This document shows positions 1-64,000 of a stretch of 64,000 nt of DNA, in pieces. The stretch is taken from contig CALVKK010000001.1 in the NCBI GenBank assembly GCA_944332645.1, forward strand, positions 30,059 through 94,058, in the 5' to 3' direction. Made by a program: the position numbers and the translations under genes. The stretch comes from an uncultured Bacilli bacterium (GTDB lineage: Bacteria > Bacillota_I > Bacilli_A > RF39 > UBA660). The notes beneath the pieces are model-generated. The model had not been told where the DNA came from and made no database searches. It saw only the letters and a program-made list of their open reading frames with translations. Numbering within the stretch: position 1 is the first letter of the stretch; each line of letters begins with the position of its first letter.

Positions 1-981
1 AGGATGTGAACTAAACGAAATTACTTGATTAGGTGCGTAAGTAGAATGCGTAGCAAGTGCATGAGCGATACTTGTTGCTTTAGAACATAAACTATTTGAA
101 TTATATAATCCACCCATTGAACCAGATGTATCTAAAACACAAATACAATTCAATGATAAACCACTTGTTTCTTGCTCTACAATTTTTTTACCAATAATAT
201 CAGCTACTTCTTCTATATTATCAGATTTCTTTACGGTTTTGTAAGCATCATGAACATTAGCTGTAGAAGTATTTACTTTTGCTTTATCTTCTTTTACTGC
301 AATAATATATTCGCTAAATCTTTCTTTTAAATCGCTTCTAGTTGAAAATGTATGCAAATATTTTGTCATTGCTAAACTTGGAACTTGTTCAAAATTTATT
401 TTTTCTACCAATGGATGAATGTATTTATTATTTTTGAAAATATCATCAAGAGGTGTGCCATCTTCTTTTAATTCAGCGTAAGACAATTTATATTCAACAG
501 TTGAATCGGTTTTAATTAATGCTCTATATTCCTTTTCAGATATATTCCACATTTCACATAATGCTTTTGCTATTTTTTTATCTTTACCAGTTAGTCTTGG
601 CATCCACTTTTTAGCTAATTCAATATGTTCTTGATCTGTATTGCCAGATAGTACCGCCAACAAATAAGATAAATTTTTATCAGTTGGGATATGCCATAAA
701 TCATCATACCTACCAGCTGTAATAACATTATTAGGTTCTACTTCAGATAATTGCATCAATTTTCTTCCTAAATCGCGTCTACCTTGACCAAATCTAGGAT
801 CTCTCATATACATTGAAAATATTTTTTCTTTCTCACTTTTTCCAATTCTCACTTGATCTAAATTTTTAGAGAAGAAATCAGCCATAAATAACAAGTCAAT
901 TAAATTATTACCGGTACTATTATATGCCTTATCCCCATTTTCAGTTAATTTTTCATTAAACATTTTTTCTATTTTATTCAT
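1..981 (-). CDS. DUF2828-type helical + vWA protein, N-terminal 327 codons only (3' end lies outside the window)
   Basis: Exact copy of 36166..37146, part of the full ORF 35758..37146. Confidence 0.7.
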   Translation of the reverse strand, partial: MNKIEKMFNEKLTENGDKAYNSTGNNLIDLLFMADFFSKNLDQVRIGKSEKEKIFSMYMRDPRFGQGRRDLGRKLMQLSEVEPNNVITAGRYDDLWHIPTDKNLSYLLAVLSGNTDQEHIELAKKWMPRLTGKDKKIAKALCEMWNISEKEYRALIKTDSTVEYKLSYAELKEDGTPLDDIFKNNKYIHPLVEKINFEQVPSLAMTKYLHTFSTRSDLKERFSEYIIAVKEDKAKVNTSTANVHDAYKTVKKSDNIEEVADIIGKKIVEQETSGLSLNCICVLDTSGSMGGLYNSNSLCSKATSIAHALATHSTYAPNQVISFSSHP

Positions 982-1402
982 AATCTTCCTCCTTAATCAT
1001 TTTTCTAATATCATTAATAAAATCGTATATTCTTCGTTTACTATAATTTGTTTTTATTGCAATATATCTTACTTTCATATTTTTAACATATTTTAATAGA
1101 TATATTTTATCTAACATGTTTGAACTATTATTTAATTCTATTTCTTTTAATTTCAATCTATACTCTAAAACATCTCTTAAATTTCGTCTTACATTTATCT
1201 CTTTGTCGATTTCTTCCATCTTTATAGTGTAATTTAAGAATTTATTACTCGAGCTACCTTTTAGTAACTCATTCTCAAAATTAGCCGATTTTGGTACTAC
1301 TGAATACAATAATTGCGACTTTTTAGCTAATGCTTTTTCAAATTCTTTTTTAGCTTCTTTATATTCTTCATTTAGTTTATAGTGTTCAATAAATAGTTCC
1401 AT
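974..1402 (-). CDS. Putative phage late-gene transcriptional activator (ArpU/RinA/sigma region-4-like)
   Basis: 142 aa with a C-terminal HTH-like segment (VRYIAIKTNYSKRRIYDFINDIRKMI). It is the last regulator-like gene before the packaging module. Its 3' end overlaps the downstream gene start by 8 nt. Confidence 0.45.
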   Translation of the reverse strand: MELFIEHYKLNEEYKEAKKEFEKALAKKSQLLYSVVPKSANFENELLKGSSSNKFLNYTIKMEEIDKEINVRRNLRDVLEYRLKLKEIELNNSSNMLDKIYLLKYVKNMKVRYIAIKTNYSKRRIYDFINDIRKMIKEEDYE

Positions 1403-1414
1403 ACTACCACCTCT

Positions 1415-2035
1415 TTATTCTCTATCGAAATGTTCTCTTAATTTGCCGTTTTTCATTCTTACATATTTTGAAATGATGTTATTATGATTTACTATAAATC
1501 CCTCGACATTTCTTTTTACTTTGTTACAGTATTTTTCATAAATACTATCTAAATATTCTTTATTTGGTAAAACATTTAATTCAGCTACATTAGGTACTAT
1601 ACCAATAAAATTAGGAATTGTTTGACTAGCAAATGGGTATATAAACAAATCGTGGTCATAAATTAAATTATATAAATTAAAATCATCATCTATATTGGCT
1701 TTAGCAAACATATACCATTTTTTATCGAACTCATCGATAGTATACTTTAATTGCCCCATTCCAAGCCATTCTCCACAAATAGCACTATTCTCGTGTAATT
1801 CGTTTTGTAGTACTTCTTTATTATCTAGCAACCATTGATACAATCCTTTATATAATATTTCTTTTTGTTCTTCAATTTCTTCAATACAAATAATATTATT
1901 TCTTTGTGCAATGTATAATTTCTCATTTTTCTTAAAAAAGACTAAATTACTACCATCTAATTTTTCAGTAACATAAATCTTATCTCCACTACATTTTACT
2001 CTTTTTGTTTTAGGATAAATTCCTTTTTTTATCAT
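1415..2035 (-). CDS. ATP-dependent RNA ligase-like nucleotidyltransferase (minimal NTase domain, Rnl2/DraRnl-type family)
   Basis: Motif I is EKLDGSN (KxDGxN). CGEW, VEGFIV (EGxV motif IV) and KYVRMK (motif V-like) are also present. At 206 aa it is too short to carry a DNA-ligase OB domain. Confidence 0.6.
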   Translation of the reverse strand: MIKKGIYPKTKRVKCSGDKIYVTEKLDGSNLVFFKKNEKLYIAQRNNIICIEEIEEQKEILYKGLYQWLLDNKEVLQNELHENSAICGEWLGMGQLKYTIDEFDKKWYMFAKANIDDDFNLYNLIYDHDLFIYPFASQTIPNFIGIVPNVAELNVLPNKEYLDSIYEKYCNKVKRNVEGFIVNHNNIISKYVRMKNGKLREHFDRE

Positions 2036-2424
2036 TCTTTCACCTCATAAGTCATACTTTCAAATTGTTCTTTCGTTACTATTGATTTAATAGGATAATG
2101 TTTTATATAAGGATTTATAGTTTTATATCCATGTTCCATTATTAATGTAAAATTAAAAATATCATCACCATTTGGGTTATATATTGCAGTTACTTTATAT
2201 CCATTAACATAATCTCCTTCTTCAATTAAATCGATTATGTTATAACTTGCTTTTAATACATCTTTTTTTTCTATATAATTAATTTCTTCTTTATCTATAA
2301 AAAATCCATCAATTTCAGGAAAAACGCCAATTCCTACATCAACACTATCTTCGTGAAATTCTCTATAAAGTTTACAAATACCATTGTTTTTAGTTCTAAC
2401 ATACATTCCTTCTTCTAATTTCAT
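2032..2424 (-). CDS. Hypothetical phage protein
   Basis: 130-aa ORF with 4-nt overlaps to both neighbours (operon packing). Confidence 0.6.
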   Translation of the reverse strand: MKLEEGMYVRTKNNGICKLYREFHEDSVDVGIGVFPEIDGFFIDKEEINYIEKKDVLKASYNIIDLIEEGDYVNGYKVTAIYNPNGDDIFNFTLIMEHGYKTINPYIKHYPIKSIVTKEQFESMTYEVKE

Positions 2425-2681
2425 ATTTTCCTCCCAAAAACATCATTAATGCCACAGTCTTTCACTTGGTCTTGTATATCTAATATTTGATTAAGTAATT
2501 TGCAATATTCTACTGGTTTATTATCGCTAGTGTATATTATTTTAAAGTATCTGCATGGTTTAGCGCACACGCCATATTTCTTAATTTTTTTAAATTTATG
2601 ATGACAGTACTGTGTGTTTTTAGGTATAAACAAGCTAGCCCATTTTTCTTTAATCTTCTTCATCTTCCACCTCAATATCAT
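2421..2681 (-). CDS. Hypothetical Cys-rich phage protein
   Basis: 86-aa ORF. The true start may be the internal MKKIKEKW (about 2663). Confidence 0.5.
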   Translation of the reverse strand: MILRWKMKKIKEKWASLFIPKNTQYCHHKFKKIKKYGVCAKPCRYFKIIYTSDNKPVEYCKLLNQILDIQDQVKDCGINDVFGRKI

Positions 2682-2731
2682 TACTCTCGTAAACTTGTCC
2701 GAATTTACTTTTGCATTCGTTACATATCATT

Positions 2732-3088
2732 TTAAGCATCTACTTTCTGTAAATTACTTATTATTCCGTTAATTAATTCGGCTAATTTATCGCCACATTC
2801 ATTATTCATTCTTAATTTTTCTTGAATATAACCACCTAATTTAATACTATCGGTCGAAAAACCATAACTCGTATGATCAATAATACTAACAAACAAATAG
2901 TTTGATTTGATACCTCTTTGAAATTGTCCGTATTTTATATCTAACCCTAATTTAAAAACTATATCTAAATGTGTTGATTTCTCATCAGTCCAACCTATTC
3001 CTACTGTACCTCCTGTTTTTATAATATTTGCTATGGTTTTATATGTATTTTCGCCATTTATTATTTCACCATAATTATCTACATTCAT
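2732..3088 (-). CDS. Hypothetical phage protein
   Basis: 118-aa ORF in the early operon. Confidence 0.55.
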   Translation of the reverse strand: MNVDNYGEIINGENTYKTIANIIKTGGTVGIGWTDEKSTHLDIVFKLGLDIKYGQFQRGIKSNYLFVSIIDHTSYGFSTDSIKLGGYIQEKLRMNNECGDKLAELINGIISNLQKVDA

Positions 3089-3104
3089 TATTTATCACTC
3101 CTAA

Positions 3105-3341
3105 TCATTTTTTAAAACTATAAGTATTACATCCCATTCCACCTGAAGCAAAAATATAATTTCCGTTTAATATTTTTCCTATGCAATCATCACATAAATT
3201 TAATTTTTCATTACAAAGATATGGTGGGCATTTTTTACCTTCATTCTGTTCAGTTGTAAATATGACTTGTATGTCGACTTCTTCATTTTTAGTCTCTTTC
3301 TTACATACATCACAATAAATTTTTGTTATTATTTGATTCAT
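3105..3341 (-). CDS. Hypothetical zinc-ribbon protein
   Basis: CxxC (CDVC) and CDDC pairs. Overlaps its neighbour by 4 nt. Confidence 0.55.
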   Translation of the reverse strand: MNQIITKIYCDVCKKETKNEEVDIQVIFTTEQNEGKKCPPYLCNEKLNLCDDCIGKILNGNYIFASGGMGCNTYSFKK

Positions 3342-3625
3342 TCTTTACCTCCTGTTATTTCTTTATATTTTGATAAAATCTTTTCCATTATAGCGATCCA
3401 ATTTTTAATAACAGGGTTCATCATCATATAATCGCCATTAATTTGAGAATATGTATTTTTTATAAAGCTTATTTCACTTTCTAACCATTGTATAAATTCT
3501 TTTTGTTGATTTTTTAATTTTTGATTTTCTTTTTTTAGTTCATCTATTTTAGGCTGTAATTCTAGTAAGACATTTGCTCTAGCTATTGCTATATCTAATT
3601 CTTCATCACTTGCACCACTTATCAT
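3338..3625 (-). CDS. Hypothetical coiled-coil phage protein
   Basis: 95-aa ORF, operon packing. Confidence 0.5.
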   Translation of the reverse strand: MISGASDEELDIAIARANVLLELQPKIDELKKENQKLKNQQKEFIQWLESEISFIKNTYSQINGDYMMMNPVIKNWIAIMEKILSKYKEITGGKE

Positions 3626-3639
3626 TTATTCCACCCCTT

Positions 3640-3903
3640 TTAATATGTTACTTTAATACCTTTTGCTTCTATATTGTCGTGATTTAAATTAATAATTCCT
3701 TTGTTTGCTAATTTATATATCAATGAAAATGACTCAAGTATTTCATCGTCTAAAATAAATTTTGTTTCTGGTCCCTGATATTTGATAAATATATTATTTA
3801 TATCAATCAAGATTGCCTTTATCGTATCTTCTTTTGAATATGCTTTATAATAACGGTCGTTTTTTAGCATATTATTAATTTCTGCTTTTATTTGTTCTAA
3901 CAT
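3640..3903 (-). CDS. Hypothetical phage protein
   Basis: 87-aa ORF. Its start overlaps the stop of the upstream gene by 1 nt. Confidence 0.5.
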   Translation of the reverse strand: MLEQIKAEINNMLKNDRYYKAYSKEDTIKAILIDINNIFIKYQGPETKFILDDEILESFSLIYKLANKGIINLNHDNIEAKGIKVTY

Positions 3904-4676
3904 TATTCCACCTCATTTAAAACTTTTTGCTTTTCTAATTTATCGAAATCTGTAAATATACTTGCTTGTCCCCACGCAGTAATTCCGTTTATTCTTTTAT
4001 TTGCTATTTCATAATATTCTTTATTTATTTCCATACCTATAAATCTTCTTCCCGTTTCTTGACAAGCCACACAAGTTGTACCACTTCCACAAAAACAATC
4101 TAATACTATATCATTTGGTTGCGTTGTATGTAATATATGTCTTTTAACAAGGTTAAGTGGTTTTATTGTTGGATGATTATAAAGAATTTTGTCATTTTGA
4201 TTTAAAGAACTTACATACCATTTACTTTTTAGTTCATAACCATTATTTAATTTTGTTCCTCTATTAAAATACAAACAATATTCTATATCACTTAACCAAT
4301 TACCATTACACATAGGAACAGGATTAGTTTTATTCCATGTTAATATTTGATATGTAGAATTAGTGTTTTTGTTAAACCAATCTAATATTGAAAATATTTG
4401 TTCCTTGCTACACCATATAAAACAATTTACATTTTTTAGGATTCTTACAAATTCATCAAAAATTTTATAATCAATACCATCGTAAATGTCTGCTTTTTTT
4501 AATTCTTTTTTCATTTTTTGAACCTGTAAAGCAATTCTCGAAGTTCCTGTTCCACCTTGTTGAAAAAGATAAGGAATATCTACATAAATGCAATCAACAC
4601 TTTTATCAGGTATATTTTTAATCATCTCATAGCAATCACAATTGATTATTTTGTTTATCATATCTTCAAATTTCAT
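3903..4676 (-). CDS. DNA methyltransferase (N6-adenine/N4-cytosine, beta class, PF01555-like)
   Basis: The motif IV-like VDIPY (DPPY-type) precedes the AdoMet motif FCGSGTT, which is the beta-class order. Confidence 0.85.
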   Translation of the reverse strand: MKFEDMINKIINCDCYEMIKNIPDKSVDCIYVDIPYLFQQGGTGTSRIALQVQKMKKELKKADIYDGIDYKIFDEFVRILKNVNCFIWCSKEQIFSILDWFNKNTNSTYQILTWNKTNPVPMCNGNWLSDIEYCLYFNRGTKLNNGYELKSKWYVSSLNQNDKILYNHPTIKPLNLVKRHILHTTQPNDIVLDCFCGSGTTCVACQETGRRFIGMEINKEYYEIANKRINGITAWGQASIFTDFDKLEKQKVLNEVE

Positions 4677-4678
4677 TT

Positions 4679-4864
4679 TTAATCTACCTCTACTAAATAT
4701 CTTCTTTTTTTACCTGTACCTCTTTTTTGGTAAGTTGGTGTATTATAAAAATCTAATGTCCTCTTTTTTACACCCATTTTTTTAGCAATTTCTTCTTTTG
4801 TACCAAATGCTAATTCAATATCGCCTTTATATAGTGAATAATAAACTTTTTTCATATCTTCCAA
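4679..4864 (-). CDS. Small hypothetical protein, possible HTH
   Basis: 61-aa ORF with a KEEIAKKMGVKKRTL segment. Confidence 0.45.
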   Translation of the reverse strand: MEDMKKVYYSLYKGDIELAFGTKEEIAKKMGVKKRTLDFYNTPTYQKRGTGKKRRYLVEVD

Positions 4865-5037
4865 ATTCCCAACTCCTTTAACAGCTTAATTTTTTCATTT
4901 TTCGTTAAATTCCAATTATTCCAAATGGTACTTTGCAATTCAATTAATGCGCATTTATCGTTCAATAGTTTTGCTTTAAACACAGCTCTTTTGTAGCTTG
5001 GCAGAAAATATTTTTTAAACGATTCTAGATATTTCAT
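4852..5037 (-). CDS. Small hypothetical phage protein
   Basis: 61-aa ORF with overlapping neighbours. Confidence 0.4.
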   Translation of the reverse strand: MKYLESFKKYFLPSYKRAVFKAKLLNDKCALIELQSTIWNNWNLTKNEKIKLLKELGIWKI

Positions 5038-5372
5038 AATTCTTTCAGCTCACAATCTTGATATATATACTCAAACATCTTCTTTTTCAATAAATAATCT
5101 TTTGTTTTATATCCTTTTGTATCTTCAATTATCATTTTTTTTAATTTATTATCATAGTACATAAAATCTGCTATATATTCTATCTTTCGATATGATTTAT
5201 TATTTTTCTTGAATTTTGGCTGTAGTTCGAATTTTGGTTGTAATGTTAAATCAGTTATTTCATTTGCTTTCAATAGTAAATCTAATTGATGAAATCTTTC
5301 ATGTTCTTTCTTACTGTCAAAAAATCGGTTAGCTTTATCACAATAAACTTTTTCATTACGATACTTATTCAT
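5034..5372 (-). CDS. DUF1064-family protein (putative Holliday-junction resolvase/nuclease)
   Basis: FDSKKEHERFHQL...ITDLTLQPKFELQP...YIADF...EDTKGYKTKDY matches my memory of the DUF1064 signature. Confidence 0.7.
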   Translation of the reverse strand: MNKYRNEKVYCDKANRFFDSKKEHERFHQLDLLLKANEITDLTLQPKFELQPKFKKNNKSYRKIEYIADFMYYDNKLKKMIIEDTKGYKTKDYLLKKKMFEYIYQDCELKEL

Positions 5373-5387
5373 CCAGTTACCCCATTT

Positions 5388-5807
5388 CTACCACTTAGTA
5401 AGTTCATTATTTTTTATAGCATTTGTTATTTCAAATACTTCTTCATTTGTATAATCTTTTTTTAAACCTACCAAAATTGATGGCGGTGTTGGTATTTCTT
5501 TGTTAATAGGTCGCCAAATATGCAAACAATATGGATGATTATTAACATAATCTTTTTTTGCTGGATGTAATTGCATACATACCTCATCATCTTTCCAAAA
5601 TAAATCTTTCATTGAACACATTTGTTCCCACGATGGACATCTAGTTGGCATCGATACCGAACAATGTTCAAATTCAGCTCCCCAACTCATTATAAAATTT
5701 AAATGACATCTACTTTTTTTATCGTAAAAAGTCCCACCAAAACCATCTCTACCTTCTTTTTTTATTTCTAAATATTTATTCTTTTTGATTTCTTCTAAAC
5801 TTTTCAT
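5388..5807 (-). CDS. Conserved hypothetical phage protein
   Basis: 139-aa ORF. The HCSVS...CPSWEQM...LHIW pattern recurs in phage early regions (recalled, family name uncertain). Confidence 0.55.
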   Translation of the reverse strand: MKSLEEIKKNKYLEIKKEGRDGFGGTFYDKKSRCHLNFIMSWGAEFEHCSVSMPTRCPSWEQMCSMKDLFWKDDEVCMQLHPAKKDYVNNHPYCLHIWRPINKEIPTPPSILVGLKKDYTNEEVFEITNAIKNNELTKW

Positions 5808-6157
5808 TTAGTACTCCATTTCTTATAAACTAAATTCGACTTATCCCAACTTGGATAAAGACTCTTTAAATAATTTTCCATTATTGATAACATTTCTTTT
5901 CGTAGACTTTGATTACCATTGTCCAGCAAATGATGATGATATCTACACCCCTCAACCCCGTTTTCTTCAATTCCTAAACCCATTTTTGACTTGGGTACAA
6001 AGTGCATAATATCGTGAATTATAAAATCCATTTTATTAGGATTAAATTCTTCACAATGATAACCAATTCTACAAAAAAGACACGAATAATTATCTCTTTG
6101 TTGTATGGTCCTTATTGTGTCTTTATTAAATTGTAATAATTTTGTATAATTTGGCAT
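5804..6157 (-). CDS. Putative HNH/zinc-binding nuclease-like protein
   Basis: Cys/His-rich (CLFC...H...CRYHHH). Lies next to the NinB-like gene. Confidence 0.35.
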   Translation of the reverse strand: MPNYTKLLQFNKDTIRTIQQRDNYSCLFCRIGYHCEEFNPNKMDFIIHDIMHFVPKSKMGLGIEENGVEGCRYHHHLLDNGNQSLRKEMLSIMENYLKSLYPSWDKSNLVYKKWSTK

Positions 6158-6625
6158 TTAAGCCACCCCCTGACTTTTAACATCTTCCTCTAATTCTTCT
6201 AACTCTTCCGGACTTAATGTTTCGATTCCTTGTTGTTTGCATTCTTCACAAAGTCCTTTCAATAAAATTGCAAATTCAGCTGTATTTAATTCGTGGCTAG
6301 GAGTGTACACGTGGTACACATAAAATTCCTTGCCATTTTTTAATATCTTTGATTTTTTTTCGTAATATTCGATACCTCTAATATTACTTTCATTAGGTAC
6401 TAAAATTTCATATCTAGGACTATAAGATTTAAGCATCTCAAAATGTAATTCTTCTATTCCTATTTTTGTCTTTAATGATAATTCTCCTAATAATTTCCAA
6501 TACTTTTTATTTTGTTTTTTATTTCTTTTTTCTTTGTATTCTTTTATTTCAAATAATTTATTTTTGTCTTGGTCATACAACCATTGAATTATTTTTAAGA
6601 CATTTCCTATCATTAATCTAACCAA
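6158..6625 (-). CDS. NinB/Orf-like recombination-associated protein (tentative)
   Basis: RNKKQNKKYWKLLGELS resembles the RSxxQNxxxW motif of NinB-type proteins. Confidence 0.35.
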   Translation of the reverse strand: MVRLMIGNVLKIIQWLYDQDKNKLFEIKEYKEKRNKKQNKKYWKLLGELSLKTKIGIEELHFEMLKSYSPRYEILVPNESNIRGIEYYEKKSKILKNGKEFYVYHVYTPSHELNTAEFAILLKGLCEECKQQGIETLSPEELEELEEDVKSQGVA

Positions 6626-7020
6626 TTATCATCAATAGACACACTTTCACCAAAATCAGCGAACACATCAGTATTGTCTTGTTTTTCTTCTTTAGTTTCT
6701 TCTTTTTTCTTGCTATTTAAGAACATTACTCTTTCAGCAACGACTAATGTTTTGTATCTATTTTCGCCGTCTTTAGTTGTAAATTTTTCAGTTTGTACTC
6801 TACCTTCTATAGCTACTAAACTACCTTTATCTAAATATTGGCAAATATTTTCAGCTTGCTTTCTCCACACTCTAATTTCAATAAAATCAGCCTCTTTTTT
6901 TCCGTCTTCACGAGGTGGTCTATCTACTGCTAAATTGAAACTCGTTACTGCTATGTTTGAACTTGTATATTTTAATTCAGGTTTGGCTGTTAACCGACCT
7001 ATAAGTATTGCTTTATTCAT
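6613..7020 (-). CDS. ssb: Single-stranded DNA-binding protein
   Basis: MNKAILIGRLTAKPELKYT...FIEIRVWRKQAEN...VAIEGRV is an OB-fold SSB signature, followed by an acidic C-terminal tail. The start at 7020 has an AAGGAG RBS. Confidence 0.85.
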   Translation of the reverse strand: MNKAILIGRLTAKPELKYTSSNIAVTSFNLAVDRPPREDGKKEADFIEIRVWRKQAENICQYLDKGSLVAIEGRVQTEKFTTKDGENRYKTLVVAERVMFLNSKKKEETKEEKQDNTDVFADFGESVSIDDNWLD

Positions 7021-7330
7021 TACTTTTCTCCTTACTATTTTTACTTTCAAAATAATTAATCGTACTTTTTATATATGATAGTGAATTATTTAATTTTTCT
7101 ATTGCGTAATCGGAATATATCCCTTTATGTTCTACATAAACTTCTAATACTGCTGATATGCCTATTAAACTATCAACTAAATCTTTTAAAAATGCACTAT
7201 CCCTAGAACCAGTAGAATAATATTCATCATAAATTTTCATATAATAATGTTCTATTTTGTTAAGTTCTCTATTTAATGAATCTTGAGTATTTTGTCTAAA
7301 GAAATCTCTATCTATATTGCTTCCAAACAT
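7013..7330 (-). CDS. Hypothetical phage protein
   Basis: 105-aa ORF, operon packing. Confidence 0.5.
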   Translation of the reverse strand: MFGSNIDRDFFRQNTQDSLNRELNKIEHYYMKIYDEYYSTGSRDSAFLKDLVDSLIGISAVLEVYVEHKGIYSDYAIEKLNNSLSYIKSTINYFESKNSKEKSNE

Positions 7331-8031
7331 TCTCTAAACTCTACCTCCAATTCTTCTCTTTCTTCATCATTATGAAGTTGATTTAAATACCTATTTGCTT
7401 CTTCTAATATTTCCATATATTTAACATTATTTTTTATAGCATTATTAACCGTATCATATCTTTCTTTGTCTTCCGCTGCTTTTGTATATACTAAATACAA
7501 ATCACTTAATACTTGATATTTTCTACCTTGAAGATAATTAGATAAGTAGGTATCTGTTTTTTTGTTGTTTGAGACATAATTATCTATATATACATCTCTT
7601 ATTTCTTTATTACTAACACCATTATCATCTAAAAAATCTTCTGCTATTTTTGTTAGCATATCTTCTTCTTCACTTTCGGCTGCTTGTATTAATTCATATC
7701 CTTTTTCTTTTCTTATGTAATATTTTTCACAAGAACATATTAAATCAAATATTGCACCGTTAATTTGTTTCTTTAGAATTTTTATATTGCTTTGATTAAT
7801 ATGATAAGTTATAAAATTATAATTGCTATAATCATTATTTTTTATATTAATTTCCAATACAATACTGTTGCTTTGTGTATTAATTTCGTATAGTTGTAAC
7901 GAAAATATAAAATCTTTATATACAAACAAATTCCATTTTTTATTCCAAAGTTCTCTATCTAAATAATTTTTTATTATAAAACTATAATCAATTTCATATT
8001 GCTTAATAATTAAGTTATTCATTACGTTCAC
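7312..8031 (-). CDS. Hypothetical phage protein
   Basis: 239-aa ORF. Confidence 0.55.
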   Translation of the reverse strand: MNVMNNLIIKQYEIDYSFIIKNYLDRELWNKKWNLFVYKDFIFSLQLYEINTQSNSIVLEINIKNNDYSNYNFITYHINQSNIKILKKQINGAIFDLICSCEKYYIRKEKGYELIQAAESEEEDMLTKIAEDFLDDNGVSNKEIRDVYIDNYVSNNKKTDTYLSNYLQGRKYQVLSDLYLVYTKAAEDKERYDTVNNAIKNNVKYMEILEEANRYLNQLHNDEEREELEVEFRECLEAI

Positions 8032-8035
8032 CCTT

Positions 8036-8611
8036 TTAATATTTACTTTCCCAATTTTCTTGATAAATCTTTAACAAGTCATATTTTTCTAGCCAATTCA
8101 TAAATTTATAAATTTCTTCTTTTAAATCCATTTTTAATTCTTCACGATAATATTCTTCTTTAAAAATTCGTAATTGTTTTTTATCTTCTTCCCAGTCGTT
8201 TACCATATCTTTTTTATCAAAATTATTACAAATTACATATTGCATTTTATATGCCTCTGGTACTAATTCCATATAAACTGCTGTTTGATAACTTCCGTAA
8301 AATTTACCGACATCATAATTGTTAGTGTGCTTATAATCAGTAATAACTCCAGCTTTTAAACAATCAATTTTTCCGTAGACAATGAAATTATCAATATTTT
8401 TATATACTTTAACTTGGTAACATCCATTTTTTGTTTCAGGATAATGAGCAACCATATACTCCTCAAACTCATTACCCTTAACAAATTTACTTTTATCTTC
8501 GACTTCTTCTTTTTTTAAAGTTTTAATAAAATCTTCCAAAGTGCCATATTGATTTTCGACACAATATTTCCAACTATTCAGCAATGTCGGTGTTATTAGA
8601 TACTTTTTCAT
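8036..8611 (-). CDS. PD-(D/E)XK (Cas4/RecB-like) nuclease, putative recombination exonuclease
   Basis: GKIDCL...ITDYKHT (D...DxK) followed by QTAVY (QxxxY). Lies next to the Sak4-like ATPase. Start taken at MKKYLITP. Confidence 0.5.
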   Translation of the reverse strand: MKKYLITPTLLNSWKYCVENQYGTLEDFIKTLKKEEVEDKSKFVKGNEFEEYMVAHYPETKNGCYQVKVYKNIDNFIVYGKIDCLKAGVITDYKHTNNYDVGKFYGSYQTAVYMELVPEAYKMQYVICNNFDKKDMVNDWEEDKKQLRIFKEEYYREELKMDLKEEIYKFMNWLEKYDLLKIYQENWESKY

Positions 8612-9527
8612 ATTCTTTCTTCTCACTATTCCATTGATAACCTAATTCTGCTACCTTTTCTTTAAATTTGTGTTTCAACTCTTTTTCACTTGTTAAAATA
8701 TGATTAGTTTCTTTAATTAATTTTGTCATACTTGTTAAATCTTCTTTGGTTTCCATTTTTTCAATTTGTGGTACTATTTCATTCATTAATTTTTCATATT
8801 CTTTCTTTTGTTCTTCAAAGAATACAGCTTCTTTTTTGATGTTGTTATTAGCTAATTGAAACAATTTTGTTAAAAAGTCATTTGGTTTTGTTCCGTCTAA
8901 TTCAGGTATTTTCATTACACCTTTAATTCCAAAACTTGCTTTAGCAAAATATCTTTCACAATTATCGAATCCGATAGTTTTCTTTTTACCGATAATTTCC
9001 ATAAAGCCACCAATTTCAACATTTTGCCATACTGTGTTTTTTGTAGATCCTTCTACTAAAATTCTTAACTTTGTTTGTTCCTCATCTTTTTCTTCAACTG
9101 CGTGAAAAACAATAACAATGTTTTTTCTTAAATTGTAGTAGCAATTATCCATAAATCTTGAAAATTCTCTTGCCACAGCTCCATAACCTTGTAATGATAA
9201 ACTACCGTCTTTTTTAGCATTTTTAACATCCTGTTTAATAACATAATTCTTCATTAATTCTAATAATTTTCCACCAGTATCAATTACTAAAGTTTCATAA
9301 TCACTTAAATCGCCTTTTAAATCTTCGATTAATTCTTCATAACTATTTGGTTGAATAAAGTCTTTTCTTGCACTAGCCATAACTCTATTGATACCTAAAT
9401 CTACATCTACCAATAATGGTTTTGGTGCAGATAAAGCTAAAGTCGTTTTACCTATTCCTGGATACCCAGCTATTAACATTCTTATTTTTTGATTTTCATT
9501 AATTAATTCATTTGGTTTTTTTATCAT
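8574..9527 (-). CDS. AAA_24/Sak4-like RecA-fold ATPase (ssDNA-annealing recombinase family)
   Basis: Walker A is GYPGIGKTT, Walker B-like is LVIDT. The genomic context is typical of phage recombination modules. Confidence 0.7.
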   Translation of the reverse strand: MIKKPNELINENQKIRMLIAGYPGIGKTTLALSAPKPLLVDVDLGINRVMASARKDFIQPNSYEELIEDLKGDLSDYETLVIDTGGKLLELMKNYVIKQDVKNAKKDGSLSLQGYGAVAREFSRFMDNCYYNLRKNIVIVFHAVEEKDEEQTKLRILVEGSTKNTVWQNVEIGGFMEIIGKKKTIGFDNCERYFAKASFGIKGVMKIPELDGTKPNDFLTKLFQLANNNIKKEAVFFEEQKKEYEKLMNEIVPQIEKMETKEDLTSMTKLIKETNHILTSEKELKHKFKEKVAELGYQWNSEKKEYEKVSNNTDIAE

Positions 9528-9844
9528 AAATTCATTCCTCCTATTTTACTTTTCCATTCCATAATTTTTGTCGTTCTAAACATTTGATTTGCACGATGTT
9601 TAGTATTGTTAATTGTTTCTTCTACCTCTTCTCGTGTTGTACAGATATAAAATCCACCACTAATACCCGATATACTTCCAATCAATTTTGGATACTGCTT
9701 GTCCTCTCTGATATTTTGAATGATCTTTCGCATTGTCTTATCACTATTCACATTGAATATTTGTCGTAAGTCTTTGTTTTTGATTAAATTAGCTTTTCCT
9801 AAATGATTTTTACAAAGGTATTCATAAACTAATTTTTCACGCAT
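9524..9844 (-). CDS. Hypothetical protein, possible winged-helix
   Basis: 106-aa ORF with a 4-nt overlap. Confidence 0.45.
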   Translation of the reverse strand: MREKLVYEYLCKNHLGKANLIKNKDLRQIFNVNSDKTMRKIIQNIREDKQYPKLIGSISGISGGFYICTTREEVEETINNTKHRANQMFRTTKIMEWKSKIGGMNL

Positions 9845-10014
9845 GGTATTAACCTCGCTTTTTTGTGTTTGAATCGCTCTTGTAGTTCTTTTGCTCTTTT
9901 AGGTGTAAATACTTTAGCCTCGTTTATATCTCTAACAATGTGGTACATTGGAATACTAGGCTTAGCCCACTTTAGATACACTTTTTCGTTTGAAACTTCT
10001 ATTTCTACAATCAT
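9829..10014 (-). CDS. Small hypothetical phage protein
   Basis: 61-aa ORF. Confidence 0.4.
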   Translation of the reverse strand: MIVEIEVSNEKVYLKWAKPSIPMYHIVRDINEAKVFTPKRAKELQERFKHKKARLIPCVKN

Positions 10015-10682
10015 TTTTCACCCCTTAATTCTTTTTCAAAAGCCTCTAATTCTTCATCAGTTAGTAAATCATCATCGACATTTTTATTGAACCAGTCAGG
10101 AACTTGTTCTATTGGCTTTTCGTTTTTTAAACGGTCAAAAATTATTCCTTTGTAATTATTTGCCATGCACTCATCGATTAAGTTAATAATTTTTTCTTCG
10201 CCATATTTTTTTGTGTTGTTTTCAATTTGCGTTAGTAAAGACTTTAATCCTGTTTCAGTATAATGTTCTTTTCGCTCTTTTTTGTACATGAGCCAATCTT
10301 CAATCTTTCCCCTTAACAATCCCCTATCTTTTAAAAACTCTAAATTAGAAACTAAAAACTTAAAACTTAAAACACTTGTTTTGTTTTCTTCCGGTTCCTC
10401 ATTCGGTTTCTTTCCGGTTTGCTTTCCGGTTTTTCTTTGGTTTGCCTTTCGGTTTTCTTCCGGTTCATTTTTTTTACTTCTTTTTGAATTGTTTTTTGAT
10501 AAATTTAACTGTGATTTCAAAGTGTTAAAGACTGCTTGATTGTGTCCTGTTAATATAGGTTCAATATCTTTAAATACATAATCAGTAATAGCTATTAATA
10601 AAATACTTTTATCTTCTATTGGTAATGTATCGATTAAGTTATAATAGTCATAATAAAATGTAAAACTATTTACTTTATTCAT
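10011..10682 (-). CDS. Putative replication initiator / replisome organiser (DUF6291-like N-terminus, DnaD-like C-terminus)
   Basis: The N-terminus (FTFYYDYYNLIDTLPIEDKSILLIAITDYV) and C-terminus (WLMYKKERKEHYTETGLKSLL...NNYKGI) match recalled phage replication-organiser patterns. The gene contains iterons. Confidence 0.5.
   Translation of the reverse strand: MNKVNSFTFYYDYYNLIDTLPIEDKSILLIAITDYVFKDIEPILTGHNQAVFNTLKSQLNLSKNNSKRSKKNEPEENRKANQRKTGKQTGKKPNEEPEENKTSVLSFKFLVSNLEFLKDRGLLRGKIEDWLMYKKERKEHYTETGLKSLLTQIENNTKKYGEEKIINLIDECMANNYKGIIFDRLKNEKPIEQVPDWFNKNVDDDLLTDEELEAFEKELRGEK
10388..10466. repeat. Seven phased (T)TYCGGTT(T)/TTTGGTT repeats, candidate origin iterons (second copy at 46553..46631)
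   Basis: The GG cores at 10393, 10405, 10416, 10428, 10439, 10451 and 10462 alternate in 12- and 11-bp spacing. Confidence 0.6.
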
Positions 10683-10685
10683 TCC

Positions 10686-10835
10686 TTAACACCTATCCTT
10701 TAGTTCTTTTTTAAAATCGTTTATTATGTCTTCAATTTGACATAATCTAATTTTTAAGATATACTTTAGTTGTAAATTTTTATTTACAACTTGATTGGAG
10801 CACCCCCGTGACCAATCTTTTTTTTGTACAGTCAT
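10686..10835 (-). CDS. Small hypothetical protein
   Basis: Start taken at MTVQKKDW, which has an AGGGGTGA RBS. Confidence 0.35.
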   Translation of the reverse strand: MTVQKKDWSRGCSNQVVNKNLQLKYILKIRLCQIEDIINDFKKELKDRC

Positions 10836-10852
10836 TTTTACATCACCCCTTT

Positions 10853-11086
10853 CTATAAATTCACTAAACAATAATCTCGATCATTATTTCGACTGCATTG
10901 TTCTAAAGCATTGTTCTGTAATAAATAGCCTAAATAGAACATACCTACTAACAATGCACCAACCACAACCATACCGATTATCATTCTGTGTTCTTTTTTC
11001 TTCTTTTCTTTTAAAAATTGTTTTCTCATTTTAATTTGATTTTCTTTTAATACTTCGTTTAATGTTTTTCCCTCTTTATTTTTCAT
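10853..11086 (-). CDS. Small membrane protein
   Basis: 77 aa with one clear TM segment (MIIGMVVVGALLVGMFYLGYLL). Confidence 0.5.
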   Translation of the reverse strand: MKNKEGKTLNEVLKENQIKMRKQFLKEKKKKEHRMIIGMVVVGALLVGMFYLGYLLQNNALEQCSRNNDRDYCLVNL

Positions 11087-11113
11087 ATAGCTTGTCCTTT
11101 CTTTTTTAGAAAA

Positions 11114-11230
11114 CTATGAATAATAATTTTCTTGAATAAATAATGTTAGATTTTTTATTATTTTTTCTAATCTTTCTTTATTAGGTGGATTAGAACTTTT
11201 TATTTTTAATGCAGACTTGTTTTTTTTCAT
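11114..11230 (-). CDS. Possible 38-aa basic peptide
   Basis: Hand-translated as MKKNKSALKIKSSNPPNKERLEKIIKNLTLFIQENYYS. A GGTGAG RBS lies upstream. Below the ORF-track cutoff. Confidence 0.25.
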   Translation of the reverse strand: MKKNKSALKIKSSNPPNKERLEKIIKNLTLFIQENYYS

Positions 11231-11289
11231 ATTCTCACCTACTAAATAATATTTTTTTAAGGTTTGTCCTTATTCTTTAAATTATTTTG

Positions 11290-11318
11290 TTGACTTGCTT
11301 TATGTTCTCCTTTACAAT
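11290..11318 (+). promoter_or_regulatory. Near-consensus sigma-A promoter TTGACT-17-TACAAT for the DUF2188 gene (copy at 47455..47483)
   Basis: The hexamers and 17-nt spacer were read directly. An AAGGAGG RBS and the ATG at 11338 follow. Confidence 0.6.
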
Positions 11319-11337
11319 GTTTTTGAAAGGAGGAATT

Positions 11338-11568
11338 ATGGCAAATCAACATACTGTTCCAAATCCAAATGGTGGTTGGGATGTAAAACGTGAAAACGCT
11401 AAACGCGCAACTAAACATTTTGATAATCAAAGCGATGCATATAAATATGCTCAATCAATCGCTAAAAATCAAAACAGTGAAGCGCTTTTACACGGTCGTG
11501 ACGGTAAGATTCGTGCTAGAGAAAGTTACGGAAACGACCCAAAACACATTAAGGATACGGAATATTAA
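11338..11568 (+). CDS. DUF2188-family small protein
   Basis: MANQHTVPNPNGGWDVKRENAKRATKHF...HGRDGKIR matches the recalled DUF2188 pattern. Start chosen at the RBS-preceded ATG. Confidence 0.65.
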   Translation: MANQHTVPNPNGGWDVKRENAKRATKHFDNQSDAYKYAQSIAKNQNSEALLHGRDGKIRARESYGNDPKHIKDTEY

Positions 11569-11574
11569 TATTTG

Positions 11575-11601
11575 CAGTTAGTTTTTTCTAACTGTTTTTT
11601 T
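11575..11601 (+). terminator. Intrinsic terminator after the DUF2188 gene (copy at 47740..47766)
   Basis: The cagttag/ctaactg stem is followed by a T7 tract. Confidence 0.65.
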
Positions 11602-11755
11602 CTTTTACTCTAACTATATAAGGTTTAATAATATCAACATATTCTTGAGTAAATTCAACTATTATTTCTTTAGTTTCTTCATTTTGAATAATTACATATT
11701 CTATATTTTTGTTTAAAATATTATTGCATTTTTCTTCTTTTTGACATTCTTTCAT
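11588..11755 (-). CDS. Possible 55-aa early protein downstream of cro
   Basis: Hand-translated as MKECQKEEKCNNILNKNIEYVIIQNEETKEIIVEFTQEYVDIIKPYIVRVKEKNS. An AGGAG RBS is present, 5 nt after the cro stop. Confidence 0.35.
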   Translation of the reverse strand: MKECQKEEKCNNILNKNIEYVIIQNEETKEIIVEFTQEYVDIIKPYIVRVKEKNS

Positions 11756-11760
11756 CTTAT

Positions 11761-12006
11761 CTACTCCTGTTCGTTGTTTTTCTGCTTATTCGCATATATT
11801 TTTCTAAAAAAAATGTCAAAATCTTCGTTATATACTAGCAAAATTTTTTCTAATATATCGATTTGCATAGAAACCTGATTATTCTCATATCTACAAAGTG
11901 TATCTTTATTAATACCAGCCTTTTCGGCTACAATTTCAATAGACATTTTTTCTTTAGCTCTAATAGAACGAAGTTCATCAGCTATTAATTCTCTAGTATT
12001 TTTCAA
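11761..12006 (-). CDS. Cro-like XRE-family HTH regulator
   Basis: Has an HTH_3 pattern (SIEIVAEKAGINKDTLCRYENN). It is divergent from the CI-like repressor. Confidence 0.75.
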   Translation of the reverse strand: MKNTRELIADELRSIRAKEKMSIEIVAEKAGINKDTLCRYENNQVSMQIDILEKILLVYNEDFDIFFRKIYANKQKNNEQE

Positions 12007-12029
12007 CTTTATCCCTCCTAACTACCTAC

Positions 12030-12058
12030 ATTATACTATGCTTATTTGCAGAAGTCAA
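12030..12058 (-). promoter_or_regulatory. Early lytic promoter, consensus TTGACT-17-TATAAT on the minus strand (copy at 48195..48223)
   Basis: Read directly. One operator half-site lies inside the spacer. Confidence 0.65.
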
Positions 12059-12080
12059 TACTTTTTATGCAAATAAGCAT
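12038..12080. promoter_or_regulatory. Operator: perfect 13-bp inverted repeat ATGCTTATTTGCA-N17-TGCAAATAAGCAT (copy at 48203..48245)
   Basis: Seen directly between the divergent cro and cI genes. Confidence 0.6.
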
Positions 12081-12088
12081 AATTTTTA

Positions 12089-12117
12089 TTGCTTTTTTAA
12101 AAAAAATAATATATAAT
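12089..12117 (+). promoter_or_regulatory. Repressor promoter TTGCTT-17-TATAAT (copy at 48254..48282)
   Basis: Read directly. An AAAGGAGG RBS and the ATG at 12140 follow. Confidence 0.55.
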
Positions 12118-12139
12118 CAATATGAAAGGAGGAATTACT

Positions 12140-12778
12140 ATGCCTAATTTCTTTTCTTCAAACCTTAAATTTTTAAGAGAAAAAAAAGGATTATCACAAA
12201 ATAAGTTGGCTGAAAAGGTAGGTGTAAATCAAACCACAATTGCAAGATGGGAAACAGAAGAAATTAAACCATCTATTGACAATGTAGAACAAATTGCTAA
12301 CGCATTAAATATTGGGCTACCTGAATTACTTATTTCAGACTTAAGGTTCGATAATGCTGATGTTGTAGACATACCATCAAATACTATAAAAATACCAGTT
12401 TTAGGTGTAATTAAGGCCGGAATACCTATAGAAGCCCAACAAGATATAATAGATTATGTTGAGATACCTAAAGATTGGACTAAAGGCGGTAAAGAATACT
12501 ACGGACTAAAAATTAGTGGTGATAGTATGTACCCCAAATATGATAATGATGATATAGTAATTTTCTTAAAAACAAATGAAGTCATAAGTGGTAAGGACTG
12601 CGCTGTTATGGTCAATGGATTTGATGCTACATTTAAAAAGGTATTATTTCAAAATGATAGTATAGTATTGCAGCCATACAATAGCAACTACCAAGTACAA
12701 ATATTTAATAAAGAACAAATAGAACAATTACCAGTTAAAATAATCGGAATAGCAAAAGAGAAAAGGACAAAATTATAA
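12140..12778 (+). CDS. CI/LexA-like phage repressor (XRE HTH + S24 peptidase domain)
   Basis: N-terminal HTH (LSQNKLAEKVGVNQTTIARWE) and a C-terminal S24 domain with GDSMYP and a downstream FKK lysine. Confidence 0.85.
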   Translation: MPNFFSSNLKFLREKKGLSQNKLAEKVGVNQTTIARWETEEIKPSIDNVEQIANALNIGLPELLISDLRFDNADVVDIPSNTIKIPVLGVIKAGIPIEAQQDIIDYVEIPKDWTKGGKEYYGLKISGDSMYPKYDNDDIVIFLKTNEVISGKDCAVMVNGFDATFKKVLFQNDSIVLQPYNSNYQVQIFNKEQIEQLPVKIIGIAKEKRTKL

Positions 12779-12835
12779 ACATGATGATGAAGCAAATAGA
12801 TATATTAAATTCCTATTAGAAAATAAAATTGATTA

Positions 12836-12891
12836 AAAATACGCTAGTACAGGTATTTTTAAAATAGATGTATGATTGGAGGTGTATTTTT
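12836..12891 (+). promoter_or_regulatory. Conserved about 55-nt leader, copy 1, upstream of the membrane-protein moron (also at 49001..49056)
   Basis: Hairpin AAAATAC-GCTAGTACAG-GTATTTT, then AAAATAGATGT and GGAGGTGTATT. Paralogous to 13353..13406. Confidence 0.4.
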
Positions 12892-13260
12892 ATGATATTT
12901 ATTTTGGATTTTTTTATTACAATGAGTTGTTATATGGTTTATCCTTTGGTAAAATTCGTTGTCTTAAACAAAGATGTGGAATTTACAACAAAAGATGTAA
13001 ACAAAACCTGTATTATAAATAGTATTGTATGGGCTATAATATTCTTAATTATAGGAATTAATATAATTCCAAATTACGAGCCTAACTTTGCACCTGCAAT
13101 GATATGGTATTGTATTAATTACAGCATTTATTATCTAAAATATCGCAATGAAGATAATGTAAAAATTTTCGATAATAGAACTAAAAAATTAGCAATTTTA
13201 GCACTTGTTTTGGTAATCATTGTTATACTAATATATGCATCTATATTTAAAAATATCTAA
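12892..13260 (+). CDS. Multi-pass membrane protein (lysogeny-module moron)
   Basis: Several hydrophobic segments. Start taken at the ATG after the GGAGG (MIFILDFF...). Confidence 0.55.
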   Translation: MIFILDFFITMSCYMVYPLVKFVVLNKDVEFTTKDVNKTCIINSIVWAIIFLIIGINIIPNYEPNFAPAMIWYCINYSIYYLKYRNEDNVKIFDNRTKKLAILALVLVIIVILIYASIFKNI

Positions 13261-13352
13261 TTGGCTTAGTAAACATTTTAACACATATATATAGTAGTGT
13301 CTCTAATAAGTATTATTATTTCAATATTTAATTACAATGATATAATTAGCTT

Positions 13353-13406
13353 AAAACTTGCTAGTACGGGAGTTTTAAAATAGATGTTAGATAGGAGGTG
13401 TATTAA
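13353..13406 (+). promoter_or_regulatory. Conserved leader, copy 2, upstream of the lipoprotein moron (also at 49518..49571)
   Basis: Hairpin AAAACT-TGCTAGTACGGG-AGTTTT, then AAAATAGATGT and GGAGGTGTATT. Confidence 0.4.
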
Positions 13407-13928
13407 GTGAAAAAATTACTAATGATTGGTTTAACTATGGTTTTACTTGCTGGAATTACAGGTTGTACAGAAACTGTTTCTCAAGATGAGTCTGGAAACG
13501 AAAAAAAAGAATTTACTTTAACAGAAACAGCTATAGTAAATGATACAAAAATAAAAATAAATTCTGTTACAAAATTAGAAAGAGAATGTTCTTGGGAGTA
13601 TGACGGAGAATGTCAAAGCTATACAGAGCCTGAAAATGATTATTTTTTAGTTATTGATTTAACAATAGAAAATAACGGTTCTGAAGAGTTAAACATATCT
13701 TCTATGATGAGTTTTGATTTAAAAGACTCAAACGGAGAAAGAGGAAAATATGCTTTATTAACTGAAGCTATTTCTAGCCAATTAGATGGCTCCATAATGT
13801 CTGGTGATTTATTAAAAGGGCAAATCGCTTATGATGTTAAAGATTCAGATACATTTAATTTTTACTATTTAGATAGTCTATTGGATGATCAAATTAAATT
13901 TGTTATCAATAAATCTGATATGCAATAA
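13407..13928 (+). CDS. Lipoprotein with a DUF4352-like Ig-fold domain (possible superinfection exclusion)
   Basis: Signal peptide with lipobox LLAGITGC. The YFLVIDLTIENNG pattern is typical of DUF4352. GTG start after a GGAGG. Confidence 0.7.
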   Translation: MKKLLMIGLTMVLLAGITGCTETVSQDESGNEKKEFTLTETAIVNDTKIKINSVTKLERECSWEYDGECQSYTEPENDYFLVIDLTIENNGSEELNISSMMSFDLKDSNGERGKYALLTEAISSQLDGSIMSGDLLKGQIAYDVKDSDTFNFYYLDSLLDDQIKFVINKSDMQ

Positions 13929-13979
13929 AATTGTATAAAAAAACTACCGCGGCAACGGTAGCAACGAAAACAAGTCTGC

Positions 13980-14009
13980 ATAATTGTACGTGTTTTCATG
14001 TACAATTAT
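13980..14009. promoter_or_regulatory. Perfect 10-bp inverted repeat ATAATTGTAC-N10-GTACAATTAT upstream of the integrase (copy at 50145..50174)
   Basis: Seen directly, 32 nt upstream of the int ATG. Confidence 0.45.
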
Positions 14010-14041
14010 AGCATAAAATTTAGTAAAAAGGAAGTGCTATA

Positions 14042-15559
14042 ATGAAGAATCAGGTTATAAATGAATTTAAAGAATGGCTTAAATCACAAAAATTTAATAA
14101 TACAATATATGAAAAAATTGCTGGAGCATATATAAGAATTTCAACTGATAAACAAGATGAATATTCTCCAATTTCGCAATTAAAAGCAATTTGGGAGTAT
14201 TGTGAAAGAAATAATATGTATTTAAATATTGATTATATTTTTATAGAAGATGAGGGAATATCGGGGAAAAACGCACTTAAACGAACTGAATTCCAAAATA
14301 TGATTGCTACTGCAAAAGCCGATAAAAAACCTTTTGACACAATTGTTTTATGGAAATTCAGCCGATTTGCTCGTAATCAAGAAGAAAGTATCGTATATAA
14401 ATCTCTATTAAGAAAGAAACACAATATAAATATTATATCAGTTTCTGAACCACTTCCTACAGGTCCATTTGGCGGGCTTATAGAGCGAATTATCGAATGG
14501 TTTGATGAATATTACCTTGTAAACCTTTCGGGCGAAGTAAAGCGTGGAATGACTGAAAAAGCACTAAAGGGAGGACTGCAATCAACTCCAGCTTTTGGAT
14601 ACGATGTTGATAAGCAAAATAACATTCTTGTAGTAAATGAAAGTGAATCTCAAATTGTAAAATTTATTTATGAAGAATTTACTATTAAAAACAAATCTAT
14701 GTTAGATATTGCAAAACAATTATATAAAATGAATATAAAGACAAAAAAAGGAAAAAGATTTGAAGCAAGAACAATTTATTATATTTTAGCTAATCCTGTT
14801 TATATAGGTAAATTAAGATGGACACCAACGGGTAAAACAAAATGGGATTTCAACAATGAAGAAAGTATAATAGTTAATGGAAAACATGAAGCTATAATTT
14901 CAAATGAATTATTTGAAAGAACACAAAATATTTTAAAAACTAGAATTAGAAAACCATATCAACGAATTGACAGTGAAGTTAATTATTGGTTGCGTGGTAT
15001 TATAAGATGTAAAGAATGTGGTCATACATTAATAAAACACAATAGAAAGAAATTAAGATGTAATGGATACAATCACGGACAATGTTCTAATCAAACTACA
15101 TTAGTAATGAGCGAAGTTGAAAATTTAGTTATACAACAAATAAAAAGAGATTTTAGTACTGGAATAATAAGTAATATTGTGGAAAAATCAAAAACCGAAA
15201 AAAAGGTAGACACAAAGTCAATAATTTTAAATCAAATTAAAATGAATGAATTAAAACTAAATAGAGCTAAAGAAGCTTACCAAAGTGGAGTTGACAGTTT
15301 AGAGGAATATAAAGAAAATAAAATAAAAATAGAAAAAGAACAACAATATTTAAAATCACAGCTAAATGAATTTTCGAATAATAACGAAAGTAATTTAGAC
15401 GATCATAAAAAAGAAATAATTGAAAATGGAAAAAAAGTTTACGAAATTCTATTAAATGAAAACATCTCAATAAGAGAAAAAAATGACATACTACATCAAC
15501 TAATTAATAAAATAGAATTTAACGAAAACACTTATGAATTAACGATTTTTTACAATTAG
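14042..15559 (+). CDS. Large serine recombinase (phage integrase)
   Basis: Resolvase-type N-terminus (AYIRISTDKQ catalytic Ser motif), a recombinase domain, a zinc ribbon (CKECGH...CNGYNHGQC) and a C-terminal coiled coil. 505 aa. Confidence 0.9.
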   Translation: MKNQVINEFKEWLKSQKFNNTIYEKIAGAYIRISTDKQDEYSPISQLKAIWEYCERNNMYLNIDYIFIEDEGISGKNALKRTEFQNMIATAKADKKPFDTIVLWKFSRFARNQEESIVYKSLLRKKHNINIISVSEPLPTGPFGGLIERIIEWFDEYYLVNLSGEVKRGMTEKALKGGLQSTPAFGYDVDKQNNILVVNESESQIVKFIYEEFTIKNKSMLDIAKQLYKMNIKTKKGKRFEARTIYYILANPVYIGKLRWTPTGKTKWDFNNEESIIVNGKHEAIISNELFERTQNILKTRIRKPYQRIDSEVNYWLRGIIRCKECGHTLIKHNRKKLRCNGYNHGQCSNQTTLVMSEVENLVIQQIKRDFSTGIISNIVEKSKTEKKVDTKSIILNQIKMNELKLNRAKEAYQSGVDSLEEYKENKIKIEKEQQYLKSQLNEFSNNNESNLDDHKKEIIENGKKVYEILLNENISIREKNDILHQLINKIEFNENTYELTIFYN

Positions 15560-15598
15560 TCTCTTTTGAAGTATGGTGGACCTTATCTCAAAAGAGAC
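15559..15598. other. attP (internal phage-phage junction of the tandem array)
   Basis: GTCTCTTTTGA-N18-TCAAAAGAGAC, perfect 11-bp inverted arms. Sequence identity with the phage-host junction at 51724.. ends at 15582. Confidence 0.7.
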
Positions 15599-15613
15599 AA
15601 ATTATTTTTCCCG

Positions 15614-15642
15614 CACAAAAAAAGAACCAGCACTAAGCTGGT
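15614..15642 (-). terminator. Intrinsic terminator at the end of the endolysin gene
   Basis: On the minus strand, ACCAGC-UUAGU-GCUGGU is followed by a U-rich tract. Overlaps the stop codon. Confidence 0.6.
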
Positions 15643-16442
15643 ATTTCTAATACTTGTCCTGTTATGATTACATCAGGATCCTTAATATTGTTTAACTTTA
15701 CTAATTCATCTACTGTTGTGTTGTATTTTTTTGCTATTTTATATAATGTGTCGCCTTTTTTGACTTTGTAAGTTGTATAATCTTGTTCAGCTGATATACA
15801 TTCATTACATAATACCCAGGAAAAAATCTCTTTTAATAACAAATTCCCTTTGCTATCAATTTCTTGAATAGTATAGGTTTTATTTTTAACGGAATCAGGT
15901 ATTTTTAAGCCTTTATTGTTCCCTTGATAAACAGTAGCACTACTCTTTAAAATAACCTTATTTCCTACCTCAAAATCGATTTTAGAAGGTATCTCAGTTT
16001 CTTCTTCTTCAAATTCAATAGGCAAATATATAAATCCTTGAAAATTTTTGTTATTTTTAGTGTCGTATCCTTTAGTCATATAAAAATTAGTTCCTTTGTA
16101 AGCACTATTCGAACATTCAAAACTATCTCCATTTATTTTTTCTACTATCGCCACATGACCTGCACCGTCACTGCTATTATGCGTTTTACCTGTTCTATAG
16201 CAAGCAATGGCTCCCAATTTTGGTGTTTGCCCCTTTTCTAAATTCTTTGTACCATCGTACCAATTTTCTGCATTGCCATAGTATAAACCGTTAGGTATAT
16301 ACTCCAATAATTCTAATATACGACCATATGTATATGCAGTGCAATTCGGCATACCATATCCATTTTTGTAATATTCGTTTTTGTTGCTATAATAATTTTC
16401 ATCGTTTTTGCTTGGTGCAGTTGTTCTTGGTATAAATTTCAT
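15633..16442 (-). CDS. Endolysin: CHAP/NlpC-P60-type amidase/peptidase + SH3-like spacer + C-terminal LysM
   Basis: Catalytic Cys context is [11 protein letters not shown] and His context is AGHVAIVE. The LysM is [29 protein letters not shown]. Confidence 0.8.
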
Positions 16443-16455
16443 AAAATCACTCTCC

Positions 16456-16662
16456 TTATTTATTTTTATTATAATTAACGCTAGACACCCCGATAATTGT
16501 ACCTAAAAATGTAATTACCGCTGTGCCAATAGTAATCACAGTGTCCGTAAAATTCCATTGTAATGTTGCCCCAATTACGCCAAATAATGTCAACAATGCA
16601 GGTAAAACAGTTATTACAATCCATTTTAAAATATCGTACATTTTATTACTCACCTTTTTCAC
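16456..16662 (-). CDS. Holin
   Basis: 68 aa with two TM segments and a charged C-terminus, immediately upstream of the endolysin. Confidence 0.7.
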
Positions 16663-16663
16663 C

Positions 16664-17284
16664 TCATTTCATTAATTTTTCTAATTGTTCTTCAACAAAA
16701 AATTTTAATTTTAACACTTCTTGCTTATTTTTTTCTGTGATGTTATATTTGTTTTTTAAGTATTGTACTGCCAAAAATCCGATTGGTTCGCCATTTTTAT
16801 TGTTTAGAATAACATCGTAAAACGAGTTTATTTCCATTTCTTTTTTCAACTGATATGTCGATGGCATTTCATCTTTAATTTCTTCAAGATTCCTAACTTC
16901 AAGAAACCCATCGTTCATTAGTTTACTAACAAATCTTGACAAGCAACTCAAAGGTATTGATTGTAAATAATTTTGTTTGTGGCTAACACCAGTTCGTATA
17001 ACTTCGTAACTACAGCTAGTCTTCAATGCACTTCTTCCATTCGCATAATGACCACCATTATGAAAATCGTAAACTTGTACTCTATCAGCATTTAAAAATT
17101 CTTTTAAATCTTCCATCTTTGAGATAATAGAATCATCAATATTAACTTGATTCTTTATTTTTTTTGGTAATGTATCTATTTCTTTTTTTGTGTTTTTATA
17201 AAGTTTTATAATAGCAACAATAATAGCACTAATTGCAAGGATTAAAAGTGAGAAATCATTTAAAAAATTTGCAATATTATTCAT
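16664..17284 (-). CDS. Membrane-anchored protein with a GAF-like cytoplasmic domain (unknown function) in the lysis cassette
   Basis: One N-terminal TM (FSLLILAISAIIVAIIKL). ADRVQVYDFHNGG...GFLAVQY resembles a GAF fold. Start at MNNIANF with an AGAGGTGAG RBS. Confidence 0.5.
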   Translation of the reverse strand: MNNIANFLNDFSLLILAISAIIVAIIKLYKNTKKEIDTLPKKIKNQVNIDDSIISKMEDLKEFLNADRVQVYDFHNGGHYANGRSALKTSCSYEVIRTGVSHKQNYLQSIPLSCLSRFVSKLMNDGFLEVRNLEEIKDEMPSTYQLKKEMEINSFYDVILNNKNGEPIGFLAVQYLKNKYNITEKNKQEVLKLKFFVEEQLEKLMK

Positions 17285-17298
17285 TAACTCACCTCTAT

Positions 17299-19164
17299 CT
17301 ATTTCCAATTTCCAATAGCCAGCCATTCTAGATGACGTTGGAAATTTGGTGCTGTCCCATCTGTTTTTACATTATAAATAAAACCTGATGAATTAGTTTG
17401 AATTTGTGGTGTCGTTAATGTTGTTAATTGTGCAGAACCACCATAACCAGCCCCACCAATATATCTAATTCCTGCTTGAATTCTAATATCGAGTATATCG
17501 CTATTTGAAAACGCCGTTGGAAAATTTAAATCGGCATAGGTTTGATCTGCCGGTGCTACTACAGTACCAAATTGTAACAAAAAGCCTTTTTTATATTTTA
17601 TATAATTTCCATTAGAATTTTTATTTTGTTCAATAATAAAATCATCTAATAATTCATCGTTTATATTTATATTCCCTTTAATTTTTATGTCTCCTAAAAT
17701 TCTAACATAAGTTTCAGCAACTCTTATAATTGATTCACCTTTTTCAAGATTAAATGTTGTTATAACGCTCATCAATTTATCTGTCAAAATAAACTCAAAA
17801 TCATATTGTTTTTGGTAATTAAATGAACTGCCTAAACTTCCGTTAAAGCTAAAATTGTTTTCATTTGTTGTTAAAGTAATTGTTTGATAATCTCCGTATT
17901 CTCCACCTTTTTCTTTATAGCGATATTTAAATTCTAATGTGTTTGAAGTAGCACCAAATGAAGAATTAAACCAAACACCAGTTAAATCAGCGTTTATCGT
18001 ATTAGATGTCGTTTCAGGTCGACTTAAAGTAAACTTACTGAAATTAGGCTTAATATACTCAATATATTTCCCTAGAGCATTTAAATCATATTCTTCCTCG
18101 CCTACCCAATTACGACTATCTTTTGCCGACACAGTTACGATATTACTATCTATACCACTGTTGAACGTTGTTTCTTGAGCTGTCGAACTTGAATTGCCCC
18201 AAACCGTAGAATAACTTGAAATATCGGCTTGCTGTTGAGCCTGAGCAGTTATTGTTACTTTTGGTTTTGAAATATATTTAATTATTTTGGAACCATCGCC
18301 AGTTAGTGCGATTGTAGTAGCATTAGTATCCACAACTGTTGCCGACACAATAGGTGGGGTCTCTTCTATGTTCAAAGTCAAATCATAGGATTTTTGACCA
18401 ATTTGTGTATTTCCAGAATATGTATACGCATATAAAATCCCTAAAACACTCGTAGACGTTTTATTTTTAGAAAGAATTGTTGTTAATTTTTCTGTTGAAA
18501 TTGTGTAACTTATATTTTTGTTGGCGGTTTTATTTGCGATTTCTTCTGTGGTTACTGTTCCATCGGTATTTACTGCATTATAAATTAATGTTGTTGTAAA
18601 AGAATCATCGGTTTTGTTGATCGCTATATTAATTGGATCGTCAATGTACGTTTTTGAAATAACAACCGTATTTGCTCTTGCTATAGCTGGTAATTCTAAA
18701 TCAATATCAACAACCCAATCTCTTCCTGAAGCACTATTGTGAAATGGTATTAAAGCATAAATTGGTATTGTTTTAGTACCATCGTCTTCATGTTTAATCG
18801 TAAAATCATAAACGTAAGCACCATCAACTAAGTAAGCACCATCAACTAAACTGCCACTACCACTACCACTTGCTCTTTTAAACGGATAATTATCAGTTAA
18901 ATAAAATTTATCATCAATAGTTGCTTGTCTAAAATCGTAAGAAGTTTTTGAAGTTTTTGTCGAATTGTCAGCTTTCACAGTTAAGGTCTGATTATTTAAA
19001 TTATAAGTACTACCAGATAATTTTAAACCCCACGGTCTAATTCTTACCAAAGATGTATTGTTGATTTGATTTTGGCTGACAACCATTACATCAATTCCTG
19101 ATTCATGAGAAAATGTAGACGTTTCTGGTGTCCCAGTATACGAATACCATTCACCTATATTCAT
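17299..19164 (-). CDS. Tail fibre / receptor-binding protein
   Basis: 621 aa, beta-rich and Ser/Thr/Asn-rich. It is the last structural gene before the lysis cassette. Confidence 0.5.
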   Translation of the reverse strand: MNIGEWYSYTGTPETSTFSHESGIDVMVVSQNQINNTSLVRIRPWGLKLSGSTYNLNNQTLTVKADNSTKTSKTSYDFRQATIDDKFYLTDNYPFKRASGSGSGSLVDGAYLVDGAYVYDFTIKHEDDGTKTIPIYALIPFHNSASGRDWVVDIDLELPAIARANTVVISKTYIDDPINIAINKTDDSFTTTLIYNAVNTDGTVTTEEIANKTANKNISYTISTEKLTTILSKNKTSTSVLGILYAYTYSGNTQIGQKSYDLTLNIEETPPIVSATVVDTNATTIALTGDGSKIIKYISKPKVTITAQAQQQADISSYSTVWGNSSSTAQETTFNSGIDSNIVTVSAKDSRNWVGEEEYDLNALGKYIEYIKPNFSKFTLSRPETTSNTINADLTGVWFNSSFGATSNTLEFKYRYKEKGGEYGDYQTITLTTNENNFSFNGSLGSSFNYQKQYDFEFILTDKLMSVITTFNLEKGESIIRVAETYVRILGDIKIKGNININDELLDDFIIEQNKNSNGNYIKYKKGFLLQFGTVVAPADQTYADLNFPTAFSNSDILDIRIQAGIRYIGGAGYGGSAQLTTLTTPQIQTNSSGFIYNVKTDGTAPNFQRHLEWLAIGNWK

Positions 19165-19174
19165 AATTCACCTC

Positions 19175-20407
19175 CTACAATAAATCCTCTACTGTTTGAA
19201 TGTTAGAAACCAAATGGTGTATATCTGTTACTGGTTCTCCATCTTCATCAGTAGCTTTTACAAATTTTAAATAAGCAATTTGAGCTGTATTTGTAACGAT
19301 TAAATCGTCAAAACCACTACCTTTATCATTTAAGACTGATTTTAATGTCGTGTAATTATAAACTCTAATACCCTGGTTGTCCAAAGCTGAATTAATAGGA
19401 TCATTGGCTGACTGTATCTTTAATTCATCAGTTGTAAATGTGTATTTCATTTCATTTATTGTACTGTTAGCCGTAGATAAATCATTTTTTACTTGATTTA
19501 ATTCATCATTTGTATTTGATAGGTTAGCATTTAAATTTGAAATGTCGTCTTGCTGACTAGCTATGTTGTTTTGGTTTTCAACAACTGCGTTATTTAATTC
19601 ACTAACGTTTTGGGATGTTTGTCCGACAGTTATACCAAGTTCAGATGTTGTTTGTTGAACTTCAGTATACTGTTGACCTAATACGCCAATTTGCTCCCCT
19701 TGTTCATTTACTAATTCTTGAGTTTGAGTTATTTTTGTTGTATGTTCGTCAACATCGCTTTTAATTTCTAATACACTACCGGATAATACAGTCAAATCTT
19801 GTCCAACTTGAATTGCATATGTATCATCAGTATATTTTAAATTATTTATAAAATCATTTTCAGCAAATGTTTGCCCTGCTGGTTTGCTTATTTGACATAT
19901 ATAAATTTCATTATTTTTAATCCACATATCGCCATTGTCATAAGGTGGTGTTGGTTGTTCTAAAAACACTCGTCTTTTACTGTCAGCTGTATCTTTTGCT
20001 GAATTAGCTAATGCTAAAGCTTCAGTTAAATCTGAATCAGTTAATTTTAGCCAACTATATATACTATTTTCTAAAGAAAAACGATAAGCATAACCAGTTT
20101 CCTTATCATAGTATAAATCGCCTAAATGGTTGTTTTTTTCTTCGTCAGTAGACCAACTACTAGCTGGTTCATTTTGCAATGTCGGAACTCCAGAATAAAA
20201 CCAGGTTGTAATGTTTCCATCAACCTGGTCTTGAAGTTCTTGGATTGTTTCAGTAACTGAACTAACAAAATCCTTTAATTCATTATTTACTTCCTTTATT
20301 TCTTGATTTTGCGAATTATAATCTTGCTTTAATTTTTCAATTCCAGCCAGATCATATTTTCTTTCCAAATCTTGAGCTGTTCTAACACCGTTCATATCTT
20401 GTTTCAT
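19175..20407 (-). CDS. Tail fibre-associated structural protein
   Basis: The TWFYSGVPTLQNEPASSW...HLGDLYYDKETGYAYRF motif is recalled from Firmicute phage tail and minor structural proteins. A coiled-coil C-terminal half follows. Confidence 0.5.
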   Translation of the reverse strand: MKQDMNGVRTAQDLERKYDLAGIEKLKQDYNSQNQEIKEVNNELKDFVSSVTETIQELQDQVDGNITTWFYSGVPTLQNEPASSWSTDEEKNNHLGDLYYDKETGYAYRFSLENSIYSWLKLTDSDLTEALALANSAKDTADSKRRVFLEQPTPPYDNGDMWIKNNEIYICQISKPAGQTFAENDFINNLKYTDDTYAIQVGQDLTVLSGSVLEIKSDVDEHTTKITQTQELVNEQGEQIGVLGQQYTEVQQTTSELGITVGQTSQNVSELNNAVVENQNNIASQQDDISNLNANLSNTNDELNQVKNDLSTANSTINEMKYTFTTDELKIQSANDPINSALDNQGIRVYNYTTLKSVLNDKGSGFDDLIVTNTAQIAYLKFVKATDEDGEPVTDIHHLVSNIQTVEDLL

Positions 20408-23400
20408 TAGCTATACACCCTACCATTTCTAACTGTAAATCCTAATTGCTCTAGTATAGTCTTTTTTTCAGCAATAGTCATATTTTGTGAATTAATATAT
20501 TCTATAATTTGGTTATCATAGTCTTTAAAAGAACTATAGTTCAATTTAATCAACATCGCTTTTTGTGGTATTGATAAATTCAAACCATTAACATAATTAA
20601 TAACAGCATATTTTCTTTGATTACTATCTTCATATTGCTCTTTTATATCCTTAATCGCATCGTTATAATTTTGATATTTTGAATAAGTCGTTATTTGAGC
20701 TATTGTTGAATATTTAGCTGGATTTTCATATGAATAATCAATTTCTTCTTTATTAATATAGTAATCACTAGGCGTTCCACCGTCGCTAATGTACATATTA
20801 ATTTTATTGTACTCATCACTCATAGGAATATTTAAAACCTCTTCACGAGCTTTATTATAAGAAAAATTAACTATCTTATTGATAATTTCAGCTTTATTTT
20901 CGTCACTCATAGCATTATAGATTTCATTGTCCAATAAATCTTTAACATTGTCCTCTATAATTTGACCCGATATACTTTGATATTCAGCTTTTTCACTAGC
21001 GGATAAAGTGATTTTATTTCCGTCTTGATTAATATAATAAGGTGCTACTCTAGGCATTATAGTTTTATCGCCAGTTTCTTTATAAAGTCTATAAATTTCA
21101 CTCGCACTTTCACTTATATTTTCTGTACTAACATTAGCCGGGTTAAAGAATACATTGAATATATTATTATTTCCACCATATTTTTGTATATCCCTACCCA
21201 ATGTGTCTACACTTGGAGATAAAGTTTGACTTAAAAAAGGAATTTTCGCTTTTACTTTGTTAATCGCGGTTTCCAATGGTTTATCGTATTCAAAGCTTGT
21301 CCTTTGCGTGCCATCAACCATATCAGTTATTTGTTTGAAAAATGTTGGAATTGCGCGAGAAGGTAATCCTAACACTTCTTCCCATAATTTTTCAGGTACA
21401 GATCCTGTGTCGCTGAAAACATTATTTATACTTTCAAAAAACGACTGTTCTAAAACAACATTGAAGCCTTCGTCTAAAGATGATGTTATATTTTCTAATA
21501 AACTAGCTCCTTCTTTTTCTTTTTGAACCATGTTAGCAGTAATTGCTAATGGTGCAGCCAAAGGCTGAGCCCAATCATATGTGAAAGTTTTATCGCCTAT
21601 TTTTATTGAATAAGAATTAACCCCTAAAGTATTTTTTAAAAAATTAGATACATCTTTATCGTCGTCACTTTCACCACTTGTAATACCAGCTTTTGCCAAA
21701 GCATAACCCAATATATACAACATAGTTCCCGCTGTTGCTTTACCTAATGTCTGAACAAAATCGTGTTGTAATTGCGGAGTAAATTGTCCATTAGTTAAAC
21801 TTCTTTTAAATCTTATTCCTTTATTTATGCTGTTTATTAAGCCAACTGGAGAATAATCAACAATAGCTTTAGTTAAATTAGCTGGCGTTTTAGCAAACGG
21901 TATTAAAATATCTCCTAATCCGTATTCTTTACCCATATTCATCATTCTTCTTATATTCATAACAAAGCGAGTGTAATTATTATTATCTTGCCATGTTCTT
22001 TGTAATGCTTCAGAAGTGGCAATATCAATCATATCTTGTGTTACTTCAGTAGTATTGTTTAAAACCATTTGATTGTTTATTGAGTTAACAAAAGAAGCTT
22101 CATAAAATCCCCTATCTCCAGCATCCAACATAAAACTCAAAAAATTGTCTACTCTATTTAAAGCTTTACCTATCTTTGTATTATCATTAAAGGACTTACC
22201 CTGACTGATCTCAAAACGATTACCTTCGATATTTCTTGTGTTAATGCCTTTTTTTAAATCATTGTAACTTTCAAATAATCCTTTCTTAAACCCTTTACCA
22301 TAATTTTTCAATGATGTTGTTCCTGTAGTTCTAACGTTAGTTGATTTCGCTAATCTTTTATCTACTATACTACCAATCAAATCACTAAATGAATTTACTG
22401 GAGCAATTAAAGCATTACCTACTACATTTCTAACTTGTGTTTTAGGATTGAATAACATAGATATACGCATCCAAGCTTTAATTCCGGCTCCTTTTTGAGG
22501 TGGTAACTTGTCTGTCATTACTTTTTGAATTTCAGCTAATTTTACTCTTTTATCATATCCGTCTTGCATTTGAGATACTTCTTGCATTGTATCTAAAATA
22601 AACTGTGTTTCTTGTGGTGTTAATTCAAAATCGCTTTTATATTTATTTATCCAATTTTGACTCTTGTTCTTTACCATACGCTGAAATGCTTCATCTAATT
22701 CTGACTGAGCATAATATACCATACCTTCTGGAGTTAAACGATTTAAAATATTAAATGCTTGAACGGTTTGACCAGCTTTGGTACCCATATCACGCAATTT
22801 TTTTGCAACTTGTACCATAGAATGATTTAATTCATTTTTTGTGTTTAAATCAGTTGTTTTAGAAATTTGATCTTGATATTGTTTTAACAAAATCCATCCT
22901 TCTGCCACATCAATACTATCTGCATTTTCAGATTCTTGTCTAAACCATCTTTCTACTTCACTTTTACCATTAGTGTTTAATCTTTCAAATGCTTGATTTA
23001 AGCTTTCTTCATTTGTGACTTCTCTATAATAACTAACATCCTCATCAGATAATATAGCATTTTTACTATCTTCATTTAACATATTAGTTTTATTTCTAAT
23101 ATTACTAGCAAACTTACTCTTACCATTACCAGTTGAAACGTTAGCATTTTGTAATATTGGTGTTGTATTTGCATCTTCTTTTGTTAAATTAGATATTTCA
23201 GCAGGATTTAATGTTTTTCTAGTTGGTAATTTAGTATTTTTCAATTCCATTTTTCTTATATCTTCTTGAGTTGGAACTTTTATATCTCGTGTATTATTTG
23301 ATTGATTTTGCATATTAATATTATTAGATGATTGCATAATTTGACTATTGTCTAAATTTGTGCTATCATTTACATATAAAGAACTCGTATCGCTGTCCGT

Positions 23401-24987
23401 TTCGGACGTTAGACTTTGGGGCATTAATGCATCAGAAGCAGTGGCAGAGTTCTTTTTTTGTGCTTTAATTTTCCACATAGTTTTAACTTCCAAATTATGA
23501 TTTTTGTTAGACACATAACTAACTAAATAATAATTATCTCCTATTCTTTTTTCAAAAACTATTGCCGAATTATTATTTTCTGTCGTGCCTGATAATCTTA
23601 CATTATCATAATTTGTTACAATTTGCGGTATCAATTTAAAATCGTCGGATGTTATGGGAACTTGTCCACGATTATTCTCATATTCTAACTTTCCATGATT
23701 TTTATATGTATGTCGTACGGCATTAGTTGATAATGAAATATTATAATTTTCTAAATTAATTCCAAGAGTTTGTTTTATTTTGTTAGCAATTTTTTTCCCC
23801 AACTTACCAAAATATAACTTGGCATTACTCGGAACTTTAGATGCCGTATCTACAAAAGATGATATGTCGCTTTCATTTTGAACTACTTTTACTTTACCAT
23901 TCTTAAAATTTTCTATTTCATGTTGAGTATACGGAACAATATCGTTTTGACTATTATCTATTATTGGTAAATTAGCATTATTTTGACTATTTTGTTCTTG
24001 TTGTACTAAATCATATACTGTTTTTGGGGTGTTTTGAGTAATATTTGTATTTGATGTATTCTTTACATTACTTATAGTATTTGGAGCATCTAAAATACCA
24101 CCAACTGCAGATCCTACTATTCCGCTTTCTAATACTTCTTTCCAATAATCTGATGTCCTATATTGATTTAAAGCATCTTTACCTTTATATGTTGTTTGTA
24201 ATATAGGATTTACTAAAGATGAAACAACTTCTTCTACACCTTCCCCTAAAGCATTTTTTAAATAGTTTTTTGCGATTTCTTTTCTAGTAGTCCCTCCTAT
24301 TTGCTTTAATCCTGGAATTCCTCCACTTATTTTTTCTGTTAGCAGTTCAGTGCCTGCACTTCCTAAACCATATAACATAGATTTACCTAAATTTCCAGAT
24401 TCTCTATATGCTTCATTAGTGCCTCCAGAAAAAGCCTTTGTTCCAAGTAAAACATTCGAACCAATATGTTTAGCTTTTAATCCACCACTCATGGAACTCC
24501 CAATAGCAATGGTTGGCAACATTTCACCAACTGCGGTCATAACTTTTCCACCTAAATTATTTTCTTTGATATAGCTATTTTTATCAACTTCTTTATTCCA
24601 CAAGTTTTGGTTATCGTTTTTGTATGGATTTGTTTCTTCACCAGCGGCTTTATTAACAAGCATGTTAGTTAAGCTTACGTCCGATGCTTCCATCAATCCT
24701 TTAGCTCCTTCGTCATCACCGAATATTTTTTTTATCCCAGCAGCAATTTGTAATGGAGTATCAACAAAAGTCGCTTCTAGGCCTTTCAAAGCCCCCTGAC
24801 CTAAATATTGTACTCCTGCAGAAACAGTTTTTAATAACGACTTGTCTTCTTTTTCATTATTTAAATTATTTTGTTGATTAGGTTGATTAATATAATTATT
24901 TAACCTATTTCTTATATTACTCGTACTGTTCACGGTAAGATTTGTGTTACCTGTATATTTACTTAAACGATCGCGAATATTGGACAT
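20407..24987 (-). CDS. 1526-aa polyvalent virion (probable internal/ejected) protein with an embedded Barnase-EndoU-ColicinE5/D-RelE-like (PBECR-type) nuclease-like domain
   Basis: Gly-rich and hydrophobic N-terminal region. Residues about 351-512 contain NAVRHTYKNHG...VPITSDDFKLIPQIV. A long helical C-terminal region follows. No canonical tape-measure features. Confidence 0.55.
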   Translation of the reverse strand: MSNIRDRLSKYTGNTNLTVNSTSNIRNRLNNYINQPNQQNNLNNEKEDKSLLKTVSAGVQYLGQGALKGLEATFVDTPLQIAAGIKKIFGDDEGAKGLMEASDVSLTNMLVNKAAGEETNPYKNDNQNLWNKEVDKNSYIKENNLGGKVMTAVGEMLPTIAIGSSMSGGLKAKHIGSNVLLGTKAFSGGTNEAYRESGNLGKSMLYGLGSAGTELLTEKISGGIPGLKQIGGTTRKEIAKNYLKNALGEGVEEVVSSLVNPILQTTYKGKDALNQYRTSDYWKEVLESGIVGSAVGGILDAPNTISNVKNTSNTNITQNTPKTVYDLVQQEQNSQNNANLPIIDNSQNDIVPYTQHEIENFKNGKVKVVQNESDISSFVDTASKVPSNAKLYFGKLGKKIANKIKQTLGINLENYNISLSTNAVRHTYKNHGKLEYENNRGQVPITSDDFKLIPQIVTNYDNVRLSGTTENNNSAIVFEKRIGDNYYLVSYVSNKNHNLEVKTMWKIKAQKKNSATASDALMPQSLTSETDSDTSSLYVNDSTNLDNSQIMQSSNNINMQNQSNNTRDIKVPTQEDIRKMELKNTKLPTRKTLNPAEISNLTKEDANTTPILQNANVSTGNGKSKFASNIRNKTNMLNEDSKNAILSDEDVSYYREVTNEESLNQAFERLNTNGKSEVERWFRQESENADSIDVAEGWILLKQYQDQISKTTDLNTKNELNHSMVQVAKKLRDMGTKAGQTVQAFNILNRLTPEGMVYYAQSELDEAFQRMVKNKSQNWINKYKSDFELTPQETQFILDTMQEVSQMQDGYDKRVKLAEIQKVMTDKLPPQKGAGIKAWMRISMLFNPKTQVRNVVGNALIAPVNSFSDLIGSIVDKRLAKSTNVRTTGTTSLKNYGKGFKKGLFESYNDLKKGINTRNIEGNRFEISQGKSFNDNTKIGKALNRVDNFLSFMLDAGDRGFYEASFVNSINNQMVLNNTTEVTQDMIDIATSEALQRTWQDNNNYTRFVMNIRRMMNMGKEYGLGDILIPFAKTPANLTKAIVDYSPVGLINSINKGIRFKRSLTNGQFTPQLQHDFVQTLGKATAGTMLYILGYALAKAGITSGESDDDKDVSNFLKNTLGVNSYSIKIGDKTFTYDWAQPLAAPLAITANMVQKEKEGASLLENITSSLDEGFNVVLEQSFFESINNVFSDTGSVPEKLWEEVLGLPSRAIPTFFKQITDMVDGTQRTSFEYDKPLETAINKVKAKIPFLSQTLSPSVDTLGRDIQKYGGNNNIFNVFFNPANVSTENISESASEIYRLYKETGDKTIMPRVAPYYINQDGNKITLSASEKAEYQSISGQIIEDNVKDLLDNEIYNAMSDENKAEIINKIVNFSYNKAREEVLNIPMSDEYNKINMYISDGGTPSDYYINKEEIDYSYENPAKYSTIAQITTYSKYQNYNDAIKDIKEQYEDSNQRKYAVINYVNGLNLSIPQKAMLIKLNYSSFKDYDNQIIEYINSQNMTIAEKKTILEQLGFTVRNGRVYS

Positions 24988-25002
24988 AATTCACCTCTCT
25001 TT

Positions 25003-26121
25003 TTAACGGGTTCCGCCTCCACCACTTCCATAGCTTTGAGTTCCACCGCCATTGCTTACATTTGACTTTAAAGTACCGTTCCAAGCAGAAATCATTTTGC
25101 TTTCCAATTCTTCAGCCTGTTTTTCGGTAATTTTACCACTATTTAACGCATTTAATATACCCTGAGCTATTGTGCTTTTCATATTATATTGATCACTTCT
25201 ATAAGCTGGATTGCTTGCACACTTTAAGATAACATCATTGATTGTATTGTAATCAGGAGCATTAGTTGAACTGTTATTATTATTGCTGTTATTATTTTCT
25301 AATGTACCATCTATCAAACCTGTTCCACCACTGCCACCCGAACCAGATTGACTTTTAGCTAAAGCGTATTCTTTTTCCCACTGTTGTTGCGCAATTCTAT
25401 CTTGTTCTTTTTGATATTCTAGTTGTTCTCTTTGCAAAGCCATTTGTTCGTTATATTGTCTTATTTGCTCTGCTATTTCATTTTCATAATTGATTTGATT
25501 TAGAACACCTTGATAACGATTGTAATAATCACTATTTATTTGTTGTTGCCAATTCAATTTATTTTGTGTAGCTGTGTCTTTGTAATTAAATGCTTCTAAT
25601 GAAATTTGTAATTTTTGTTGTAATGCTGTTAAAGCATTTTCAGCTTTAGTTACATCATTAGTTAATTGAGCTTCTCTAATTGCATTATCAAATTCTAAAT
25701 ATGCTTTATCCATCCTTTCTTTTGCAGTAGCTAATCTATTTTGATAAGTATTATACATACTCACCTTTGAACTTTCGCTATAACCAGCACTTCCTAATCC
25801 GTTAGCGACTTGCTGTTCTCTTGATACACCATATCTGTCAATTTCTTTTTGGTAATTAGTATAAGCCGATTTTGCTTCTTTTTCATATGCTTTTTCAGTT
25901 TCAGCTTTTTGTTGATTGATTAAATCTTGTTGAAATTGAAGTTGCTTATCAAGATTTTCATTTTGTGTTTGTTGCCATTGGTCAACTAATCCCTGTTGTT
26001 GATTTGTTAAATCTTCTCTTTCCGTTATTAAATTATCATATGTTTGATTATATTGATTCAACTGCTCTTGTTTTTCATCTTCAACTTGTTGAAATCGCTC
26101 ATCATTATAATTTACTGCCAT
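25003..26121 (-). CDS. Gln-rich coiled-coil virion protein with a Gly-rich C-terminus
   Basis: 372-aa ORF in the structural block. Function unknown. Confidence 0.4.
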   Translation of the reverse strand: MAVNYNDERFQQVEDEKQEQLNQYNQTYDNLITEREDLTNQQQGLVDQWQQTQNENLDKQLQFQQDLINQQKAETEKAYEKEAKSAYTNYQKEIDRYGVSREQQVANGLGSAGYSESSKVSMYNTYQNRLATAKERMDKAYLEFDNAIREAQLTNDVTKAENALTALQQKLQISLEAFNYKDTATQNKLNWQQQINSDYYNRYQGVLNQINYENEIAEQIRQYNEQMALQREQLEYQKEQDRIAQQQWEKEYALAKSQSGSGGSGGTGLIDGTLENNNSNNNNSSTNAPDYNTINDVILKCASNPAYRSDQYNMKSTIAQGILNALNSGKITEKQAEELESKMISAWNGTLKSNVSNGGGTQSYGSGGGGTR

Positions 26122-26130
26122 ATTTTCCTC

Positions 26131-27828
26131 CTATCGTTTTACGTATCCGCCAACAAAAGCTTCTATAGTACAACTATAAAGTTTCATTGGCGAATTCGAA
26201 CTAAATTCTATTTGTAAATCTTTAAATTTCTTTTGTTTTATTCTATAAACGATATATCCCTTTGACTCTTCATAAGTATCAATGGTAACATAATCTTCGC
26301 TATCCTTTTTTACCCTTACAGTAATTTCACCCTCACAAACAGACGTACCACCTCTCTTATTAGTGGTTTTTAAAAATTGGGGCGCATTAAAATCATATTT
26401 AGGTAATCTCCATATTGAGATTATATTACTATTTGTCTTGGTTAAAGTATAAATTTGATTATTCATACCTAGATAAAGTGTTCCATCTTTTACACGAGTA
26501 CAAGTAACATCGTAAGGTAATTCCCAATAATACCATTCATATTCAATACTAACTCCCTGATATTTTTGTCTTGAATCGGCTAAATAAACATGTTTATCAA
26601 TAAACACAAGTAAATAACCTTCCCATTCTTCTAATAACATATTTTTATAATTTGTTTCTGATAACAACTTACTATCAACCATTGAACTTCTATGACTTAA
26701 TACCTGTTCAGTAGTTACATCACTACTTATAGCTTCCATTCCCCTATCGCTAAAAAAACATATATCATCATTAAAATTAATCCCAGTTGCTATACAACCA
26801 GTAGAAATACTAGAATGCGTACTAGGATAAATTTTACCGTAAGTATTGTCTATTACTGGATTATGATAATAAATAGTCGTATTAGATTGAGAAGGTTCTT
26901 TAAATACCCATAAAGCATTGTTACCTGCTACCATTGATTTGACTGGAGAAACATCTAATCCTTCGTTATAATAATCTAAATCGCTAACATACTCCGGATC
27001 TTCTAGTGAACTATGAAAGACAATATTAGGATAGTTTTGATTACCACTAAAGAATATACGATTGTCAAATTCAGTTAATAAAGTACATTTTAAAATTCTA
27101 TCTCTATAACCCTGTATTGTTTTACTAAATGTAATTACTACATTGTCCTGTCCTGTCGTAATTGGTTCGGCTGGTGCCGTACTAAATGTTACTTTACCAG
27201 CTGTTCTATCCACTGTTAAACCCATACCTTCTACTATTGTTATGTCGTTCACAACCGCAGTAACAGTATAATTAGTATCTAAATTATCCGTGTCTAGCTG
27301 ATAAACCGTACTTGTCCCATCGGCTACAAAAGAATTTTTTCTAACGCCAGTTAACAAATTAACGTCTTGATATGTCGTTCCAGCTCCGCTAGGCGATTTT
27401 CCAGTTGAGGTAATAGGAATAGTGCCCTCAACACTTTTTACCTCTGTACCGTCGTATTTTAGGTAATTTATTCCATCCTTTATATATAAAATTTCATTAA
27501 ATACGAAATATTGGCTTTTAGCAATATTCATACCTACAAATATTTGTTCACTATTATCATATAATTTGGTACCACAATGTACGATTTTATGAAGAGTATC
27601 ACTTTTAGTATAAAAAAACATACCGTAAATAACATTGTCATACGTTTCTTTTAATTCGATATCCGGTCTGGTTTCTACACAGCGAGCATTTTCTTTATAA
27701 TTTTTCCACATATTCAAAGAAAAAGGACTTCTTGAAGCGACAATTTCTCCATCGTTGAAATCTACACCTCCAAAGTCCTTGTATTCTTTTCTTACTAAAT
27801 CGCCACTAGAAGCCATAATCATCACCAC
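26131..27828 (-). CDS. Large structural protein, possible tail hub/nozzle (beta-propeller-like)
   Basis: 565 aa, beta-rich, three genes downstream of the capsid gene in the structural block. Start codon uncertain. Confidence 0.35.
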   Translation of the reverse strand: MVMIMASSGDLVRKEYKDFGGVDFNDGEIVASRSPFSLNMWKNYKENARCVETRPDIELKETYDNVIYGMFFYTKSDTLHKIVHCGTKLYDNSEQIFVGMNIAKSQYFVFNEILYIKDGINYLKYDGTEVKSVEGTIPITSTGKSPSGAGTTYQDVNLLTGVRKNSFVADGTSTVYQLDTDNLDTNYTVTAVVNDITIVEGMGLTVDRTAGKVTFSTAPAEPITTGQDNVVITFSKTIQGYRDRILKCTLLTEFDNRIFFSGNQNYPNIVFHSSLEDPEYVSDLDYYNEGLDVSPVKSMVAGNNALWVFKEPSQSNTTIYYHNPVIDNTYGKIYPSTHSSISTGCIATGINFNDDICFFSDRGMEAISSDVTTEQVLSHRSSMVDSKLLSETNYKNMLLEEWEGYLLVFIDKHVYLADSRQKYQGVSIEYEWYYWELPYDVTCTRVKDGTLYLGMNNQIYTLTKTNSNIISIWRLPKYDFNAPQFLKTTNKRGGTSVCEGEITVRVKKDSEDYVTIDTYEESKGYIVYRIKQKKFKDLQIEFSSNSPMKLYSCTIEAFVGGYVKR

Positions 27829-28360
27829 TTATATAAAATGACCCAGTTGAATATCTTGGGTCTATTCTTTGTATCATACTTTCATATCTATTTGCATAAA
27901 CTTGACCGTAATTTGCTGAAATATCCGATTTTAATAAATCGCCAGCTACTCCATAAGGTAAAATTTGCATTAAATCCATAGGTAATTCAAATTCATATGT
28001 ACTAGCATTTTCATCAGTTATTAAAGTTGGATATTTGTAATAAAAAACATTAGCTGTACCATCTTCTTCAAATATAACAGTGTTATCCACAATATTATGT
28101 TTAACTCCTCGAATCATATTTAATTGAAATAAATCATCAGCTAGCTCTGTAAATGATTTTACTTCATTTTCTTTTACTTCTGTTGTTTTATTAGCTGGTA
28201 ACTTCTTTAATCTTACTAATTCAATCATAATTTGATTGATAACATAATTAATTTTAGCTGATATATCAGGATCATCAGTCAACAATTCGCTTTCTGGGTT
28301 CAACTCTTCTATCATTGCTAAAATTTGTTTTTTTACATCAGTTAAAGTCATTTTTATCAC
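27806..28360 (-). CDS. Structural protein, possible head-tail adaptor
   Basis: 184-aa ORF. Assigned by position only. Confidence 0.35.
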   Translation of the reverse strand: MIKMTLTDVKKQILAMIEELNPESELLTDDPDISAKINYVINQIMIELVRLKKLPANKTTEVKENEVKSFTELADDLFQLNMIRGVKHNIVDNTVIFEEDGTANVFYYKYPTLITDENASTYEFELPMDLMQILPYGVAGDLLKSDISANYGQVYANRYESMIQRIDPRYSTGSFYISGDDYGF

Positions 28361-28712
28361 CTTTATATGCTTCTTTCATTGCTTTAAGTTCTATCTCGAT
28401 TTCTTCTAATGTAGCCATTTGATACTGTGGAATAATATATCCTTGAAATTCATCCCAAATTAAAATTACACCAGTTGGAATTTTTTGTACAATCGTACTT
28501 TCTTCTTGGGATTCTATTTCAGTTTCTTTACCATCAGCTAATAGTTTTATTTTTCTTGTATCTTTAATTATTGTAGTAAGAATTCCATTTTCCATAATTT
28601 GATGTACTTTTTTGTCTTCTGTCCATTCGTCAAATTTTAAAGATTGATTAACCTTTCTCCCAAAATATTGTTTTAAACTAGGTTTTAATGTATAGTACTC
28701 TACCTTTTCCAT
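28338..28712 (-). CDS. Hypothetical structural-module protein
   Basis: 124-aa ORF downstream of the capsid gene. Confidence 0.45.
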   Translation of the reverse strand: MEKVEYYTLKPSLKQYFGRKVNQSLKFDEWTEDKKVHQIMENGILTTIIKDTRKIKLLADGKETEIESQEESTIVQKIPTGVILIWDEFQGYIIPQYQMATLEEIEIELKAMKEAYKGDKNDFN

Positions 28713-28775
28713 CTTTATCCATCCTTTCTTGGTCGTGTTTGTTAGAATTGCACTAACATAATCACTAGAAACACG

Positions 28776-28796
28776 AAAAAAGGAGACTAAGCTCCT
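28776..28796 (-). terminator. Probable leaky intrinsic terminator after the major capsid gene
   Basis: On the minus strand, AGGAG-CUUAGU-CUCCU is followed by U5. Confidence 0.5.
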
Positions 28797-28798
28797 AA

Positions 28799-29764
28799 TT
28801 AAAGACTTGTTTTAATACAAACAACCTCTTTTGGTCTAACTAATAAACCACCATAAACATACAAACCTTTTTGAGCAGTTTCAAAACCATCTTGAACTTC
28901 ATAATTAACAACTTTTTCAATTTGCTCAGCAAAAGCCACAGCTTTACCAGTTCTTAAGAAGTTAAGAACCTTAGCATATTTAGTAATTTCATAATAAGTA
29001 GAAATTGATGTTTTAACAGGATTAGTAACTTCAGTATAAACATATGACCCTTCATTACCACTTCTTGTATAGTAAGTTTTACCCTCTACTACATCTTCGT
29101 CACTTGTTAAAGTATAAGTTGGTTCTAATTTAGGTAATAAGTTTTCAATAGAAATTAAAGCATTTCCATATTTGCCTAAAAATCCTTTCTTAGCCATTTC
29201 AACATTGTTAGTATATAACTCTGTTAAATTTTGACGAATTTTAGTGAAAAATCCTGGGTCAGTTTCTAAATATAATTCTTCTTTTTGTTTTACATTATTT
29301 CTATATAAAACAGTAAATCCGTCTTCTACTTTTTCAATAGCAGTAGTTTTATTAACTGAAGTACCATCAATAACTTCTACATTGCCAGCATCGACACCAT
29401 CATTAACCATTTTTGCAACATATTTGTCACCTTCTTCAGTTAATGCAATAGCACCTTCTTGGCAAATAGCTTCTAAAGCTCCTGGCACACTTTGTGCTTT
29501 ATATACATGGTCAATTCCTACATTGAAATAATACATTTGATCAAGTTCAAATTCTTGTTTTGTTACACTAGCAGGGTCTCTTTTAATAGCTTGTCCTGGT
29601 GTATATTTTCTTACTAAAGGTTTGTCTGCATTTAAAATAATTACTTTTCTTGCATTTTTAGTATCACGTTCATATTTAAAATTACAGTGATTTCTTAATG
29701 AAGTGATAGTTCTTAAGGCTCTTTCGTAGCCTTGATGCCACATTGTTTGAAGTGCAGCGTTCAT
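28799..29764 (-). CDS. Major capsid protein (HK97 fold, P22-coat-like family, tentative)
   Basis: Portal-scaffold-capsid synteny. The N-terminus is MNAALQTMWHQGYERAL. The ORF-track start is a TTG; the ATG at 29764 follows a GGAAGGGA RBS. Confidence 0.7.
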   Translation of the reverse strand: MNAALQTMWHQGYERALRTITSLRNHCNFKYERDTKNARKVIILNADKPLVRKYTPGQAIKRDPASVTKQEFELDQMYYFNVGIDHVYKAQSVPGALEAICQEGAIALTEEGDKYVAKMVNDGVDAGNVEVIDGTSVNKTTAIEKVEDGFTVLYRNNVKQKEELYLETDPGFFTKIRQNLTELYTNNVEMAKKGFLGKYGNALISIENLLPKLEPTYTLTSDEDVVEGKTYYTRSGNEGSYVYTEVTNPVKTSISTYYEITKYAKVLNFLRTGKAVAFAEQIEKVVNYEVQDGFETAQKGLYVYGGLLVRPKEVVCIKTSL

Positions 29765-29782
29765 AAAATCATTCCCTTCCAA

Positions 29783-30661
29783 TTAATTTTTCCATTTCTT
29801 CATCGATGCTAAAGCTTTTTCCCAAACGCCTGGTTTTTCCCAATCATCATCAGTTAAATTTTCAACATCTTTAGGAGAATAGAAATCCTTTATTTCTTTT
29901 TGAGCTGTAGTGTCTTGCATACTACTCATAACAGCAGGTTTTGATTTACTATCCTGTGTTTTTAAATAGAGATTATAAATATCTCCAATAGGTGTTTTAG
30001 AATTAAATTGATTTTTAAAATCTATAAAATTTTTATCATTCAAAATATCTTCTGTAGCACCCAGCTTTAAAAGATCACGCTTATTATTTTCTTTTGTTAA
30101 CTCTTGAGCTAATGAATTAAAAATAATACGCTCTCTTTCATTTAAATTTTCATATTTTTTGCTAGCCAAACGATTTGCCTCATTTAACATTGAATCGTAA
30201 CCCTCATCAATGAAATCTTGTGCATCGGCTTTTGCAAGAACTTCAATTTCCCTAGAACTTAATCCAGGTTTATAAACCTCAGGTAATTTAACACCCTCGG
30301 ATTCGTAATATTCACGAAGTTTTTTGTTTGCTTCATCAATATCACTTGCACCTAATGTGCTTTTAAGAACATTTTCGGTGTCTTTATACTTAGAGATTTC
30401 TTTTTGATATTCTCTTTCCATTCTATTTTCAACTTTACGAATTCGTGGTTTAATAATAGTTTCATTCAATTCCTCTTGATAGTCAGGATTTTCTTTTAAA
30501 AGTTCTCTAAGTGTTTTTTTAACTTCTTTTTTTTCTAATTCTTCTTCATTTGAATTAGAGGTATCAGTTAATTCTATACCTTCATCCACCATTTCTTCTG
30601 TAGTTTGTGTTTCTACATTTTCAGTTTCGTTAGTTCGTTCTAACATTTCTTCGTTTTCCAT
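29783..30661 (-). CDS. Scaffolding protein
   Basis: Acidic, helical, 292 aa, between the portal and capsid genes. Confidence 0.6.
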   Translation of the reverse strand: MENEEMLERTNETENVETQTTEEMVDEGIELTDTSNSNEEELEKKEVKKTLRELLKENPDYQEELNETIIKPRIRKVENRMEREYQKEISKYKDTENVLKSTLGASDIDEANKKLREYYESEGVKLPEVYKPGLSSREIEVLAKADAQDFIDEGYDSMLNEANRLASKKYENLNERERIIFNSLAQELTKENNKRDLLKLGATEDILNDKNFIDFKNQFNSKTPIGDIYNLYLKTQDSKSKPAVMSSMQDTTAQKEIKDFYSPKDVENLTDDDWEKPGVWEKALASMKKWKN

Positions 30662-30745
30662 TTATTCCTCCCATTTAAAGTCTGTCGACTATATATTCCA
30701 TACATTTTTGATAAGGTCGATATGTTAGACCAATAAAAAAAGCGA

Positions 30746-32470
30746 CTACATTGTTTGAGTTGCTTCATTTACCATTTGTGTACCAATTTGGGATATGTTC
30801 ATTATATCCTGTTGTCCTGCTAGTAATTGTTGAGTTCTAACTTGCATTTGTTCAGCCTGCATTTGCATCTGTTGTATTACTTGAGAACGTTCTTTTCTGC
30901 GTTTTAAAAGTTCTATTAATTTACTTCTTGGCATTGTTGAATCATCATCTAATAAACTAACATAATCCTCTAATAATTGTTGATTTTGAGGTAAGAATAA
31001 TTGTGATTGAGTTAAATTTTCTATTGATACCTCTTGTGCATATTTATCATATGCTGATTTTGGTGTAACATCAATTTTAATATTAAGTTTTAGTCTTTCT
31101 AAAACTGATTTAGGTATAATTATTAATTCTTCTACCGTTTCACCTGTCATTACATCAGTTGTCTCATTTAAAACAGTCAAATTATCAGAATATGTCTTTA
31201 ACATGTCAAAAATAATTACACCTATATCTTCAATGAATTGTAGTACATTAGCACTTTGTTCATTTAGTGGTTGTTCGCTTGCTCTTTGAACTGCCAAAAT
31301 TGCTTTACCACTAGCTTCATCAGGCTTTATTTGCCCTGTTGCCATATCTCCAGCTCCAGCTAATTCTCTTGATACCGTGATAAGCTCATTTTGTAAATTA
31401 GCAATATCTGGGCTTATTGTACCTGGGCTAGTAATTTTAAAGTACTTATCAATATCATCTGCATTAACATCGCTAACCCAAATAGTGGCACCGACCTTAT
31501 TTACAGCTTCTGGATTTTGAATTTTATCTTCATTAACAACCTTATATGGATAAGCGATATTTTTGGCAATAAATGCTCTTCTTGTGGCAGTTTTGTTGAC
31601 TTCAATTTGATTTGCTATATGTTGTTCTACCTCTCCTACTCCACGGGCACTTCCTTCGCAATCTTCCCAATTTAAATGTGCTACTGGGTAATATGTAAGT
31701 CCAGTATCTTCATCTTTTTGAATTGTGACATACTTGACTGATTCAGAGAAATGAACAGTACCTCCTTTTTTATATAAAAAGGTAACAATAGTAACCATAT
31801 CATCTACTTCTTCTCTTGAGTCGTCTCCCGATTCATCTTGAGTATAGTTATCTCCATGAATATTTAAAATTTCTTCGTCACTAACACCTTTACTTTTTGC
31901 ATATTCACGTGCATTAATAACATTAGAACGTCTTTTTATGAGTATATATGGTTGATTTTGTATTTCATCATCATTTTCATTTCCATACATGACATCAACT
32001 TTAGATTTTAATTCGATTTTTGGAACACCATCTTTTTCATTCCAATACCAATAAGCTATTATTTCGCCATTTATAGCTGACTTTCTAACCGCTTTTTTTA
32101 ATCTATAATCTAACTTATTAATTTCCCATATTTTAGAAGCCTTTTTTGTAAGCATCTCACTTGCCTTTTTAGCAACACTCCTAAATTCTTGAGACTCAAA
32201 GTTATCACTATTATAAATAATTGCATAATTTGTACTTGTAACTACGCCAACCTTATATTTGACTATCGGCTTAATATAATTAATTGAAATTAATTCTACA
32301 TTTTTATCAACGATTGCACCTTCCCATTGATCACGATTGAAAAATCTAAAATTTCGGTTAGTGTTTTCGTAATATCCTTTATTTCGCATATACATTGCAT
32401 GTTTTTCATATAATTGCCATATATCAGTTTCCATAAGTTTTGTTAAATCATCTGTTCCCATTAGTTTCAC
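30746..32470 (-). CDS. Portal protein
   Basis: 574 aa, two genes downstream of the terminase large subunit. Has an N-terminal NFRFFNRDQWEG motif and a Gln-rich C-terminus. Confidence 0.75.
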   Translation of the reverse strand: MKLMGTDDLTKLMETDIWQLYEKHAMYMRNKGYYENTNRNFRFFNRDQWEGAIVDKNVELISINYIKPIVKYKVGVVTSTNYAIIYNSDNFESQEFRSVAKKASEMLTKKASKIWEINKLDYRLKKAVRKSAINGEIIAYWYWNEKDGVPKIELKSKVDVMYGNENDDEIQNQPYILIKRRSNVINAREYAKSKGVSDEEILNIHGDNYTQDESGDDSREEVDDMVTIVTFLYKKGGTVHFSESVKYVTIQKDEDTGLTYYPVAHLNWEDCEGSARGVGEVEQHIANQIEVNKTATRRAFIAKNIAYPYKVVNEDKIQNPEAVNKVGATIWVSDVNADDIDKYFKITSPGTISPDIANLQNELITVSRELAGAGDMATGQIKPDEASGKAILAVQRASEQPLNEQSANVLQFIEDIGVIIFDMLKTYSDNLTVLNETTDVMTGETVEELIIIPKSVLERLKLNIKIDVTPKSAYDKYAQEVSIENLTQSQLFLPQNQQLLEDYVSLLDDDSTMPRSKLIELLKRRKERSQVIQQMQMQAEQMQVRTQQLLAGQQDIMNISQIGTQMVNEATQTM

Positions 32471-32724
32471 CTACTTTCAATCGATTTTTGACTTTCTTTA
32501 GTTCCATCATAATTGTTAATATTTTGCCAACTTATCTGTTCTCCTTTAGATAAACTATCTTCAAAGTTTTTGTCTTTGTTAAATATCTCTTTAACTGTTT
32601 CAGTTATTTTAGGTAATTCTATTGTTTTATTTTCTTTTAATCTTTGACCATTTTTGAGACCTAAAGTATAAGCTATTAAAATAAAAACACCCAATATGGT
32701 GCATAGTACAATAGTTTCAAACAT
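32467..32724 (-). CDS. Small membrane protein
   Basis: 85 aa with an N-terminal TM. Overlaps the portal start by 4 nt. Confidence 0.5.
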   Translation of the reverse strand: MFETIVLCTILGVFILIAYTLGLKNGQRLKENKTIELPKITETVKEIFNKDKNFEDSLSKGEQISWQNINNYDGTKESQKSIESR

Positions 32725-32873
32725 TATTTATCACTCTTTTTCTTATTCTTCTTTTTTGGATTTGTTTCTTTCAAAACTCTTTTTACTGTACTTTTGATTA
32801 CTTTATTGGTCTCTTCTTCCCCTAAAAATTCATTAGACATTGCTCTTAATTTGCGTAGCATTGCTTTTTTCAT
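32724..32873 (-). CDS. Possible 49-aa basic protein
   Basis: Hand-translated as MKKAMLRKLRAMSNEFLGEEETNKVIKSTVKRVLKETNPKKKNKKKSDK. ATGA overlap with the terL stop and TAATG overlap with the next start. Confidence 0.35.
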   Translation of the reverse strand: MKKAMLRKLRAMSNEFLGEEETNKVIKSTVKRVLKETNPKKKNKKKSDK

Positions 32874-34240
32874 ATTATAACTATCTCCTCTCCCCAATCT
32901 TTTCGTATCGGTTTCTCAAAATCTAAATCAAATGTTTTCTCAACATTTTTTATTTCTTTAGTAGGTGCTACTCTACTTACACAAAAATACCTTAATGCAT
33001 CTGTAATATGTGTTGGTTCGTGTGGCTCGGTAGCTACATCATTAGGCTCTTTTTCGTCATGTTGTAACTGTGGCAAATATTTAATTAAATTAATACAATT
33101 ATTAAATATCTTCAAATCACTATCTTCATATATTTCTCCTGTTTGTTCACTTCTTAATTTTCTTACCTTTAACCATTCTTTAACATTTAACCATCCGGCT
33201 ATTCGATTGTTACTAGCTTTAGCTAAATCAATACCCCCCTCATAAAACAATTCAGCTGTACTTTTACCAGTATCTCTATTACGATTCCATAAATCAGGTG
33301 GTGCATATATATATTTATATCTAGCCTTTCTCATATAACTTTTTAATACTTGTCTTGCTTCGCTTACTATTAAATTACTTTTATGTATTTCGTTATAAAC
33401 ATAAGCTTTTCCTTTAGTATCTATAGCAACAAAAAGGACTGCAAACATATCTAATCCATAGTCCATAGCAATATATCTATTCCAATTATCTGGTATTTCA
33501 AATGGCTCTATCACATGTATTCGCCTTTTAAATTCTGGAAAGAACATTCCATCATAAATATCCCAATCACCATATTTTAGTGCCTTTCTTTCTTTTTCTG
33601 GTAAAGCATCTAGTCTTTTTATATAGTCAGGGTCATATTCTAGCATGAATTTATTATCAGTAACTAAACTTGGAATAAATATTCTAGTTACTTCTTCTCC
33701 GGTTTCTAATTTACAGTTATGAATTACATTAGGTTCGCCTATATCTATAAATCTTTCTTTTACCCATACATGCCCAACACCACCTGGATTAGTAGAACTT
33801 TTCATTCCCTTTGGATAAGGATTAGCACCACGACATCTTGAAATCATATATGTATACATAAATTCGGTGAAATGAGTTAATTCGTCAAATCGAATTACAT
33901 CATATTCAGCTGATTGGTATTGATAAACGTCTTTTTCATATTGAATATAACCAAAATCTATAATACTGCCATTATCAAATTTCCATGTATGCTTAGAGTT
34001 ATTATAACTCGCTATTGATAATGGATAGAAATCTAAACTTACACGAATTAATGATTTTTCTAAATCAGCAAATGTGCTTCTAAATATTATCTGTTTACTT
34101 TTAGGATATTTCAAAGCATAAAGTAAAGCATCAACTAATTGTCCATAAGATTTACCACCACCAGCAGCACCACCAAATAATGTCTCAAACGCTTCTGAAT
34201 TAATAAATTTTTTTTGTTTTTTAGTAATCGATATATCCAT
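32870..34240 (-). CDS. Terminase large subunit
   Basis: Walker A is GGAAGGGKS. ATPase and nuclease halves are present. 456 aa. Confidence 0.9.
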   Translation of the reverse strand: MDISITKKQKKFINSEAFETLFGGAAGGGKSYGQLVDALLYALKYPKSKQIIFRSTFADLEKSLIRVSLDFYPLSIASYNNSKHTWKFDNGSIIDFGYIQYEKDVYQYQSAEYDVIRFDELTHFTEFMYTYMISRCRGANPYPKGMKSSTNPGGVGHVWVKERFIDIGEPNVIHNCKLETGEEVTRIFIPSLVTDNKFMLEYDPDYIKRLDALPEKERKALKYGDWDIYDGMFFPEFKRRIHVIEPFEIPDNWNRYIAMDYGLDMFAVLFVAIDTKGKAYVYNEIHKSNLIVSEARQVLKSYMRKARYKYIYAPPDLWNRNRDTGKSTAELFYEGGIDLAKASNNRIAGWLNVKEWLKVRKLRSEQTGEIYEDSDLKIFNNCINLIKYLPQLQHDEKEPNDVATEPHEPTHITDALRYFCVSRVAPTKEIKNVEKTFDLDFEKPIRKDWGEEIVII

Positions 34241-34596
34241 TACTCAACAACCTTTATATTGACTTCAAACTTATTGTTTTCTGTGCTTTCTCCATTCGCC
34301 AATCTCATCTTGTCATATAAAGTTCCAATAACTGTTGTTAAATTATTTATAGGTATATCGTTTTTATTTAATTCTTTGTCTAATTTACCTAATGCCTTAT
34401 AAATTAGTCTATCGCAATAATCAGAAAACTTTTCTTTTTTCTTTTCGTATTCTTTCGGATTGTTCGATATTATTTTTTTTACCGTCTTATCAGATATACC
34501 ACATTCTTTAGCCGTAGCATTGTAACTATTAGTAAGTGCATAACTAGCTATTACTTCTGCTATTTTCTTGTTGTCAATTTTTGTTCCTTTCGCCAT
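34240..34596 (-). CDS. Terminase small subunit
   Basis: N-terminal HTH (NATAKECGISDKTVKKII). Overlaps the terL start by 1 nt. Start taken at MAKGTK. Confidence 0.65.
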   Translation of the reverse strand: MAKGTKIDNKKIAEVIASYALTNSYNATAKECGISDKTVKKIISNNPKEYEKKKEKFSDYCDRLIYKALGKLDKELNKNDIPINNLTTVIGTLYDKMRLANGESTENNKFEVNIKVVE

Positions 34597-34805
34597 ATTA
34601 TCACTTCTTTCTAAATCTATAATATCTATACACAATATAAATTAATAACAAAATAAAAATGACTTTGAAACCATCGTCATATGTCATATTTATCACCTCT
34701 AATTATAGATACTGTACTAATGATATATCTTATACATTTTCGGCTTGTACTTCGCACCTGTCTAATTGTATAAGTAACCATTTTTATATATCATCAGTGC
34801 ACTAA

Positions 34806-35222
34806 CTACAATTTAACTCTTTTTAAATAACTATCTTTTATTAATAATTTTCCTTTTTTACCTCTATCGCTACAATGCTCTCTTTCAAACGCAGTCAATA
34901 GGTCGTTTATTCTTCTTAAATTTTCTAGATCTAAATAACCTTTTACATTTTCATCTATCATTTCACTTGTTATAGCAAGAAATATTTCGTAATCTTTAGC
35001 TTCTATTAAATGTAGATAATCGTGTGATGTATCTTGTCTTAATATCGCACCGTTCCAAAATAGATATCCCTCTCCTATTCCATATTCTTTGCTATTTCTT
35101 CTTGGCACTATAAGATGATGGTAGCTCAAGCTATTCTTTTTATCCACAGTAAAGCCCATAAAATCAAAACCTAGTTTCATTATCTTAAATTGGTTTATCA
35201 TTATCTTTGTTATTTCTCGCAT
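34806..35222 (-). CDS. HNH-like endonuclease (packaging-associated, tentative)
   Basis: YHHL...WNGAIL...HDYLH is an HH-N-H spacing. Lies upstream of terS, as in HNH-dependent cos phages. Confidence 0.4.
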   Translation of the reverse strand: MREITKIMINQFKIMKLGFDFMGFTVDKKNSLSYHHLIVPRRNSKEYGIGEGYLFWNGAILRQDTSHDYLHLIEAKDYEIFLAITSEMIDENVKGYLDLENLRRINDLLTAFEREHCSDRGKKGKLLIKDSYLKRVKL

Positions 35223-35247
35223 ATAATCACCACATTTTGGTTCTCGA

Positions 35248-35322
35248 GGCTAGAATCGAACTAGCACATTATAGGTTCAAAGCCTATTGCCTTACCGTTT
35301 GGCTACTCGAGAATATAAAAAA
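35248..35322 (-). tRNA. tRNA-Gln (anticodon UUG) with encoded CCA
   Basis: Hand-folded. Acceptor TCTCGAG/CTCGAGA (7 bp), D stem GCC/GGC, anticodon arm ATAGG-CTTTGAA-CCTAT, T arm GCTAG-TTCGATT-CTAGC, discriminator A + CCA. Confidence 0.8.
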
Positions 35323-35444
35323 GAAAAGAGGTAAACTTTTCTTAACAACCCACCTTACATACATTCGTACATGGAGTGGGCAAATATAAAAGGGGTTTTA
35401 CAATGAGATGTCTTTTAAACTATCTCACAGTATCATTATATAAC

Positions 35445-35478
35445 AAGTTTTGTGCAATTTTGTGCAATCTTTATTTTT
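35445..35478 (-). promoter_or_regulatory. Putative activator-dependent late promoter: tandem 10-bp repeats (minus strand ATTGCACAAA x2) 8 nt upstream of a TATAAT
   Basis: Repeats at 35459..35468 and 35469..35478. The -10 is at 35445..35450. No -35-like hexamer at the correct spacing. Confidence 0.4.
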
Positions 35479-35494
35479 TAACACAAAAAAAGAG

Positions 35495-35525
35495 CCTATC
35501 AATAACGATAGGCTCAACAAAGGTC
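35495..35525 (-). terminator. Strong intrinsic terminator ending the DUF2828 / tRNA-like RNA transcript
   Basis: On the minus strand, GAGCCUAUC-GUUAUU-GAUAGGCUC is followed by U7. Confidence 0.75.
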
Positions 35526-35528
35526 TTA

Positions 35529-35596
35529 TTTCTATCTTAACTGGATAGCGTCCTTAACAAACTTTTTATATTGCTGTATGACCTTTTATTTTTTAC
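35529..35596 (-). ncRNA. Stem-loop domain closed by AAAGGUC/GACCUUU, with an inner CUAUC-CAGUUAA-GAUAG hairpin
   Basis: Complementarity read directly. No family assignment. Confidence 0.3.
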
Positions 35597-35619
35597 TAAC
35601 AAATTTAACAAAGCCATTT

Positions 35620-35723
35620 TTTTATTTAGGTTGGAATCGAACCAACTACATTTTCGTTACTAGCGAAACGCTCTACCAAATGAGCTACTAATTCTTTTTG
35701 CAGTAATGGCTTTTAATATATGA
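35620..35723 (-). ncRNA. tRNA-like RNA (anticodon-position AGU) enclosed by a 9-bp outer helix; alternatively an atypical tRNA-Thr(AGU)
   Basis: D arm GCTC-ATTTGGTA-GAGC, anticodon arm TTTCG-CTAGTAA-CGAAA, T arm GTTGG-TTCGATT-CCAAC. The acceptor GAATTAG/CTAAATA has 2 mismatches. No CCA. The flanks AAAGCCATT and AATGGCTTT are complementary. Confidence 0.55.
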
Positions 35724-35757
35724 TATAACAATTCCCTATATTTCCATTATATCATAT

Positions 35758-37146
35758 TTACCCTTTAAAATCAATCTTTTTCTTGTAATTTTCAATAATT
35801 CTATCGATATATTCGTCCATATTCATAATGCCAGGTAATAGTAATAAAGATTGTAAATCGTAACCTGACATATAGATATTTCCATATTCGTCGTATTCTG
35901 GACTTGTACGATTTCTATTATTAAAATTCCACCAAATTATTTTTGTTTGTGCTCCGGCTTCTTTAAATATTTTCATAGTTTCTTCTTTAGATTGACGAGA
36001 ACCATAATCAAACTCCATATCAGACATAACAATTAAATAATCAGGAAATTTTTTCAATCCTTTCAAAATTTTCATTACAGCACCAAAATCTGTATTAGAG
36101 CAATCACCCGTATACATAGATTGATATTGTTCTTTTAATGTCTTACCTCTTATTGTCATCAATTTAGGATGTGAACTAAACGAAATTACTTGATTAGGTG
36201 CGTAAGTAGAATGCGTAGCAAGTGCATGAGCGATACTTGTTGCTTTAGAACATAAACTATTTGAATTATATAATCCACCCATTGAACCAGATGTATCTAA
36301 AACACAAATACAATTCAATGATAAACCACTTGTTTCTTGCTCTACAATTTTTTTACCAATAATATCAGCTACTTCTTCTATATTATCAGATTTCTTTACG
36401 GTTTTGTAAGCATCATGAACATTAGCTGTAGAAGTATTTACTTTTGCTTTATCTTCTTTTACTGCAATAATATATTCGCTAAATCTTTCTTTTAAATCGC
36501 TTCTAGTTGAAAATGTATGCAAATATTTTGTCATTGCTAAACTTGGAACTTGTTCAAAATTTATTTTTTCTACCAATGGATGAATGTATTTATTATTTTT
36601 GAAAATATCATCAAGAGGTGTGCCATCTTCTTTTAATTCAGCGTAAGACAATTTATATTCAACAGTTGAATCGGTTTTAATTAATGCTCTATATTCCTTT
36701 TCAGATATATTCCACATTTCACATAATGCTTTTGCTATTTTTTTATCTTTACCAGTTAGTCTTGGCATCCACTTTTTAGCTAATTCAATATGTTCTTGAT
36801 CTGTATTGCCAGATAGTACCGCCAACAAATAAGATAAATTTTTATCAGTTGGGATATGCCATAAATCATCATACCTACCAGCTGTAATAACATTATTAGG
36901 TTCTACTTCAGATAATTGCATCAATTTTCTTCCTAAATCGCGTCTACCTTGACCAAATCTAGGATCTCTCATATACATTGAAAATATTTTTTCTTTCTCA
37001 CTTTTTCCAATTCTCACTTGATCTAAATTTTTAGAGAAGAAATCAGCCATAAATAACAAGTCAATTAAATTATTACCGGTACTATTATATGCCTTATCCC
37101 CATTTTCAGTTAATTTTTCATTAAACATTTTTTCTATTTTATTCAT
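35758..37146 (-). CDS. DUF2828-type protein: helical N-terminal domain + C-terminal vWA domain with MIDAS (Ro60-like bipartite architecture)
   Basis: The N-terminal signature LTENGDKAYNSTGNNLIDLLF matches recalled DUF2828/UCP015417 proteins. The vWA MIDAS is VLDTSGSMGG, with downstream NTDF and SDMEF. Confidence 0.75.
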   Translation of the reverse strand: MNKIEKMFNEKLTENGDKAYNSTGNNLIDLLFMADFFSKNLDQVRIGKSEKEKIFSMYMRDPRFGQGRRDLGRKLMQLSEVEPNNVITAGRYDDLWHIPTDKNLSYLLAVLSGNTDQEHIELAKKWMPRLTGKDKKIAKALCEMWNISEKEYRALIKTDSTVEYKLSYAELKEDGTPLDDIFKNNKYIHPLVEKINFEQVPSLAMTKYLHTFSTRSDLKERFSEYIIAVKEDKAKVNTSTANVHDAYKTVKKSDNIEEVADIIGKKIVEQETSGLSLNCICVLDTSGSMGGLYNSNSLCSKATSIAHALATHSTYAPNQVISFSSHPKLMTIRGKTLKEQYQSMYTGDCSNTDFGAVMKILKGLKKFPDYLIVMSDMEFDYGSRQSKEETMKIFKEAGAQTKIIWWNFNNRNRTSPEYDEYGNIYMSGYDLQSLLLLPGIMNMDEYIDRIIENYKKKIDFKG

Positions 37147-37567
37147 AATCTTCCTCCTTAATCATTTTTCTAATATCATTAATAAAATCGTATATTCTTC
37201 GTTTACTATAATTTGTTTTTATTGCAATATATCTTACTTTCATATTTTTAACATATTTTAATAGATATATTTTATCTAACATGTTTGAACTATTATTTAA
37301 TTCTATTTCTTTTAATTTCAATCTATACTCTAAAACATCTCTTAAATTTCGTCTTACATTTATCTCTTTGTCGATTTCTTCCATCTTTATAGTGTAATTT
37401 AAGAATTTATTACTCGAGCTACCTTTTAGTAACTCATTCTCAAAATTAGCCGATTTTGGTACTACTGAATACAATAATTGCGACTTTTTAGCTAATGCTT
37501 TTTCAAATTCTTTTTTAGCTTCTTTATATTCTTCATTTAGTTTATAGTGTTCAATAAATAGTTCCAT
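37139..37567 (-). CDS. Putative late-gene transcriptional activator
   Basis: Exact copy of 974..1402 (+36165). Confidence 0.45.
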   Translation of the reverse strand: MELFIEHYKLNEEYKEAKKEFEKALAKKSQLLYSVVPKSANFENELLKGSSSNKFLNYTIKMEEIDKEINVRRNLRDVLEYRLKLKEIELNNSSNMLDKIYLLKYVKNMKVRYIAIKTNYSKRRIYDFINDIRKMIKEEDYE

Positions 37568-37579
37568 ACTACCACCTCT

Positions 37580-38200
37580 TTATTCTCTATCGAAATGTTC
37601 TCTTAATTTGCCGTTTTTCATTCTTACATATTTTGAAATGATGTTATTATGATTTACTATAAATCCCTCGACATTTCTTTTTACTTTGTTACAGTATTTT
37701 TCATAAATACTATCTAAATATTCTTTATTTGGTAAAACATTTAATTCAGCTACATTAGGTACTATACCAATAAAATTAGGAATTGTTTGACTAGCAAATG
37801 GGTATATAAACAAATCGTGGTCATAAATTAAATTATATAAATTAAAATCATCATCTATATTGGCTTTAGCAAACATATACCATTTTTTATCGAACTCATC
37901 GATAGTATACTTTAATTGCCCCATTCCAAGCCATTCTCCACAAATAGCACTATTCTCGTGTAATTCGTTTTGTAGTACTTCTTTATTATCTAGCAACCAT
38001 TGATACAATCCTTTATATAATATTTCTTTTTGTTCTTCAATTTCTTCAATACAAATAATATTATTTCTTTGTGCAATGTATAATTTCTCATTTTTCTTAA
38101 AAAAGACTAAATTACTACCATCTAATTTTTCAGTAACATAAATCTTATCTCCACTACATTTTACTCTTTTTGTTTTAGGATAAATTCCTTTTTTTATCAT
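37580..38200 (-). CDS. RNA ligase-like nucleotidyltransferase
   Basis: Exact copy of 1415..2035. Confidence 0.6.
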   Translation of the reverse strand: MIKKGIYPKTKRVKCSGDKIYVTEKLDGSNLVFFKKNEKLYIAQRNNIICIEEIEEQKEILYKGLYQWLLDNKEVLQNELHENSAICGEWLGMGQLKYTIDEFDKKWYMFAKANIDDDFNLYNLIYDHDLFIYPFASQTIPNFIGIVPNVAELNVLPNKEYLDSIYEKYCNKVKRNVEGFIVNHNNIISKYVRMKNGKLREHFDRE

Positions 38201-38589
38201 TCTTTCACCTCATAAGTCATACTTTCAAATTGTTCTTTCGTTACTATTGATTTAATAGGATAATGTTTTATATAAGGATTTATAGTTTTATATCCATGTT
38301 CCATTATTAATGTAAAATTAAAAATATCATCACCATTTGGGTTATATATTGCAGTTACTTTATATCCATTAACATAATCTCCTTCTTCAATTAAATCGAT
38401 TATGTTATAACTTGCTTTTAATACATCTTTTTTTTCTATATAATTAATTTCTTCTTTATCTATAAAAAATCCATCAATTTCAGGAAAAACGCCAATTCCT
38501 ACATCAACACTATCTTCGTGAAATTCTCTATAAAGTTTACAAATACCATTGTTTTTAGTTCTAACATACATTCCTTCTTCTAATTTCAT
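38197..38589 (-). CDS. Hypothetical phage protein
   Basis: Exact copy of 2032..2424. Confidence 0.6.
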   Translation of the reverse strand: MKLEEGMYVRTKNNGICKLYREFHEDSVDVGIGVFPEIDGFFIDKEEINYIEKKDVLKASYNIIDLIEEGDYVNGYKVTAIYNPNGDDIFNFTLIMEHGYKTINPYIKHYPIKSIVTKEQFESMTYEVKE

Positions 38590-38846
38590 ATTTTCCTCCC
38601 AAAAACATCATTAATGCCACAGTCTTTCACTTGGTCTTGTATATCTAATATTTGATTAAGTAATTTGCAATATTCTACTGGTTTATTATCGCTAGTGTAT
38701 ATTATTTTAAAGTATCTGCATGGTTTAGCGCACACGCCATATTTCTTAATTTTTTTAAATTTATGATGACAGTACTGTGTGTTTTTAGGTATAAACAAGC
38801 TAGCCCATTTTTCTTTAATCTTCTTCATCTTCCACCTCAATATCAT
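38586..38846 (-). CDS. Hypothetical Cys-rich phage protein
   Basis: Exact copy of 2421..2681. Confidence 0.5.
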   Translation of the reverse strand: MILRWKMKKIKEKWASLFIPKNTQYCHHKFKKIKKYGVCAKPCRYFKIIYTSDNKPVEYCKLLNQILDIQDQVKDCGINDVFGRKI

Positions 38847-38896
38847 TACTCTCGTAAACTTGTCCGAATTTACTTTTGCATTCGTTACATATCATT

Positions 38897-39253
38897 TTAA
38901 GCATCTACTTTCTGTAAATTACTTATTATTCCGTTAATTAATTCGGCTAATTTATCGCCACATTCATTATTCATTCTTAATTTTTCTTGAATATAACCAC
39001 CTAATTTAATACTATCGGTCGAAAAACCATAACTCGTATGATCAATAATACTAACAAACAAATAGTTTGATTTGATACCTCTTTGAAATTGTCCGTATTT
39101 TATATCTAACCCTAATTTAAAAACTATATCTAAATGTGTTGATTTCTCATCAGTCCAACCTATTCCTACTGTACCTCCTGTTTTTATAATATTTGCTATG
39201 GTTTTATATGTATTTTCGCCATTTATTATTTCACCATAATTATCTACATTCAT
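38897..39253 (-). CDS. Hypothetical phage protein
   Basis: Exact copy of 2732..3088. Confidence 0.55.
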   Translation of the reverse strand: MNVDNYGEIINGENTYKTIANIIKTGGTVGIGWTDEKSTHLDIVFKLGLDIKYGQFQRGIKSNYLFVSIIDHTSYGFSTDSIKLGGYIQEKLRMNNECGDKLAELINGIISNLQKVDA

Positions 39254-39269
39254 TATTTATCACTCCTAA

Positions 39270-39506
39270 TCATTTTTTAAAACTATAAGTATTACATCCC
39301 ATTCCACCTGAAGCAAAAATATAATTTCCGTTTAATATTTTTCCTATGCAATCATCACATAAATTTAATTTTTCATTACAAAGATATGGTGGGCATTTTT
39401 TACCTTCATTCTGTTCAGTTGTAAATATGACTTGTATGTCGACTTCTTCATTTTTAGTCTCTTTCTTACATACATCACAATAAATTTTTGTTATTATTTG
39501 ATTCAT
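39270..39506 (-). CDS. Hypothetical zinc-ribbon protein
   Basis: Exact copy of 3105..3341. Confidence 0.55.
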   Translation of the reverse strand: MNQIITKIYCDVCKKETKNEEVDIQVIFTTEQNEGKKCPPYLCNEKLNLCDDCIGKILNGNYIFASGGMGCNTYSFKK

Positions 39507-39790
39507 TCTTTACCTCCTGTTATTTCTTTATATTTTGATAAAATCTTTTCCATTATAGCGATCCAATTTTTAATAACAGGGTTCATCATCATATAATCGC
39601 CATTAATTTGAGAATATGTATTTTTTATAAAGCTTATTTCACTTTCTAACCATTGTATAAATTCTTTTTGTTGATTTTTTAATTTTTGATTTTCTTTTTT
39701 TAGTTCATCTATTTTAGGCTGTAATTCTAGTAAGACATTTGCTCTAGCTATTGCTATATCTAATTCTTCATCACTTGCACCACTTATCAT
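39503..39790 (-). CDS. Hypothetical coiled-coil phage protein
   Basis: Exact copy of 3338..3625. Confidence 0.5.
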   Translation of the reverse strand: MISGASDEELDIAIARANVLLELQPKIDELKKENQKLKNQQKEFIQWLESEISFIKNTYSQINGDYMMMNPVIKNWIAIMEKILSKYKEITGGKE

Positions 39791-39804
39791 TTATTCCACC
39801 CCTT

Positions 39805-40068
39805 TTAATATGTTACTTTAATACCTTTTGCTTCTATATTGTCGTGATTTAAATTAATAATTCCTTTGTTTGCTAATTTATATATCAATGAAAATGACTC
39901 AAGTATTTCATCGTCTAAAATAAATTTTGTTTCTGGTCCCTGATATTTGATAAATATATTATTTATATCAATCAAGATTGCCTTTATCGTATCTTCTTTT
40001 GAATATGCTTTATAATAACGGTCGTTTTTTAGCATATTATTAATTTCTGCTTTTATTTGTTCTAACAT
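39805..40068 (-). CDS. Hypothetical phage protein
   Basis: Exact copy of 3640..3903. Confidence 0.5.
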   Translation of the reverse strand: MLEQIKAEINNMLKNDRYYKAYSKEDTIKAILIDINNIFIKYQGPETKFILDDEILESFSLIYKLANKGIINLNHDNIEAKGIKVTY

Positions 40069-40841
40069 TATTCCACCTCATTTAAAACTTTTTGCTTTTC
40101 TAATTTATCGAAATCTGTAAATATACTTGCTTGTCCCCACGCAGTAATTCCGTTTATTCTTTTATTTGCTATTTCATAATATTCTTTATTTATTTCCATA
40201 CCTATAAATCTTCTTCCCGTTTCTTGACAAGCCACACAAGTTGTACCACTTCCACAAAAACAATCTAATACTATATCATTTGGTTGCGTTGTATGTAATA
40301 TATGTCTTTTAACAAGGTTAAGTGGTTTTATTGTTGGATGATTATAAAGAATTTTGTCATTTTGATTTAAAGAACTTACATACCATTTACTTTTTAGTTC
40401 ATAACCATTATTTAATTTTGTTCCTCTATTAAAATACAAACAATATTCTATATCACTTAACCAATTACCATTACACATAGGAACAGGATTAGTTTTATTC
40501 CATGTTAATATTTGATATGTAGAATTAGTGTTTTTGTTAAACCAATCTAATATTGAAAATATTTGTTCCTTGCTACACCATATAAAACAATTTACATTTT
40601 TTAGGATTCTTACAAATTCATCAAAAATTTTATAATCAATACCATCGTAAATGTCTGCTTTTTTTAATTCTTTTTTCATTTTTTGAACCTGTAAAGCAAT
40701 TCTCGAAGTTCCTGTTCCACCTTGTTGAAAAAGATAAGGAATATCTACATAAATGCAATCAACACTTTTATCAGGTATATTTTTAATCATCTCATAGCAA
40801 TCACAATTGATTATTTTGTTTATCATATCTTCAAATTTCAT
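40068..40841 (-). CDS. DNA methyltransferase (N6A/N4C, beta class)
   Basis: Exact copy of 3903..4676. Confidence 0.85.
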   Translation of the reverse strand: MKFEDMINKIINCDCYEMIKNIPDKSVDCIYVDIPYLFQQGGTGTSRIALQVQKMKKELKKADIYDGIDYKIFDEFVRILKNVNCFIWCSKEQIFSILDWFNKNTNSTYQILTWNKTNPVPMCNGNWLSDIEYCLYFNRGTKLNNGYELKSKWYVSSLNQNDKILYNHPTIKPLNLVKRHILHTTQPNDIVLDCFCGSGTTCVACQETGRRFIGMEINKEYYEIANKRINGITAWGQASIFTDFDKLEKQKVLNEVE

Positions 40842-40843
40842 TT

Positions 40844-41029
40844 TTAATCTACCTCTACTAAATATCTTCTTTTTTTACCTGTACCTCTTTTTTGGTAAGT
40901 TGGTGTATTATAAAAATCTAATGTCCTCTTTTTTACACCCATTTTTTTAGCAATTTCTTCTTTTGTACCAAATGCTAATTCAATATCGCCTTTATATAGT
41001 GAATAATAAACTTTTTTCATATCTTCCAA
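40844..41029 (-). CDS. Small hypothetical protein, possible HTH
   Basis: Exact copy of 4679..4864. Confidence 0.45.
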   Translation of the reverse strand: MEDMKKVYYSLYKGDIELAFGTKEEIAKKMGVKKRTLDFYNTPTYQKRGTGKKRRYLVEVD

Positions 41030-41202
41030 ATTCCCAACTCCTTTAACAGCTTAATTTTTTCATTTTTCGTTAAATTCCAATTATTCCAAATGGTACTTTG
41101 CAATTCAATTAATGCGCATTTATCGTTCAATAGTTTTGCTTTAAACACAGCTCTTTTGTAGCTTGGCAGAAAATATTTTTTAAACGATTCTAGATATTTC
41201 AT
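41017..41202 (-). CDS. Small hypothetical phage protein
   Basis: Exact copy of 4852..5037. Confidence 0.4.
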   Translation of the reverse strand: MKYLESFKKYFLPSYKRAVFKAKLLNDKCALIELQSTIWNNWNLTKNEKIKLLKELGIWKI

Positions 41203-41537
41203 AATTCTTTCAGCTCACAATCTTGATATATATACTCAAACATCTTCTTTTTCAATAAATAATCTTTTGTTTTATATCCTTTTGTATCTTCAATTATCAT
41301 TTTTTTTAATTTATTATCATAGTACATAAAATCTGCTATATATTCTATCTTTCGATATGATTTATTATTTTTCTTGAATTTTGGCTGTAGTTCGAATTTT
41401 GGTTGTAATGTTAAATCAGTTATTTCATTTGCTTTCAATAGTAAATCTAATTGATGAAATCTTTCATGTTCTTTCTTACTGTCAAAAAATCGGTTAGCTT
41501 TATCACAATAAACTTTTTCATTACGATACTTATTCAT
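41199..41537 (-). CDS. DUF1064-family putative resolvase/nuclease
   Basis: Exact copy of 5034..5372. Confidence 0.7.
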   Translation of the reverse strand: MNKYRNEKVYCDKANRFFDSKKEHERFHQLDLLLKANEITDLTLQPKFELQPKFKKNNKSYRKIEYIADFMYYDNKLKKMIIEDTKGYKTKDYLLKKKMFEYIYQDCELKEL

Positions 41538-41552
41538 CCAGTTACCCCATTT

Positions 41553-41972
41553 CTACCACTTAGTAAGTTCATTATTTTTTATAGCATTTGTTATTTCAAA
41601 TACTTCTTCATTTGTATAATCTTTTTTTAAACCTACCAAAATTGATGGCGGTGTTGGTATTTCTTTGTTAATAGGTCGCCAAATATGCAAACAATATGGA
41701 TGATTATTAACATAATCTTTTTTTGCTGGATGTAATTGCATACATACCTCATCATCTTTCCAAAATAAATCTTTCATTGAACACATTTGTTCCCACGATG
41801 GACATCTAGTTGGCATCGATACCGAACAATGTTCAAATTCAGCTCCCCAACTCATTATAAAATTTAAATGACATCTACTTTTTTTATCGTAAAAAGTCCC
41901 ACCAAAACCATCTCTACCTTCTTTTTTTATTTCTAAATATTTATTCTTTTTGATTTCTTCTAAACTTTTCAT
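41553..41972 (-). CDS. Conserved hypothetical phage protein
   Basis: Exact copy of 5388..5807. Confidence 0.55.
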   Translation of the reverse strand: MKSLEEIKKNKYLEIKKEGRDGFGGTFYDKKSRCHLNFIMSWGAEFEHCSVSMPTRCPSWEQMCSMKDLFWKDDEVCMQLHPAKKDYVNNHPYCLHIWRPINKEIPTPPSILVGLKKDYTNEEVFEITNAIKNNELTKW

Positions 41973-42322
41973 TTAGTACTCCATTTCTTATAAACTAAAT
42001 TCGACTTATCCCAACTTGGATAAAGACTCTTTAAATAATTTTCCATTATTGATAACATTTCTTTTCGTAGACTTTGATTACCATTGTCCAGCAAATGATG
42101 ATGATATCTACACCCCTCAACCCCGTTTTCTTCAATTCCTAAACCCATTTTTGACTTGGGTACAAAGTGCATAATATCGTGAATTATAAAATCCATTTTA
42201 TTAGGATTAAATTCTTCACAATGATAACCAATTCTACAAAAAAGACACGAATAATTATCTCTTTGTTGTATGGTCCTTATTGTGTCTTTATTAAATTGTA
42301 ATAATTTTGTATAATTTGGCAT
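41969..42322 (-). CDS. Putative HNH/zinc-binding nuclease-like protein
   Basis: Exact copy of 5804..6157. Confidence 0.35.
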   Translation of the reverse strand: MPNYTKLLQFNKDTIRTIQQRDNYSCLFCRIGYHCEEFNPNKMDFIIHDIMHFVPKSKMGLGIEENGVEGCRYHHHLLDNGNQSLRKEMLSIMENYLKSLYPSWDKSNLVYKKWSTK

Positions 42323-42790
42323 TTAAGCCACCCCCTGACTTTTAACATCTTCCTCTAATTCTTCTAACTCTTCCGGACTTAATGTTTCGATTCCTTGTTG
42401 TTTGCATTCTTCACAAAGTCCTTTCAATAAAATTGCAAATTCAGCTGTATTTAATTCGTGGCTAGGAGTGTACACGTGGTACACATAAAATTCCTTGCCA
42501 TTTTTTAATATCTTTGATTTTTTTTCGTAATATTCGATACCTCTAATATTACTTTCATTAGGTACTAAAATTTCATATCTAGGACTATAAGATTTAAGCA
42601 TCTCAAAATGTAATTCTTCTATTCCTATTTTTGTCTTTAATGATAATTCTCCTAATAATTTCCAATACTTTTTATTTTGTTTTTTATTTCTTTTTTCTTT
42701 GTATTCTTTTATTTCAAATAATTTATTTTTGTCTTGGTCATACAACCATTGAATTATTTTTAAGACATTTCCTATCATTAATCTAACCAA
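42323..42790 (-). CDS. NinB/Orf-like protein (tentative)
   Basis: Exact copy of 6158..6625. Confidence 0.35.
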   Translation of the reverse strand: MVRLMIGNVLKIIQWLYDQDKNKLFEIKEYKEKRNKKQNKKYWKLLGELSLKTKIGIEELHFEMLKSYSPRYEILVPNESNIRGIEYYEKKSKILKNGKEFYVYHVYTPSHELNTAEFAILLKGLCEECKQQGIETLSPEELEELEEDVKSQGVA

Positions 42791-43185
42791 TTATCATCAA
42801 TAGACACACTTTCACCAAAATCAGCGAACACATCAGTATTGTCTTGTTTTTCTTCTTTAGTTTCTTCTTTTTTCTTGCTATTTAAGAACATTACTCTTTC
42901 AGCAACGACTAATGTTTTGTATCTATTTTCGCCGTCTTTAGTTGTAAATTTTTCAGTTTGTACTCTACCTTCTATAGCTACTAAACTACCTTTATCTAAA
43001 TATTGGCAAATATTTTCAGCTTGCTTTCTCCACACTCTAATTTCAATAAAATCAGCCTCTTTTTTTCCGTCTTCACGAGGTGGTCTATCTACTGCTAAAT
43101 TGAAACTCGTTACTGCTATGTTTGAACTTGTATATTTTAATTCAGGTTTGGCTGTTAACCGACCTATAAGTATTGCTTTATTCAT
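42778..43185 (-). CDS. ssb: Single-stranded DNA-binding protein
   Basis: Exact copy of 6613..7020. Confidence 0.85.
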   Translation of the reverse strand: MNKAILIGRLTAKPELKYTSSNIAVTSFNLAVDRPPREDGKKEADFIEIRVWRKQAENICQYLDKGSLVAIEGRVQTEKFTTKDGENRYKTLVVAERVMFLNSKKKEETKEEKQDNTDVFADFGESVSIDDNWLD

Positions 43186-43495
43186 TACTTTTCTCCTTAC
43201 TATTTTTACTTTCAAAATAATTAATCGTACTTTTTATATATGATAGTGAATTATTTAATTTTTCTATTGCGTAATCGGAATATATCCCTTTATGTTCTAC
43301 ATAAACTTCTAATACTGCTGATATGCCTATTAAACTATCAACTAAATCTTTTAAAAATGCACTATCCCTAGAACCAGTAGAATAATATTCATCATAAATT
43401 TTCATATAATAATGTTCTATTTTGTTAAGTTCTCTATTTAATGAATCTTGAGTATTTTGTCTAAAGAAATCTCTATCTATATTGCTTCCAAACAT
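43178..43495 (-). CDS. Hypothetical phage protein
   Basis: Exact copy of 7013..7330. Confidence 0.5.
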   Translation of the reverse strand: MFGSNIDRDFFRQNTQDSLNRELNKIEHYYMKIYDEYYSTGSRDSAFLKDLVDSLIGISAVLEVYVEHKGIYSDYAIEKLNNSLSYIKSTINYFESKNSKEKSNE

Positions 43496-44196
43496 TCTCT
43501 AAACTCTACCTCCAATTCTTCTCTTTCTTCATCATTATGAAGTTGATTTAAATACCTATTTGCTTCTTCTAATATTTCCATATATTTAACATTATTTTTT
43601 ATAGCATTATTAACCGTATCATATCTTTCTTTGTCTTCCGCTGCTTTTGTATATACTAAATACAAATCACTTAATACTTGATATTTTCTACCTTGAAGAT
43701 AATTAGATAAGTAGGTATCTGTTTTTTTGTTGTTTGAGACATAATTATCTATATATACATCTCTTATTTCTTTATTACTAACACCATTATCATCTAAAAA
43801 ATCTTCTGCTATTTTTGTTAGCATATCTTCTTCTTCACTTTCGGCTGCTTGTATTAATTCATATCCTTTTTCTTTTCTTATGTAATATTTTTCACAAGAA
43901 CATATTAAATCAAATATTGCACCGTTAATTTGTTTCTTTAGAATTTTTATATTGCTTTGATTAATATGATAAGTTATAAAATTATAATTGCTATAATCAT
44001 TATTTTTTATATTAATTTCCAATACAATACTGTTGCTTTGTGTATTAATTTCGTATAGTTGTAACGAAAATATAAAATCTTTATATACAAACAAATTCCA
44101 TTTTTTATTCCAAAGTTCTCTATCTAAATAATTTTTTATTATAAAACTATAATCAATTTCATATTGCTTAATAATTAAGTTATTCATTACGTTCAC
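43477..44196 (-). CDS. Hypothetical phage protein
   Basis: Exact copy of 7312..8031. Confidence 0.55.
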   Translation of the reverse strand: MNVMNNLIIKQYEIDYSFIIKNYLDRELWNKKWNLFVYKDFIFSLQLYEINTQSNSIVLEINIKNNDYSNYNFITYHINQSNIKILKKQINGAIFDLICSCEKYYIRKEKGYELIQAAESEEEDMLTKIAEDFLDDNGVSNKEIRDVYIDNYVSNNKKTDTYLSNYLQGRKYQVLSDLYLVYTKAAEDKERYDTVNNAIKNNVKYMEILEEANRYLNQLHNDEEREELEVEFRECLEAI

Positions 44197-44200
44197 CCTT

Positions 44201-44776
44201 TTAATATTTACTTTCCCAATTTTCTTGATAAATCTTTAACAAGTCATATTTTTCTAGCCAATTCATAAATTTATAAATTTCTTCTTTTAAATCCATTTTT
44301 AATTCTTCACGATAATATTCTTCTTTAAAAATTCGTAATTGTTTTTTATCTTCTTCCCAGTCGTTTACCATATCTTTTTTATCAAAATTATTACAAATTA
44401 CATATTGCATTTTATATGCCTCTGGTACTAATTCCATATAAACTGCTGTTTGATAACTTCCGTAAAATTTACCGACATCATAATTGTTAGTGTGCTTATA
44501 ATCAGTAATAACTCCAGCTTTTAAACAATCAATTTTTCCGTAGACAATGAAATTATCAATATTTTTATATACTTTAACTTGGTAACATCCATTTTTTGTT
44601 TCAGGATAATGAGCAACCATATACTCCTCAAACTCATTACCCTTAACAAATTTACTTTTATCTTCGACTTCTTCTTTTTTTAAAGTTTTAATAAAATCTT
44701 CCAAAGTGCCATATTGATTTTCGACACAATATTTCCAACTATTCAGCAATGTCGGTGTTATTAGATACTTTTTCAT
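44201..44776 (-). CDS. PD-(D/E)XK nuclease
   Basis: Exact copy of 8036..8611. Confidence 0.5.
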   Translation of the reverse strand: MKKYLITPTLLNSWKYCVENQYGTLEDFIKTLKKEEVEDKSKFVKGNEFEEYMVAHYPETKNGCYQVKVYKNIDNFIVYGKIDCLKAGVITDYKHTNNYDVGKFYGSYQTAVYMELVPEAYKMQYVICNNFDKKDMVNDWEEDKKQLRIFKEEYYREELKMDLKEEIYKFMNWLEKYDLLKIYQENWESKY

Positions 44777-45692
44777 ATTCTTTCTTCTCACTATTCCATT
44801 GATAACCTAATTCTGCTACCTTTTCTTTAAATTTGTGTTTCAACTCTTTTTCACTTGTTAAAATATGATTAGTTTCTTTAATTAATTTTGTCATACTTGT
44901 TAAATCTTCTTTGGTTTCCATTTTTTCAATTTGTGGTACTATTTCATTCATTAATTTTTCATATTCTTTCTTTTGTTCTTCAAAGAATACAGCTTCTTTT
45001 TTGATGTTGTTATTAGCTAATTGAAACAATTTTGTTAAAAAGTCATTTGGTTTTGTTCCGTCTAATTCAGGTATTTTCATTACACCTTTAATTCCAAAAC
45101 TTGCTTTAGCAAAATATCTTTCACAATTATCGAATCCGATAGTTTTCTTTTTACCGATAATTTCCATAAAGCCACCAATTTCAACATTTTGCCATACTGT
45201 GTTTTTTGTAGATCCTTCTACTAAAATTCTTAACTTTGTTTGTTCCTCATCTTTTTCTTCAACTGCGTGAAAAACAATAACAATGTTTTTTCTTAAATTG
45301 TAGTAGCAATTATCCATAAATCTTGAAAATTCTCTTGCCACAGCTCCATAACCTTGTAATGATAAACTACCGTCTTTTTTAGCATTTTTAACATCCTGTT
45401 TAATAACATAATTCTTCATTAATTCTAATAATTTTCCACCAGTATCAATTACTAAAGTTTCATAATCACTTAAATCGCCTTTTAAATCTTCGATTAATTC
45501 TTCATAACTATTTGGTTGAATAAAGTCTTTTCTTGCACTAGCCATAACTCTATTGATACCTAAATCTACATCTACCAATAATGGTTTTGGTGCAGATAAA
45601 GCTAAAGTCGTTTTACCTATTCCTGGATACCCAGCTATTAACATTCTTATTTTTTGATTTTCATTAATTAATTCATTTGGTTTTTTTATCAT
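44739..45692 (-). CDS. AAA_24/Sak4-like ATPase
   Basis: Exact copy of 8574..9527. Confidence 0.7.
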   Translation of the reverse strand: MIKKPNELINENQKIRMLIAGYPGIGKTTLALSAPKPLLVDVDLGINRVMASARKDFIQPNSYEELIEDLKGDLSDYETLVIDTGGKLLELMKNYVIKQDVKNAKKDGSLSLQGYGAVAREFSRFMDNCYYNLRKNIVIVFHAVEEKDEEQTKLRILVEGSTKNTVWQNVEIGGFMEIIGKKKTIGFDNCERYFAKASFGIKGVMKIPELDGTKPNDFLTKLFQLANNNIKKEAVFFEEQKKEYEKLMNEIVPQIEKMETKEDLTSMTKLIKETNHILTSEKELKHKFKEKVAELGYQWNSEKKEYEKVSNNTDIAE

Positions 45693-46009
45693 AAATTCAT
45701 TCCTCCTATTTTACTTTTCCATTCCATAATTTTTGTCGTTCTAAACATTTGATTTGCACGATGTTTAGTATTGTTAATTGTTTCTTCTACCTCTTCTCGT
45801 GTTGTACAGATATAAAATCCACCACTAATACCCGATATACTTCCAATCAATTTTGGATACTGCTTGTCCTCTCTGATATTTTGAATGATCTTTCGCATTG
45901 TCTTATCACTATTCACATTGAATATTTGTCGTAAGTCTTTGTTTTTGATTAAATTAGCTTTTCCTAAATGATTTTTACAAAGGTATTCATAAACTAATTT
46001 TTCACGCAT
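45689..46009 (-). CDS. Hypothetical protein, possible winged-helix
   Basis: Exact copy of 9524..9844. Confidence 0.45.
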   Translation of the reverse strand: MREKLVYEYLCKNHLGKANLIKNKDLRQIFNVNSDKTMRKIIQNIREDKQYPKLIGSISGISGGFYICTTREEVEETINNTKHRANQMFRTTKIMEWKSKIGGMNL

Positions 46010-46179
46010 GGTATTAACCTCGCTTTTTTGTGTTTGAATCGCTCTTGTAGTTCTTTTGCTCTTTTAGGTGTAAATACTTTAGCCTCGTTTATATCTCTAA
46101 CAATGTGGTACATTGGAATACTAGGCTTAGCCCACTTTAGATACACTTTTTCGTTTGAAACTTCTATTTCTACAATCAT
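45994..46179 (-). CDS. Small hypothetical phage protein
   Basis: Exact copy of 9829..10014. Confidence 0.4.
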   Translation of the reverse strand: MIVEIEVSNEKVYLKWAKPSIPMYHIVRDINEAKVFTPKRAKELQERFKHKKARLIPCVKN

Positions 46180-46847
46180 TTTTCACCCCTTAATTCTTTT
46201 TCAAAAGCCTCTAATTCTTCATCAGTTAGTAAATCATCATCGACATTTTTATTGAACCAGTCAGGAACTTGTTCTATTGGCTTTTCGTTTTTTAAACGGT
46301 CAAAAATTATTCCTTTGTAATTATTTGCCATGCACTCATCGATTAAGTTAATAATTTTTTCTTCGCCATATTTTTTTGTGTTGTTTTCAATTTGCGTTAG
46401 TAAAGACTTTAATCCTGTTTCAGTATAATGTTCTTTTCGCTCTTTTTTGTACATGAGCCAATCTTCAATCTTTCCCCTTAACAATCCCCTATCTTTTAAA
46501 AACTCTAAATTAGAAACTAAAAACTTAAAACTTAAAACACTTGTTTTGTTTTCTTCCGGTTCCTCATTCGGTTTCTTTCCGGTTTGCTTTCCGGTTTTTC
46601 TTTGGTTTGCCTTTCGGTTTTCTTCCGGTTCATTTTTTTTACTTCTTTTTGAATTGTTTTTTGATAAATTTAACTGTGATTTCAAAGTGTTAAAGACTGC
46701 TTGATTGTGTCCTGTTAATATAGGTTCAATATCTTTAAATACATAATCAGTAATAGCTATTAATAAAATACTTTTATCTTCTATTGGTAATGTATCGATT
46801 AAGTTATAATAGTCATAATAAAATGTAAAACTATTTACTTTATTCAT
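46176..46847 (-). CDS. Putative replication initiator / replisome organiser (contains iterons at 46553..46631)
   Basis: Exact copy of 10011..10682. Confidence 0.5.
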   Translation of the reverse strand: MNKVNSFTFYYDYYNLIDTLPIEDKSILLIAITDYVFKDIEPILTGHNQAVFNTLKSQLNLSKNNSKRSKKNEPEENRKANQRKTGKQTGKKPNEEPEENKTSVLSFKFLVSNLEFLKDRGLLRGKIEDWLMYKKERKEHYTETGLKSLLTQIENNTKKYGEEKIINLIDECMANNYKGIIFDRLKNEKPIEQVPDWFNKNVDDDLLTDEELEAFEKELRGEK

Positions 46848-46850
46848 TCC

Positions 46851-47000
46851 TTAACACCTATCCTTTAGTTCTTTTTTAAAATCGTTTATTATGTCTTCAA
46901 TTTGACATAATCTAATTTTTAAGATATACTTTAGTTGTAAATTTTTATTTACAACTTGATTGGAGCACCCCCGTGACCAATCTTTTTTTTGTACAGTCAT
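46851..47000 (-). CDS. Small hypothetical protein
   Basis: Exact copy of 10686..10835. Confidence 0.35.
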   Translation of the reverse strand: MTVQKKDWSRGCSNQVVNKNLQLKYILKIRLCQIEDIINDFKKELKDRC

Positions 47001-47017
47001 TTTTACATCACCCCTTT

Positions 47018-47251
47018 CTATAAATTCACTAAACAATAATCTCGATCATTATTTCGACTGCATTGTTCTAAAGCATTGTTCTGTAATAAATAGCCTAAAT
47101 AGAACATACCTACTAACAATGCACCAACCACAACCATACCGATTATCATTCTGTGTTCTTTTTTCTTCTTTTCTTTTAAAAATTGTTTTCTCATTTTAAT
47201 TTGATTTTCTTTTAATACTTCGTTTAATGTTTTTCCCTCTTTATTTTTCAT
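47018..47251 (-). CDS. Small membrane protein
   Basis: Exact copy of 10853..11086. Confidence 0.5.
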   Translation of the reverse strand: MKNKEGKTLNEVLKENQIKMRKQFLKEKKKKEHRMIIGMVVVGALLVGMFYLGYLLQNNALEQCSRNNDRDYCLVNL

Positions 47252-47278
47252 ATAGCTTGTCCTTTCTTTTTTAGAAAA

Positions 47279-47395
47279 CTATGAATAATAATTTTCTTGA
47301 ATAAATAATGTTAGATTTTTTATTATTTTTTCTAATCTTTCTTTATTAGGTGGATTAGAACTTTTTATTTTTAATGCAGACTTGTTTTTTTTCAT
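47279..47395 (-). CDS. Possible 38-aa basic peptide
   Basis: Exact copy of 11114..11230. Confidence 0.25.
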   Translation of the reverse strand: MKKNKSALKIKSSNPPNKERLEKIIKNLTLFIQENYYS

Positions 47396-47502
47396 ATTCT
47401 CACCTACTAAATAATATTTTTTTAAGGTTTGTCCTTATTCTTTAAATTATTTTGTTGACTTGCTTTATGTTCTCCTTTACAATGTTTTTGAAAGGAGGAA
47501 TT

Positions 47503-47733
47503 ATGGCAAATCAACATACTGTTCCAAATCCAAATGGTGGTTGGGATGTAAAACGTGAAAACGCTAAACGCGCAACTAAACATTTTGATAATCAAAGCGA
47601 TGCATATAAATATGCTCAATCAATCGCTAAAAATCAAAACAGTGAAGCGCTTTTACACGGTCGTGACGGTAAGATTCGTGCTAGAGAAAGTTACGGAAAC
47701 GACCCAAAACACATTAAGGATACGGAATATTAA
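47503..47733 (+). CDS. DUF2188-family small protein
   Basis: Exact copy of 11338..11568. Confidence 0.65.
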   Translation: MANQHTVPNPNGGWDVKRENAKRATKHFDNQSDAYKYAQSIAKNQNSEALLHGRDGKIRARESYGNDPKHIKDTEY

Positions 47734-47752
47734 TATTTGCAGTTAGTTTTTT

Positions 47753-47920
47753 CTAACTGTTTTTTTCTTTTACTCTAACTATATAAGGTTTAATAATATC
47801 AACATATTCTTGAGTAAATTCAACTATTATTTCTTTAGTTTCTTCATTTTGAATAATTACATATTCTATATTTTTGTTTAAAATATTATTGCATTTTTCT
47901 TCTTTTTGACATTCTTTCAT
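47753..47920 (-). CDS. Possible 55-aa early protein
   Basis: Exact copy of 11588..11755. Confidence 0.35.
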   Translation of the reverse strand: MKECQKEEKCNNILNKNIEYVIIQNEETKEIIVEFTQEYVDIIKPYIVRVKEKNS

Positions 47921-47925
47921 CTTAT

Positions 47926-48171
47926 CTACTCCTGTTCGTTGTTTTTCTGCTTATTCGCATATATTTTTCTAAAAAAAATGTCAAAATCTTCGTTATATAC
48001 TAGCAAAATTTTTTCTAATATATCGATTTGCATAGAAACCTGATTATTCTCATATCTACAAAGTGTATCTTTATTAATACCAGCCTTTTCGGCTACAATT
48101 TCAATAGACATTTTTTCTTTAGCTCTAATAGAACGAAGTTCATCAGCTATTAATTCTCTAGTATTTTTCAA
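47926..48171 (-). CDS. Cro-like XRE-family regulator
   Basis: Exact copy of 11761..12006. Confidence 0.75.
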   Translation of the reverse strand: MKNTRELIADELRSIRAKEKMSIEIVAEKAGINKDTLCRYENNQVSMQIDILEKILLVYNEDFDIFFRKIYANKQKNNEQE

Positions 48172-48304
48172 CTTTATCCCTCCTAACTACCTACATTATA
48201 CTATGCTTATTTGCAGAAGTCAATACTTTTTATGCAAATAAGCATAATTTTTATTGCTTTTTTAAAAAAAATAATATATAATCAATATGAAAGGAGGAAT
48301 TACT

Positions 48305-48943
48305 ATGCCTAATTTCTTTTCTTCAAACCTTAAATTTTTAAGAGAAAAAAAAGGATTATCACAAAATAAGTTGGCTGAAAAGGTAGGTGTAAATCAAACC
48401 ACAATTGCAAGATGGGAAACAGAAGAAATTAAACCATCTATTGACAATGTAGAACAAATTGCTAACGCATTAAATATTGGGCTACCTGAATTACTTATTT
48501 CAGACTTAAGGTTCGATAATGCTGATGTTGTAGACATACCATCAAATACTATAAAAATACCAGTTTTAGGTGTAATTAAGGCCGGAATACCTATAGAAGC
48601 CCAACAAGATATAATAGATTATGTTGAGATACCTAAAGATTGGACTAAAGGCGGTAAAGAATACTACGGACTAAAAATTAGTGGTGATAGTATGTACCCC
48701 AAATATGATAATGATGATATAGTAATTTTCTTAAAAACAAATGAAGTCATAAGTGGTAAGGACTGCGCTGTTATGGTCAATGGATTTGATGCTACATTTA
48801 AAAAGGTATTATTTCAAAATGATAGTATAGTATTGCAGCCATACAATAGCAACTACCAAGTACAAATATTTAATAAAGAACAAATAGAACAATTACCAGT
48901 TAAAATAATCGGAATAGCAAAAGAGAAAAGGACAAAATTATAA
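48305..48943 (+). CDS. CI/LexA-like repressor (HTH + S24 peptidase)
   Basis: Exact copy of 12140..12778. Confidence 0.85.
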   Translation: MPNFFSSNLKFLREKKGLSQNKLAEKVGVNQTTIARWETEEIKPSIDNVEQIANALNIGLPELLISDLRFDNADVVDIPSNTIKIPVLGVIKAGIPIEAQQDIIDYVEIPKDWTKGGKEYYGLKISGDSMYPKYDNDDIVIFLKTNEVISGKDCAVMVNGFDATFKKVLFQNDSIVLQPYNSNYQVQIFNKEQIEQLPVKIIGIAKEKRTKL

Positions 48944-49056
48944 ACATGATGATGAAGCAAATAGATATATTAAATTCCTATTAGAAAATAAAATTGATTA
49001 AAAATACGCTAGTACAGGTATTTTTAAAATAGATGTATGATTGGAGGTGTATTTTT

Positions 49057-49425
49057 ATGATATTTATTTTGGATTTTTTTATTACAATGAGTTGTTATAT
49101 GGTTTATCCTTTGGTAAAATTCGTTGTCTTAAACAAAGATGTGGAATTTACAACAAAAGATGTAAACAAAACCTGTATTATAAATAGTATTGTATGGGCT
49201 ATAATATTCTTAATTATAGGAATTAATATAATTCCAAATTACGAGCCTAACTTTGCACCTGCAATGATATGGTATTGTATTAATTACAGCATTTATTATC
49301 TAAAATATCGCAATGAAGATAATGTAAAAATTTTCGATAATAGAACTAAAAAATTAGCAATTTTAGCACTTGTTTTGGTAATCATTGTTATACTAATATA
49401 TGCATCTATATTTAAAAATATCTAA
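49057..49425 (+). CDS. Multi-pass membrane protein (moron)
   Basis: Exact copy of 12892..13260. Confidence 0.55.
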   Translation: MIFILDFFITMSCYMVYPLVKFVVLNKDVEFTTKDVNKTCIINSIVWAIIFLIIGINIIPNYEPNFAPAMIWYCINYSIYYLKYRNEDNVKIFDNRTKKLAILALVLVIIVILIYASIFKNI

Positions 49426-49571
49426 TTGGCTTAGTAAACATTTTAACACATATATATAGTAGTGTCTCTAATAAGTATTATTATTTCAATATTTAATTAC
49501 AATGATATAATTAGCTTAAAACTTGCTAGTACGGGAGTTTTAAAATAGATGTTAGATAGGAGGTGTATTAA

Positions 49572-50093
49572 GTGAAAAAATTACTAATGATTGGTTTAAC
49601 TATGGTTTTACTTGCTGGAATTACAGGTTGTACAGAAACTGTTTCTCAAGATGAGTCTGGAAACGAAAAAAAAGAATTTACTTTAACAGAAACAGCTATA
49701 GTAAATGATACAAAAATAAAAATAAATTCTGTTACAAAATTAGAAAGAGAATGTTCTTGGGAGTATGACGGAGAATGTCAAAGCTATACAGAGCCTGAAA
49801 ATGATTATTTTTTAGTTATTGATTTAACAATAGAAAATAACGGTTCTGAAGAGTTAAACATATCTTCTATGATGAGTTTTGATTTAAAAGACTCAAACGG
49901 AGAAAGAGGAAAATATGCTTTATTAACTGAAGCTATTTCTAGCCAATTAGATGGCTCCATAATGTCTGGTGATTTATTAAAAGGGCAAATCGCTTATGAT
50001 GTTAAAGATTCAGATACATTTAATTTTTACTATTTAGATAGTCTATTGGATGATCAAATTAAATTTGTTATCAATAAATCTGATATGCAATAA
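49572..50093 (+). CDS. DUF4352-like lipoprotein (moron)
   Basis: Exact copy of 13407..13928. Confidence 0.7.
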   Translation: MKKLLMIGLTMVLLAGITGCTETVSQDESGNEKKEFTLTETAIVNDTKIKINSVTKLERECSWEYDGECQSYTEPENDYFLVIDLTIENNGSEELNISSMMSFDLKDSNGERGKYALLTEAISSQLDGSIMSGDLLKGQIAYDVKDSDTFNFYYLDSLLDDQIKFVINKSDMQ

Positions 50094-50206
50094 AATTGTA
50101 TAAAAAAACTACCGCGGCAACGGTAGCAACGAAAACAAGTCTGCATAATTGTACGTGTTTTCATGTACAATTATAGCATAAAATTTAGTAAAAAGGAAGT
50201 GCTATA

Positions 50207-51724
50207 ATGAAGAATCAGGTTATAAATGAATTTAAAGAATGGCTTAAATCACAAAAATTTAATAATACAATATATGAAAAAATTGCTGGAGCATATATAA
50301 GAATTTCAACTGATAAACAAGATGAATATTCTCCAATTTCGCAATTAAAAGCAATTTGGGAGTATTGTGAAAGAAATAATATGTATTTAAATATTGATTA
50401 TATTTTTATAGAAGATGAGGGAATATCGGGGAAAAACGCACTTAAACGAACTGAATTCCAAAATATGATTGCTACTGCAAAAGCCGATAAAAAACCTTTT
50501 GACACAATTGTTTTATGGAAATTCAGCCGATTTGCTCGTAATCAAGAAGAAAGTATCGTATATAAATCTCTATTAAGAAAGAAACACAATATAAATATTA
50601 TATCAGTTTCTGAACCACTTCCTACAGGTCCATTTGGCGGGCTTATAGAGCGAATTATCGAATGGTTTGATGAATATTACCTTGTAAACCTTTCGGGCGA
50701 AGTAAAGCGTGGAATGACTGAAAAAGCACTAAAGGGAGGACTGCAATCAACTCCAGCTTTTGGATACGATGTTGATAAGCAAAATAACATTCTTGTAGTA
50801 AATGAAAGTGAATCTCAAATTGTAAAATTTATTTATGAAGAATTTACTATTAAAAACAAATCTATGTTAGATATTGCAAAACAATTATATAAAATGAATA
50901 TAAAGACAAAAAAAGGAAAAAGATTTGAAGCAAGAACAATTTATTATATTTTAGCTAATCCTGTTTATATAGGTAAATTAAGATGGACACCAACGGGTAA
51001 AACAAAATGGGATTTCAACAATGAAGAAAGTATAATAGTTAATGGAAAACATGAAGCTATAATTTCAAATGAATTATTTGAAAGAACACAAAATATTTTA
51101 AAAACTAGAATTAGAAAACCATATCAACGAATTGACAGTGAAGTTAATTATTGGTTGCGTGGTATTATAAGATGTAAAGAATGTGGTCATACATTAATAA
51201 AACACAATAGAAAGAAATTAAGATGTAATGGATACAATCACGGACAATGTTCTAATCAAACTACATTAGTAATGAGCGAAGTTGAAAATTTAGTTATACA
51301 ACAAATAAAAAGAGATTTTAGTACTGGAATAATAAGTAATATTGTGGAAAAATCAAAAACCGAAAAAAAGGTAGACACAAAGTCAATAATTTTAAATCAA
51401 ATTAAAATGAATGAATTAAAACTAAATAGAGCTAAAGAAGCTTACCAAAGTGGAGTTGACAGTTTAGAGGAATATAAAGAAAATAAAATAAAAATAGAAA
51501 AAGAACAACAATATTTAAAATCACAGCTAAATGAATTTTCGAATAATAACGAAAGTAATTTAGACGATCATAAAAAAGAAATAATTGAAAATGGAAAAAA
51601 AGTTTACGAAATTCTATTAAATGAAAACATCTCAATAAGAGAAAAAAATGACATACTACATCAACTAATTAATAAAATAGAATTTAACGAAAACACTTAT
51701 GAATTAACGATTTTTTACAATTAG
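50207..51724 (+). CDS. Large serine recombinase (integrase)
   Basis: Exact copy of 14042..15559. This copy abuts host DNA. Confidence 0.9.
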   Translation: MKNQVINEFKEWLKSQKFNNTIYEKIAGAYIRISTDKQDEYSPISQLKAIWEYCERNNMYLNIDYIFIEDEGISGKNALKRTEFQNMIATAKADKKPFDTIVLWKFSRFARNQEESIVYKSLLRKKHNINIISVSEPLPTGPFGGLIERIIEWFDEYYLVNLSGEVKRGMTEKALKGGLQSTPAFGYDVDKQNNILVVNESESQIVKFIYEEFTIKNKSMLDIAKQLYKMNIKTKKGKRFEARTIYYILANPVYIGKLRWTPTGKTKWDFNNEESIIVNGKHEAIISNELFERTQNILKTRIRKPYQRIDSEVNYWLRGIIRCKECGHTLIKHNRKKLRCNGYNHGQCSNQTTLVMSEVENLVIQQIKRDFSTGIISNIVEKSKTEKKVDTKSIILNQIKMNELKLNRAKEAYQSGVDSLEEYKENKIKIEKEQQYLKSQLNEFSNNNESNLDDHKKEIIENGKKVYEILLNENISIREKNDILHQLINKIEFNENTYELTIFYN

Positions 51725-51763
51725 TCTCTTTTGAAGTATGGTGGACCCGATTCAGAACTAGGA
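51724..51763. other. attR hybrid site (phage left arm + host cotJC right arm)
   Basis: Identical to attP through 51747 (GTCTCTTTTGAAGTATGGTGGACC), then diverges into the cotJC reading frame. The right inverted arm of attP is absent. Confidence 0.7.
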
Positions 51764-52213
51764 GCATCTTTAAGATACTTAAATCAAAGATATACTATGC
51801 CAGATGAAAGAGGATTTGCCCTTTTAACTGACATAGGAACGGAGGAAATGGCACATTGGGAAATGATAGCCACTATGATTCAACAATTAATGAAAAATTC
51901 AACCATAGAGGAATTAAAAGAACATGGATTAAATGGTTATTACACACAACATGACCATGCTAACTTTCCCGTTGATGCAAGTGGTGTACCATTCACGACA
52001 GCTTACATTGAGTCAACTGGGGATTACTGGGCTGATTTAGAAAGTGATATGGCCGCGGAACAAAGAGCACGCGTAACTTATGAAAAGCTAATTAATCAAA
52101 CTAAAGATCCTGATGTTATAGCTCCTCTTACTTTTTTAAGGCAAAGAGAAATAGTTCATTACAATCGTTTTAAAGAACTAAGAGATTATTATTTAAACAA
52201 ATATAAAAACTAA
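51731..52213 (+). pseudogene. cotJC: 3' portion of a cotJC-like spore-coat / Mn-catalase-family gene, split by prophage insertion
   Basis: YGGPDSELGASLRYLNQRYTMPD...LLTDIGTEEMAHWEMIA...AAEQRARVTYE...FLRQREIVHYNRF matches my memory of B. subtilis CotJC from about residue 28 on. The N-terminal roughly 30 codons are absent. The first codons (TTG AAG TAT GGT GGA CC) lie in sequence shared with attP. Confidence 0.8.
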
Positions 52214-52222
52214 GGTATTAAT

Positions 52223-53143
52223 ATGAAAAAAGTATTATTAATATATGGTGGATCCTCACCAGAACATAATATTTCTTGCGAATCTGCTAAATGTATAATA
52301 GAAAATATTGATAAAAATAAATACTTAATCGATTGTGTTTATATAACACAAAATAACATATGGCTATATCAAAACAAGCCAATAACAAATATAATTAATT
52401 ATTTGAAAAATTTTGACGTTGTTTTTCCAATTACCCACGGAACTAACGGCGAAGATGGAAGATTACAAGGCATGTTAGATTTATTTAATATCAAATACAT
52501 AGGTTCAAAATGTGGAACTAGTTATATTTGTATGGACAAAGAGAGAACTAAACAAATTTTAAACTATTATAAAATTCCCCAAGTCCCTTTTCAAATTTAT
52601 AATAAAAAAGAAAAAGTCATTATTCCTTTTCCAGTTATAGTTAAACCAGCATGTAGTGGATCATCCATAGGAATTGGAATTGCTAAGAATAACAAGCAAC
52701 TAAAAGATGCTATTAAAAATGCTCTAAAATATGACCAAAAAATAATTATTGAAAAATTTATCGATGCTCAAGAGTTAGAATGTGCTATTTTAGAGGACAA
52801 AAAATTAATTATTTCAGACGTAGGAGAAATAATTATTAATAATGATTTTTATGATTATGAAACAAAATATCAAAATAACAAAGCAAAAATAAAAACAGAA
52901 GCAAATATTCCAAAAACAGTAAAAAAACAAATAAAAGAATATGCTAAAAATGTATTTAATATTTTAAATATCAAAGGTTTAGCACGAATAGACTTTTTGT
53001 ACGACAAAAACACTAAAAAACTTTACTTAAATGAAATTAATACTTTACCAGGTTTTACAACTATGAGTATGTACCCAAAATTAATAATGAATAAGGGTTT
53101 AAGTTACGAAAATATAATCACTAAATTAATTGAAAATGCTTAA
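52223..53143 (+). CDS. ddl: D-alanine--D-alanine ligase
   Basis: LLIYGGSSPEHNISCESA N-terminus and an ATP-grasp body. 306 aa. Confidence 0.85.
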   Translation: MKKVLLIYGGSSPEHNISCESAKCIIENIDKNKYLIDCVYITQNNIWLYQNKPITNIINYLKNFDVVFPITHGTNGEDGRLQGMLDLFNIKYIGSKCGTSYICMDKERTKQILNYYKIPQVPFQIYNKKEKVIIPFPVIVKPACSGSSIGIGIAKNNKQLKDAIKNALKYDQKIIIEKFIDAQELECAILEDKKLIISDVGEIIINNDFYDYETKYQNNKAKIKTEANIPKTVKKQIKEYAKNVFNILNIKGLARIDFLYDKNTKKLYLNEINTLPGFTTMSMYPKLIMNKGLSYENIITKLIENA

Positions 53144-53176
53144 AAATCTTAACAATATATATTCTATTTTAAAAAA

Positions 53177-53207
53177 GTAGCATGTTTTTAAAACATGCTA
53201 CTTTTTT
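53177..53207. terminator. Bidirectional intrinsic terminator between ddl and the convergent gene
   Basis: The GTAGCATGTTT/AAACATGCTAC stem is flanked by A6 and T6. Confidence 0.75.
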
Positions 53208-53242
53208 AAAAAGACTATTGAAAAAATCAATTTGCCAATAGC

Positions 53243-54301
53243 CTATATCTCTTTATTATTTCTATTTTTTTCTTTTTTAAAGTATGCTGTTTCAATGTCA
53301 TAGTATGGATTTAATTTTTTTAACAACTTGACATTTCCTTTTTTCTTAAATTCATTTCGTCTTTCAAATAATTCCCCAAAATAAACATCATTATTATAAA
53401 TTAAAAAGAAATTGATGACTTCTGCGAAAAACTTTATATCTTCTGAATACTTTTTATATAAAAATTCAAAATTAACATCACCTACTTCAAAGGCTTTTAT
53501 AAGGGAATTATAATTGCTTTGCATATATTTTTTGTCAAGACTATAATATAGAACTAAATTTTCATATACATTAGAAAATATATAACTATAAAATTTTTTT
53601 ATTTTTTCTTTGTTACCTTTATATTTATGAATGATTTGTTGATTAATTGTGGCTCTTAAATATTCCGTTACATTCTTATAAAAAATTGAATTTCCTTTTT
53701 CATCTGTCTTAATAATATAGTCTGAACTTCGATAAATATCAATAAAATCTTGAATTAATCTTTCAGTTACTAGCATTGATTCAGTATCAACATAGTTGGC
53801 ATAATTTAAAACCTCAAGCGGATTAATTTTCATAATCTTATCCAACTTATTGTTACCTAAAACTAATTCTTGACACTTATTAATAAATAAATCGCCATTA
53901 TCAACAAACTCGACATAATCACTAATATAATCAAAGACATGGATGTTATCTTCCCAATTTAGATATTCATTTATAATATCTTGATAATTTTTCTTTTCTA
54001 GTTCATCAATATGTTCATAATAATATTCTTCCTCGATTTTGTTATCAATATTATATAAAGCAAAATAATATGAACCGCTTGTGATAATAAGCATCATCAA
54101 TTTTTTATATAATGATTTGTTTTCTGTTAAATCAATATAAGCTACCTCTGATAGCAAATTATCATATTTGCTATTTTCGTCTGTTAAAAAACGTAAAACT
54201 TCAGCACCATAAGTCATCGAATCAGAATCACTGTCAAGCATATTTAAAAGAAGTCCTAAGGACTCGACGCACGCGCCATAAAGTGTATTAATTTTCTCCA
54301 T
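53243..54301 (-). CDS. Hypothetical protein (no recognisable domain)
   Basis: 352-aa ORF. Confidence 0.55.
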   Translation of the reverse strand: MEKINTLYGACVESLGLLLNMLDSDSDSMTYGAEVLRFLTDENSKYDNLLSEVAYIDLTENKSLYKKLMMLIITSGSYYFALYNIDNKIEEEYYYEHIDELEKKNYQDIINEYLNWEDNIHVFDYISDYVEFVDNGDLFINKCQELVLGNNKLDKIMKINPLEVLNYANYVDTESMLVTERLIQDFIDIYRSSDYIIKTDEKGNSIFYKNVTEYLRATINQQIIHKYKGNKEKIKKFYSYIFSNVYENLVLYYSLDKKYMQSNYNSLIKAFEVGDVNFEFLYKKYSEDIKFFAEVINFFLIYNNDVYFGELFERRNEFKKKGNVKLLKKLNPYYDIETAYFKKEKNRNNKEI

Positions 54302-54316
54302 CCCCCTAAAAACCTC

Positions 54317-54748
54317 CTACTTAAGTATATTATTTAGAATATAGTTAAAACTAATTTTGATATCAGGAAAAACTTCAATCTCATCTAATTGTTCGTAAGA
54401 AAACCAATCATATCGATCAATTTCTTCATCTTCAATAACATCATCCTGGCTTAAAGGTATTCCAACATATGTAATGTCAATGTGTAACGATCCATCCTTA
54501 CCTCTATTCCTTTGAATGCCCAAAGGTCTAATAAAATCATCTTCACGAGGAAATCTTTCGCCAATCAACTTAACTCTAACTCCTGTTTCTTCATATGTTT
54601 CTCTTAAAGCTGTTTCTTCTGGTGTTTCATTTTTTTCTATATGTCCCCCTGGCTGAACCCAACAATTAAATTTTCGATGATGGCATAGTAAAATTTTATA
54701 ATTATTAGGATCTACTACAAAAACAGAAGCGCAAAATTCTTTGTTCAT
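54317..54748 (-). CDS. NUDIX hydrolase
   Basis: Nudix box GGHIEKNETPEETALRETYEETGV. Start taken at MNKEF (the ORF extends to 54787). Confidence 0.8.
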   Translation of the reverse strand: MNKEFCASVFVVDPNNYKILLCHHRKFNCWVQPGGHIEKNETPEETALRETYEETGVRVKLIGERFPREDDFIRPLGIQRNRGKDGSLHIDITYVGIPLSQDDVIEDEEIDRYDWFSYEQLDEIEVFPDIKISFNYILNNILK

Positions 54749-54904
54749 TAAAACACATCCCATAAATATTATAACATATTTTACCAAAGTTTAAAAATTT
54801 TATTTAGATTCTTCGCAACACCTATATGCTAACACAAATTATTGTGTTAGATAATATATTTAAGCTTATTTATGATATTTTTATTATGAAAATGGAGGTA
54901 GTAT

Positions 54905-55114
54905 ATGTATTTTAAAAGATTGAAAGATTTGCGTGTAGATAACGATTATTTACAAAAAGATATAGCTAAATTTCTAGGAATTACTCAACAATATTATTCA
55001 AAATATGAATTAGGTCAATATACAATCCCACTAGAATTTGTGATTAAATTATCTAAATTTTACAATGTTAGTGTTGATTACATAGTTGGTTTAACTGATG
55101 ACAAAAAAAAATAA
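54905..55114 (+). CDS. XRE-family HTH transcriptional regulator
   Basis: 69 aa with an HTH_3 pattern (LQKDIAKFLGITQQYYSKYELG). Confidence 0.75.
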   Translation: MYFKRLKDLRVDNDYLQKDIAKFLGITQQYYSKYELGQYTIPLEFVIKLSKFYNVSVDYIVGLTDDKKK

Positions 55115-55135
55115 AACACGTAAATAACGTGTTTT
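55103..55135. terminator. Bidirectional terminator between the XRE gene and mbl
   Basis: The AAAACACG/CGTGTTTT stem has an A-tract upstream. Confidence 0.6.
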
Positions 55136-56123
55136 ATTTATCAATTAAATGGATATTATCCAATAAAATTCCGGTTCCCTCTACAACACATGTAAGAGGA
55201 CTTTCAGCAATAAAAACAGGAACTTTCAATTCATGAGATAAAAGTTGATCAAATCCATCAATTAAAGCACCACCACCAGTAATTACAATACCTTTATCGA
55301 TAATATCAGCGGCTAATTCTGGAGGAGTTTGTTCTAAAACATTTTTTGCTTTATTGATTATTATATATACACTTTCTCGTAATGCTTCTTCTACTTCATC
55401 TGAACACAAAGTAATAGTATGAGGTAACCCTGTCACCAGATCACGACCTCTAACCTCCATTTTGTCTTTTTTATTTCCACTATAAACTGTTCCAATGCTT
55501 ATTTTAATTTCCTCTGCTGTACGATCACCAATCAAAAGTTTATACTTATCCTTAATGTATTTCATAATATCAGCATCGAAAATATTACCAGCAATTTTTA
55601 TAGATGAACTGGTAACTATTCCTCCTAATGATAAAATTGCAATATCCGTGGTTCCACCACCAATATCAATTACCATATTACCACTTGGTTTAGAAATATC
55701 CATCCCTGCACCCACTGCAGCCACTTTAGGTTCTTCTTCAATAAATACTTTTTTTGCACCAGTCCTTTCCGCAGCTTCCTTAATCGCATTTTTTTCAACT
55801 TGCGTTATATTAGAAGGACAACAGATTAAAATTCTAGGACGTGACAAAAAACTCTTTCCATTTATTTTGCGGATAAAATGATTTAACATTACTTCGGTAA
55901 TTTCAAAATCGGCAATTACTCCATCTTTCATCGGTCTAATTGCTATAACCGAACCAGGAGTACGTCCTAACATTTCTCTTGCTTCACTACCAACGGCTAA
56001 AGGTTTTTTTGTTTCAGCGTCAATCGCTACAACACTAGGCTCATTTAATACTATTCCTTGTCCTTTAACATAAATTAATACATTAGCCGTTCCCAAATCG
56101 ATTCCGATATCTTTTGCAAACAT
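55134..56123 (-). CDS. mbl: MreB-family rod-shape protein, Mbl-like
   Basis: Close match along its whole length to my memory of B. subtilis Mbl (MFAxDIGIDLGTANVLI...). spoIIID is adjacent, as in Bacillus. Confidence 0.85.
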   Translation of the reverse strand: MFAKDIGIDLGTANVLIYVKGQGIVLNEPSVVAIDAETKKPLAVGSEAREMLGRTPGSVIAIRPMKDGVIADFEITEVMLNHFIRKINGKSFLSRPRILICCPSNITQVEKNAIKEAAERTGAKKVFIEEEPKVAAVGAGMDISKPSGNMVIDIGGGTTDIAILSLGGIVTSSSIKIAGNIFDADIMKYIKDKYKLLIGDRTAEEIKISIGTVYSGNKKDKMEVRGRDLVTGLPHTITLCSDEVEEALRESVYIIINKAKNVLEQTPPELAADIIDKGIVITGGGALIDGFDQLLSHELKVPVFIAESPLTCVVEGTGILLDNIHLIDK

Positions 56124-56178
56124 TTTATCACTCTCATTCCTTTAAATATTATACCATATCTTTTACCATTTTTTTACA

Positions 56179-56433
56179 TTAACTATTTAAATTTAAATAC
56201 TTTCTTTTGGTCGATTCTCCTCCTCTTATATGCCTTACATCAGTGTGAAATTTAAGAATTTTTTCGACCTTTAAAAAAATATCATAATCTATGTCATTTA
56301 ATCGCTCATGCAAATCTTTATGAACAGTACTTTTACTAACGTTAAAAACTTTAGCAATCTCTCTTACTGTTCTGTTAGTTTTAATAATGTATTTAGATTC
56401 TTCCAACACTCTTTTTACGATGCTTTTATTCAT
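56179..56433 (-). CDS. spoIIID: Stage III sporulation transcription factor SpoIIID
   Basis: TVREIAKVFNVSKSTVHKDLHERL...HIRGGESTKRKY matches SpoIIID. Confidence 0.85.
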   Translation of the reverse strand: MNKSIVKRVLEESKYIIKTNRTVREIAKVFNVSKSTVHKDLHERLNDIDYDIFLKVEKILKFHTDVRHIRGGESTKRKYLNLNS

Positions 56434-56500
56434 ATAACACCTCTTAATTAAATATATCTTTCAAATTGATAAATATACCTAAAAAAGAGTATTAAAACTC

Positions 56501-57127
56501 TTATAAATCATTCAATTGTTTATCATAATAATTTTCTGGATTTACATTAACACCATTATGAATTAGTTCAAAGTGTAGATGATTACCTAAATCCTTAGAA
56601 ATATTAGCCTCTCCGCTTTTACCAATTACTTGTCCTTGCAACACAGAATCCCCCTCATTTACTAGCACCTCTCCTAAACTTTGATAGACACTTACCAGAT
56701 TATCTGCATGAGTAATTTCTACTATCTTACCCAATAAATTATTTTCCATAACTTTAGTAACTTGTCCATCTAAAACAGAAACAACATCAAATGCTTCTTT
56801 ACCTTGATAATCTATTCCACTATTTGGAATATAAGTATTCTCGTAATAGATCAATGAATCTTTTTGCTCGTCTTCTGTTCCTTTATAGTCATAAAAATGT
56901 CTTACAATAACTATTTCATCTTCTAAATAAGGTCTAGTTATAATATTTTTTGCATTTACAACTGGCAATTCTTCCTCAATTATAACATCATTTACATAAG
57001 TTGAATTATCTTGAAGTTTAGATTGTGATGAAATCGATTCAAGTAAATACACTGTTCCAATTACAGTGACAAATGATAAAGCATAAAATACATAAACAAC
57101 AGCTTTTTTTAATCTACGTTTTTTCAT
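56501..57127 (-). CDS. M23/LytM-domain membrane protein, SpoIIQ-like by position
   Basis: N-terminal TM, then an M23 domain (HADNLVSVY...GNHLHFEL). Lies between spoIID and spoIIID. Confidence 0.6.
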   Translation of the reverse strand: MKKRRLKKAVVYVFYALSFVTVIGTVYLLESISSQSKLQDNSTYVNDVIIEEELPVVNAKNIITRPYLEDEIVIVRHFYDYKGTEDEQKDSLIYYENTYIPNSGIDYQGKEAFDVVSVLDGQVTKVMENNLLGKIVEITHADNLVSVYQSLGEVLVNEGDSVLQGQVIGKSGEANISKDLGNHLHFELIHNGVNVNPENYYDKQLNDL

Positions 57128-57178
57128 ATTTCACCTCTATATTAAGTTTGAGCAAATATGAAAATTTTATACATTTTT

Positions 57179-58090
57179 TTAAATTTTTTTTATTGTTGTA
57201 CCTTGATAATAATACTTTAATATTTCATCATATTTATAACCTTTTAACGCCATAGCTTGAGCTCCATATTGACTCATTCCAACGCCATGACCATAACCTT
57301 TAGTAGTTATATATACATTTTGATCGTCTTGTCGAATTGTAAAATAATTAGATTTTAGATTTAGTTTATTAACCACTGTATTCCCATCAAAAAAAACATC
57401 ATTAATTTTAATTTTTTTTGTTCTTCCTGTACTAGTAGTTTCAATCGTTTCCAACTTAATTGTCGGTTGATATGATATACCTAACTTACTATAAAAATCC
57501 TCAAGACTAAAAGTATAATTTACTTCATAAACTGGTGAAATTTCATCCCATGTTGAACTCACACTTTGTAAATAAGGCAATTTGTTTGTAAATACCTCTT
57601 CACTATTTTCTGTATATCCAACACTAGTTGAAAAAAACATAGCATCGATTACTTCACCATCATATTCTAAATATTCGTTATGTGTTTCTAAAACTGCTTT
57701 CTTAATTTTGTTGATATTATCAATATAATCATCTTTCCACACACTCTTTAAATATTCATCATCTAAATACACTTGATTCATTACTGTATCAACTACATCA
57801 TATTCTTTATTTTTGTTATATTCCATTTTTTTCATAACATAACTGCGAGCAGCTACTGCTTGTGCCTTCAAAGCTTCAATATTAAAAGATATTGGCATTT
57901 CACCAGCCAAGACACCAACTATATATTCTTCAAAAGGTACTTTAATAATTTCATCAGTTTCTTCTTGTTTAACACGAACAACCATATTAGATGTATATTT
58001 AAATTTAATTTCATTATCTTTTATAAAAAAATTGACAACTAAATATGGTATCAATATAATTAAACAAGTTAAAAGCAGTATTCTTTTCAT
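57179..58090 (-). CDS. spoIID: Stage II sporulation protein D (lytic transglycosylase)
   Basis: SpoIID domain with EALKAQAVAARSY and GYGHGVGMSQYGA. Confidence 0.85.
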   Translation of the reverse strand: MKRILLLTCLIILIPYLVVNFFIKDNEIKFKYTSNMVVRVKQEETDEIIKVPFEEYIVGVLAGEMPISFNIEALKAQAVAARSYVMKKMEYNKNKEYDVVDTVMNQVYLDDEYLKSVWKDDYIDNINKIKKAVLETHNEYLEYDGEVIDAMFFSTSVGYTENSEEVFTNKLPYLQSVSSTWDEISPVYEVNYTFSLEDFYSKLGISYQPTIKLETIETTSTGRTKKIKINDVFFDGNTVVNKLNLKSNYFTIRQDDQNVYITTKGYGHGVGMSQYGAQAMALKGYKYDEILKYYYQGTTIKKI

Positions 58091-58126
58091 AATATCATCC
58101 CCAATATTAAAATACTGCTATCTATA

Positions 58127-58333
58127 CTAAATTATACGCGTTGTCATAAAAAAATCATAAAAAAAGTTAACGACTAAATACGACAAACTCATTGCTAAAA
58201 ACACAAATAAAATTCTGGCTTGATAATAACGATTTTTCTTAAACACATTTTGAATATTTATACTGTCTAAAGCAAGAAGAGAAAAAGGAAACACAATCAA
58301 ATACAAAATTGTTTTAATTGTCATAGTTATCAA
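58127..58333 (-). CDS. Small membrane protein
   Basis: 68-aa ORF with two TM segments. Confidence 0.4.
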   Translation of the reverse strand: MITMTIKTILYLIVFPFSLLALDSINIQNVFKKNRYYQARILFVFLAMSLSYLVVNFFYDFFMTTRII

Positions 58334-58742
58334 TCATTTCTACTCGTCTTTTGTGTTTTTCTTCATTTGAAAAATTTGTAGTTAAAAAAGCTTTTATAAT
58401 TTCCTTATAATTTTGTGTTTTCTCTCCTAATGCTATAACATTAATATTATTATGACTTCTAGCTAATATTGCTTCTTCTAATTCATTAATTTTAGCACAT
58501 CTTATTCCACGAACTTTATTACATGCAATACTCATTCCAATTCCTGTACCACAAATCAAAATACCTCGATCTATTTTTTTATCTTTGATTGCTTCACCAA
58601 TTTTATAAGCATATTGTGGATAATCGACACTTTCAATCGAATTGGTTCCATAATCGATTACTTGGTAATCAGCATTTAAATATTTTTTTATTTTTTCTTT
58701 TAAAATCACGCCACGGTGATCACTTGCTATTCCTATTTTCAT
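58314..58742 (-). CDS. rpiB: Ribose-5-phosphate isomerase B
   Basis: MKIGIASDHRG...LICGTGIGMSIACNK signature. Confidence 0.85.
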   Translation of the reverse strand: MKIGIASDHRGVILKEKIKKYLNADYQVIDYGTNSIESVDYPQYAYKIGEAIKDKKIDRGILICGTGIGMSIACNKVRGIRCAKINELEEAILARSHNNINVIALGEKTQNYKEIIKAFLTTNFSNEEKHKRRVEMIDNYDN

Positions 58743-58890
58743 TCTATCACCTCTTCAAATTTATAATTTAAATTACTTTAGTGACAACTGGTAACAATTT
58801 GTCACAGTTTTATTTTCAAAATTATCTCCTTTCTAATATCTATATTTTAATTATAACACGATAATGCAATTAAAAAGAAAAAAACTGCAA

Positions 58891-59106
58891 TTAAGCAGTT
58901 TTATCTTGATTAAGTCCATACTTGCGATTGAATTTTTCAACACGTCCAGTTTTTGTAGCAGTTCCTTGTTTTCCAGTAAAGAATGGATGACACTTATCGC
59001 AAACCTCTAGGTGCACTTCTTTTTTATTAGAGTTTACTGTAAAACTATTGCCACAAGCACAAGTAACTTTCGTTTCCATATATTCTGGATGAATTCCCTT
59101 TTTCAT
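58891..59106 (-). CDS. rpmE: 50S ribosomal protein L31
   Basis: MKKGIHPEY...CxC...[10 protein letters not shown]. Start trimmed from the ORF-track start. Confidence 0.9.
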
Positions 59107-59213
59107 AATTATATCTCCTTCCGCCATGACAAAATTAAGTCATAGAAATTTAATGCTCCTATATTATAACAAATATAAATAATAAAAAGCAAGTATTTTT
59201 TATAATTTCTTCT

Positions 59214-59927
59214 TTAATTATAAATTTCTTTTTTAATTGTTTCTATTATCTTTTGTGAAATCAATTCATACCCTTGTTTGTTTGGAAAATAAGTATTTGC
59301 ACTGTCAAAATATTTTATATTCTTAAAATCTTCATAAATGTCTATATATTTTATATTATAATTTTGCGCTATGTTTTTCATTCTCACATTAGCATAGTCA
59401 AAAAATTCGTTTAATTCTTCTTCACCCAAATAATTATGAATACCAATATACATTACTTCTTTCTTACAATAATCTCTAATTAACTTAAACAATTTTTCAA
59501 TATCTGCTGTTACTTCATCAAATTTGTCATATAAATCATTTATCCCAAAATCATTGTTAAAAGTAATGTTACTAAACAAATCGTTCATCCCTATCGAAAT
59601 CGTGACAACATCTGCTTTAATCAAAGCATTTTGCAATGTTCTTTCTTTTCCTTCAACAGTTATTTTTATATTCTCTTCAATTTCTTTAATTATATCGATA
59701 CTGCGATTATTATTTTTGGCCAAATTAACAAAGTTATCTAATTTTCCTTCACTTTTTAGAAAGTCTATTACATAATCAGTATAACCGTAATCATTAGTAC
59801 CATAAGTATTCATACCATTCGCTAAAGAATCGCCTAAAGATAAGTAATATATGTCTTTGTCCTTAAAACCTAAATAAATTAAAAATACTGATAAAGCAAT
59901 AATAATTATAGTTAATATTTTTTTCAT
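59214..59927 (-). CDS. SGNH/GDSL-family hydrolase with signal/TM anchor
   Basis: GDS block (LSLGDSLANG) and an N-terminal hydrophobic segment. Confidence 0.7.
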   Translation of the reverse strand: MKKILTIIIIALSVFLIYLGFKDKDIYYLSLGDSLANGMNTYGTNDYGYTDYVIDFLKSEGKLDNFVNLAKNNNRSIDIIKEIEENIKITVEGKERTLQNALIKADVVTISIGMNDLFSNITFNNDFGINDLYDKFDEVTADIEKLFKLIRDYCKKEVMYIGIHNYLGEEELNEFFDYANVRMKNIAQNYNIKYIDIYEDFKNIKYFDSANTYFPNKQGYELISQKIIETIKKEIYN

Positions 59928-59983
59928 ATTTCCCCCTAAAAAAAGTAGATTATTCTACTTAATTATATTATATATTAACCAAA

Positions 59984-61237
59984 TTATTCATCGAGTAAAC
60001 TAATATCAGCACCAACATTTTTAAGTTTATTAATTATATTTTCATATCCTCTTAAAATATGATCAACTTCGTTTATAACAGTAGTACCACTGGCTTTTAA
60101 TCCTGCTAAAACCAAACAAGCGCCTGCCCTTAAGTCAGTAGCTGTCACTTCTTTACCAATTAAGTTTTTCGGTCCATTAATGTATATTTTTGATTCATCA
60201 ATAATTATATCAGCACCCATTTCATTCAAGTATTTTACATTTTGAAATCTATTTTCATATATAGTTTCTTCTAACACTGAAACACCATTACAGCCAACTA
60301 ATAAAGTCGTTATGGGCTGTTGGAGGTCAGTGGGAAAACCCGGATATCCTAATGTTTTGATATCTACAGGTTTTATATTTTTAGCTGTAGATATTATCAT
60401 GTAATCATCATATACTTCTAAAGGTATTCTCATTTCCTTTAATTTTAAAATTAAAGACTCTATATGCTCTGGAATTATATTATCTATTCTTAATTTGTTA
60501 CCCACCAATGCTCCAGCAATAGCATAAGTTCCTGCTTCAATTCGATCAGGAATAACTTCAGTAAAACCACCATTAAGACGTGATACTCCCGTTATTCTTA
60601 TTTCACTAGTTCCTGCTCCTGTTATTTTAGCTCCTATATTATTCAAAAAAGTTGCAACATTGACAATCTCTGGTTCTTTGGCAGCATTGTCGATTACAGT
60701 TTGACCTTTCGCTTTTACTGCAGCTAACATTATATTGATAGTAGCTCCGACACTTGGAACATCCAAATATATATTATTTCCTTTCAAATTTTCAGCCGTT
60801 ATTAAGTATTTATTTCCATCTTCTTCAATCTTAGCACCTAAAGCTTCAAAACCTTTTAAATGTAAATTTATTGGTCTATCACCAATCGAGCAACCACCTG
60901 GAAAATAAATTTCTGCTTTTTTATACTTTCCTAACAAAGCTCCCATAAAATAATATGAAGCTCGCAATTTTTTTGCCTTTGCTTCAGGTATCTCTTTGTT
61001 TTCTAAGTTTATTTGATCTATAATAATTCTTTCATTATCTCTTGAAACTTTTGCACCTAGATATTCTAATATTTCACTTAAGGCATCAATATCAGAAATA
61101 TTAGGAACATTATCGATTGTTACGATTCCATCAGATAACAAAGAAGCAGGAATTAACGCAACAGCGCTATTTTTAGCACCACTTATTTTAATTGTTCCAC
61201 TTAATTCCTTTGCTCCATTTATCTTTATTTTTTTCAT
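59984..61237 (-). CDS. murA: UDP-N-acetylglucosamine 1-carboxyvinyltransferase
   Basis: KISGAKNSAVALIPASLL and full-length EPSP-synthase-fold similarity. Confidence 0.9.
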   Translation of the reverse strand: MKKIKINGAKELSGTIKISGAKNSAVALIPASLLSDGIVTIDNVPNISDIDALSEILEYLGAKVSRDNERIIIDQINLENKEIPEAKAKKLRASYYFMGALLGKYKKAEIYFPGGCSIGDRPINLHLKGFEALGAKIEEDGNKYLITAENLKGNNIYLDVPSVGATINIMLAAVKAKGQTVIDNAAKEPEIVNVATFLNNIGAKITGAGTSEIRITGVSRLNGGFTEVIPDRIEAGTYAIAGALVGNKLRIDNIIPEHIESLILKLKEMRIPLEVYDDYMIISTAKNIKPVDIKTLGYPGFPTDLQQPITTLLVGCNGVSVLEETIYENRFQNVKYLNEMGADIIIDESKIYINGPKNLIGKEVTATDLRAGACLVLAGLKASGTTVINEVDHILRGYENIINKLKNVGADISLLDE

Positions 61238-61277
61238 AAACATCCTCCACTACTATATTTGTATGTATTTTTCTCAT

Positions 61278-62129
61278 TTATGCCCTATCATTACTACCAA
61301 ATAGAATAACTTTTTCTTTGATCATTTCTTTCATTGCCTTTTCACCAGCTTTTATAATTTTGCGTGGGTCATACACTTTTTGATTTACTTGTAAAAATTG
61401 TCTTACACCTTGACTCCAAGCAATTTGCAATTCAGTATTAATGTTGATTTTGCATATACCACAACTAATTGCTTTCTGTATCAAATCATCTGGTATGCCT
61501 GAACCACCATGTAAAACTAAGGGTATATTAACTAATTTATGGATTTTTTCCATTCTTATAAAATCTAGTTTTGGTTTTCCTTTATAAATTCCATGAACAC
61601 TACCTAAAGCTGGAGCTAGAAAATCAATATTAGTGCTATCAACTAATTTTACTGCATCTTCTATTTTGGCATAGGCTAGTTCATTAGCAACACCATCTTC
61701 TTCTCCACCAACTGCTCCTACTTCTGCTTCAACTGTTACATTTTTATCTTTAGCATATAAAACAACTTGTTTAGTTATATTTATGTTTTCTTCTAAAGGA
61801 TATTTTGATGCATCGATCATAACTGAAGTAAATCCATTATCAATAGCTTTAACGCAACTTTCATAACTACTTCCATGATCTAAATGCAAAGCAACAGGAA
61901 TTGTTATGTTTAAATCACTAATTAAAGATTTAACTAGATTAGAAACTGTCTTATATCCACCCATATATTTAATAGCACCTTCACTAACTCCTAATATAAC
62001 TGGGCTATTTAATTCTTGACATTCTTCTAAAATAAACCTTGTCCATTCTAAATTATTTATATTAAATTGTGGTACGGCATATTTCCCACTATCGGCTTTA
62101 TTAAGCATTTCTTTCATATTAACTAACAT
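61278..62129 (-). CDS. fba: Class II fructose-1,6-bisphosphate aldolase
   Basis: VNMKEMLNKA...VPQFNINN...HLDHG...HGGSG motifs. Confidence 0.9.
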   Translation of the reverse strand: MLVNMKEMLNKADSGKYAVPQFNINNLEWTRFILEECQELNSPVILGVSEGAIKYMGGYKTVSNLVKSLISDLNITIPVALHLDHGSSYESCVKAIDNGFTSVMIDASKYPLEENINITKQVVLYAKDKNVTVEAEVGAVGGEEDGVANELAYAKIEDAVKLVDSTNIDFLAPALGSVHGIYKGKPKLDFIRMEKIHKLVNIPLVLHGGSGIPDDLIQKAISCGICKININTELQIAWSQGVRQFLQVNQKVYDPRKIIKAGEKAMKEMIKEKVILFGSNDRA

Positions 62130-62234
62130 TCTATCACCAATTTAATTATATATATTTTTTATTATAAAATCAATAATTTTAATATTATGTATGTCAAAAA
62201 TGTGTTATATTATACGGACAGAAAGGAGATATTT

Positions 62235-62546
62235 ATGGCAAAAATTCCAATGAAAATATGGATAAAATATAGTCTTGGACTTAAAACGGAACTAACAGAA
62301 GATGAAAAAAAAGAGATACAAGTATGTGAATTTGCAATGCATCTTTTAGTTCCAACTGAAAGTATTAATAGATATATAAACTTAATGGGAGGAATTGATA
62401 ATGTTATAAATGATATTTTTAAAATAGAATATTTAGCTGATTTATATAAAGTACCTACAATAATAATTAAATTAAAATTAGATTATTTATCAAATAAAAA
62501 CATTGAAGAAATTTCTAAAACTAAAGAATTTAAATTAAATACATAA
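62235..62546 (+). CDS. Hypothetical protein (weak ImmA/IrrE-like remnant)
   Basis: Start at the RBS-preceded MAKIPMK. EFAMHLLVP resembles the C-terminal part of ImmA-type peptidases, but no HExxH is present. Confidence 0.4.
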   Translation: MAKIPMKIWIKYSLGLKTELTEDEKKEIQVCEFAMHLLVPTESINRYINLMGGIDNVINDIFKIEYLADLYKVPTIIIKLKLDYLSNKNIEEISKTKEFKLNT

Positions 62547-63048
62547 ATGCAATAATTATTAATATTAAGCCACCAATTATGGTAGATGTTTTACCTATAA
62601 TATTATTTATTTTTTTACCTAGTATTAATCCTAAATAAGTAAAAGATAAGCTAAATAAAGAAAATATTGTAGAACAATATAAATAATTCTTACTAATAAC
62701 ATTTAAGCCAATACCTACTGAGAAACTATCAACGCTTACAGCTAAACCAAATAATAACATTTGTTTAAAACTAACAATATTTTTAATATCTTCTTCTTTA
62801 AATGTTTCATAAATCATTTGAATACCAATGATAAATAAAATAATAAAAACTATTATATTAGGGTTATTTATATATTTTAATATAATATTACCTAAAAACA
62901 AACCTAATAATGGCATAATAAAATGATAAACTCCAACTGTTAAAGACAATTTATATATGTCTTTTTTATTTAAATTTAAAGTACCATACGCCAAAGCTAA
63001 AGAAAAAGCATCCATACTAAGACTAATCGCAATTATAATTACTAGCAT
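62530..63048 (-). CDS. mntP: Manganese efflux pump MntP
   Basis: Duplicated DUF204 halves (SMDAFSLAL / SVDSFSVGI). About 6 TM segments. Confidence 0.8.
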   Translation of the reverse strand: MLVIIIAISLSMDAFSLALAYGTLNLNKKDIYKLSLTVGVYHFIMPLLGLFLGNIILKYINNPNIIVFIILFIIGIQMIYETFKEEDIKNIVSFKQMLLFGLAVSVDSFSVGIGLNVISKNYLYCSTIFSLFSLSFTYLGLILGKKINNIIGKTSTIIGGLILIIIAFMYLI

Positions 63049-63094
63049 TAAAAAATCCTCCTACAAAAATATATTTGTAAAAGAATTTTTTAGA

Positions 63095-63751
63095 CTACTT
63101 ACTCCAATCAATCGGTATAATATTTTTACTTATTAAAAAATTATTTGTTTTAGAAAAAGGACAACTACCAAAAAAGCCATTATAAGCTGATAGAGGTGAA
63201 GGATGAACTGATTCAACAATATAGTGATTTTTATTAGTTATTAATTTTTTCTTACTCCTTGCATATCCACCCCATAAAATAAACACAATTGGTTCTTCTC
63301 TTTCGTTTAATAGTTTTATAATATTATCTGTAAATATTTCCCAACCTTTTTCTTTATGAGATAAAGGAGTATCCTTTACAACGCTCATAATACTATTTAA
63401 TAATAATACACCTTGTTTAGCCCAATTAGTTAAATCATTGTTCATTTTTTTTATACCTAAATCATTTTCTAATTCTTTAAATATATTTGCTAATGAAGGT
63501 GGACGTTTAACATTATCTCTAACTGAAAATGATAATCCATGTGCTTCATTTTCTCCATGATAAGGATCTTGACCTAATATTACTACTTTTACCCCATCAT
63601 AATCTGTATATCTTAAAGCATTAAAAATATCTTTATACTGTGGATAACATATTTTATTTTTATATTCATTTTTTACAAATACGCCTAATTTTTTAAAATA
63701 ATCTTTTTTTAATTCATCTTTTAAAATTATATCCCAATTCTTATTAATCAT
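63095..63751 (-). CDS. ung: Uracil-DNA glycosylase
   Basis: GQDPYHG and HPSPLSA motifs. Start at the ATG with an AGGTG RBS. Confidence 0.9.
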   Translation of the reverse strand: MINKNWDIILKDELKKDYFKKLGVFVKNEYKNKICYPQYKDIFNALRYTDYDGVKVVILGQDPYHGENEAHGLSFSVRDNVKRPPSLANIFKELENDLGIKKMNNDLTNWAKQGVLLLNSIMSVVKDTPLSHKEKGWEIFTDNIIKLLNEREEPIVFILWGGYARSKKKLITNKNHYIVESVHPSPLSAYNGFFGSCPFSKTNNFLISKNIIPIDWSK

Positions 63752-63760
63752 AACTAACAC

Positions 63761-64000
63761 CTACTTCATTTTATCACATTCCTTATATCTTCTCAATTCG
63801 AATATTACATCTTTTTTCAATTTCATAATCGCATATATATTGATAATAGCTAAAATCGCAGTTAATATATTTACCACTTGCCAGATAAGATTCGCCGATA
63901 TGATAGAACTCATTAATAATACAACGCAACTAATGAATTTTAATAAAAAACTTTTTTTATTATTAACTTTAGTTAAAAATTTTAAATTTGATTGAGCATC
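63761..64000 (-). CDS. C-terminal fragment of a membrane transporter (possibly alanine/sodium symporter family); 5' end outside the window
   Basis: Hand-translated tail ...SANLIWQVVNILTAILAIINIYAIMKLKKDVIFELRRYKECDKMK. Family guess from memory only. Confidence 0.35.
   Translation of the reverse strand, partial: DAQSNLKFLTKVNNKKSFLLKFISCVVLLMSSIISANLIWQVVNILTAILAIINIYAIMKLKKDVIFELRRYKECDKMK

Follow-up and report, generated by a model that had tools for sequence, protein, structure and literature searches.

An apparent tandem prophage in the spore-coat gene cotJC of an uncultured gut Bacilli bacterium: probably one integrated copy and free phage DNA

Introduction

In the deposited genome of an uncultured human-gut 'Bacilli bacterium', a temperate phage stands twice, head to tail, within a sporulation gene. 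The locus raises the question whether the chromosome carries two integrated copies or whether the doubling was made during assembly. Polylysogeny itself has long been known, and tandem lysogens as well as concatemeric contigs have both been described. We analysed a stretch of 64,000 nucleotides, here called the window, which corresponds to positions 30059–94058 of the full contig (C1). A preliminary description of the window had read the locus as a tandem prophage of at least 1.43 units and had considered further copies upstream. The host genome is approx. 1.1 Mb in size and encodes Spo0A, SpoIIID, SpoIID and a cotJ operon.

Results

Two identical phage units between host flanks

The repeat and the two phage units are located as follows.

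1–15582, no strand: distal 15.6 kb of phage unit 1 together with the attP core, identical to 36166–51747.
C1:9463–45627 (window −20595 to 15569), no strand: phage unit 1, whole, extent taken from contig C1.
15570–51734, no strand: phage unit 2, one complete genome of 36,165 bp, from the extent of the repeat in C1.

Comparison of window positions 1–15582 with 36166–51747 gave 0 mismatches and the identity stopped exactly at 15582 and 51747, in agreement with the exact repeat and the 36,165-bp period first described. Following this period across the whole of C1, we found C1:9463–45640 to be identical to C1:45628–81805 over 36,178 bp. In the full contig the repeat comprises two complete 36,165-bp units and a 13-bp core at 100% identity. 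The repeat was therefore real and larger than the at least 1.43 units seen in the window, resolving to exactly 2.000 units. An exact repeat of 36 kb cannot be a product of chance.

The layout of C1 was attL-phage-attP-phage-attR, head to tail, with 9.46 kb of host DNA at the left side and 27.5 kb at the right. Wrap-around of a circular phage contig, already excluded in the preliminary description, was rejected because host DNA flanks both sides. Two different phages lying side by side were likewise rejected, since the two units do not differ at any of their 36,165 bp. The suggestion of further copies upstream proved wrong: attL was located at C1:9463, and the other 112 contigs of the MAG held no further phage copy and no attB, which leaves two units only.

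Attachment sites and the interrupted cotJC gene

15570–15582, no strand: 13-bp core AGTATGGTGGACC, attP copy, common to attL, attP, attR and attB.
15559–15598, no strand: internal attP, dyad arms around an 18-bp spacer, from sequence and DNA fold (z = −4.0).
51735–51747, no strand: attR core, joint of phage arm and host DNA, at the end of the repeat and at scaffold ends.
51748–52213, plus strand: 3' portion of the host gene cotJC; the gene call here is a hybrid ORF of 160 aa that begins at 51731.
52223–53143, plus strand: host D-Ala-D-Ala ligase, first gene of the right host flank, from Pfam.

The core was present three times, in attL (C1:9463, 20.6 kb before the window begins), in attP (15570–15582) and in attR (51735–51747), and it encodes part of the QYGGP motif in cotJC. 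At the junction of the units it is surrounded by two perfect 11-bp arms, GTCTCTTTTGA (15559–15569) and TCAAAAGAGAC (15588–15598), which are 18 bp apart, and the site lies 10 bp downstream of the integrase stop. Two elements of the preliminary description were thereby borne out: a complete attP at the unit junction and a phage-host hybrid, attR, at the right end. In the sequence record the hybrid attL and attR are outermost and the intact attP lies between the identical units. Crossover probably takes place within the shared 13-bp core, at the central GG (15578–15579), a position suggested by the sequence. On either reading of the locus, the intact attP junction shows that the phage was non-integrated or duplicated in the sample and hence probably active.

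The phage interrupts the coding sequence of cotJC, a spore-coat gene of the Mn-catalase family. When the flanks were joined in silico, an intact CotJC of 186 aa was obtained, with 91–95% identity over 100% of the length to uninterrupted proteins. The exact CotJC protein and the exact attB DNA were found uninterrupted in other samples, and the empty site was present in other samples of the same project. At empty sites the gene order was cotJB-cotJC-ddl.

Phage genes and the integrase

14042–15559, plus strand: large serine integrase, copy 1, 505 aa (Pfam Resolvase, Recombinase and Zn_ribbon_recom).
50207–51724, plus strand: large serine integrase, copy 2, 100% identical to copy 1 (Pfam).
15633–16442, minus strand: CHAP-LysM endolysin, first gene inside the right phage arm (Pfam).
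16664–34635, minus strand: lysis, tail, head and packaging module (PHROGs and Pfam).
48287–48943, plus strand, with copy 1 at 12122–12778: CI-like repressor with HTH and S24 peptidase (Pfam).

The module at 16664–34635 includes tail proteins, a 1526-aa virion protein, a major head protein, a P22-like portal and a large terminase; the last two suggest that packaging is of the headful type. The integrase comprises an N-terminal resolvase-type catalytic domain (PF00239, E = 1e-22), followed by the C-terminal domains Recombinase (PF07508, E = 2e-23) and zinc ribbon (PF13408, E = 2e-8). Two solved serine recombinase catalytic domains, 3g13 (motif YCRVSTDSEDQ) and the TP901-1 integrase 3bvp, aligned with its serine motif AYIRISTDKQ. 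Identity to any phage record was only 25–40%. With the catalytic serine motif, the C-terminal domains and the adjoining dyad attP all found, the protein is, as judged from its sequence, a large serine recombinase. Recombinases of this family act on the pair of attP and attB and, in the presence of an RDF, on the pair of attL and attR. The release of monomers by recombination between attL and the internal attP, as first proposed, does not fit this established behaviour and was therefore rejected. In a true tandem, attL x attR recombination would release a dimer circle; for monomers to be set free, the two units would have to undergo homologous recombination, which would also collapse the array.

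Resolvase, Recombinase and zinc ribbon domains together with a short dyad-symmetric attP are shared with phages of the A118, TP901-1, phiC31 and Clostridium tetani phiCT453B type; compared with these, the 13-bp identity between attP and attB is longer here than in most.

Assembly evidence around the core

The MAG consists of 113 contigs with an N50 of 13.6 kb and no Ns, which are short-read characteristics, and the longest exact repeat resolved inside its contigs, the phage aside, was 256 bp. These assembly statistics and the repeat limit indicate a short-read platform, whose reads could not have spanned an exact repeat of 36 kb.

The same strain was held by an independent ENA primary assembly, ERZ28614592 (0 mismatches over 7,766 bp). 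There the locus was split into separate pieces whose breakpoints coincide exactly with the two edges of the core and with k=55 vertices. Scaffold_11422 ended at 51747, the last base of the core, and the attR scaffold_2410 began exactly 55 bp before the divergence point 51748. On the other side, scaffold_2320 with the endolysin arm ended at window position 15570, the first base of the core, and the attL scaffold_7390 ended exactly 55 bp past the core start. A Logan contig of run ERR4096558, which carries the endolysin, ended at the same base, 15570. In ERZ28614592 attP thus forked on both sides and attL, attP and attR were all represented; no attB branch was retained in this assembly, and its attL and attR scaffolds were unbroken at the inner core edges. 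Because the independent assembly breaks at the core boundaries, C1 is one possible walk through a graph loop. The tandem claimed earlier was accordingly upheld as the layout of the contig and not as a physical linkage.

C1 came from a different assembly than ERZ28614592, being more than 1 kb shorter at the left end and 83 bp longer at the right. Overlaps between contig ends of the MAG were 37, 50, 58, 69 and 77 bp and pointed to no constant k. The primary assembly had an apparent 7-bp break in an AT-rich phage stretch; with this break and the many contigs, the coverage looks low. Since the attP edge survived in such an assembly, its abundance probably did not fall far below that of the host junctions.

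Related phages at the same site

Among 201 family genomes, two integrase copies were found only in G000. Three other genomes had related phages at the same site, each as a single copy, and G237 (one contig) and G127 (four contigs) each contained one integrase copy abutting a cotJC fragment. In 11 of 12 attR contigs of sister phages the sequence went directly from the integrase into the host with no fork. A search of IMG/VR with the exact attP, and with the phage arm plus core, gave no matches. Scans of metagenomes and genomes for the att sequences returned only attR contigs of the G023 type and one attP contig, L014. The latter is an independent contig of 2.5x coverage in another MAG and carries the free attP junction of a related phage; the MAG's own cotJC is uninterrupted and its site divergent. 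The free attP on L014 together with the uninterrupted cotJC in its MAG indicates that the phage lineage occurs in non-integrated form in stool metagenomes.

Discussion

We consider it probable that the sample held one prophage together with free or replicating phage DNA, and that the tandem is a path chosen by the assembler. The assembly topology fits this reading and also a true dilysogen. A temperate tailed phage of 36,165 bp would have been integrated once in cotJC by its large serine recombinase, and the sample would also have contained phage DNA with an intact attP, as excised circles, replicating concatemers or circularly permuted virion DNA. In the de Bruijn graph, the two host flanks (host-left and host-right) and the phage would then each form an edge, and a short fourth edge, attP, would join the two ends of the phage. 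A path leading from one flank to the other by way of attP would, at its shortest, traverse the phage twice and would yield two identical units and one core, as in contig C1. The physical chromosome would hold one prophage, the doubling being the work of the assembler or of a loop resolver. We infer both the extrachromosomal state of the attP molecules, as opposed to a second integrated copy, and the way in which the assembler built the contig.

Such a loop walk predicts 2.000 units plus the 13-bp core at 100% identity, and contig C1 fits this prediction. The SPAdes simple-loop resolver emits the order edge-loop-edge-exit. Concatemeric or loop-unrolled viral contigs likewise have identical copies, an integer number of units and boundaries at graph branch points; all three were found here, and the independent assembly breaks at these very points. 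Short-read assemblies are described to emit concatemeric viral contigs, of which 635 with a CheckV kmer_freq of at least 2 were removed in one study (PMC12807717), and reads across attP can come from circular or concatenated induced phage (PMC8008629). Typical concatemeric viral contigs are free, whereas the units in C1 are embedded between host flanks, so that the contig resembles a dilysogen. The lack of an attB branch disfavours simple excision without replication, for which attP would be expected to equal attB.

A true head-to-tail dilysogen, in which two identical copies are physically integrated in cotJC as attL-phage-attP-phage-attR, is possible and clearly less probable than one prophage with free phage DNA. 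The deposited contig has exactly this structure with both host flanks, and in the independent assembly attL, attP and attR were present and the attB branch absent, a graph topology in line with the attP = attL = attR and attB = 0 that a tandem predicts. Furthermore, the attP edge survived graph cleaning despite the apparently low coverage. Tandem lysogens are also well documented in lambda and in other phages. The classical, Campbell-type lambda dilysogen has the same layout, in which two identical units follow each other head to tail on either side of an intact attP and the outer ends are hybrid. Lambda, however, uses a tyrosine integrase; here the enzyme is a large serine recombinase, which would not be expected to insert a further copy site-specifically at attL or attR, and the tandem is one of contig layout. 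A second site-specific event by a serine integrase could not build the array, as attP is not paired with attL or attR. We therefore would ascribe a dilysogen, with the same reserve, to integration of a dimeric circle via one of its two attP sites or to RecA-dependent homologous recombination by which a second genome, incoming or replicated, enters the resident prophage. Against two integrated copies speak that the reads of such an assembly cannot link both units, that exactly two copies is also the outcome of the minimal graph walk, and that every other genome or contig with the phage lineage shows a single copy. Natural tandems of an identical prophage are moreover rare compared with detectable free phage DNA.

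Developmental excision in the mother cell, of the skin/SPbeta type, appears very unlikely as the source of the attP junction. In this case a sporulating subpopulation would excise the phage precisely and thereby restore cotJC, and the assembler would have threaded attP reads from the non-replicating circles into the contig. A phage with a large serine recombinase indeed splits a sporulation gene, and CotJC is intact once the flanks are joined; Spo0A, SpoIIID and SpoIID are encoded by the host, and cotJC has been cited as a target of such elements. Equal amounts of attB and attP would be expected, yet the primary assembly forks at attP on both sides and has no attB fork.

Least probable of all is a mis-join or co-assembly chimera, in which co-assembly or bin reassembly would have combined two samples or strains, one a lysogen and the other a carrier of free phage: C1 and the ENA primary assembly differ, with unequal ends, and other samples of the project carry the empty site, but the single run ERR4096558 already has a contig (Logan) ending at the core edge, so that one sample suffices for the loop.

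The cotJC phage can be compared with known intervening prophages and elements of sporulation genes, SPbeta in spsM (SprA/SprB), skin in sigK (SpoIVCA/CisA), vfbin and gin. It is like the SPbeta/skin type in its large serine recombinase, its insertion within the coding sequence of a sporulation gene and the precise in-frame rejoining of the ORF. Unlike in these systems, the host belongs to an uncultured small-genome lineage of gut Bacilli, and the phage looks complete and not degenerate. As a locus targeted by intervening elements, cotJC was named by Abe et al. 2013, as cited in bioRxiv 10.1101/2021.11.22.469490.

If the doubling is an assembler walk, as we think probable, a host-flanked 'dilysogen' in a short-read MAG may arise from one prophage and free phage DNA; genome size and gene counts would be inflated, and such a locus should be left out of any tally of tandem lysogens. 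A real tandem would represent natural serine-integrase polylysogeny in a sporulation gene and would bear on prophage dosage, immunity and excision products. From such an array, excision by attL x attR with an RDF, be it lytic or developmental, would release a dimer circle with two attP sites and restore cotJC. More interesting for the biology than the doubling is that, in several genera of gut Bacilli with small genomes, cotJC is the target of a lineage of serine-integrase phages.

Results

Structure of the repeat

Positions 1-15582 and 36166-51747 of the window were the same at every base, and the match ended precisely at 15582/51747, which confirmed the exact repeat of the preliminary description. 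Over the whole contig CALVKK010000001.1 (C1), of which the window is C1:30059-94058, identity at a period of 36,165 bp covered 36,178 bp (C1:9463-45640 equal to C1:45628-81805), corresponding to two full units of 36,165 bp and a further 13 bp. The earlier count of at least 1.43 units, perhaps with more upstream, is thus replaced by exactly 2.000 units. The 13-mer core AGTATGGTGGACC was found at all three junctions, and host DNA flanked the array on both sides (left 9.46 kb, right 27.5 kb). No further phage copy or attB was found in the remaining 112 contigs of the host assembly (1.08 Mb, 113 contigs).

Junctions and target gene
C1:9463 (outside the window, 20.6 kb upstream): attL, host / core / phage right arm
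Window 15570-15582: attP, phage left arm / core / phage right arm
Window 51735-51747: attR, phage left arm / core / host
Window 51731-52213 and C1:9381-9475 (left flank, outside the window): the interrupted cotJC

The phage unit and its integrase

By its gene content, one unit is a complete-looking temperate tailed phage.

Genes of the phage unit
CI-like HTH/S24 repressor
Replication module (AAA_24, DUF6291) and DNA methylase
RNA ligase, Ro60-like vWA protein and two tRNAs
Large terminase (Terminase_6N/Terminase_3), P22-like portal and major head protein
Tail proteins and a 1526-aa virion protein
Holin and CHAP-LysM lysin
Integrase, 505 aa, with Resolvase, Recombinase and zinc-ribbon domains, adjoining the att site

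The serine motif RISTDKQ of the integrase aligned with serine-recombinase catalytic domains of solved structures. In attP, perfect 11-bp inverted arms (GTCTCTTTTGA and TCAAAAGAGAC) were separated by 18 bp, with the GG within the core as dyad centre; this layout is the usual architecture for large serine integrase sites.

tRNA-Gln(UUG) and tRNA-Thr(AGU) were called on the minus strand (window 35238-35312 and 35622-35694). They are adjoined by the Ro60-like vWA/DUF2828 protein and the RNA ligase (35758-38200), and together these could form an RNA repair or tRNA-related cassette. The 1526-aa virion protein (20407-24987, minus strand) has a PBECR3 match on record (PF18812) and no PHROG family match.

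The target gene and its host

When the host flanks were joined in silico, they yielded an uninterrupted ORF of 186 aa that belongs to the Mn-catalase/CotJC family, with cotJB directly upstream and ddl downstream. Uninterrupted proteins of the same length had 91-95% identity to the rejoined CotJC at 100% query coverage. The exact rejoined CotJC was present on contigs of other samples in the order cotJB-cotJC-ddl, and the exact attB DNA, core included, on a Logan contig (L035). These empty sites and matching proteins, together with the insertions in relatives described below, support cotJC as the real target site. Another empty site, in the non-lysogen contig L026 (BRZ_AL NODE_66075, about position 1010), carries a synonymous change within the core (AGTATGGCGGACC), which might influence how efficiently the phage integrates, should the change be close to the crossover dinucleotide.

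The host encodes Spo0A (contig C91:419-730) and homologues of SpoIIID and SpoIID (window 55134-58090 region). Database entries for close relatives carry the title 'Bacilli bacterium' and come from the human gut. The host MAG is about 1.1 Mb (92.6% complete), yet holds Spo0A, SpoIIID, SpoIID and the cotJ operon; such a genome is unusually small for a putative endospore former.

Related phages at cotJC

In G023, a genome of a different species of the same genus, a 98% identical integrase was found at the corresponding site in cotJC. There, attL and attR were on separate contigs, and attL read AATATGG (the host variant) versus AGTATGG in attR, which places the crossover right of core position 2. 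G237 (one contig; insertion region G237:C1:1160300-1163000) and G127 (four contigs; G127:C1:333000-335600), from other genera of the family, each had one 51%-identical integrase directly abutting a cotJC 3' fragment. P0136, an attR hybrid protein of a sister species, occurred in 46 indexed blocks of the public collection.

Assembly evidence on physical linkage

C1 by itself cannot settle whether the tandem is physical. The host assembly (N50 13.6 kb, smallest contig 2,545 bp, no Ns) has short-read characteristics, and the longest exact repeat resolved within its contigs, phage excepted, was 256 bp; reads or read pairs of this type would not span 36 kb. The 256-bp direct repeat (C23:4594-4849 and 8468-8723) lies in two diverged paralogous genes of contig C23, 3.9 kb apart.

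The independent ENA assembly ERZ28614592 (sample SAMEA6814369) contains the same strain, with 0 mismatches to C1 over 7,766 bp; the two assemblies are different, because the ends of C1 differ. ERZ28614592 cuts the strain at exactly the expected de Bruijn fork positions.

Scaffold ends in ERZ28614592
scaffold_7390: left flank and attL, stops exactly 55 bp past the core start
scaffold_2320: lysin end, ends on the first core base
scaffold_11422: ends on the last core base
scaffold_2410: attR and right flank, starts exactly 55 bp before attR/attP divergence

A Logan contig from run ERR4096558 had the same terminal base as scaffold_2320. The breaks at the core edges imply a graph in which host-left leads into the phage, and the phage either through the attP edge to its own start or to host-right. 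A walk from host-left to host-right that takes the attP edge has to traverse the phage exactly two times, which is the structure of C1. The simple-loop resolver of SPAdes outputs edge-loop-edge-exit. Concatemeric viral contigs are occasionally emitted by short-read pipelines, and 635 have been removed in one case (PMC12807717).

By scaffold-length arithmetic, ERZ28614592 also appears to break the phage at window 43975-43981 (= 7810-7816), where the sequence is extremely rich in AT, leaving a 7-bp gap without k-mer overlap. The break probably reflects a loss of coverage, which points to low depth.

Discussion

We consider it probable that the assembler unrolled C1 from one prophage plus phage DNA that was free, replicating or packaged. 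attP reads can arise without another integrated copy: induced phage in circular or concatenated form yields them (PMC8008629), and headful-packaged virion DNA would do likewise. A 3-kb contig at 2.5x coverage (L014, CALWAA010000158.1; BRZ_DD bin71; 2640-2760) carries the intact attP of a related phage, and the MAG holding it has its own cotJC uninterrupted, with a divergent site (AGTTTGGTGGTCC); this contig is probably free phage DNA, mis-binned or from another host. Among 201 family genomes only the present one has two integrase copies. Sister-phage attR contigs run from integrase to host without a fork in 11 of 12 cases; one of the contigs, L113, has its start exactly 30 bp ahead of the point of divergence, which indicates a fork at k=31. 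The IMG/VR relatives measure 30-42 kb, with 0 of double length. One integrated copy with no attP detected is thus the usual situation, and a fork at attP is seen occasionally.

A true dilysogen is possible, though we think it rather unlikely. The attL and attR scaffolds of ERZ28614592 cross the inner core edge unbroken, and attP branches survive graph cleaning on both sides while the attB branch does not, matching the tandem prediction attP = attL = attR, attB = 0. Forks at attP without one at attB also agree with phage DNA that is being replicated or packaged (attP >> attB). As the assembly looks low in coverage, the attP edge was probably not very rare. Developmental excision circles are very improbable, since plain excision without replication, including that of the sporulation type, would give attB = attP, and no attB branch was kept. 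That co-assembly created a chimera is more improbable still.

Large serine integrases recombine attP with attB, and attL with attR when a recombination directionality factor (RDF) is present. These pairing rules exclude the release of monomers by attL x attP recombination, as had been proposed, and a real tandem could not form by a second site-specific event. If the tandem were real, it would have originated by integration of a dimer circle or by RecA-mediated recombination with the prophage already in place. Recombination of attL with attR would then excise a dimer carrying two attP sites and restore cotJC, and monomers would arise only by inter-unit homologous recombination or headful packaging. 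Tandem lysogens are already known from the lambda paradigm, as are assembler-made concatemers, so the doubling adds no new type of system on either reading.

Targeting of cotJC by phages or transposons in spore-forming bacteria is already in the literature (Abe et al. 2013, according to a passage in bioRxiv 10.1101/2021.11.22.469490). Sequence comparison indicates that a lineage of phages with large serine integrases targets the same position of cotJC in no fewer than four genomes, which represent three genera of this family of small-genome gut Bacilli. These phages are candidate sporulation-gene intervening prophages. Prophages interrupting sporulation genes are a known class, to which the serine-integrase phage in cotJC adds a new member.

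Follow-up and report, generated by a model that had tools for sequence, protein, structure and literature searches.

A 1526-aa protein encoded in the window, by which we mean the whole 64,000-nt stretch of DNA analysed here (contig CALVKK010000001.1 of an uncultured Bacilli bacterium), carries a genuine member of PBECR3, a domain family of a known kind that has already been described. Judged by its sequence, the protein is a classic phage-type polyvalent protein, mosaic among its orthologues, and its gene belongs to the structural operon of a temperate, podovirus-like phage (a prophage in a gut bacterium), a distant relative of the Page-like podophages. For the PBECR3 unit the prediction is an endoribonuclease with the Barnase/EndoU/ColicinE5-D/RelE fold that works independently of metal ions. 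Polyvalent proteins are large and multi-domain and are thought to enter the cell alongside the phage DNA. A 2017 analysis predicted PBECR domains to be phage-injected RNases (Iyer et al. 2017, PMC5512222), and up to one in four polyvalent proteins is reported to carry them. We consider it reasonably probable that the 1526-aa protein is a delivered polyvalent protein whose PBECR3 RNase acts early in infection; packaging, ejection, RNase chemistry and target we infer from family precedent and from where the gene lies. Recognising the domain is in itself routine, as a standard Pfam scan would annotate PBECR3 here, and the RNA target of the unit would be the more interesting find. The features are listed in Table 1.

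Table 1. Features of the 1526-aa protein and of its surroundings, in window positions; residues are those of the 1526-aa protein.
Feature	Position	Strand	Basis or remark
Gene for 1526-aa polyvalent-type protein	20407..24987	minus	ORF call, Shine-Dalgarno, homologues
N-module, residues 1-345, Gly-rich	23953..24987	minus	family comparison
Exchangeable effector slot, 677 nt, residues ~346-571	23275..23951	minus	DNA breakpoints
Conserved PBECR3 unit, ~180 aa, residues 344-524	23416..23958	minus	homologue alignment, model, BFVD matches
Pfam PBECR3 (PF18812) match, residues 395-513	23449..23805	minus	81.4 bits, E 6e-23
Candidate catalytic His H426 (23710..23712) and H431 (23695..23697), first core helix	23695..23712	minus	conservation, model
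T503, invariant in 31 sequences, fourth and last core strand	23479..23481	minus	conservation, core model
Tail KKNSATASDALMPQSLTSETDSDTS, residues 511-535	23383..23457	minus	homologue comparison
C-module, residues 571-1526	20410..23277	minus	Pfam scan, family comparison
621-aa DUF859 / tail-fibre-like protein	17299..19164	minus	downstream tail gene
410-aa coiled-coil tail protein	19175..20407	minus	downstream neighbour
Upstream 565-aa gene	26131..27828	minus	~30% identity to 'virion structural protein' Page_15, Bacillus podophage Page
Portal gene	30746..32470	minus	Pfam P22-like portal family; ~25% identity to Page-group podophage portal
tRNA-Gln(UUG)	35238..35312
tRNA-Thr(AGU)	35622..35694
Ro60-like vWA protein	35758..37146
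RNA ligase (PF09414)	37580..38200

The giant protein carries a PBECR3 unit with a conserved His/Thr pattern

The initial annotation had placed a PBECR-type RNase-like domain, flanked by low-complexity linkers, at residues 351-512 (23452..23937) of the giant protein. These residues and the peptides quoted from them (LSTNAVRHTYKNHGKLEYENNRGQVPITSDDFKLIPQIVTNYDNVRL, YYLVSYV and LEVKTMWK) map exactly, and the assignment is borne out by the Pfam match, the His/Thr pattern, a confident model and the presence of other polyvalent domains in the same slot of relatives. The match to PF18812, for which the curated gathering cut-off is 30 bits, covers positions 2-114 of the 115 in the profile. The motif given for the domain in that annotation, RHxxKxHG ... 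ITxxDFxLIPxI, is the consensus of 29-31 homologues, and both linkers are present and NQST-rich (residues 301-340, which close the N-module, and 531-570). PHROGs, NCBIfam and PADLOC gave no match for the 1526-aa protein or the PBECR3 domain.

The conserved unit consists of an N-terminal subdomain (residues ~350-412, with an invariant KLYFGK) followed by the RNase-like core, and the entire unit is found both as part of giant proteins and as lone proteins of ~180 aa. Compared with the Pfam PBECR3 model it is longer by the N-terminal subdomain of ~50 residues and by a KKNSAT...TSETxSGTS tail, which accompanies PBECR3 both in polyvalent proteins and in several lone copies and which the other cassettes lack. 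Across 31 diverse copies H431, T503, E437, Q442, D449, F450, Y415 and N416 are invariant, and conservation is at least 90% at H426, R440 and G441. The two histidines fall in the first core helix, which spans positions 82-92 of the unit model and 10-20 of the core model. The active-site pattern of the PBECR clade is a helix His and a strand-4 Thr/Ser (Iyer et al. 2017, PMC5512222), and the unit has both, a His in the first core helix and a Thr in strand 4. H431 and/or H426 together with T503 are likely to be the active-site residues; an invariant His/Thr pattern and several invariant polar residues in copies that are only 43-75% identical are typical of an active site. In the literature naming PBECR1-5 we found no biochemical test of any PBECR domain (a 2026 BECR preprint lay outside the scope).

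AlphaFold models of the unit and its core reached a pLDDT of 89-90 (89.2 for the whole 181-aa unit), and in the model the core consists of three helices followed by four strands, in agreement with the BECR order of one or more helices and then a sheet of four or five strands, with the conserved residues located in the helix and in the strand 4 named by the family definition. Foldseek comparison of the whole unit with the PDB gave chance-level NTF2-like matches only, and the core was therefore modelled alone. The top PDB neighbour of the core-only model was the RelE-like RNase toxin BrnT (3u97; probability 0.98, TM 0.47/0.58, 11% identity) at a borderline E of 0.05, and HigB2 ranked seventh. 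Structure prediction, which had been proposed as a check on the domain, thus returned a confident model of fitting topology, but its best match to a solved structure is borderline and the whole unit has none. Neither the protein nor the domain profile gave any match in PDB sequence searches. BFVD contains predicted structures of giant phage proteins, annotated as 'Nuclease' or 'PolyVal ADP-ribosyltransferase', which the whole unit matched at E 3e-11 to 2e-4. BrnT and HigB2, the best structural neighbours of the core model in the borderline PDB comparison, have a small alpha/beta RNase fold of helices and then an antiparallel sheet; unlike them, the domain has no antitoxin partner, resides within a 1526-aa protein and has His/Thr instead of the RelE catalytic set. 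An identity as a type II toxin-antitoxin system was rejected, as the domain lies inside the 1526-aa ORF and its lone homologues likewise have no partner gene. The sharp boundaries of the unit and its confident model make it open to direct expression and mutation.

The PBECR3 unit occupies an exchangeable slot

We found 110 homologues of the 1526-aa protein. The N-module is the part most widely common to the family (~55-99% identity in dozens of proteins of 1500-2150 aa) and may serve in packaging or anchoring. The flanks of the slot that follows it are 97.4-99.2% identical to those of L006/L007, in which 1325 nt encode an HExxH zincin peptidase cassette instead, and in relatives that are 97-99% identical on both flanks the slot is filled by a zincin peptidase, MuF_C, LPD23 or an ADP-ribosyltransferase. 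MuF_C (PF18819), which is counted in the PBECR clade, occupies the very same slot of P0006-P0008 and P0011; likeness of the PBECR3 profile to the MuF_C cassette of P0006, a single sequence, was apparent by eye only, the hhalign comparison being not significant. The HExxH zincin is present in P0002, P0009 and P0024, and the LPD23-bearing relative has an additional weak, sub-threshold SprT-like match. The domains carried by orthologues include MuF_C, zincin HExxH peptidase, LPD23, ART-PolyVal, LPD38, LPD3 and ParB, and a PHROGs scan of 26 homologues gave scattered matches, to one 'internal virion protein', one protease and ParB. Near-identical prophages that differ in one slot of ~0.7-1.3 kb are a clean natural experiment, and the swapping of enzymatic cassettes together with the strong residue conservation implies selection on the payload.

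The body of the C-module (residues ~589-1414) belongs to no recognised family, and a search for loci related to the C-module found none. In L005/P0021 a body of LPD38 type stands in its place, and the last ~112 residues (1415-1526) are common to both body types. Kinship of the window-type body with the LPD38-type body or with Page_20 was rejected because hhalign was not significant, and the bodies are treated as alternative and unrelated. Page_20, a 1679-aa hypothetical protein of the Bacillus megaterium podophage Page (NC_022764.1) in the nearest cultured group, is likewise giant and located where the structural module ends. It has an LPD38 domain and shows homology to the P0021 body (probability 99.8; LPD38 at E 3e-27); the N-module and PBECR3 unit of P0021 are 99% identical to those of the window protein. 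In contrast, no similarity of the window body to Page_20 was detected (hhalign E 0.6), and Pfam detects no PBECR domain in Page_20. The 1526-aa protein itself is absent from the contig index, and tblastn with it against 50,697 phage records gave a single match, to a short unannotated contig, in the domain region at 30% identity.

The window protein resembles the described PBECR3 polyvalent proteins (PMC5512222) in its HMM match, its His/Thr pattern, its location as a giant protein beside the virion genes of a portal-terminase phage, its mosaic orthologues and the existence of lone versions. It differs from them in having PBECR3 as its sole recognisable effector domain, in the lack of a zincin hub (a frequent, not obligatory, metallopeptidase; no HExxH motif occurs in the 1526 residues) and in an N-module and body that fall outside all described families. 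Temperate phages also encode MuF polymorphic toxins (Jamet et al. 2017, PMC5576092), likewise structural-module proteins with exchangeable toxin-like domains, and MuF_C uses the same slot in relatives of the window protein. An identity as a MuF toxin was nevertheless rejected, as there is no Phage_Mu_F match at the N-terminus, the effector is internal rather than C-terminal, and neither a downstream immunity gene nor a spare adjoining ORF is found.

The gene lies among late structural genes

The ORF of the 1526-aa protein is preceded directly 5' of its ATG by a Shine-Dalgarno sequence, GAGAGGTGA, and is tightly packed, with a gap of 15 nt to the upstream gene and an overlap of 1 nt with the downstream gene. 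Around it, on the same strand, are genes for terminase, portal, major head protein, tail proteins and endolysin, the 1526-aa gene standing between the portal/capsid genes and the tail and lysis genes. Scans for promoters and terminators did not rise above chance, save for one terminator after the endolysin gene.

Proposed delivery of the RNase and alternative explanations

We propose that the 1526-aa protein, in which the conserved N-module is followed by the exchangeable effector slot, a large body and a common C-terminal piece, would be made late together with the particle proteins, packaged, and carried into the next host cell along with the DNA, where the tethered RNase module would, early in infection, cut RNA of one particular class. 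The same logic of proteins made late, packaged and acting before phage gene expression applies to the T4 Alt ADP-ribosyltransferase, N4 virion RNA polymerase and the T7 gp16/P22 ejection proteins. The position of the gene in a podovirus-like structural module matches that of such virion-delivered enzymes, although no sequence or structural kinship to them was detected. As the protein has no HExxH peptidase, the release route of the RNase module is a difficulty for this model.

It is unlikely that the domain acts in the producing cell instead, late and in the manner of T4 RegB, for example by degrading transcripts of the host or of early phage genes, with the giant protein unpackaged or packaged merely as a structural part. 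Expression together with the late genes, the RegB-type roles cited as a precedent in the family paper (PMC5512222) and the lack of a peptidase to free the domain after entry would all fit; yet a 1526-aa carrier of swappable effectors in a structural operon has the architecture predicted for delivered proteins, and alternative cassettes such as ART-PolyVal have virion-delivered precedents (T4 Alt). We regard as highly improbable the idea of the giant protein as a tail protein, tape-measure-like or purely structural, in which the domain is a passenger that has no role in infection. The size of the protein and the location of its gene before the tail genes would suit a tape measure, as would the adjoining 410-aa gene, which weakly matches tape-measure PHROGs through its coiled coil. 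An identity as tail tape measure was nevertheless rejected on the lack of any tape-measure family match to the protein in Pfam, PHROGs or NCBIfam and on its nearest cultured relatives, which are podophages. Tape-measure, tail-tube, sheath and chaperone families had no match among the structural-module proteins scanned, the portal and the structural protein point to podophages, and the conserved residues and swapped cassettes speak for a payload under selection.

That the unit binds RNA or another ligand without cleavage, or has a substrate other than RNA, PBECR3 in this lineage being no nuclease, is an alternative of low probability. It would agree with the weak structural match to RNases and with the lone PBECR3 homologues located in host chromosomes, which are tolerated there without immunity genes and without room for one; moreover, the family paper holds the PBECR domain of Mu gp30 to be inactive and probably RNA-binding (PMC5512222). 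However, the inactive Mu version is described there as having lost the very His/Thr pattern and polar residues that are invariant in the copies compared here. Very unlikely, in our judgement, is a reading in which the delivered RNase cuts host tRNAs that the phage-encoded tRNA-Gln, tRNA-Thr and RNA ligase replace or repair. These genes, the Ro60-like vWA protein and PBECR3 do occur together in one genome, and the relatives L016/L025 (terminase 90% identical) have neither the ligase cluster nor PBECR3. On the other hand, ligase homologues were found in 44 IMG/VR contigs, half of them (22/44) with tRNA genes in the locus and none (0/44) with PBECR3 within 10 kb, a result that does not refute the link because the flanks searched are shorter than the ~13 kb separating ligase and PBECR3 in this genome; the three PBECR3-bearing IMG/VR contigs were not among the contigs with ligase homologues. 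The ends required by ATP-dependent ligases of this family are 3'-OH and 5'-phosphate, whereas BECR-type cleavage leaves a 2',3'-cyclic phosphate and a 5'-OH, and no end-healing kinase/phosphatase was found among the genes scanned. The family paper, too, deems destruction by a phage of tRNAs that it needs unlikely (PMC5512222).

Returning to the delivered RNase, the occurrence of lone chromosomal copies without an immunity gene argues against a broadly toxic enzyme and suggests a specific rather than a general target. A more particular version, which we consider quite unlikely, is that the unit is an RNase of narrow specificity common to phages and hosts, the phage delivering a host-type version that at entry would destroy a specific host RNA or compete for it, e.g. 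a defence guide or sensor RNA, with the N-terminal subdomain as a built-in regulator. The lone copies are diverse and located at fixed chromosomal sites in the host lineage, and the phage copies form one clade.

The giant structural-module protein carries a PBECR3 domain

The ATG of the 1526-aa ORF in the prophage structural module is closely preceded by a ribosome-binding site (GAGAGGTGA); the ORF lies 15 nt from the upstream gene and overlaps the downstream gene by 1 nt. Positions 23452..23937 correspond exactly to its residues 351-512 and hold the peptides quoted by the initial annotation, which had proposed an RNase-type PBECR-like domain here. Searching Pfam-A, we found PBECR3 (PF18812, 'phage-Barnase-EndoU-ColicinE5/D-RelE like nuclease 3') at residues 395-513, covering model positions 2-114 of 115 at a score of 81.4 bits (E 6e-23; curated threshold, 30 bits). 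The match bears out the proposal and establishes family membership; judged by this score, the PBECR resemblance of residues 351-512 is real and chance is ruled out. The low-complexity linkers claimed to flank the domain are likewise present, as NQST-rich stretches. On sequence grounds this is a genuine PBECR3 domain within a polyvalent protein of the phage type, an already known kind.

Searching with residues 340-520 returned 31 proteins, mostly of ~170-250 aa, with near-full query coverage and 45-76% identity. With the resulting profile, a ~180-residue unit was recovered over its entire length from all giant homologues that bear PBECR3, indicating that the evolutionary unit spans residues 344-524 and exceeds the Pfam model. 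These boundaries are an addition to the initial annotation. An N-terminal subdomain with an invariant KLYFGK (390-395) sits ahead of the PBECR3 core, and a tail, KKNSAT...TSETxSGTS (511-535), follows it and accompanies the PBECR3 cassette only. The candidate active site is conserved: across the 31 diverse cores Y415, N416, H431, E437, Q442, D449, F450, S493 and T503 are invariant, and conservation is 90% or higher at H426, R440 and G441. We searched 1.84 billion cluster representatives exhaustively with a profile and obtained 3658 clusters at E <= 1e-3, including 190 at E <= 1e-30; carriers among the 150 best listed clusters range from giants of 1000-3970 aa down to proteins of ~100-500 aa. 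The family is large, and its profile matches place the window copy as a typical member.

AlphaFold2 modeled the unit confidently, with pLDDT 89.2 and pTM 0.84, and likewise the core alone, with pLDDT 89.7. In the predicted topology of the core, three helices precede four strands that run antiparallel; H426 and H431 are on helix 1 and T503 is on strand 4. Neither the protein nor the profile matched any PDB sequence, and the whole unit had no significant match among solved structures (best E 0.065, NTF2-like folds). The top solved structure for the core-only model was the Brucella RelE-like RNase toxin BrnT (3u97; Foldseek probability 0.98, TM 0.47/0.58, E 0.05), and HigB2 ranked seventh; these model-based matches agree with a BECR fold, short of proof. 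Among predicted viral structures the unit matched segments of giant metagenomic phage proteins (E 3e-11 to 2e-4) labeled 'Nuclease' or 'PolyVal ADP-ribosyltransferase'.

Features of the window (nucleotide positions) and of the 1526-aa protein (residues)
Feature	Position	Copy	Strand	Remark
N6/N4 DNA methyltransferase	3903..4676	40068..40841		prophage-encoded
LexA/CI-like HTH + S24-peptidase repressor	12122..12778	48287..48943		prophage-encoded
Large serine recombinase, 505 aa	14042..15559	50207..51724		ends 23 nt before junction
Giant-protein ORF	20407..24987		-	1526 codons
N-module	residues 1-345			
Variable slot	residues ~346-571			
Body	residues ~589-1414			
Shared C-terminal piece				~112 residues
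NQST-rich low-complexity stretches	residues 301-340, 531-570			both flanks of domain
Major head protein	28799..29782		-	
P22-type portal	30746..32470		-	
Large terminase	32870..34240		-	
Unknowns of 124, 184, 565 and 372 aa			-	terminase/portal/head side
410-aa coiled-coil tail protein			-	tail/endolysin side
621-aa DUF859/tail-fibre-like protein			-	tail/endolysin side
CHAP-LysM endolysin			-	tail/endolysin side
tRNA-Gln(UUG)	35238..35312			
tRNA-Thr(AGU)	35622..35694			unusual anticodon
Ro60-like vWA/DUF2828/DUF7788 protein, 462 aa	35758..37146			
RNA ligase (PF09414), 206 aa	37580..38200	1415..2035		
Manganese-catalase/CotJC-like fragment, 160 aa	51731..52213			profile positions 29-189; first ORF at phage-host junction

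The PBECR3 unit occupies an exchangeable slot

Pairwise mapping of the 110 homologues of the full-length protein divided it into four parts (Table). Comparison with two related loci, L006 and L007, gives direct evidence, not available to the initial annotation, that near-identical prophages replace one cassette by another: window DNA is 98.6-98.9% identical to theirs up to 23951 and 97.4-99.2% again from 23275 onward, and in place of the intervening 677 nt they carry 1325 nt coding for a zincin HExxH peptidase (THEITHAIE). These positions also fix the boundaries of the slot. A scan of the whole window protein found no HExxH motif. In other homologues the slot holds MuF_C (P0006-8), a peptidase with LPD23 and a weak, sub-threshold SprT-like match (P0009), or a peptidase with ART-PolyVal (P0024). 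Conversely, P0021 (locus L005) has an N-module and PBECR3 unit 99% identical to the window's and a different body containing LPD38. Such a mosaic of effector domains is the defining trait of 'polyvalent proteins'. A much larger polyvalent relative bearing the unit is a 3190-aa IMG/VR phage protein (L029, 4586..14158) with DnaJ, PARP-like, ART-PolyVal, PBECR3 and LPD38 domains.

Among species-representative genomes, a close relative of the giant protein (78% identity, rising to 98% in the PBECR3 unit) occurs only in L015, a MAG bearing the title 'uncultured Bacilli bacterium'. It follows that the host lineage is an uncultured one and, with 28% G+C in the window, one of low G+C.

The prophage is distantly related to Page-like podophages

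Positions 1..15582 repeat exactly as 36166..51747 (offset 36165), so that a 36,165-bp prophage is present ~1.4 times in the window, in the order phage left part, phage right part, phage left part, host. Either the prophage is in tandem or a circular form was assembled together with the integrated one. Both junction regions (15555..15600 and 51720..51765) break after ...GTATGGTGGACC. From 15583, phage sequence completes an inverted repeat (TCTCTTTTGA...TCAAAAGAGA), and this junction looks like attP; from 51748 host sequence follows, and this one looks like attR. Since the ORF at the phage-host junction is a fragment, the prophage appears to be inserted in a manganese-catalase/CotJC-like gene; the host genes ddl, mreB and a murA-like gene come after it.

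The giant-protein gene lies in a late operon, between the terminase/portal/head group and the tail/endolysin group, all on the same strand. No structural-module protein scanned matched tape-measure, tail-tube or sheath families. The nearest cultured relatives are the Page-group Bacillus megaterium podophages (portal ~25%, 565-aa protein ~30% identity), in which the counterpart of the 565-aa protein is annotated 'virion structural protein'; this tie is new to the present analysis. The end of the Page structural module encodes a 1679-aa hypothetical protein, Page_20 (NC_022764.1, 19786..24825), with LPD38 (E 3e-27). Homology between Page_20 and the P0021-type body covers the last ~740 residues of Page_20 (hhalign probability 99.8); the window-type body has no such similarity (E 0.3-0.6). 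Virion protein of polyvalent type would therefore be a possible annotation for Page_20. Electron microscopy identifies Page as a podophage (PMC3990757).

Proposed action of the domain and its relation to the RNA-related genes

By analogy with N4, T7 and P22, the giant window protein would be internal to the particle or ejected from it. Since podovirus-like particles lack a tape measure, this is the simplest reading for a giant protein of the structural module. The protein would be packaged in the virion and enter the cell together with the phage DNA, where the PBECR3 module would cleave RNA independently of metal and, like BECR enzymes, produce 2',3'-cyclic phosphate ends. No experimental study of a PBECR domain was found in the literature; the predicted RNase function is easily testable.

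The initial annotation had further, speculatively, tied this putative RNase to phage tRNAs and an RNA ligase. The tRNA-Gln, tRNA-Thr and ligase genes are indeed all present. Homologues of the ligase (47-80% identity) turned up in 44 IMG/VR phage contigs, which measure 5-131 kb; the fetched loci of 22 also contain tRNA genes, in some cases as large arrays with as many as 22 genes. However, none of the 44 has a PBECR3 unit within 10 kb of the ligase (the spacing in the window is ~13 kb), and the three PBECR3-carrying IMG/VR contigs are not among them. The relatives L016 and L025 lack both the ligase cluster and PBECR3; this fits a link without being informative about it. Moreover, an ATP-dependent ligase of this class is not known to join cyclic-phosphate/5'-OH ends unless an end-healing enzyme acts first, and no such enzyme was identified among the genes scanned. 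The proposed link is unsupported rather than disproved. The RNA-related cluster (35238..38589) lies upstream of the terminase, also holds unknowns of 142 and 130 aa, and has its far end copied at 974..2424.

PBECR3 units also occur as lone chromosomal genes

An occurrence absent from the initial annotation is that of lone PBECR3-unit genes (~180 aa, 45-60% identical to the window's unit) at three sites in host-type chromosomes: between the mreC cluster and spmA/B (L001-4, L011-12), kept across two diverged lineages; directly after rplU-prp-rpmA (L008-10); and adjoining RNase J (L013-14). No phage genes lie near them at any of the three, and two of the three leave no space for an immunity gene, the third having a ~0.7 kb upstream stretch. 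The lone genes had no match in PADLOC. Neighbour-joining gathers the polyvalent copies into essentially a single clade and places the lone chromosomal copies in separate clades that branch more deeply. Because a broadly lethal RNase is not expected to persist as a lone chromosomal gene without an immunity partner, these copies complicate the picture of a toxin and point to autoinhibition, a target of narrow range or a function other than catalysis. Another lone copy, P0112 (L075, L076), groups with the phage polyvalent clade, has the same linker tail and may represent a cassette that stands alone in a different mobile element; its neighbours on short contigs are a 513-aa unknown, an RF-1/PCRF-family release-factor gene and two HTH regulators.

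What the first reader, a model, noticed from the sequence alone, without database searches (positions are those of the whole stretch)
35495..38200. Phage cassette: RNA ligase + DUF2828 (helical+vWA, Ro60-like architecture) protein co-transcribed with a tRNA-like structured RNA; candidate Ro/Y-RNA-like or RNA-repair module
Seen in sequence: the minus-strand order is RNA ligase-like NTase (37580..38200, KLDGSN), late-regulator-like gene (37139..37567) and DUF2828/vWA gene (35758..37146, with TENGDKAYNSTGNNLIDLLF and a DTSGS MIDAS). A 104-nt tRNA-like RNA in a closing helix (35620..35723) starts 34 nt later. A second closed stem-loop domain (35529..35596) and a strong terminator (35495..35525) follow. 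No ORF is present from 35724 to the terminator. Established: Ro60/Rsr is a helical TROVE ring fused to a vWA/MIDAS domain. Bacterial rsr loci encode adjacent Y RNAs (YrlA) with tRNA-like modules and often an RNA ligase (RtcB). DUF2828 has no assigned function. Inference: this phage carries an analogous protein-plus-RNA pair with a ligase, possibly for RNA quality control or repair of tRNAs cut by host anticodon-nuclease defences. I know of no characterised phage DUF2828 + tRNA-like RNA system.
Basis: partly seen in the sequence, partly recalled or inferred. Interest (0 to 1): 0.85.

Follow-up and report, generated by a model that had tools for sequence, protein, structure and literature searches.

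The report
Phage Ro-like protein with tRNA-mimic RNAs
A prophage gene for a Ro60-like RNA-binding protein (DUF2828) is followed by two small structured RNAs, one shaped like a tRNA, that belong to a widespread and apparently undescribed family of phage RNAs found next to this gene in very different phages, which most likely form a Y-RNA-like particle with the protein.

Summary
On the minus strand lie an RNA-ligase-like gene (PF09414), an unassignable 142-aa ORF, a DUF2828+DUF7788 gene with an intact MIDAS, two closed structured RNAs and a strong terminator.

New here: both RNAs share one signature. A covarying closing helix is followed on the 5' side by AC(A/U)GCAA and on the 3' side by a G (here CUUUG). 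This signature occurs 198 times on the gene strand in 77 related loci, 0 times on the opposite strand and once in shuffles. 197 of the 198 lie just downstream of the DUF2828 gene, usually in tandem arrays. It also sits next to DUF2828 genes in all eight distant lineages examined and in coliphage Bas63. No Rfam family matches it.

The inserts mimic tRNAs or anticodon arms, but lack a 7-bp acceptor stem and CCA.

The protein is Ro60-like in its vWA domain and overall fold. A TROVE N-terminal domain was not demonstrated. The RNA ligase linkage is not conserved.

Verdict: a Y-RNA-like RNP system, a new variant of a known kind. Protein-RNA binding and function remain inferred.

The parts
37580..38200 (-). 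RNA-ligase-like nucleotidyltransferase, 206 aa, NTase domain only, motif I KLDGSN
   Evidence: PF09414 E 1.4e-12. PHROG 548 'RNA ligase' E 1.9e-14. Weak matches to T4 Rnl2 in the PDB (E 0.2) and to the DRB0094 family. A homologue sits next to DUF2828 in only 1 of 69 related loci.
37139..37567 (-). 142-aa ORF of unknown function, overlapping the DUF2828 start by 8 nt
   Evidence: No hit in Pfam, PHROGs or NCBIfam. Among the related loci, close copies only in L087 (97%) and on L122, a contig carrying the same DUF2828 protein; a 34% match in L106.
35758..37146 (-). DUF2828+DUF7788 protein, 462 aa: N-terminal beta-hairpin, helical repeats, and a Ro60-type vWA domain with an intact MIDAS (DTSGS...T352...D376)
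   Evidence: Pfam. PHROG 850 'RNA-binding protein' E 1e-50. AF2 model pLDDT 84.7. Foldseek top 13 PDB hits are all Ro60/TROVE. hhalign to Ro60 covers the vWA only, E 2e-10. 27% identical to Bas63 gp130, E 5e-32.
35746..35774 (-). Promoter-like site TTGATT-N17-TATAAT with an upstream TG. The -35 hexamer overlaps the last codons of the DUF2828 gene.
   Evidence: A site at the same position (-35 hexamer 11 to 23 nt before the end of the stop codon) is the best match in 35 of the 60 related loci whose result was listed.
35609..35713 (-). Small RNA 1. Closing helix 35713-35705 / 35618-35610. Core ACUGCAA at 35704-35698. tRNA-like module at 35694-35622 in standard arm order, with anticodon-like loop CUAGUAA. 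Closing G at 35609.
   Evidence: Covariance model R1 gives 100.5 bits. Covariation of all five helices in 57 homologues. No 7-bp acceptor stem and no CCA. The loop differs (CUAGGAA) in a relative whose protein is 94% identical.
35518..35586 (-). Small RNA 2. Closing helix 35586-35580 / 35525-35519. Core ACAGCAA at 35577-35571. Anticodon-arm-like hairpin CUAUC-CAGUUAA-GAUAG at 35548-35532. Closing G at 35518.
   Evidence: It carries the same signature as RNA 1. It belongs to the short class, whose hairpins often carry exact tRNA anticodon loops.
35485..35515 (-). Intrinsic terminator: 10-bp stem with 5 G-C pairs, followed by T7
   Evidence: (2 found versus 0.6 expected in the region).

Best explanation
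The 462-aa DUF2828 protein is a divergent Ro60-like RNA-binding protein. The two small RNAs encoded immediately downstream are its Y-RNA-like partners.

Each RNA has two modules:
- a constant module: a closing helix, AC(A/U)GCAA just inside its 5' strand, and a G after its 3' strand. I infer that this is the protein-binding site.
- a variable module that imitates a whole tRNA (RNA 1) or just an anticodon arm (RNA 2).

The RNAs are probably made from a conserved promoter that overlaps the end of the gene, and they end at the terminator.

I infer that the particle presents tRNA or anticodon-loop mimics to a host factor that recognises tRNA. Candidates are an anticodon nuclease or another tRNA-directed or RNA-directed defence, or an exoribonuclease. 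The effect would be to sequester or redirect that factor during infection.

Shown: the gene, the RNA structures, their conservation, and their co-location with DUF2828 across phyla.

Inferred: physical binding, which host factor is targeted, and the anti-defence role.

The neighbouring RNA ligase is an accessory of this particular phage, not a core part of the system.
For: Protein:
- Ro60/TROVE structures are the top 13 PDB matches, over 440-570 alignment columns (E 5e-8 to 9e-5). Proteins that are vWA only come next, at about 200 columns.
- The same ordering is seen in BFVD.
- The vWA domain is homologous to the Ro60 vWA, and Ro60 is the only PDB sequence hit.
- The MIDAS is intact.

RNA signature:
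- 198 elements on the gene strand, 0 on the opposite strand and 1 in shuffles.
- 197 of 198 lie downstream of the stop codon, and 58 of 59 loci have at least one.
- The closing helix covaries.
- In 50 elements from distant phages and further viral contigs, ACAGCAA and the closing G are invariant.

Co-location in distant lineages:
- The signature lies next to DUF2828 in Staphylococcus SEP9, Listeria LP-083-2, Bacillus MrDarsey, mycobacteriophage Faith1, Sinorhizobium phiM12, Campylobacter NCTC12673, a Felix-O1-like phage, Lak megaphage and Treponema MAGs.
- In the whole 87-kb Bas63 genome, the only two convincing elements lie 0.5 and 1.0 kb downstream of gp130.
- Neighbouring genes differ between these lineages. 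Within the close family the window's own flanking genes are not conserved either.

Y-RNA likeness:
- Relatives give YrlA model hits of 28-48 bits, and phiM12 gives 35 bits.
- The modular build parallels YrlA/YrlB.

Not real tRNAs:
- The acceptor-like stem is only 4 bp and 80% paired, and there is no CCA.
- Anticodon-like loops are diverse and change between close relatives.
- The true tRNA-Gln nearby has a 7-bp acceptor stem and an encoded CCA.

Anticodon mimicry:
- 53% of 7-nt loops have U at position 2 and a purine at position 6, against 15% in shuffles.
- The commonest loops equal the Pro, Ile, Lys, Ser, Asn and Phe anticodon loops.

Precedent:
- Bas63 gp130 counters the Ppl defence (PMC11482910).
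- phiLo Ro60 with its Yrl RNAs binds host PNPase (PMC12135203).
Against: - No binding data exist for any DUF2828 protein and these RNAs.
- The N-terminal domain could not be shown to be TROVE-like on its own, so the binding mode may differ from Ro60.
- Bas63 gp130 expressed alone, without the phage RNAs, rescued T7 on a ppl host. At least that activity does not need phage-encoded RNAs, although host RNAs could substitute.
- Elements were found with a search that required pairing, so the 100% pairing of the closing helix is partly by construction. The strand, position and shuffle controls carry the weight.
- A database-wide test of the reverse association (motif to gene) was inconclusive.
- The host target is a guess.
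Confidence: 0.62

Rival explanations
1. The RNA ligase, the DUF2828 protein and the tRNA-like RNA form one RNA-repair cassette that reseals tRNAs cut by host anticodon nucleases, with the Ro-like RNP acting as the repair platform.
For: - The ligase-like gene lies 434 nt upstream on the same strand.
- Unrelated ligase families occur near DUF2828 elsewhere: a Pnkp-Rnl1 fusion in L123 and L101 and RtcB in Listeria LP-083-2.
- LeBron encodes an RNA ligase and a PNK in the same genome, and Bas63 has a PNK gene.
- Bacterial rsr-yrlA loci sit next to rtcBA (PMC7790460, listed).
Against: - The window ligase has a homologue in only 1 of 69 related loci with at least 1.5 kb of upstream sequence. It is absent even from L087, the 94%-identical relative.
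- Only one related locus (L101) matched the Pnkp-Rnl1 fusion; other ligase families were not searched for.
- The ligase is a bare NTase domain of unknown specificity.
Confidence: 0.15
2. The RNAs are independent phage small RNAs (tRNA or anticodon-arm decoys, or regulators). Their conserved flanks are processing or stability signals recognised by a host RNase or another factor, not by the DUF2828 protein. The gene and the RNAs are merely co-inherited as neighbours, or act in the same pathway without forming an RNP.
For: - Tandem arrays have regular spacers of about 23-25 nt, which suits processing of a polycistronic precursor.
- The array has its own conserved promoter.
- gp130 works without the phage RNAs in T7.
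- The N-terminal domain has not been shown to be TROVE.
Against: Co-location with DUF2828 persists across Firmicutes, Actinobacteria, Proteobacteria, Campylobacterota, Spirochaete and Bacteroidota phages, although gene order and neighbours change. Host RNases differ across these phyla, yet ACAGCAA is invariant. This is the pattern expected for a phage-encoded reader.
Confidence: 0.17
3. RNA 1 is simply a functional tRNA-Thr(AGU) gene with a processing stem, and RNA 2 is part of its precursor or terminator region.
For: ARAGORN and the Rfam tRNA model both call it (54.1 bits, above the gathering score of 29). Phages often carry tRNAs at this genome position, and a real tRNA-Gln follows.
Against: - Acceptor pairs 1-72 and 3-70 are mismatched.
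- Across 57 homologues only 4 acceptor pairs are modelled, and they are 80% paired.
- There is no CCA, whereas the window's tRNA-Gln encodes one, as do tRNA-like sequences in related loci.
- The anticodon is AGU here but AGG in a relative whose protein is 94% identical. 19 different triplets are seen overall, including ones bacteria do not use, and 8 of 57 loops are not 7 nt.
- The same closing signature encloses inserts with no tRNA shape at all.
Confidence: 0.04
4. The conserved flanking sequences are transcription signals: CTTGTT as a -35 hexamer and TATAAAG as a -10 hexamer of the next unit. They would not be part of an RNA structure.
For: Spacers of 23-25 nt place TTGTTN and TATAAA 15-17 nt apart (my reading).
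Against: - The supposed -10 lacks the conserved T at its last position.
- Its A's pair with the U's of CUU, and the adjacent helix positions covary.
- The first element of each array has the same 5' flank although it follows a genuine TTGACT-N17-TATAAT promoter.
- The signature is kept in GC-rich mycobacteriophage and rhizobiophage, which have different flanks.
Confidence: 0.02

Closest known systems
Ro60 (Rsr) with Y RNAs, especially bacterial and mycobacteriophage YrlA/YrlB (Chen et al. 2014, PMC4201824; Rfam RF02553)
   Same: - A protein built of helical repeats plus a vWA/MIDAS domain, encoded next to small RNAs.
- The RNAs have a closing stem carrying a conserved motif, plus a variable module that mimics tRNA.
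- A tRNA-like RNA and a shorter RNA occur together.
- Relatives of this locus give sub-threshold YrlA hits with the permuted order T arm, hairpin, D arm.
   Different: - The protein is DUF2828, not TROVE. Only the vWA domain aligns by profile.
- The RNA motif is AC(A/U)GCAA with a closing G, not the GNCGAAN0-1G / CGAA motif.
- The window RNA keeps standard tRNA arm order, with the protein-side helix extending from the acceptor end.
- The RNAs come in tandem arrays of up to 5.
- The window region gives no YrlA hit at E 10.
Thermus phage phiLo Ro60 with Yrl1/Yrl2 (PMC12135203)
   Same: A phage-encoded Ro60-like protein with two adjacent Y-like RNAs. It binds host PNPase and attenuates it, and was proposed as an anti-defence strategy. 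phiLo Ro60 is among the top structural matches (9l5y, TM 0.47-0.49).
   Different: phiLo Ro60 is a canonical doughnut-shaped TROVE protein. Its RNAs lie upstream and carry CGAA, and no tRNA-like module was reported. It shows no detectable sequence similarity to the window protein.
Bas63 (Felixounavirus) gp130, a counter of the Ppl defence (PhageMaP preprint, PMC11482910)
   Same: - A true family member: 27% identity, E 5e-32, full length.
- The authors described it as structurally Ro60-like.
- It sits directly upstream of a tRNA array, and the authors speculated that Y RNAs hide among the tRNAs.
- I find two elements with the same signature 0.5 and 1.0 kb downstream of it.
   Different: The host is E. 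coli and the phage is a lytic myovirus. The RNA partners were not identified in that work. gp130 alone sufficed against Ppl in T7. No ligase is adjacent.
Phage tRNA repair and tRNA-based counter-defence (T4 Pnk + Rnl1 against PrrC; phage tRNAs that escape anticodon nucleases). From my own knowledge and PMC13148394.
   Same: The theme is tRNA-centred conflict. RNA ligase or PNK genes occur in the same genomes or neighbourhoods. Anticodon loops are the feature on display.
   Different: Those systems repair or replace real tRNAs. Here the RNAs cannot be charged, and they are tied to a Ro-like protein.

Membership tests
Ro60 / TROVE protein family | N-terminal TROVE domain (PF05731): HEAT-like helical ring | tested here: inconclusive
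   No TROVE hit in Pfam at E<=0.1. hhalign against 7 Ro60 sequences aligns no N-terminal columns. The isolated N-domain model (pLDDT 74.9) has no significant Foldseek hit, and phiLo Ro60 ranks 5th at E 4.9. However, the full-length model aligns to Ro60 over 440-570 columns with TM up to 0.51, ahead of all vWA-only proteins. It also has an N-terminal beta-hairpin, as Xenopus Ro60 does according to PMC12135203.
Ro60 / TROVE protein family | C-terminal Ro60-type vWA domain with MIDAS | tested here: met
   hhalign probability 96.9%, E 2e-10, residues 260-444 against Ro60 350-530. PF25045 vWA_Ro60 E 3.6e-5, below the cut-off. Ro60 9nen is the only PDB sequence hit. The DxSxS...T...D residues are invariant.
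Ro60 / TROVE protein family | Binds Y RNA through a conserved stem, and binds misfolded RNA ends in the central hole | not testable with these tools
   Only co-location with conserved structured RNAs could be shown.
DUF2828 (PF11443) + DUF7788 (PF25043); PHROG 850 | Profile matches above the curated cut-offs over both domains | tested here: met
   PF25043 56.6 bits (cut-off 27.1). PF11443 41 bits (cut-off 29). PHROG 850 E 1e-50 over residues 5-438.
YrlA Y RNA (Rfam RF02553) | Score at or above the gathering threshold (69 bits) | tested here: not met
   No YrlA match in 35100..35900 at E<=10 or anywhere in the window at E<=1. Relatives reach 28.7-48.3 bits.
YrlA Y RNA (Rfam RF02553) | Permuted tRNA-like module: T arm, closed acceptor-like hairpin, D arm | tested here: not met
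   Window RNA 1 has the standard order D arm, anticodon-like arm, T arm. The permuted form exists in relatives and in Faith1, MrDarsey, Bas63 and Treponema loci.
YrlA Y RNA (Rfam RF02553) | Ro-binding stem with the GNCGAAN0-1G / CGAA motif | tested here: not met
   The conserved motif here is AC(A/U)GCAA plus a closing G, against the motif described in PMC4201824 and PMC12135203.
YrlA Y RNA (Rfam RF02553) | Encoded next to the gene of its protein partner | tested here: met
   RNA 1 starts 44 nt after the stop codon. 197 of 198 family members lie downstream of the gene.
tRNA (RF00005) | Cloverleaf with T and D loop signatures | tested here: met
   54.1 bits against a gathering score of 29. The T stem is 99.6% paired and the D stem 93.8% paired in 57 homologues.
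tRNA (RF00005) | 7-bp acceptor stem and a usable 3' end (CCA or a site for it) | tested here: not met
   Two of 7 acceptor pairs are mismatched. Only 4 pairs are conserved, at 80% pairing. The 3' side runs into an A-rich linker and the closing helix. The true tRNA-Gln has an encoded CCA.
tRNA (RF00005) | Anticodon conserved among orthologues | tested here: not met
   AGU here, against AGG in the relative whose protein is 94% identical. 19 triplets occur among 49 seven-nt loops, and 8 loops have 6, 8 or 9 nt.
ATP-dependent RNA ligase (PF09414; Rnl2 / DraRnl-like) | Nucleotidyltransferase domain with motif I KxDGxN | tested here: met
   PF09414 E 1.4e-12 over residues 19-183, with KLDGSN. There is no C-terminal domain. 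Similarity to T4 Rnl2 and DRB0094 is only weak. Activity was not tested.

The most novel reading that the evidence does not exclude
DUF2828 proteins and their AC(A/U)GCAA-closed RNAs form a pan-phage ribonucleoprotein. The scaffold displays arrays of tRNA and anticodon-stem-loop mimics (Pro, Ile, Lys, Asn, Phe and others) as decoys or adaptors. These would neutralise tRNA-targeting or RNA-targeting host immunity, such as anticodon nucleases, Ppl-type systems or PNPase-dependent pathways. Each phage would tune its RNA repertoire to the defences of its host. This would be a second, independent Y-RNA-like system alongside canonical Ro60-Y RNA. It would be present in hundreds of sequenced phages, from Felix O1 and Listeria P100-like phages to Lak megaphages.
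Probability: 0.3. Interest if true: 0.9.

Novelty: new variant of a known kind. Interest (0 to 1): 0.72.

Why it matters
DUF2828 proteins occur in 679 of about 50,700 deposited phage genomes. These include therapeutic and model phages such as Felix O1-like, Listeria P100/A511-like, Staphylococcus 6ec/SEP9, Campylobacter and mycobacteriophage cluster L phages. They also occur in giant viruses.

One member, Bas63 gp130, is an experimentally shown anti-defence gene whose mechanism is unknown.

Identifying a conserved, easily recognised RNA partner has three consequences:
- It turns a vague 'RNA-binding protein' annotation into a testable RNP model.
- It explains unannotated gaps, spurious small ORFs and odd 'tRNA' calls next to these genes.
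- It shows that tRNA and anticodon-arm mimicry on a Ro-like scaffold is widespread in phages.

It also gives a simple handle (ACAGCAA plus a closing helix) for building an Rfam family and for designing binding and knockout experiments.

Tried and rejected
1. Pseudoknot between AGCAA and the 3' UUGUU. Rejected: the tail after the closing G is not conserved in distant lineages (GUAA, GUGA, GAUA, GGUA), and a zero-length connecting loop cannot span a 7-9-bp helix.

2. Flanks acting as -35/-10 promoter boxes. Rejected; see the rival explanations.

3. Isolated N-terminal domain model plus Foldseek, to prove a TROVE fold. No significant hit. The model was built from only 22 similar sequences, so this is a weak negative.

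4. hhalign of DUF2828 against TROVE. Only the vWA domain aligns.

5. IMG/VR scan with the 14-nt half-motif TAAAG-N4-6-TACAGCAAA. Of 29 loci whose pattern site also had a closing helix, 4 had DUF2828 in the fetched stretch, against 2 of 91 without a helix. Many stretches were short or one-sided. Inconclusive.

6. Conserved RNA ligase linkage. tblastn with the window ligase and with a Pnkp-Rnl1 fusion found only isolated cases.

7. ORF142 as a late regulator. No family hit anywhere.

8. Rfam search for a named family covering these RNAs. Only tRNA, sub-threshold YrlA and noise were found.

9. Literature search for DUF2828 or a described RNA partner. Nothing was found beyond the Bas63 speculation. 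The library lacks most subscription journals, so absence is not proof.

10. My first crude classifier of insert types mislabelled RNA 1 as permuted. It was replaced by position-based classes and a covariance model.

Full report
**What is in the window**

On the minus strand, one search lists three ORFs in a row: 206 aa at 37580..38200, 142 aa at 37139..37567 and 462 aa at 35758..37146.
- The first matches PF09414 RNA_ligase (E 1.4e-12) and carries KLDGSN. It is a bare nucleotidyltransferase domain, with only weak similarity to T4 Rnl2 and the DRB0094 family.
- The second has no hit in Pfam, PHROGs or NCBIfam. 'Late regulator' is therefore unsupported.
- The third matches DUF7788 and DUF2828 above their cut-offs, and vWA_Ro60 just below its cut-off. 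It also matches PHROG 850 'RNA-binding protein' (E 1e-50).

Downstream of the third ORF:
- ARAGORN and the Rfam tRNA model find a tRNA-like element at 35622..35694 (54.1 bits). Two of its acceptor pairs are mismatched.
- This element is enclosed by a 9-bp helix, 35713-35705 paired with 35618-35610.
- A second domain, closed by AAAGGUC/GACCUUU, spans 35586..35518.
- A 10-bp terminator follows at 35515..35485.
- A separate, genuine tRNA-Gln comes after the terminator. It scores 69.5 bits and has a perfect acceptor stem and an encoded CCA.

**The protein**

- An AF2 model built from 60 homologues (pLDDT 84.7) shows an N-terminal beta-hairpin, about 17 helices and a C-terminal Rossmann-like vWA domain.
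- Foldseek against the PDB returns 13 Ro60/TROVE entries first: Xenopus and human Ro60, a 'Trove domain' entry, Thermus phage phiLo Ro60 and Deinococcus Rsr.
- These have E 5e-8 to 9e-5 and alignments of 440-570 columns (TM up to 0.51). Only after them come vWA-only proteins, at about 200 columns.
- In BFVD the best matches are other DUF2828/DUF7788 proteins, including ones from giant viruses. TROVE proteins come next.
- At sequence level Ro60 is the only PDB hit. A profile-profile comparison with seven canonical Ro60 proteins is significant only for the vWA domain (probability 96.9%, E 2e-10).
- A model of residues 1-268 alone gave no significant structural match.

So the protein has a Ro60-type vWA/MIDAS domain and a Ro60-like overall build. 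A TROVE N-terminal domain is not demonstrated.

Curators already treat the family this way. Homologues in cluster-L mycobacteriophages are annotated 'Ro-like RNA binding protein'. This is distinct from the 357 phage records that carry canonical TROVE Ro60. The DUF2828 type occurs in 679 phage records.

**The RNAs belong to a large family**

I fetched 7 IMG/VR, 79 metagenome and 27 MAG loci encoding homologues with 25-94% identity.

T-arm motifs are about 150 times more frequent downstream of the gene than upstream. Inspection showed a recurring frame:
- a helix of variable sequence;
- on the 5' side, after 1-5 nt, C(A/U)GCAA;
- on the 3' side, CUU(U) and then a G.

A scan for this frame gave:
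- 198 elements on the gene strand of 77 loci, none on the opposite strand and one in shuffled sequence;
- 197 of the 198 lie downstream of the stop codon, 156 of them within 500 nt;
- 58 of 59 loci with enough sequence have at least one, typically 2-4 in tandem.

Both window RNAs fit this frame. The helix covaries: 5 of 7 pairs have compensatory changes, giving 184 double-change cells against 52 in shuffles. The search required pairing, so the strand, position and shuffle controls are the real evidence.

A covariance model of the 'standard-order' class was built from 34 elements, including the window RNA. It scores the window RNA at 100.5 bits and finds 57 members. Across these members:
- the closing helix is 98% paired, the D stem 94%, the anticodon-like stem 100% and the T stem 99.6%;
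- the acceptor-like stem is only 4 bp and 80% paired;
- 21 of 26 pairs covary.

All 263 model hits at E<=0.01 lie on the gene strand.

**They are tRNA mimics, not tRNAs**

- No member has a 7-bp acceptor stem or CCA. True tRNAs in the same phages do.
- Anticodon-like loops carry 19 different triplets. Eight of 57 loops are not 7 nt. The window's AGU is AGG in a relative whose protein is 94% identical.
- Other members have the arms in the permuted YrlA order: T arm, closed hairpin, D arm. These give sub-threshold YrlA hits of 28-48 bits.
- About half of the elements have no T arm. Instead they carry one or two hairpins, typically a 5-bp stem with a 7-nt loop.
- Such loops have U at position 2 and a purine at position 6 in 53% of cases, against 15% in shuffles.
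- The commonest loops are exact anticodon loops of tRNA-Pro (UUUGGGA), Ile, Lys, Ser, Asn and Phe.
- Window RNA 2 carries CUAUC-CAGUUAA-GAUAG.

**The signature follows DUF2828 across phyla**

Elements with the same frame lie next to the DUF2828 gene in all eight distant lineages I examined:

| Phage or source | Elements and position |
|---|---|
| Staphylococcus SEP9 | three, directly after the gene |
| Listeria LP-083-2 | three, directly before the gene |
| Bacillus MrDarsey | five, between the tRNA array and the gene |
| Mycobacteriophage Faith1 | three, then a terminator, directly after gp55 |
| Sinorhizobium phiM12 | present |
| Campylobacter NCTC12673 | present |
| Felix-O1-like D4 | present |
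| Lak megaphage | present |

The same frame also flanks the gene in two Treponema MAG loci.

In 50 such elements (29 next to these genes, 21 from further viral contigs, only some with a DUF2828 gene in the fetched stretch), ACAGCAA and the closing G are invariant, and all 7 helix pairs covary.

In the complete 87-kb genome of Bas63, the only two convincing elements lie inside the tRNA array, 0.5 and 1.0 kb downstream of gp130. One is short and one is a permuted tRNA mimic. I confirmed that gp130 is a family member (E 5e-32).

In the 64-kb window, only RNAs 1 and 2 have the AC(A/U)GCAA core with a closing helix.

No Rfam family matches any of these elements. The neighbouring genes differ between lineages. 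Within the close family, the window's own flanking genes are not conserved either.

**Transcription**

A TTGATT-N17-TATAAT site with an upstream TG overlaps the last codons of the gene. In 69 of 76 related loci a comparable site is present. Among the 60 loci whose result was listed, the -35 hexamer overlaps the gene end in 35. The -10 hexamer ends 5-19 nt before the first element in 31 of the 69. No terminator separates the gene from the RNAs.

The RNAs are thus probably made from their own promoter and also by read-through. This is inferred, not shown.

**The ligase**

- A homologue of the window ligase is found in only 1 of 69 related loci, and not in L087, the 94%-identical relative.
- Unrelated RNA-repair enzymes occur near DUF2828 elsewhere: a kinase-phosphatase-Rnl1 fusion in L123 and L101 and RtcB in the Listeria phage.
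- LeBron and Bas63 encode PNK or ligase genes elsewhere in their genomes.

The theme recurs, but the ligase is not a core component.

**What is known**

- Bacterial and mycobacteriophage Ro60 genes have adjacent tRNA-like YrlA RNAs (PMC4201824).
- Thermus phage phiLo Ro60 binds two adjacent Y-like RNAs with a CGAA motif, and binds host PNPase (PMC12135203).
- Jumbo phages combine ROT/TROVE proteins with RNA ligases (PMC7824862).
- The PhageMaP preprint reports that Bas63 gp130 is structurally Ro60-like and counters the Ppl defence. gp130 is transferable to T7 without the Bas63 RNAs. The authors speculate that some neighbouring 'tRNAs' are Y RNAs.
- I found no description of the AC(A/U)GCAA-closed RNA family. 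The searched library is incomplete.

**Conclusion**

The most likely reading is a Y-RNA-like ribonucleoprotein. The DUF2828 protein would bind the constant closing module of the RNAs encoded beside it. The variable modules would present tRNA or anticodon-arm mimics to a host factor. This is a new variant of the Ro60-Y RNA theme, and the window is an ordinary member of it that also carries a lineage-specific ligase.

Binding, the host target and the biological role are inferences. The gp130-alone result in T7 warns that the protein has at least one activity that does not need phage RNAs.

Noticed in passing
window 1..15582 and 36166..51747: The two stretches are identical (offset 36,165 nt), so the window holds about 1.4 head-to-tail copies of a 36.2-kb phage genome. 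This is either a tandem prophage or a wrapped assembly. A truncated second copy of the cassette sits at the window start: ligase at 1415..2035, ORF142 at 974..1402, and the first 981 nt of the DUF2828 gene. The sequence diverges after 51747.
   Followed up: partly
window 35241..35312 (-): Genuine tRNA-Gln(UUG): 69.5 bits, perfect 7-bp acceptor stem, encoded CCA. It lies just after the terminator and serves as an internal contrast to the tRNA-like RNA 1.
   Followed up: yes
L120 (Listeria phage LP-083-2) 515..1066: A ROOL RNA-like match (87.4 bits, gathering score 99.1) lies about 650 nt upstream of the three DUF2828-associated RNAs. An RtcB ligase gene lies 1.3 kb downstream of the DUF2828 gene.
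   Followed up: no
L123 285..2534; L101 5392..7368: A 749-aa fusion of an AAA_33 kinase, a Metallophos phosphatase and a T4 Rnl1-type RNA ligase (a complete end-healing and sealing enzyme) lies near DUF2828 in two relatives.
   Followed up: partly
Bas63 MZ501086 82748..83022 (L256 37748..38022): The annotated small ORF bas63_0137, on the opposite strand, overlaps the permuted tRNA-like RNA at 82781..82907, so it is probably a spurious ORF call. Its neighbour bas63_0138 (82912..83022) lies just beyond the RNA. In phage D4, small 'hypothetical proteins' similarly cover the homologous RNA.
   Followed up: partly
BFVD matches of model md6dc1a1b24ff: DUF2828/DUF7788 proteins of giant eukaryotic viruses (Marseillevirus, Pithovirus, Mimivirus, CroV) are close structural matches (E 1e-17 to 1e-11). 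I did not check whether they also have partner RNAs.
   Followed up: no
window 34806..35222 (-): A 138-aa ORF between the tRNA-Gln and the small terminase recurs downstream of the RNA array in 9 related loci. It has no family hit.
   Followed up: no
L002 4696..4766; L119 6135..6195; L120 386..460: Annotation tools call tRNA-like modules, or odd tRNAs, near DUF2828 genes: Asp-ATC (ARAGORN) in L002, 'tRNA-TERM' in L119 and 'tRNA-OTHER' in L120. The L002 call is a DUF2828-associated RNA mislabelled as a tRNA. The other two were not examined.
   Followed up: partly
window 59115..59145 (-): A sub-threshold match to the L31-Firmicutes ribosomal leader (31.8 bits, gathering score 33.3). This is consistent with Firmicute host DNA flanking the prophage. 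MAGs carrying relatives are labelled Bacilli, Clostridia, Tenericutes and Erysipelotrichaceae.
   Followed up: no
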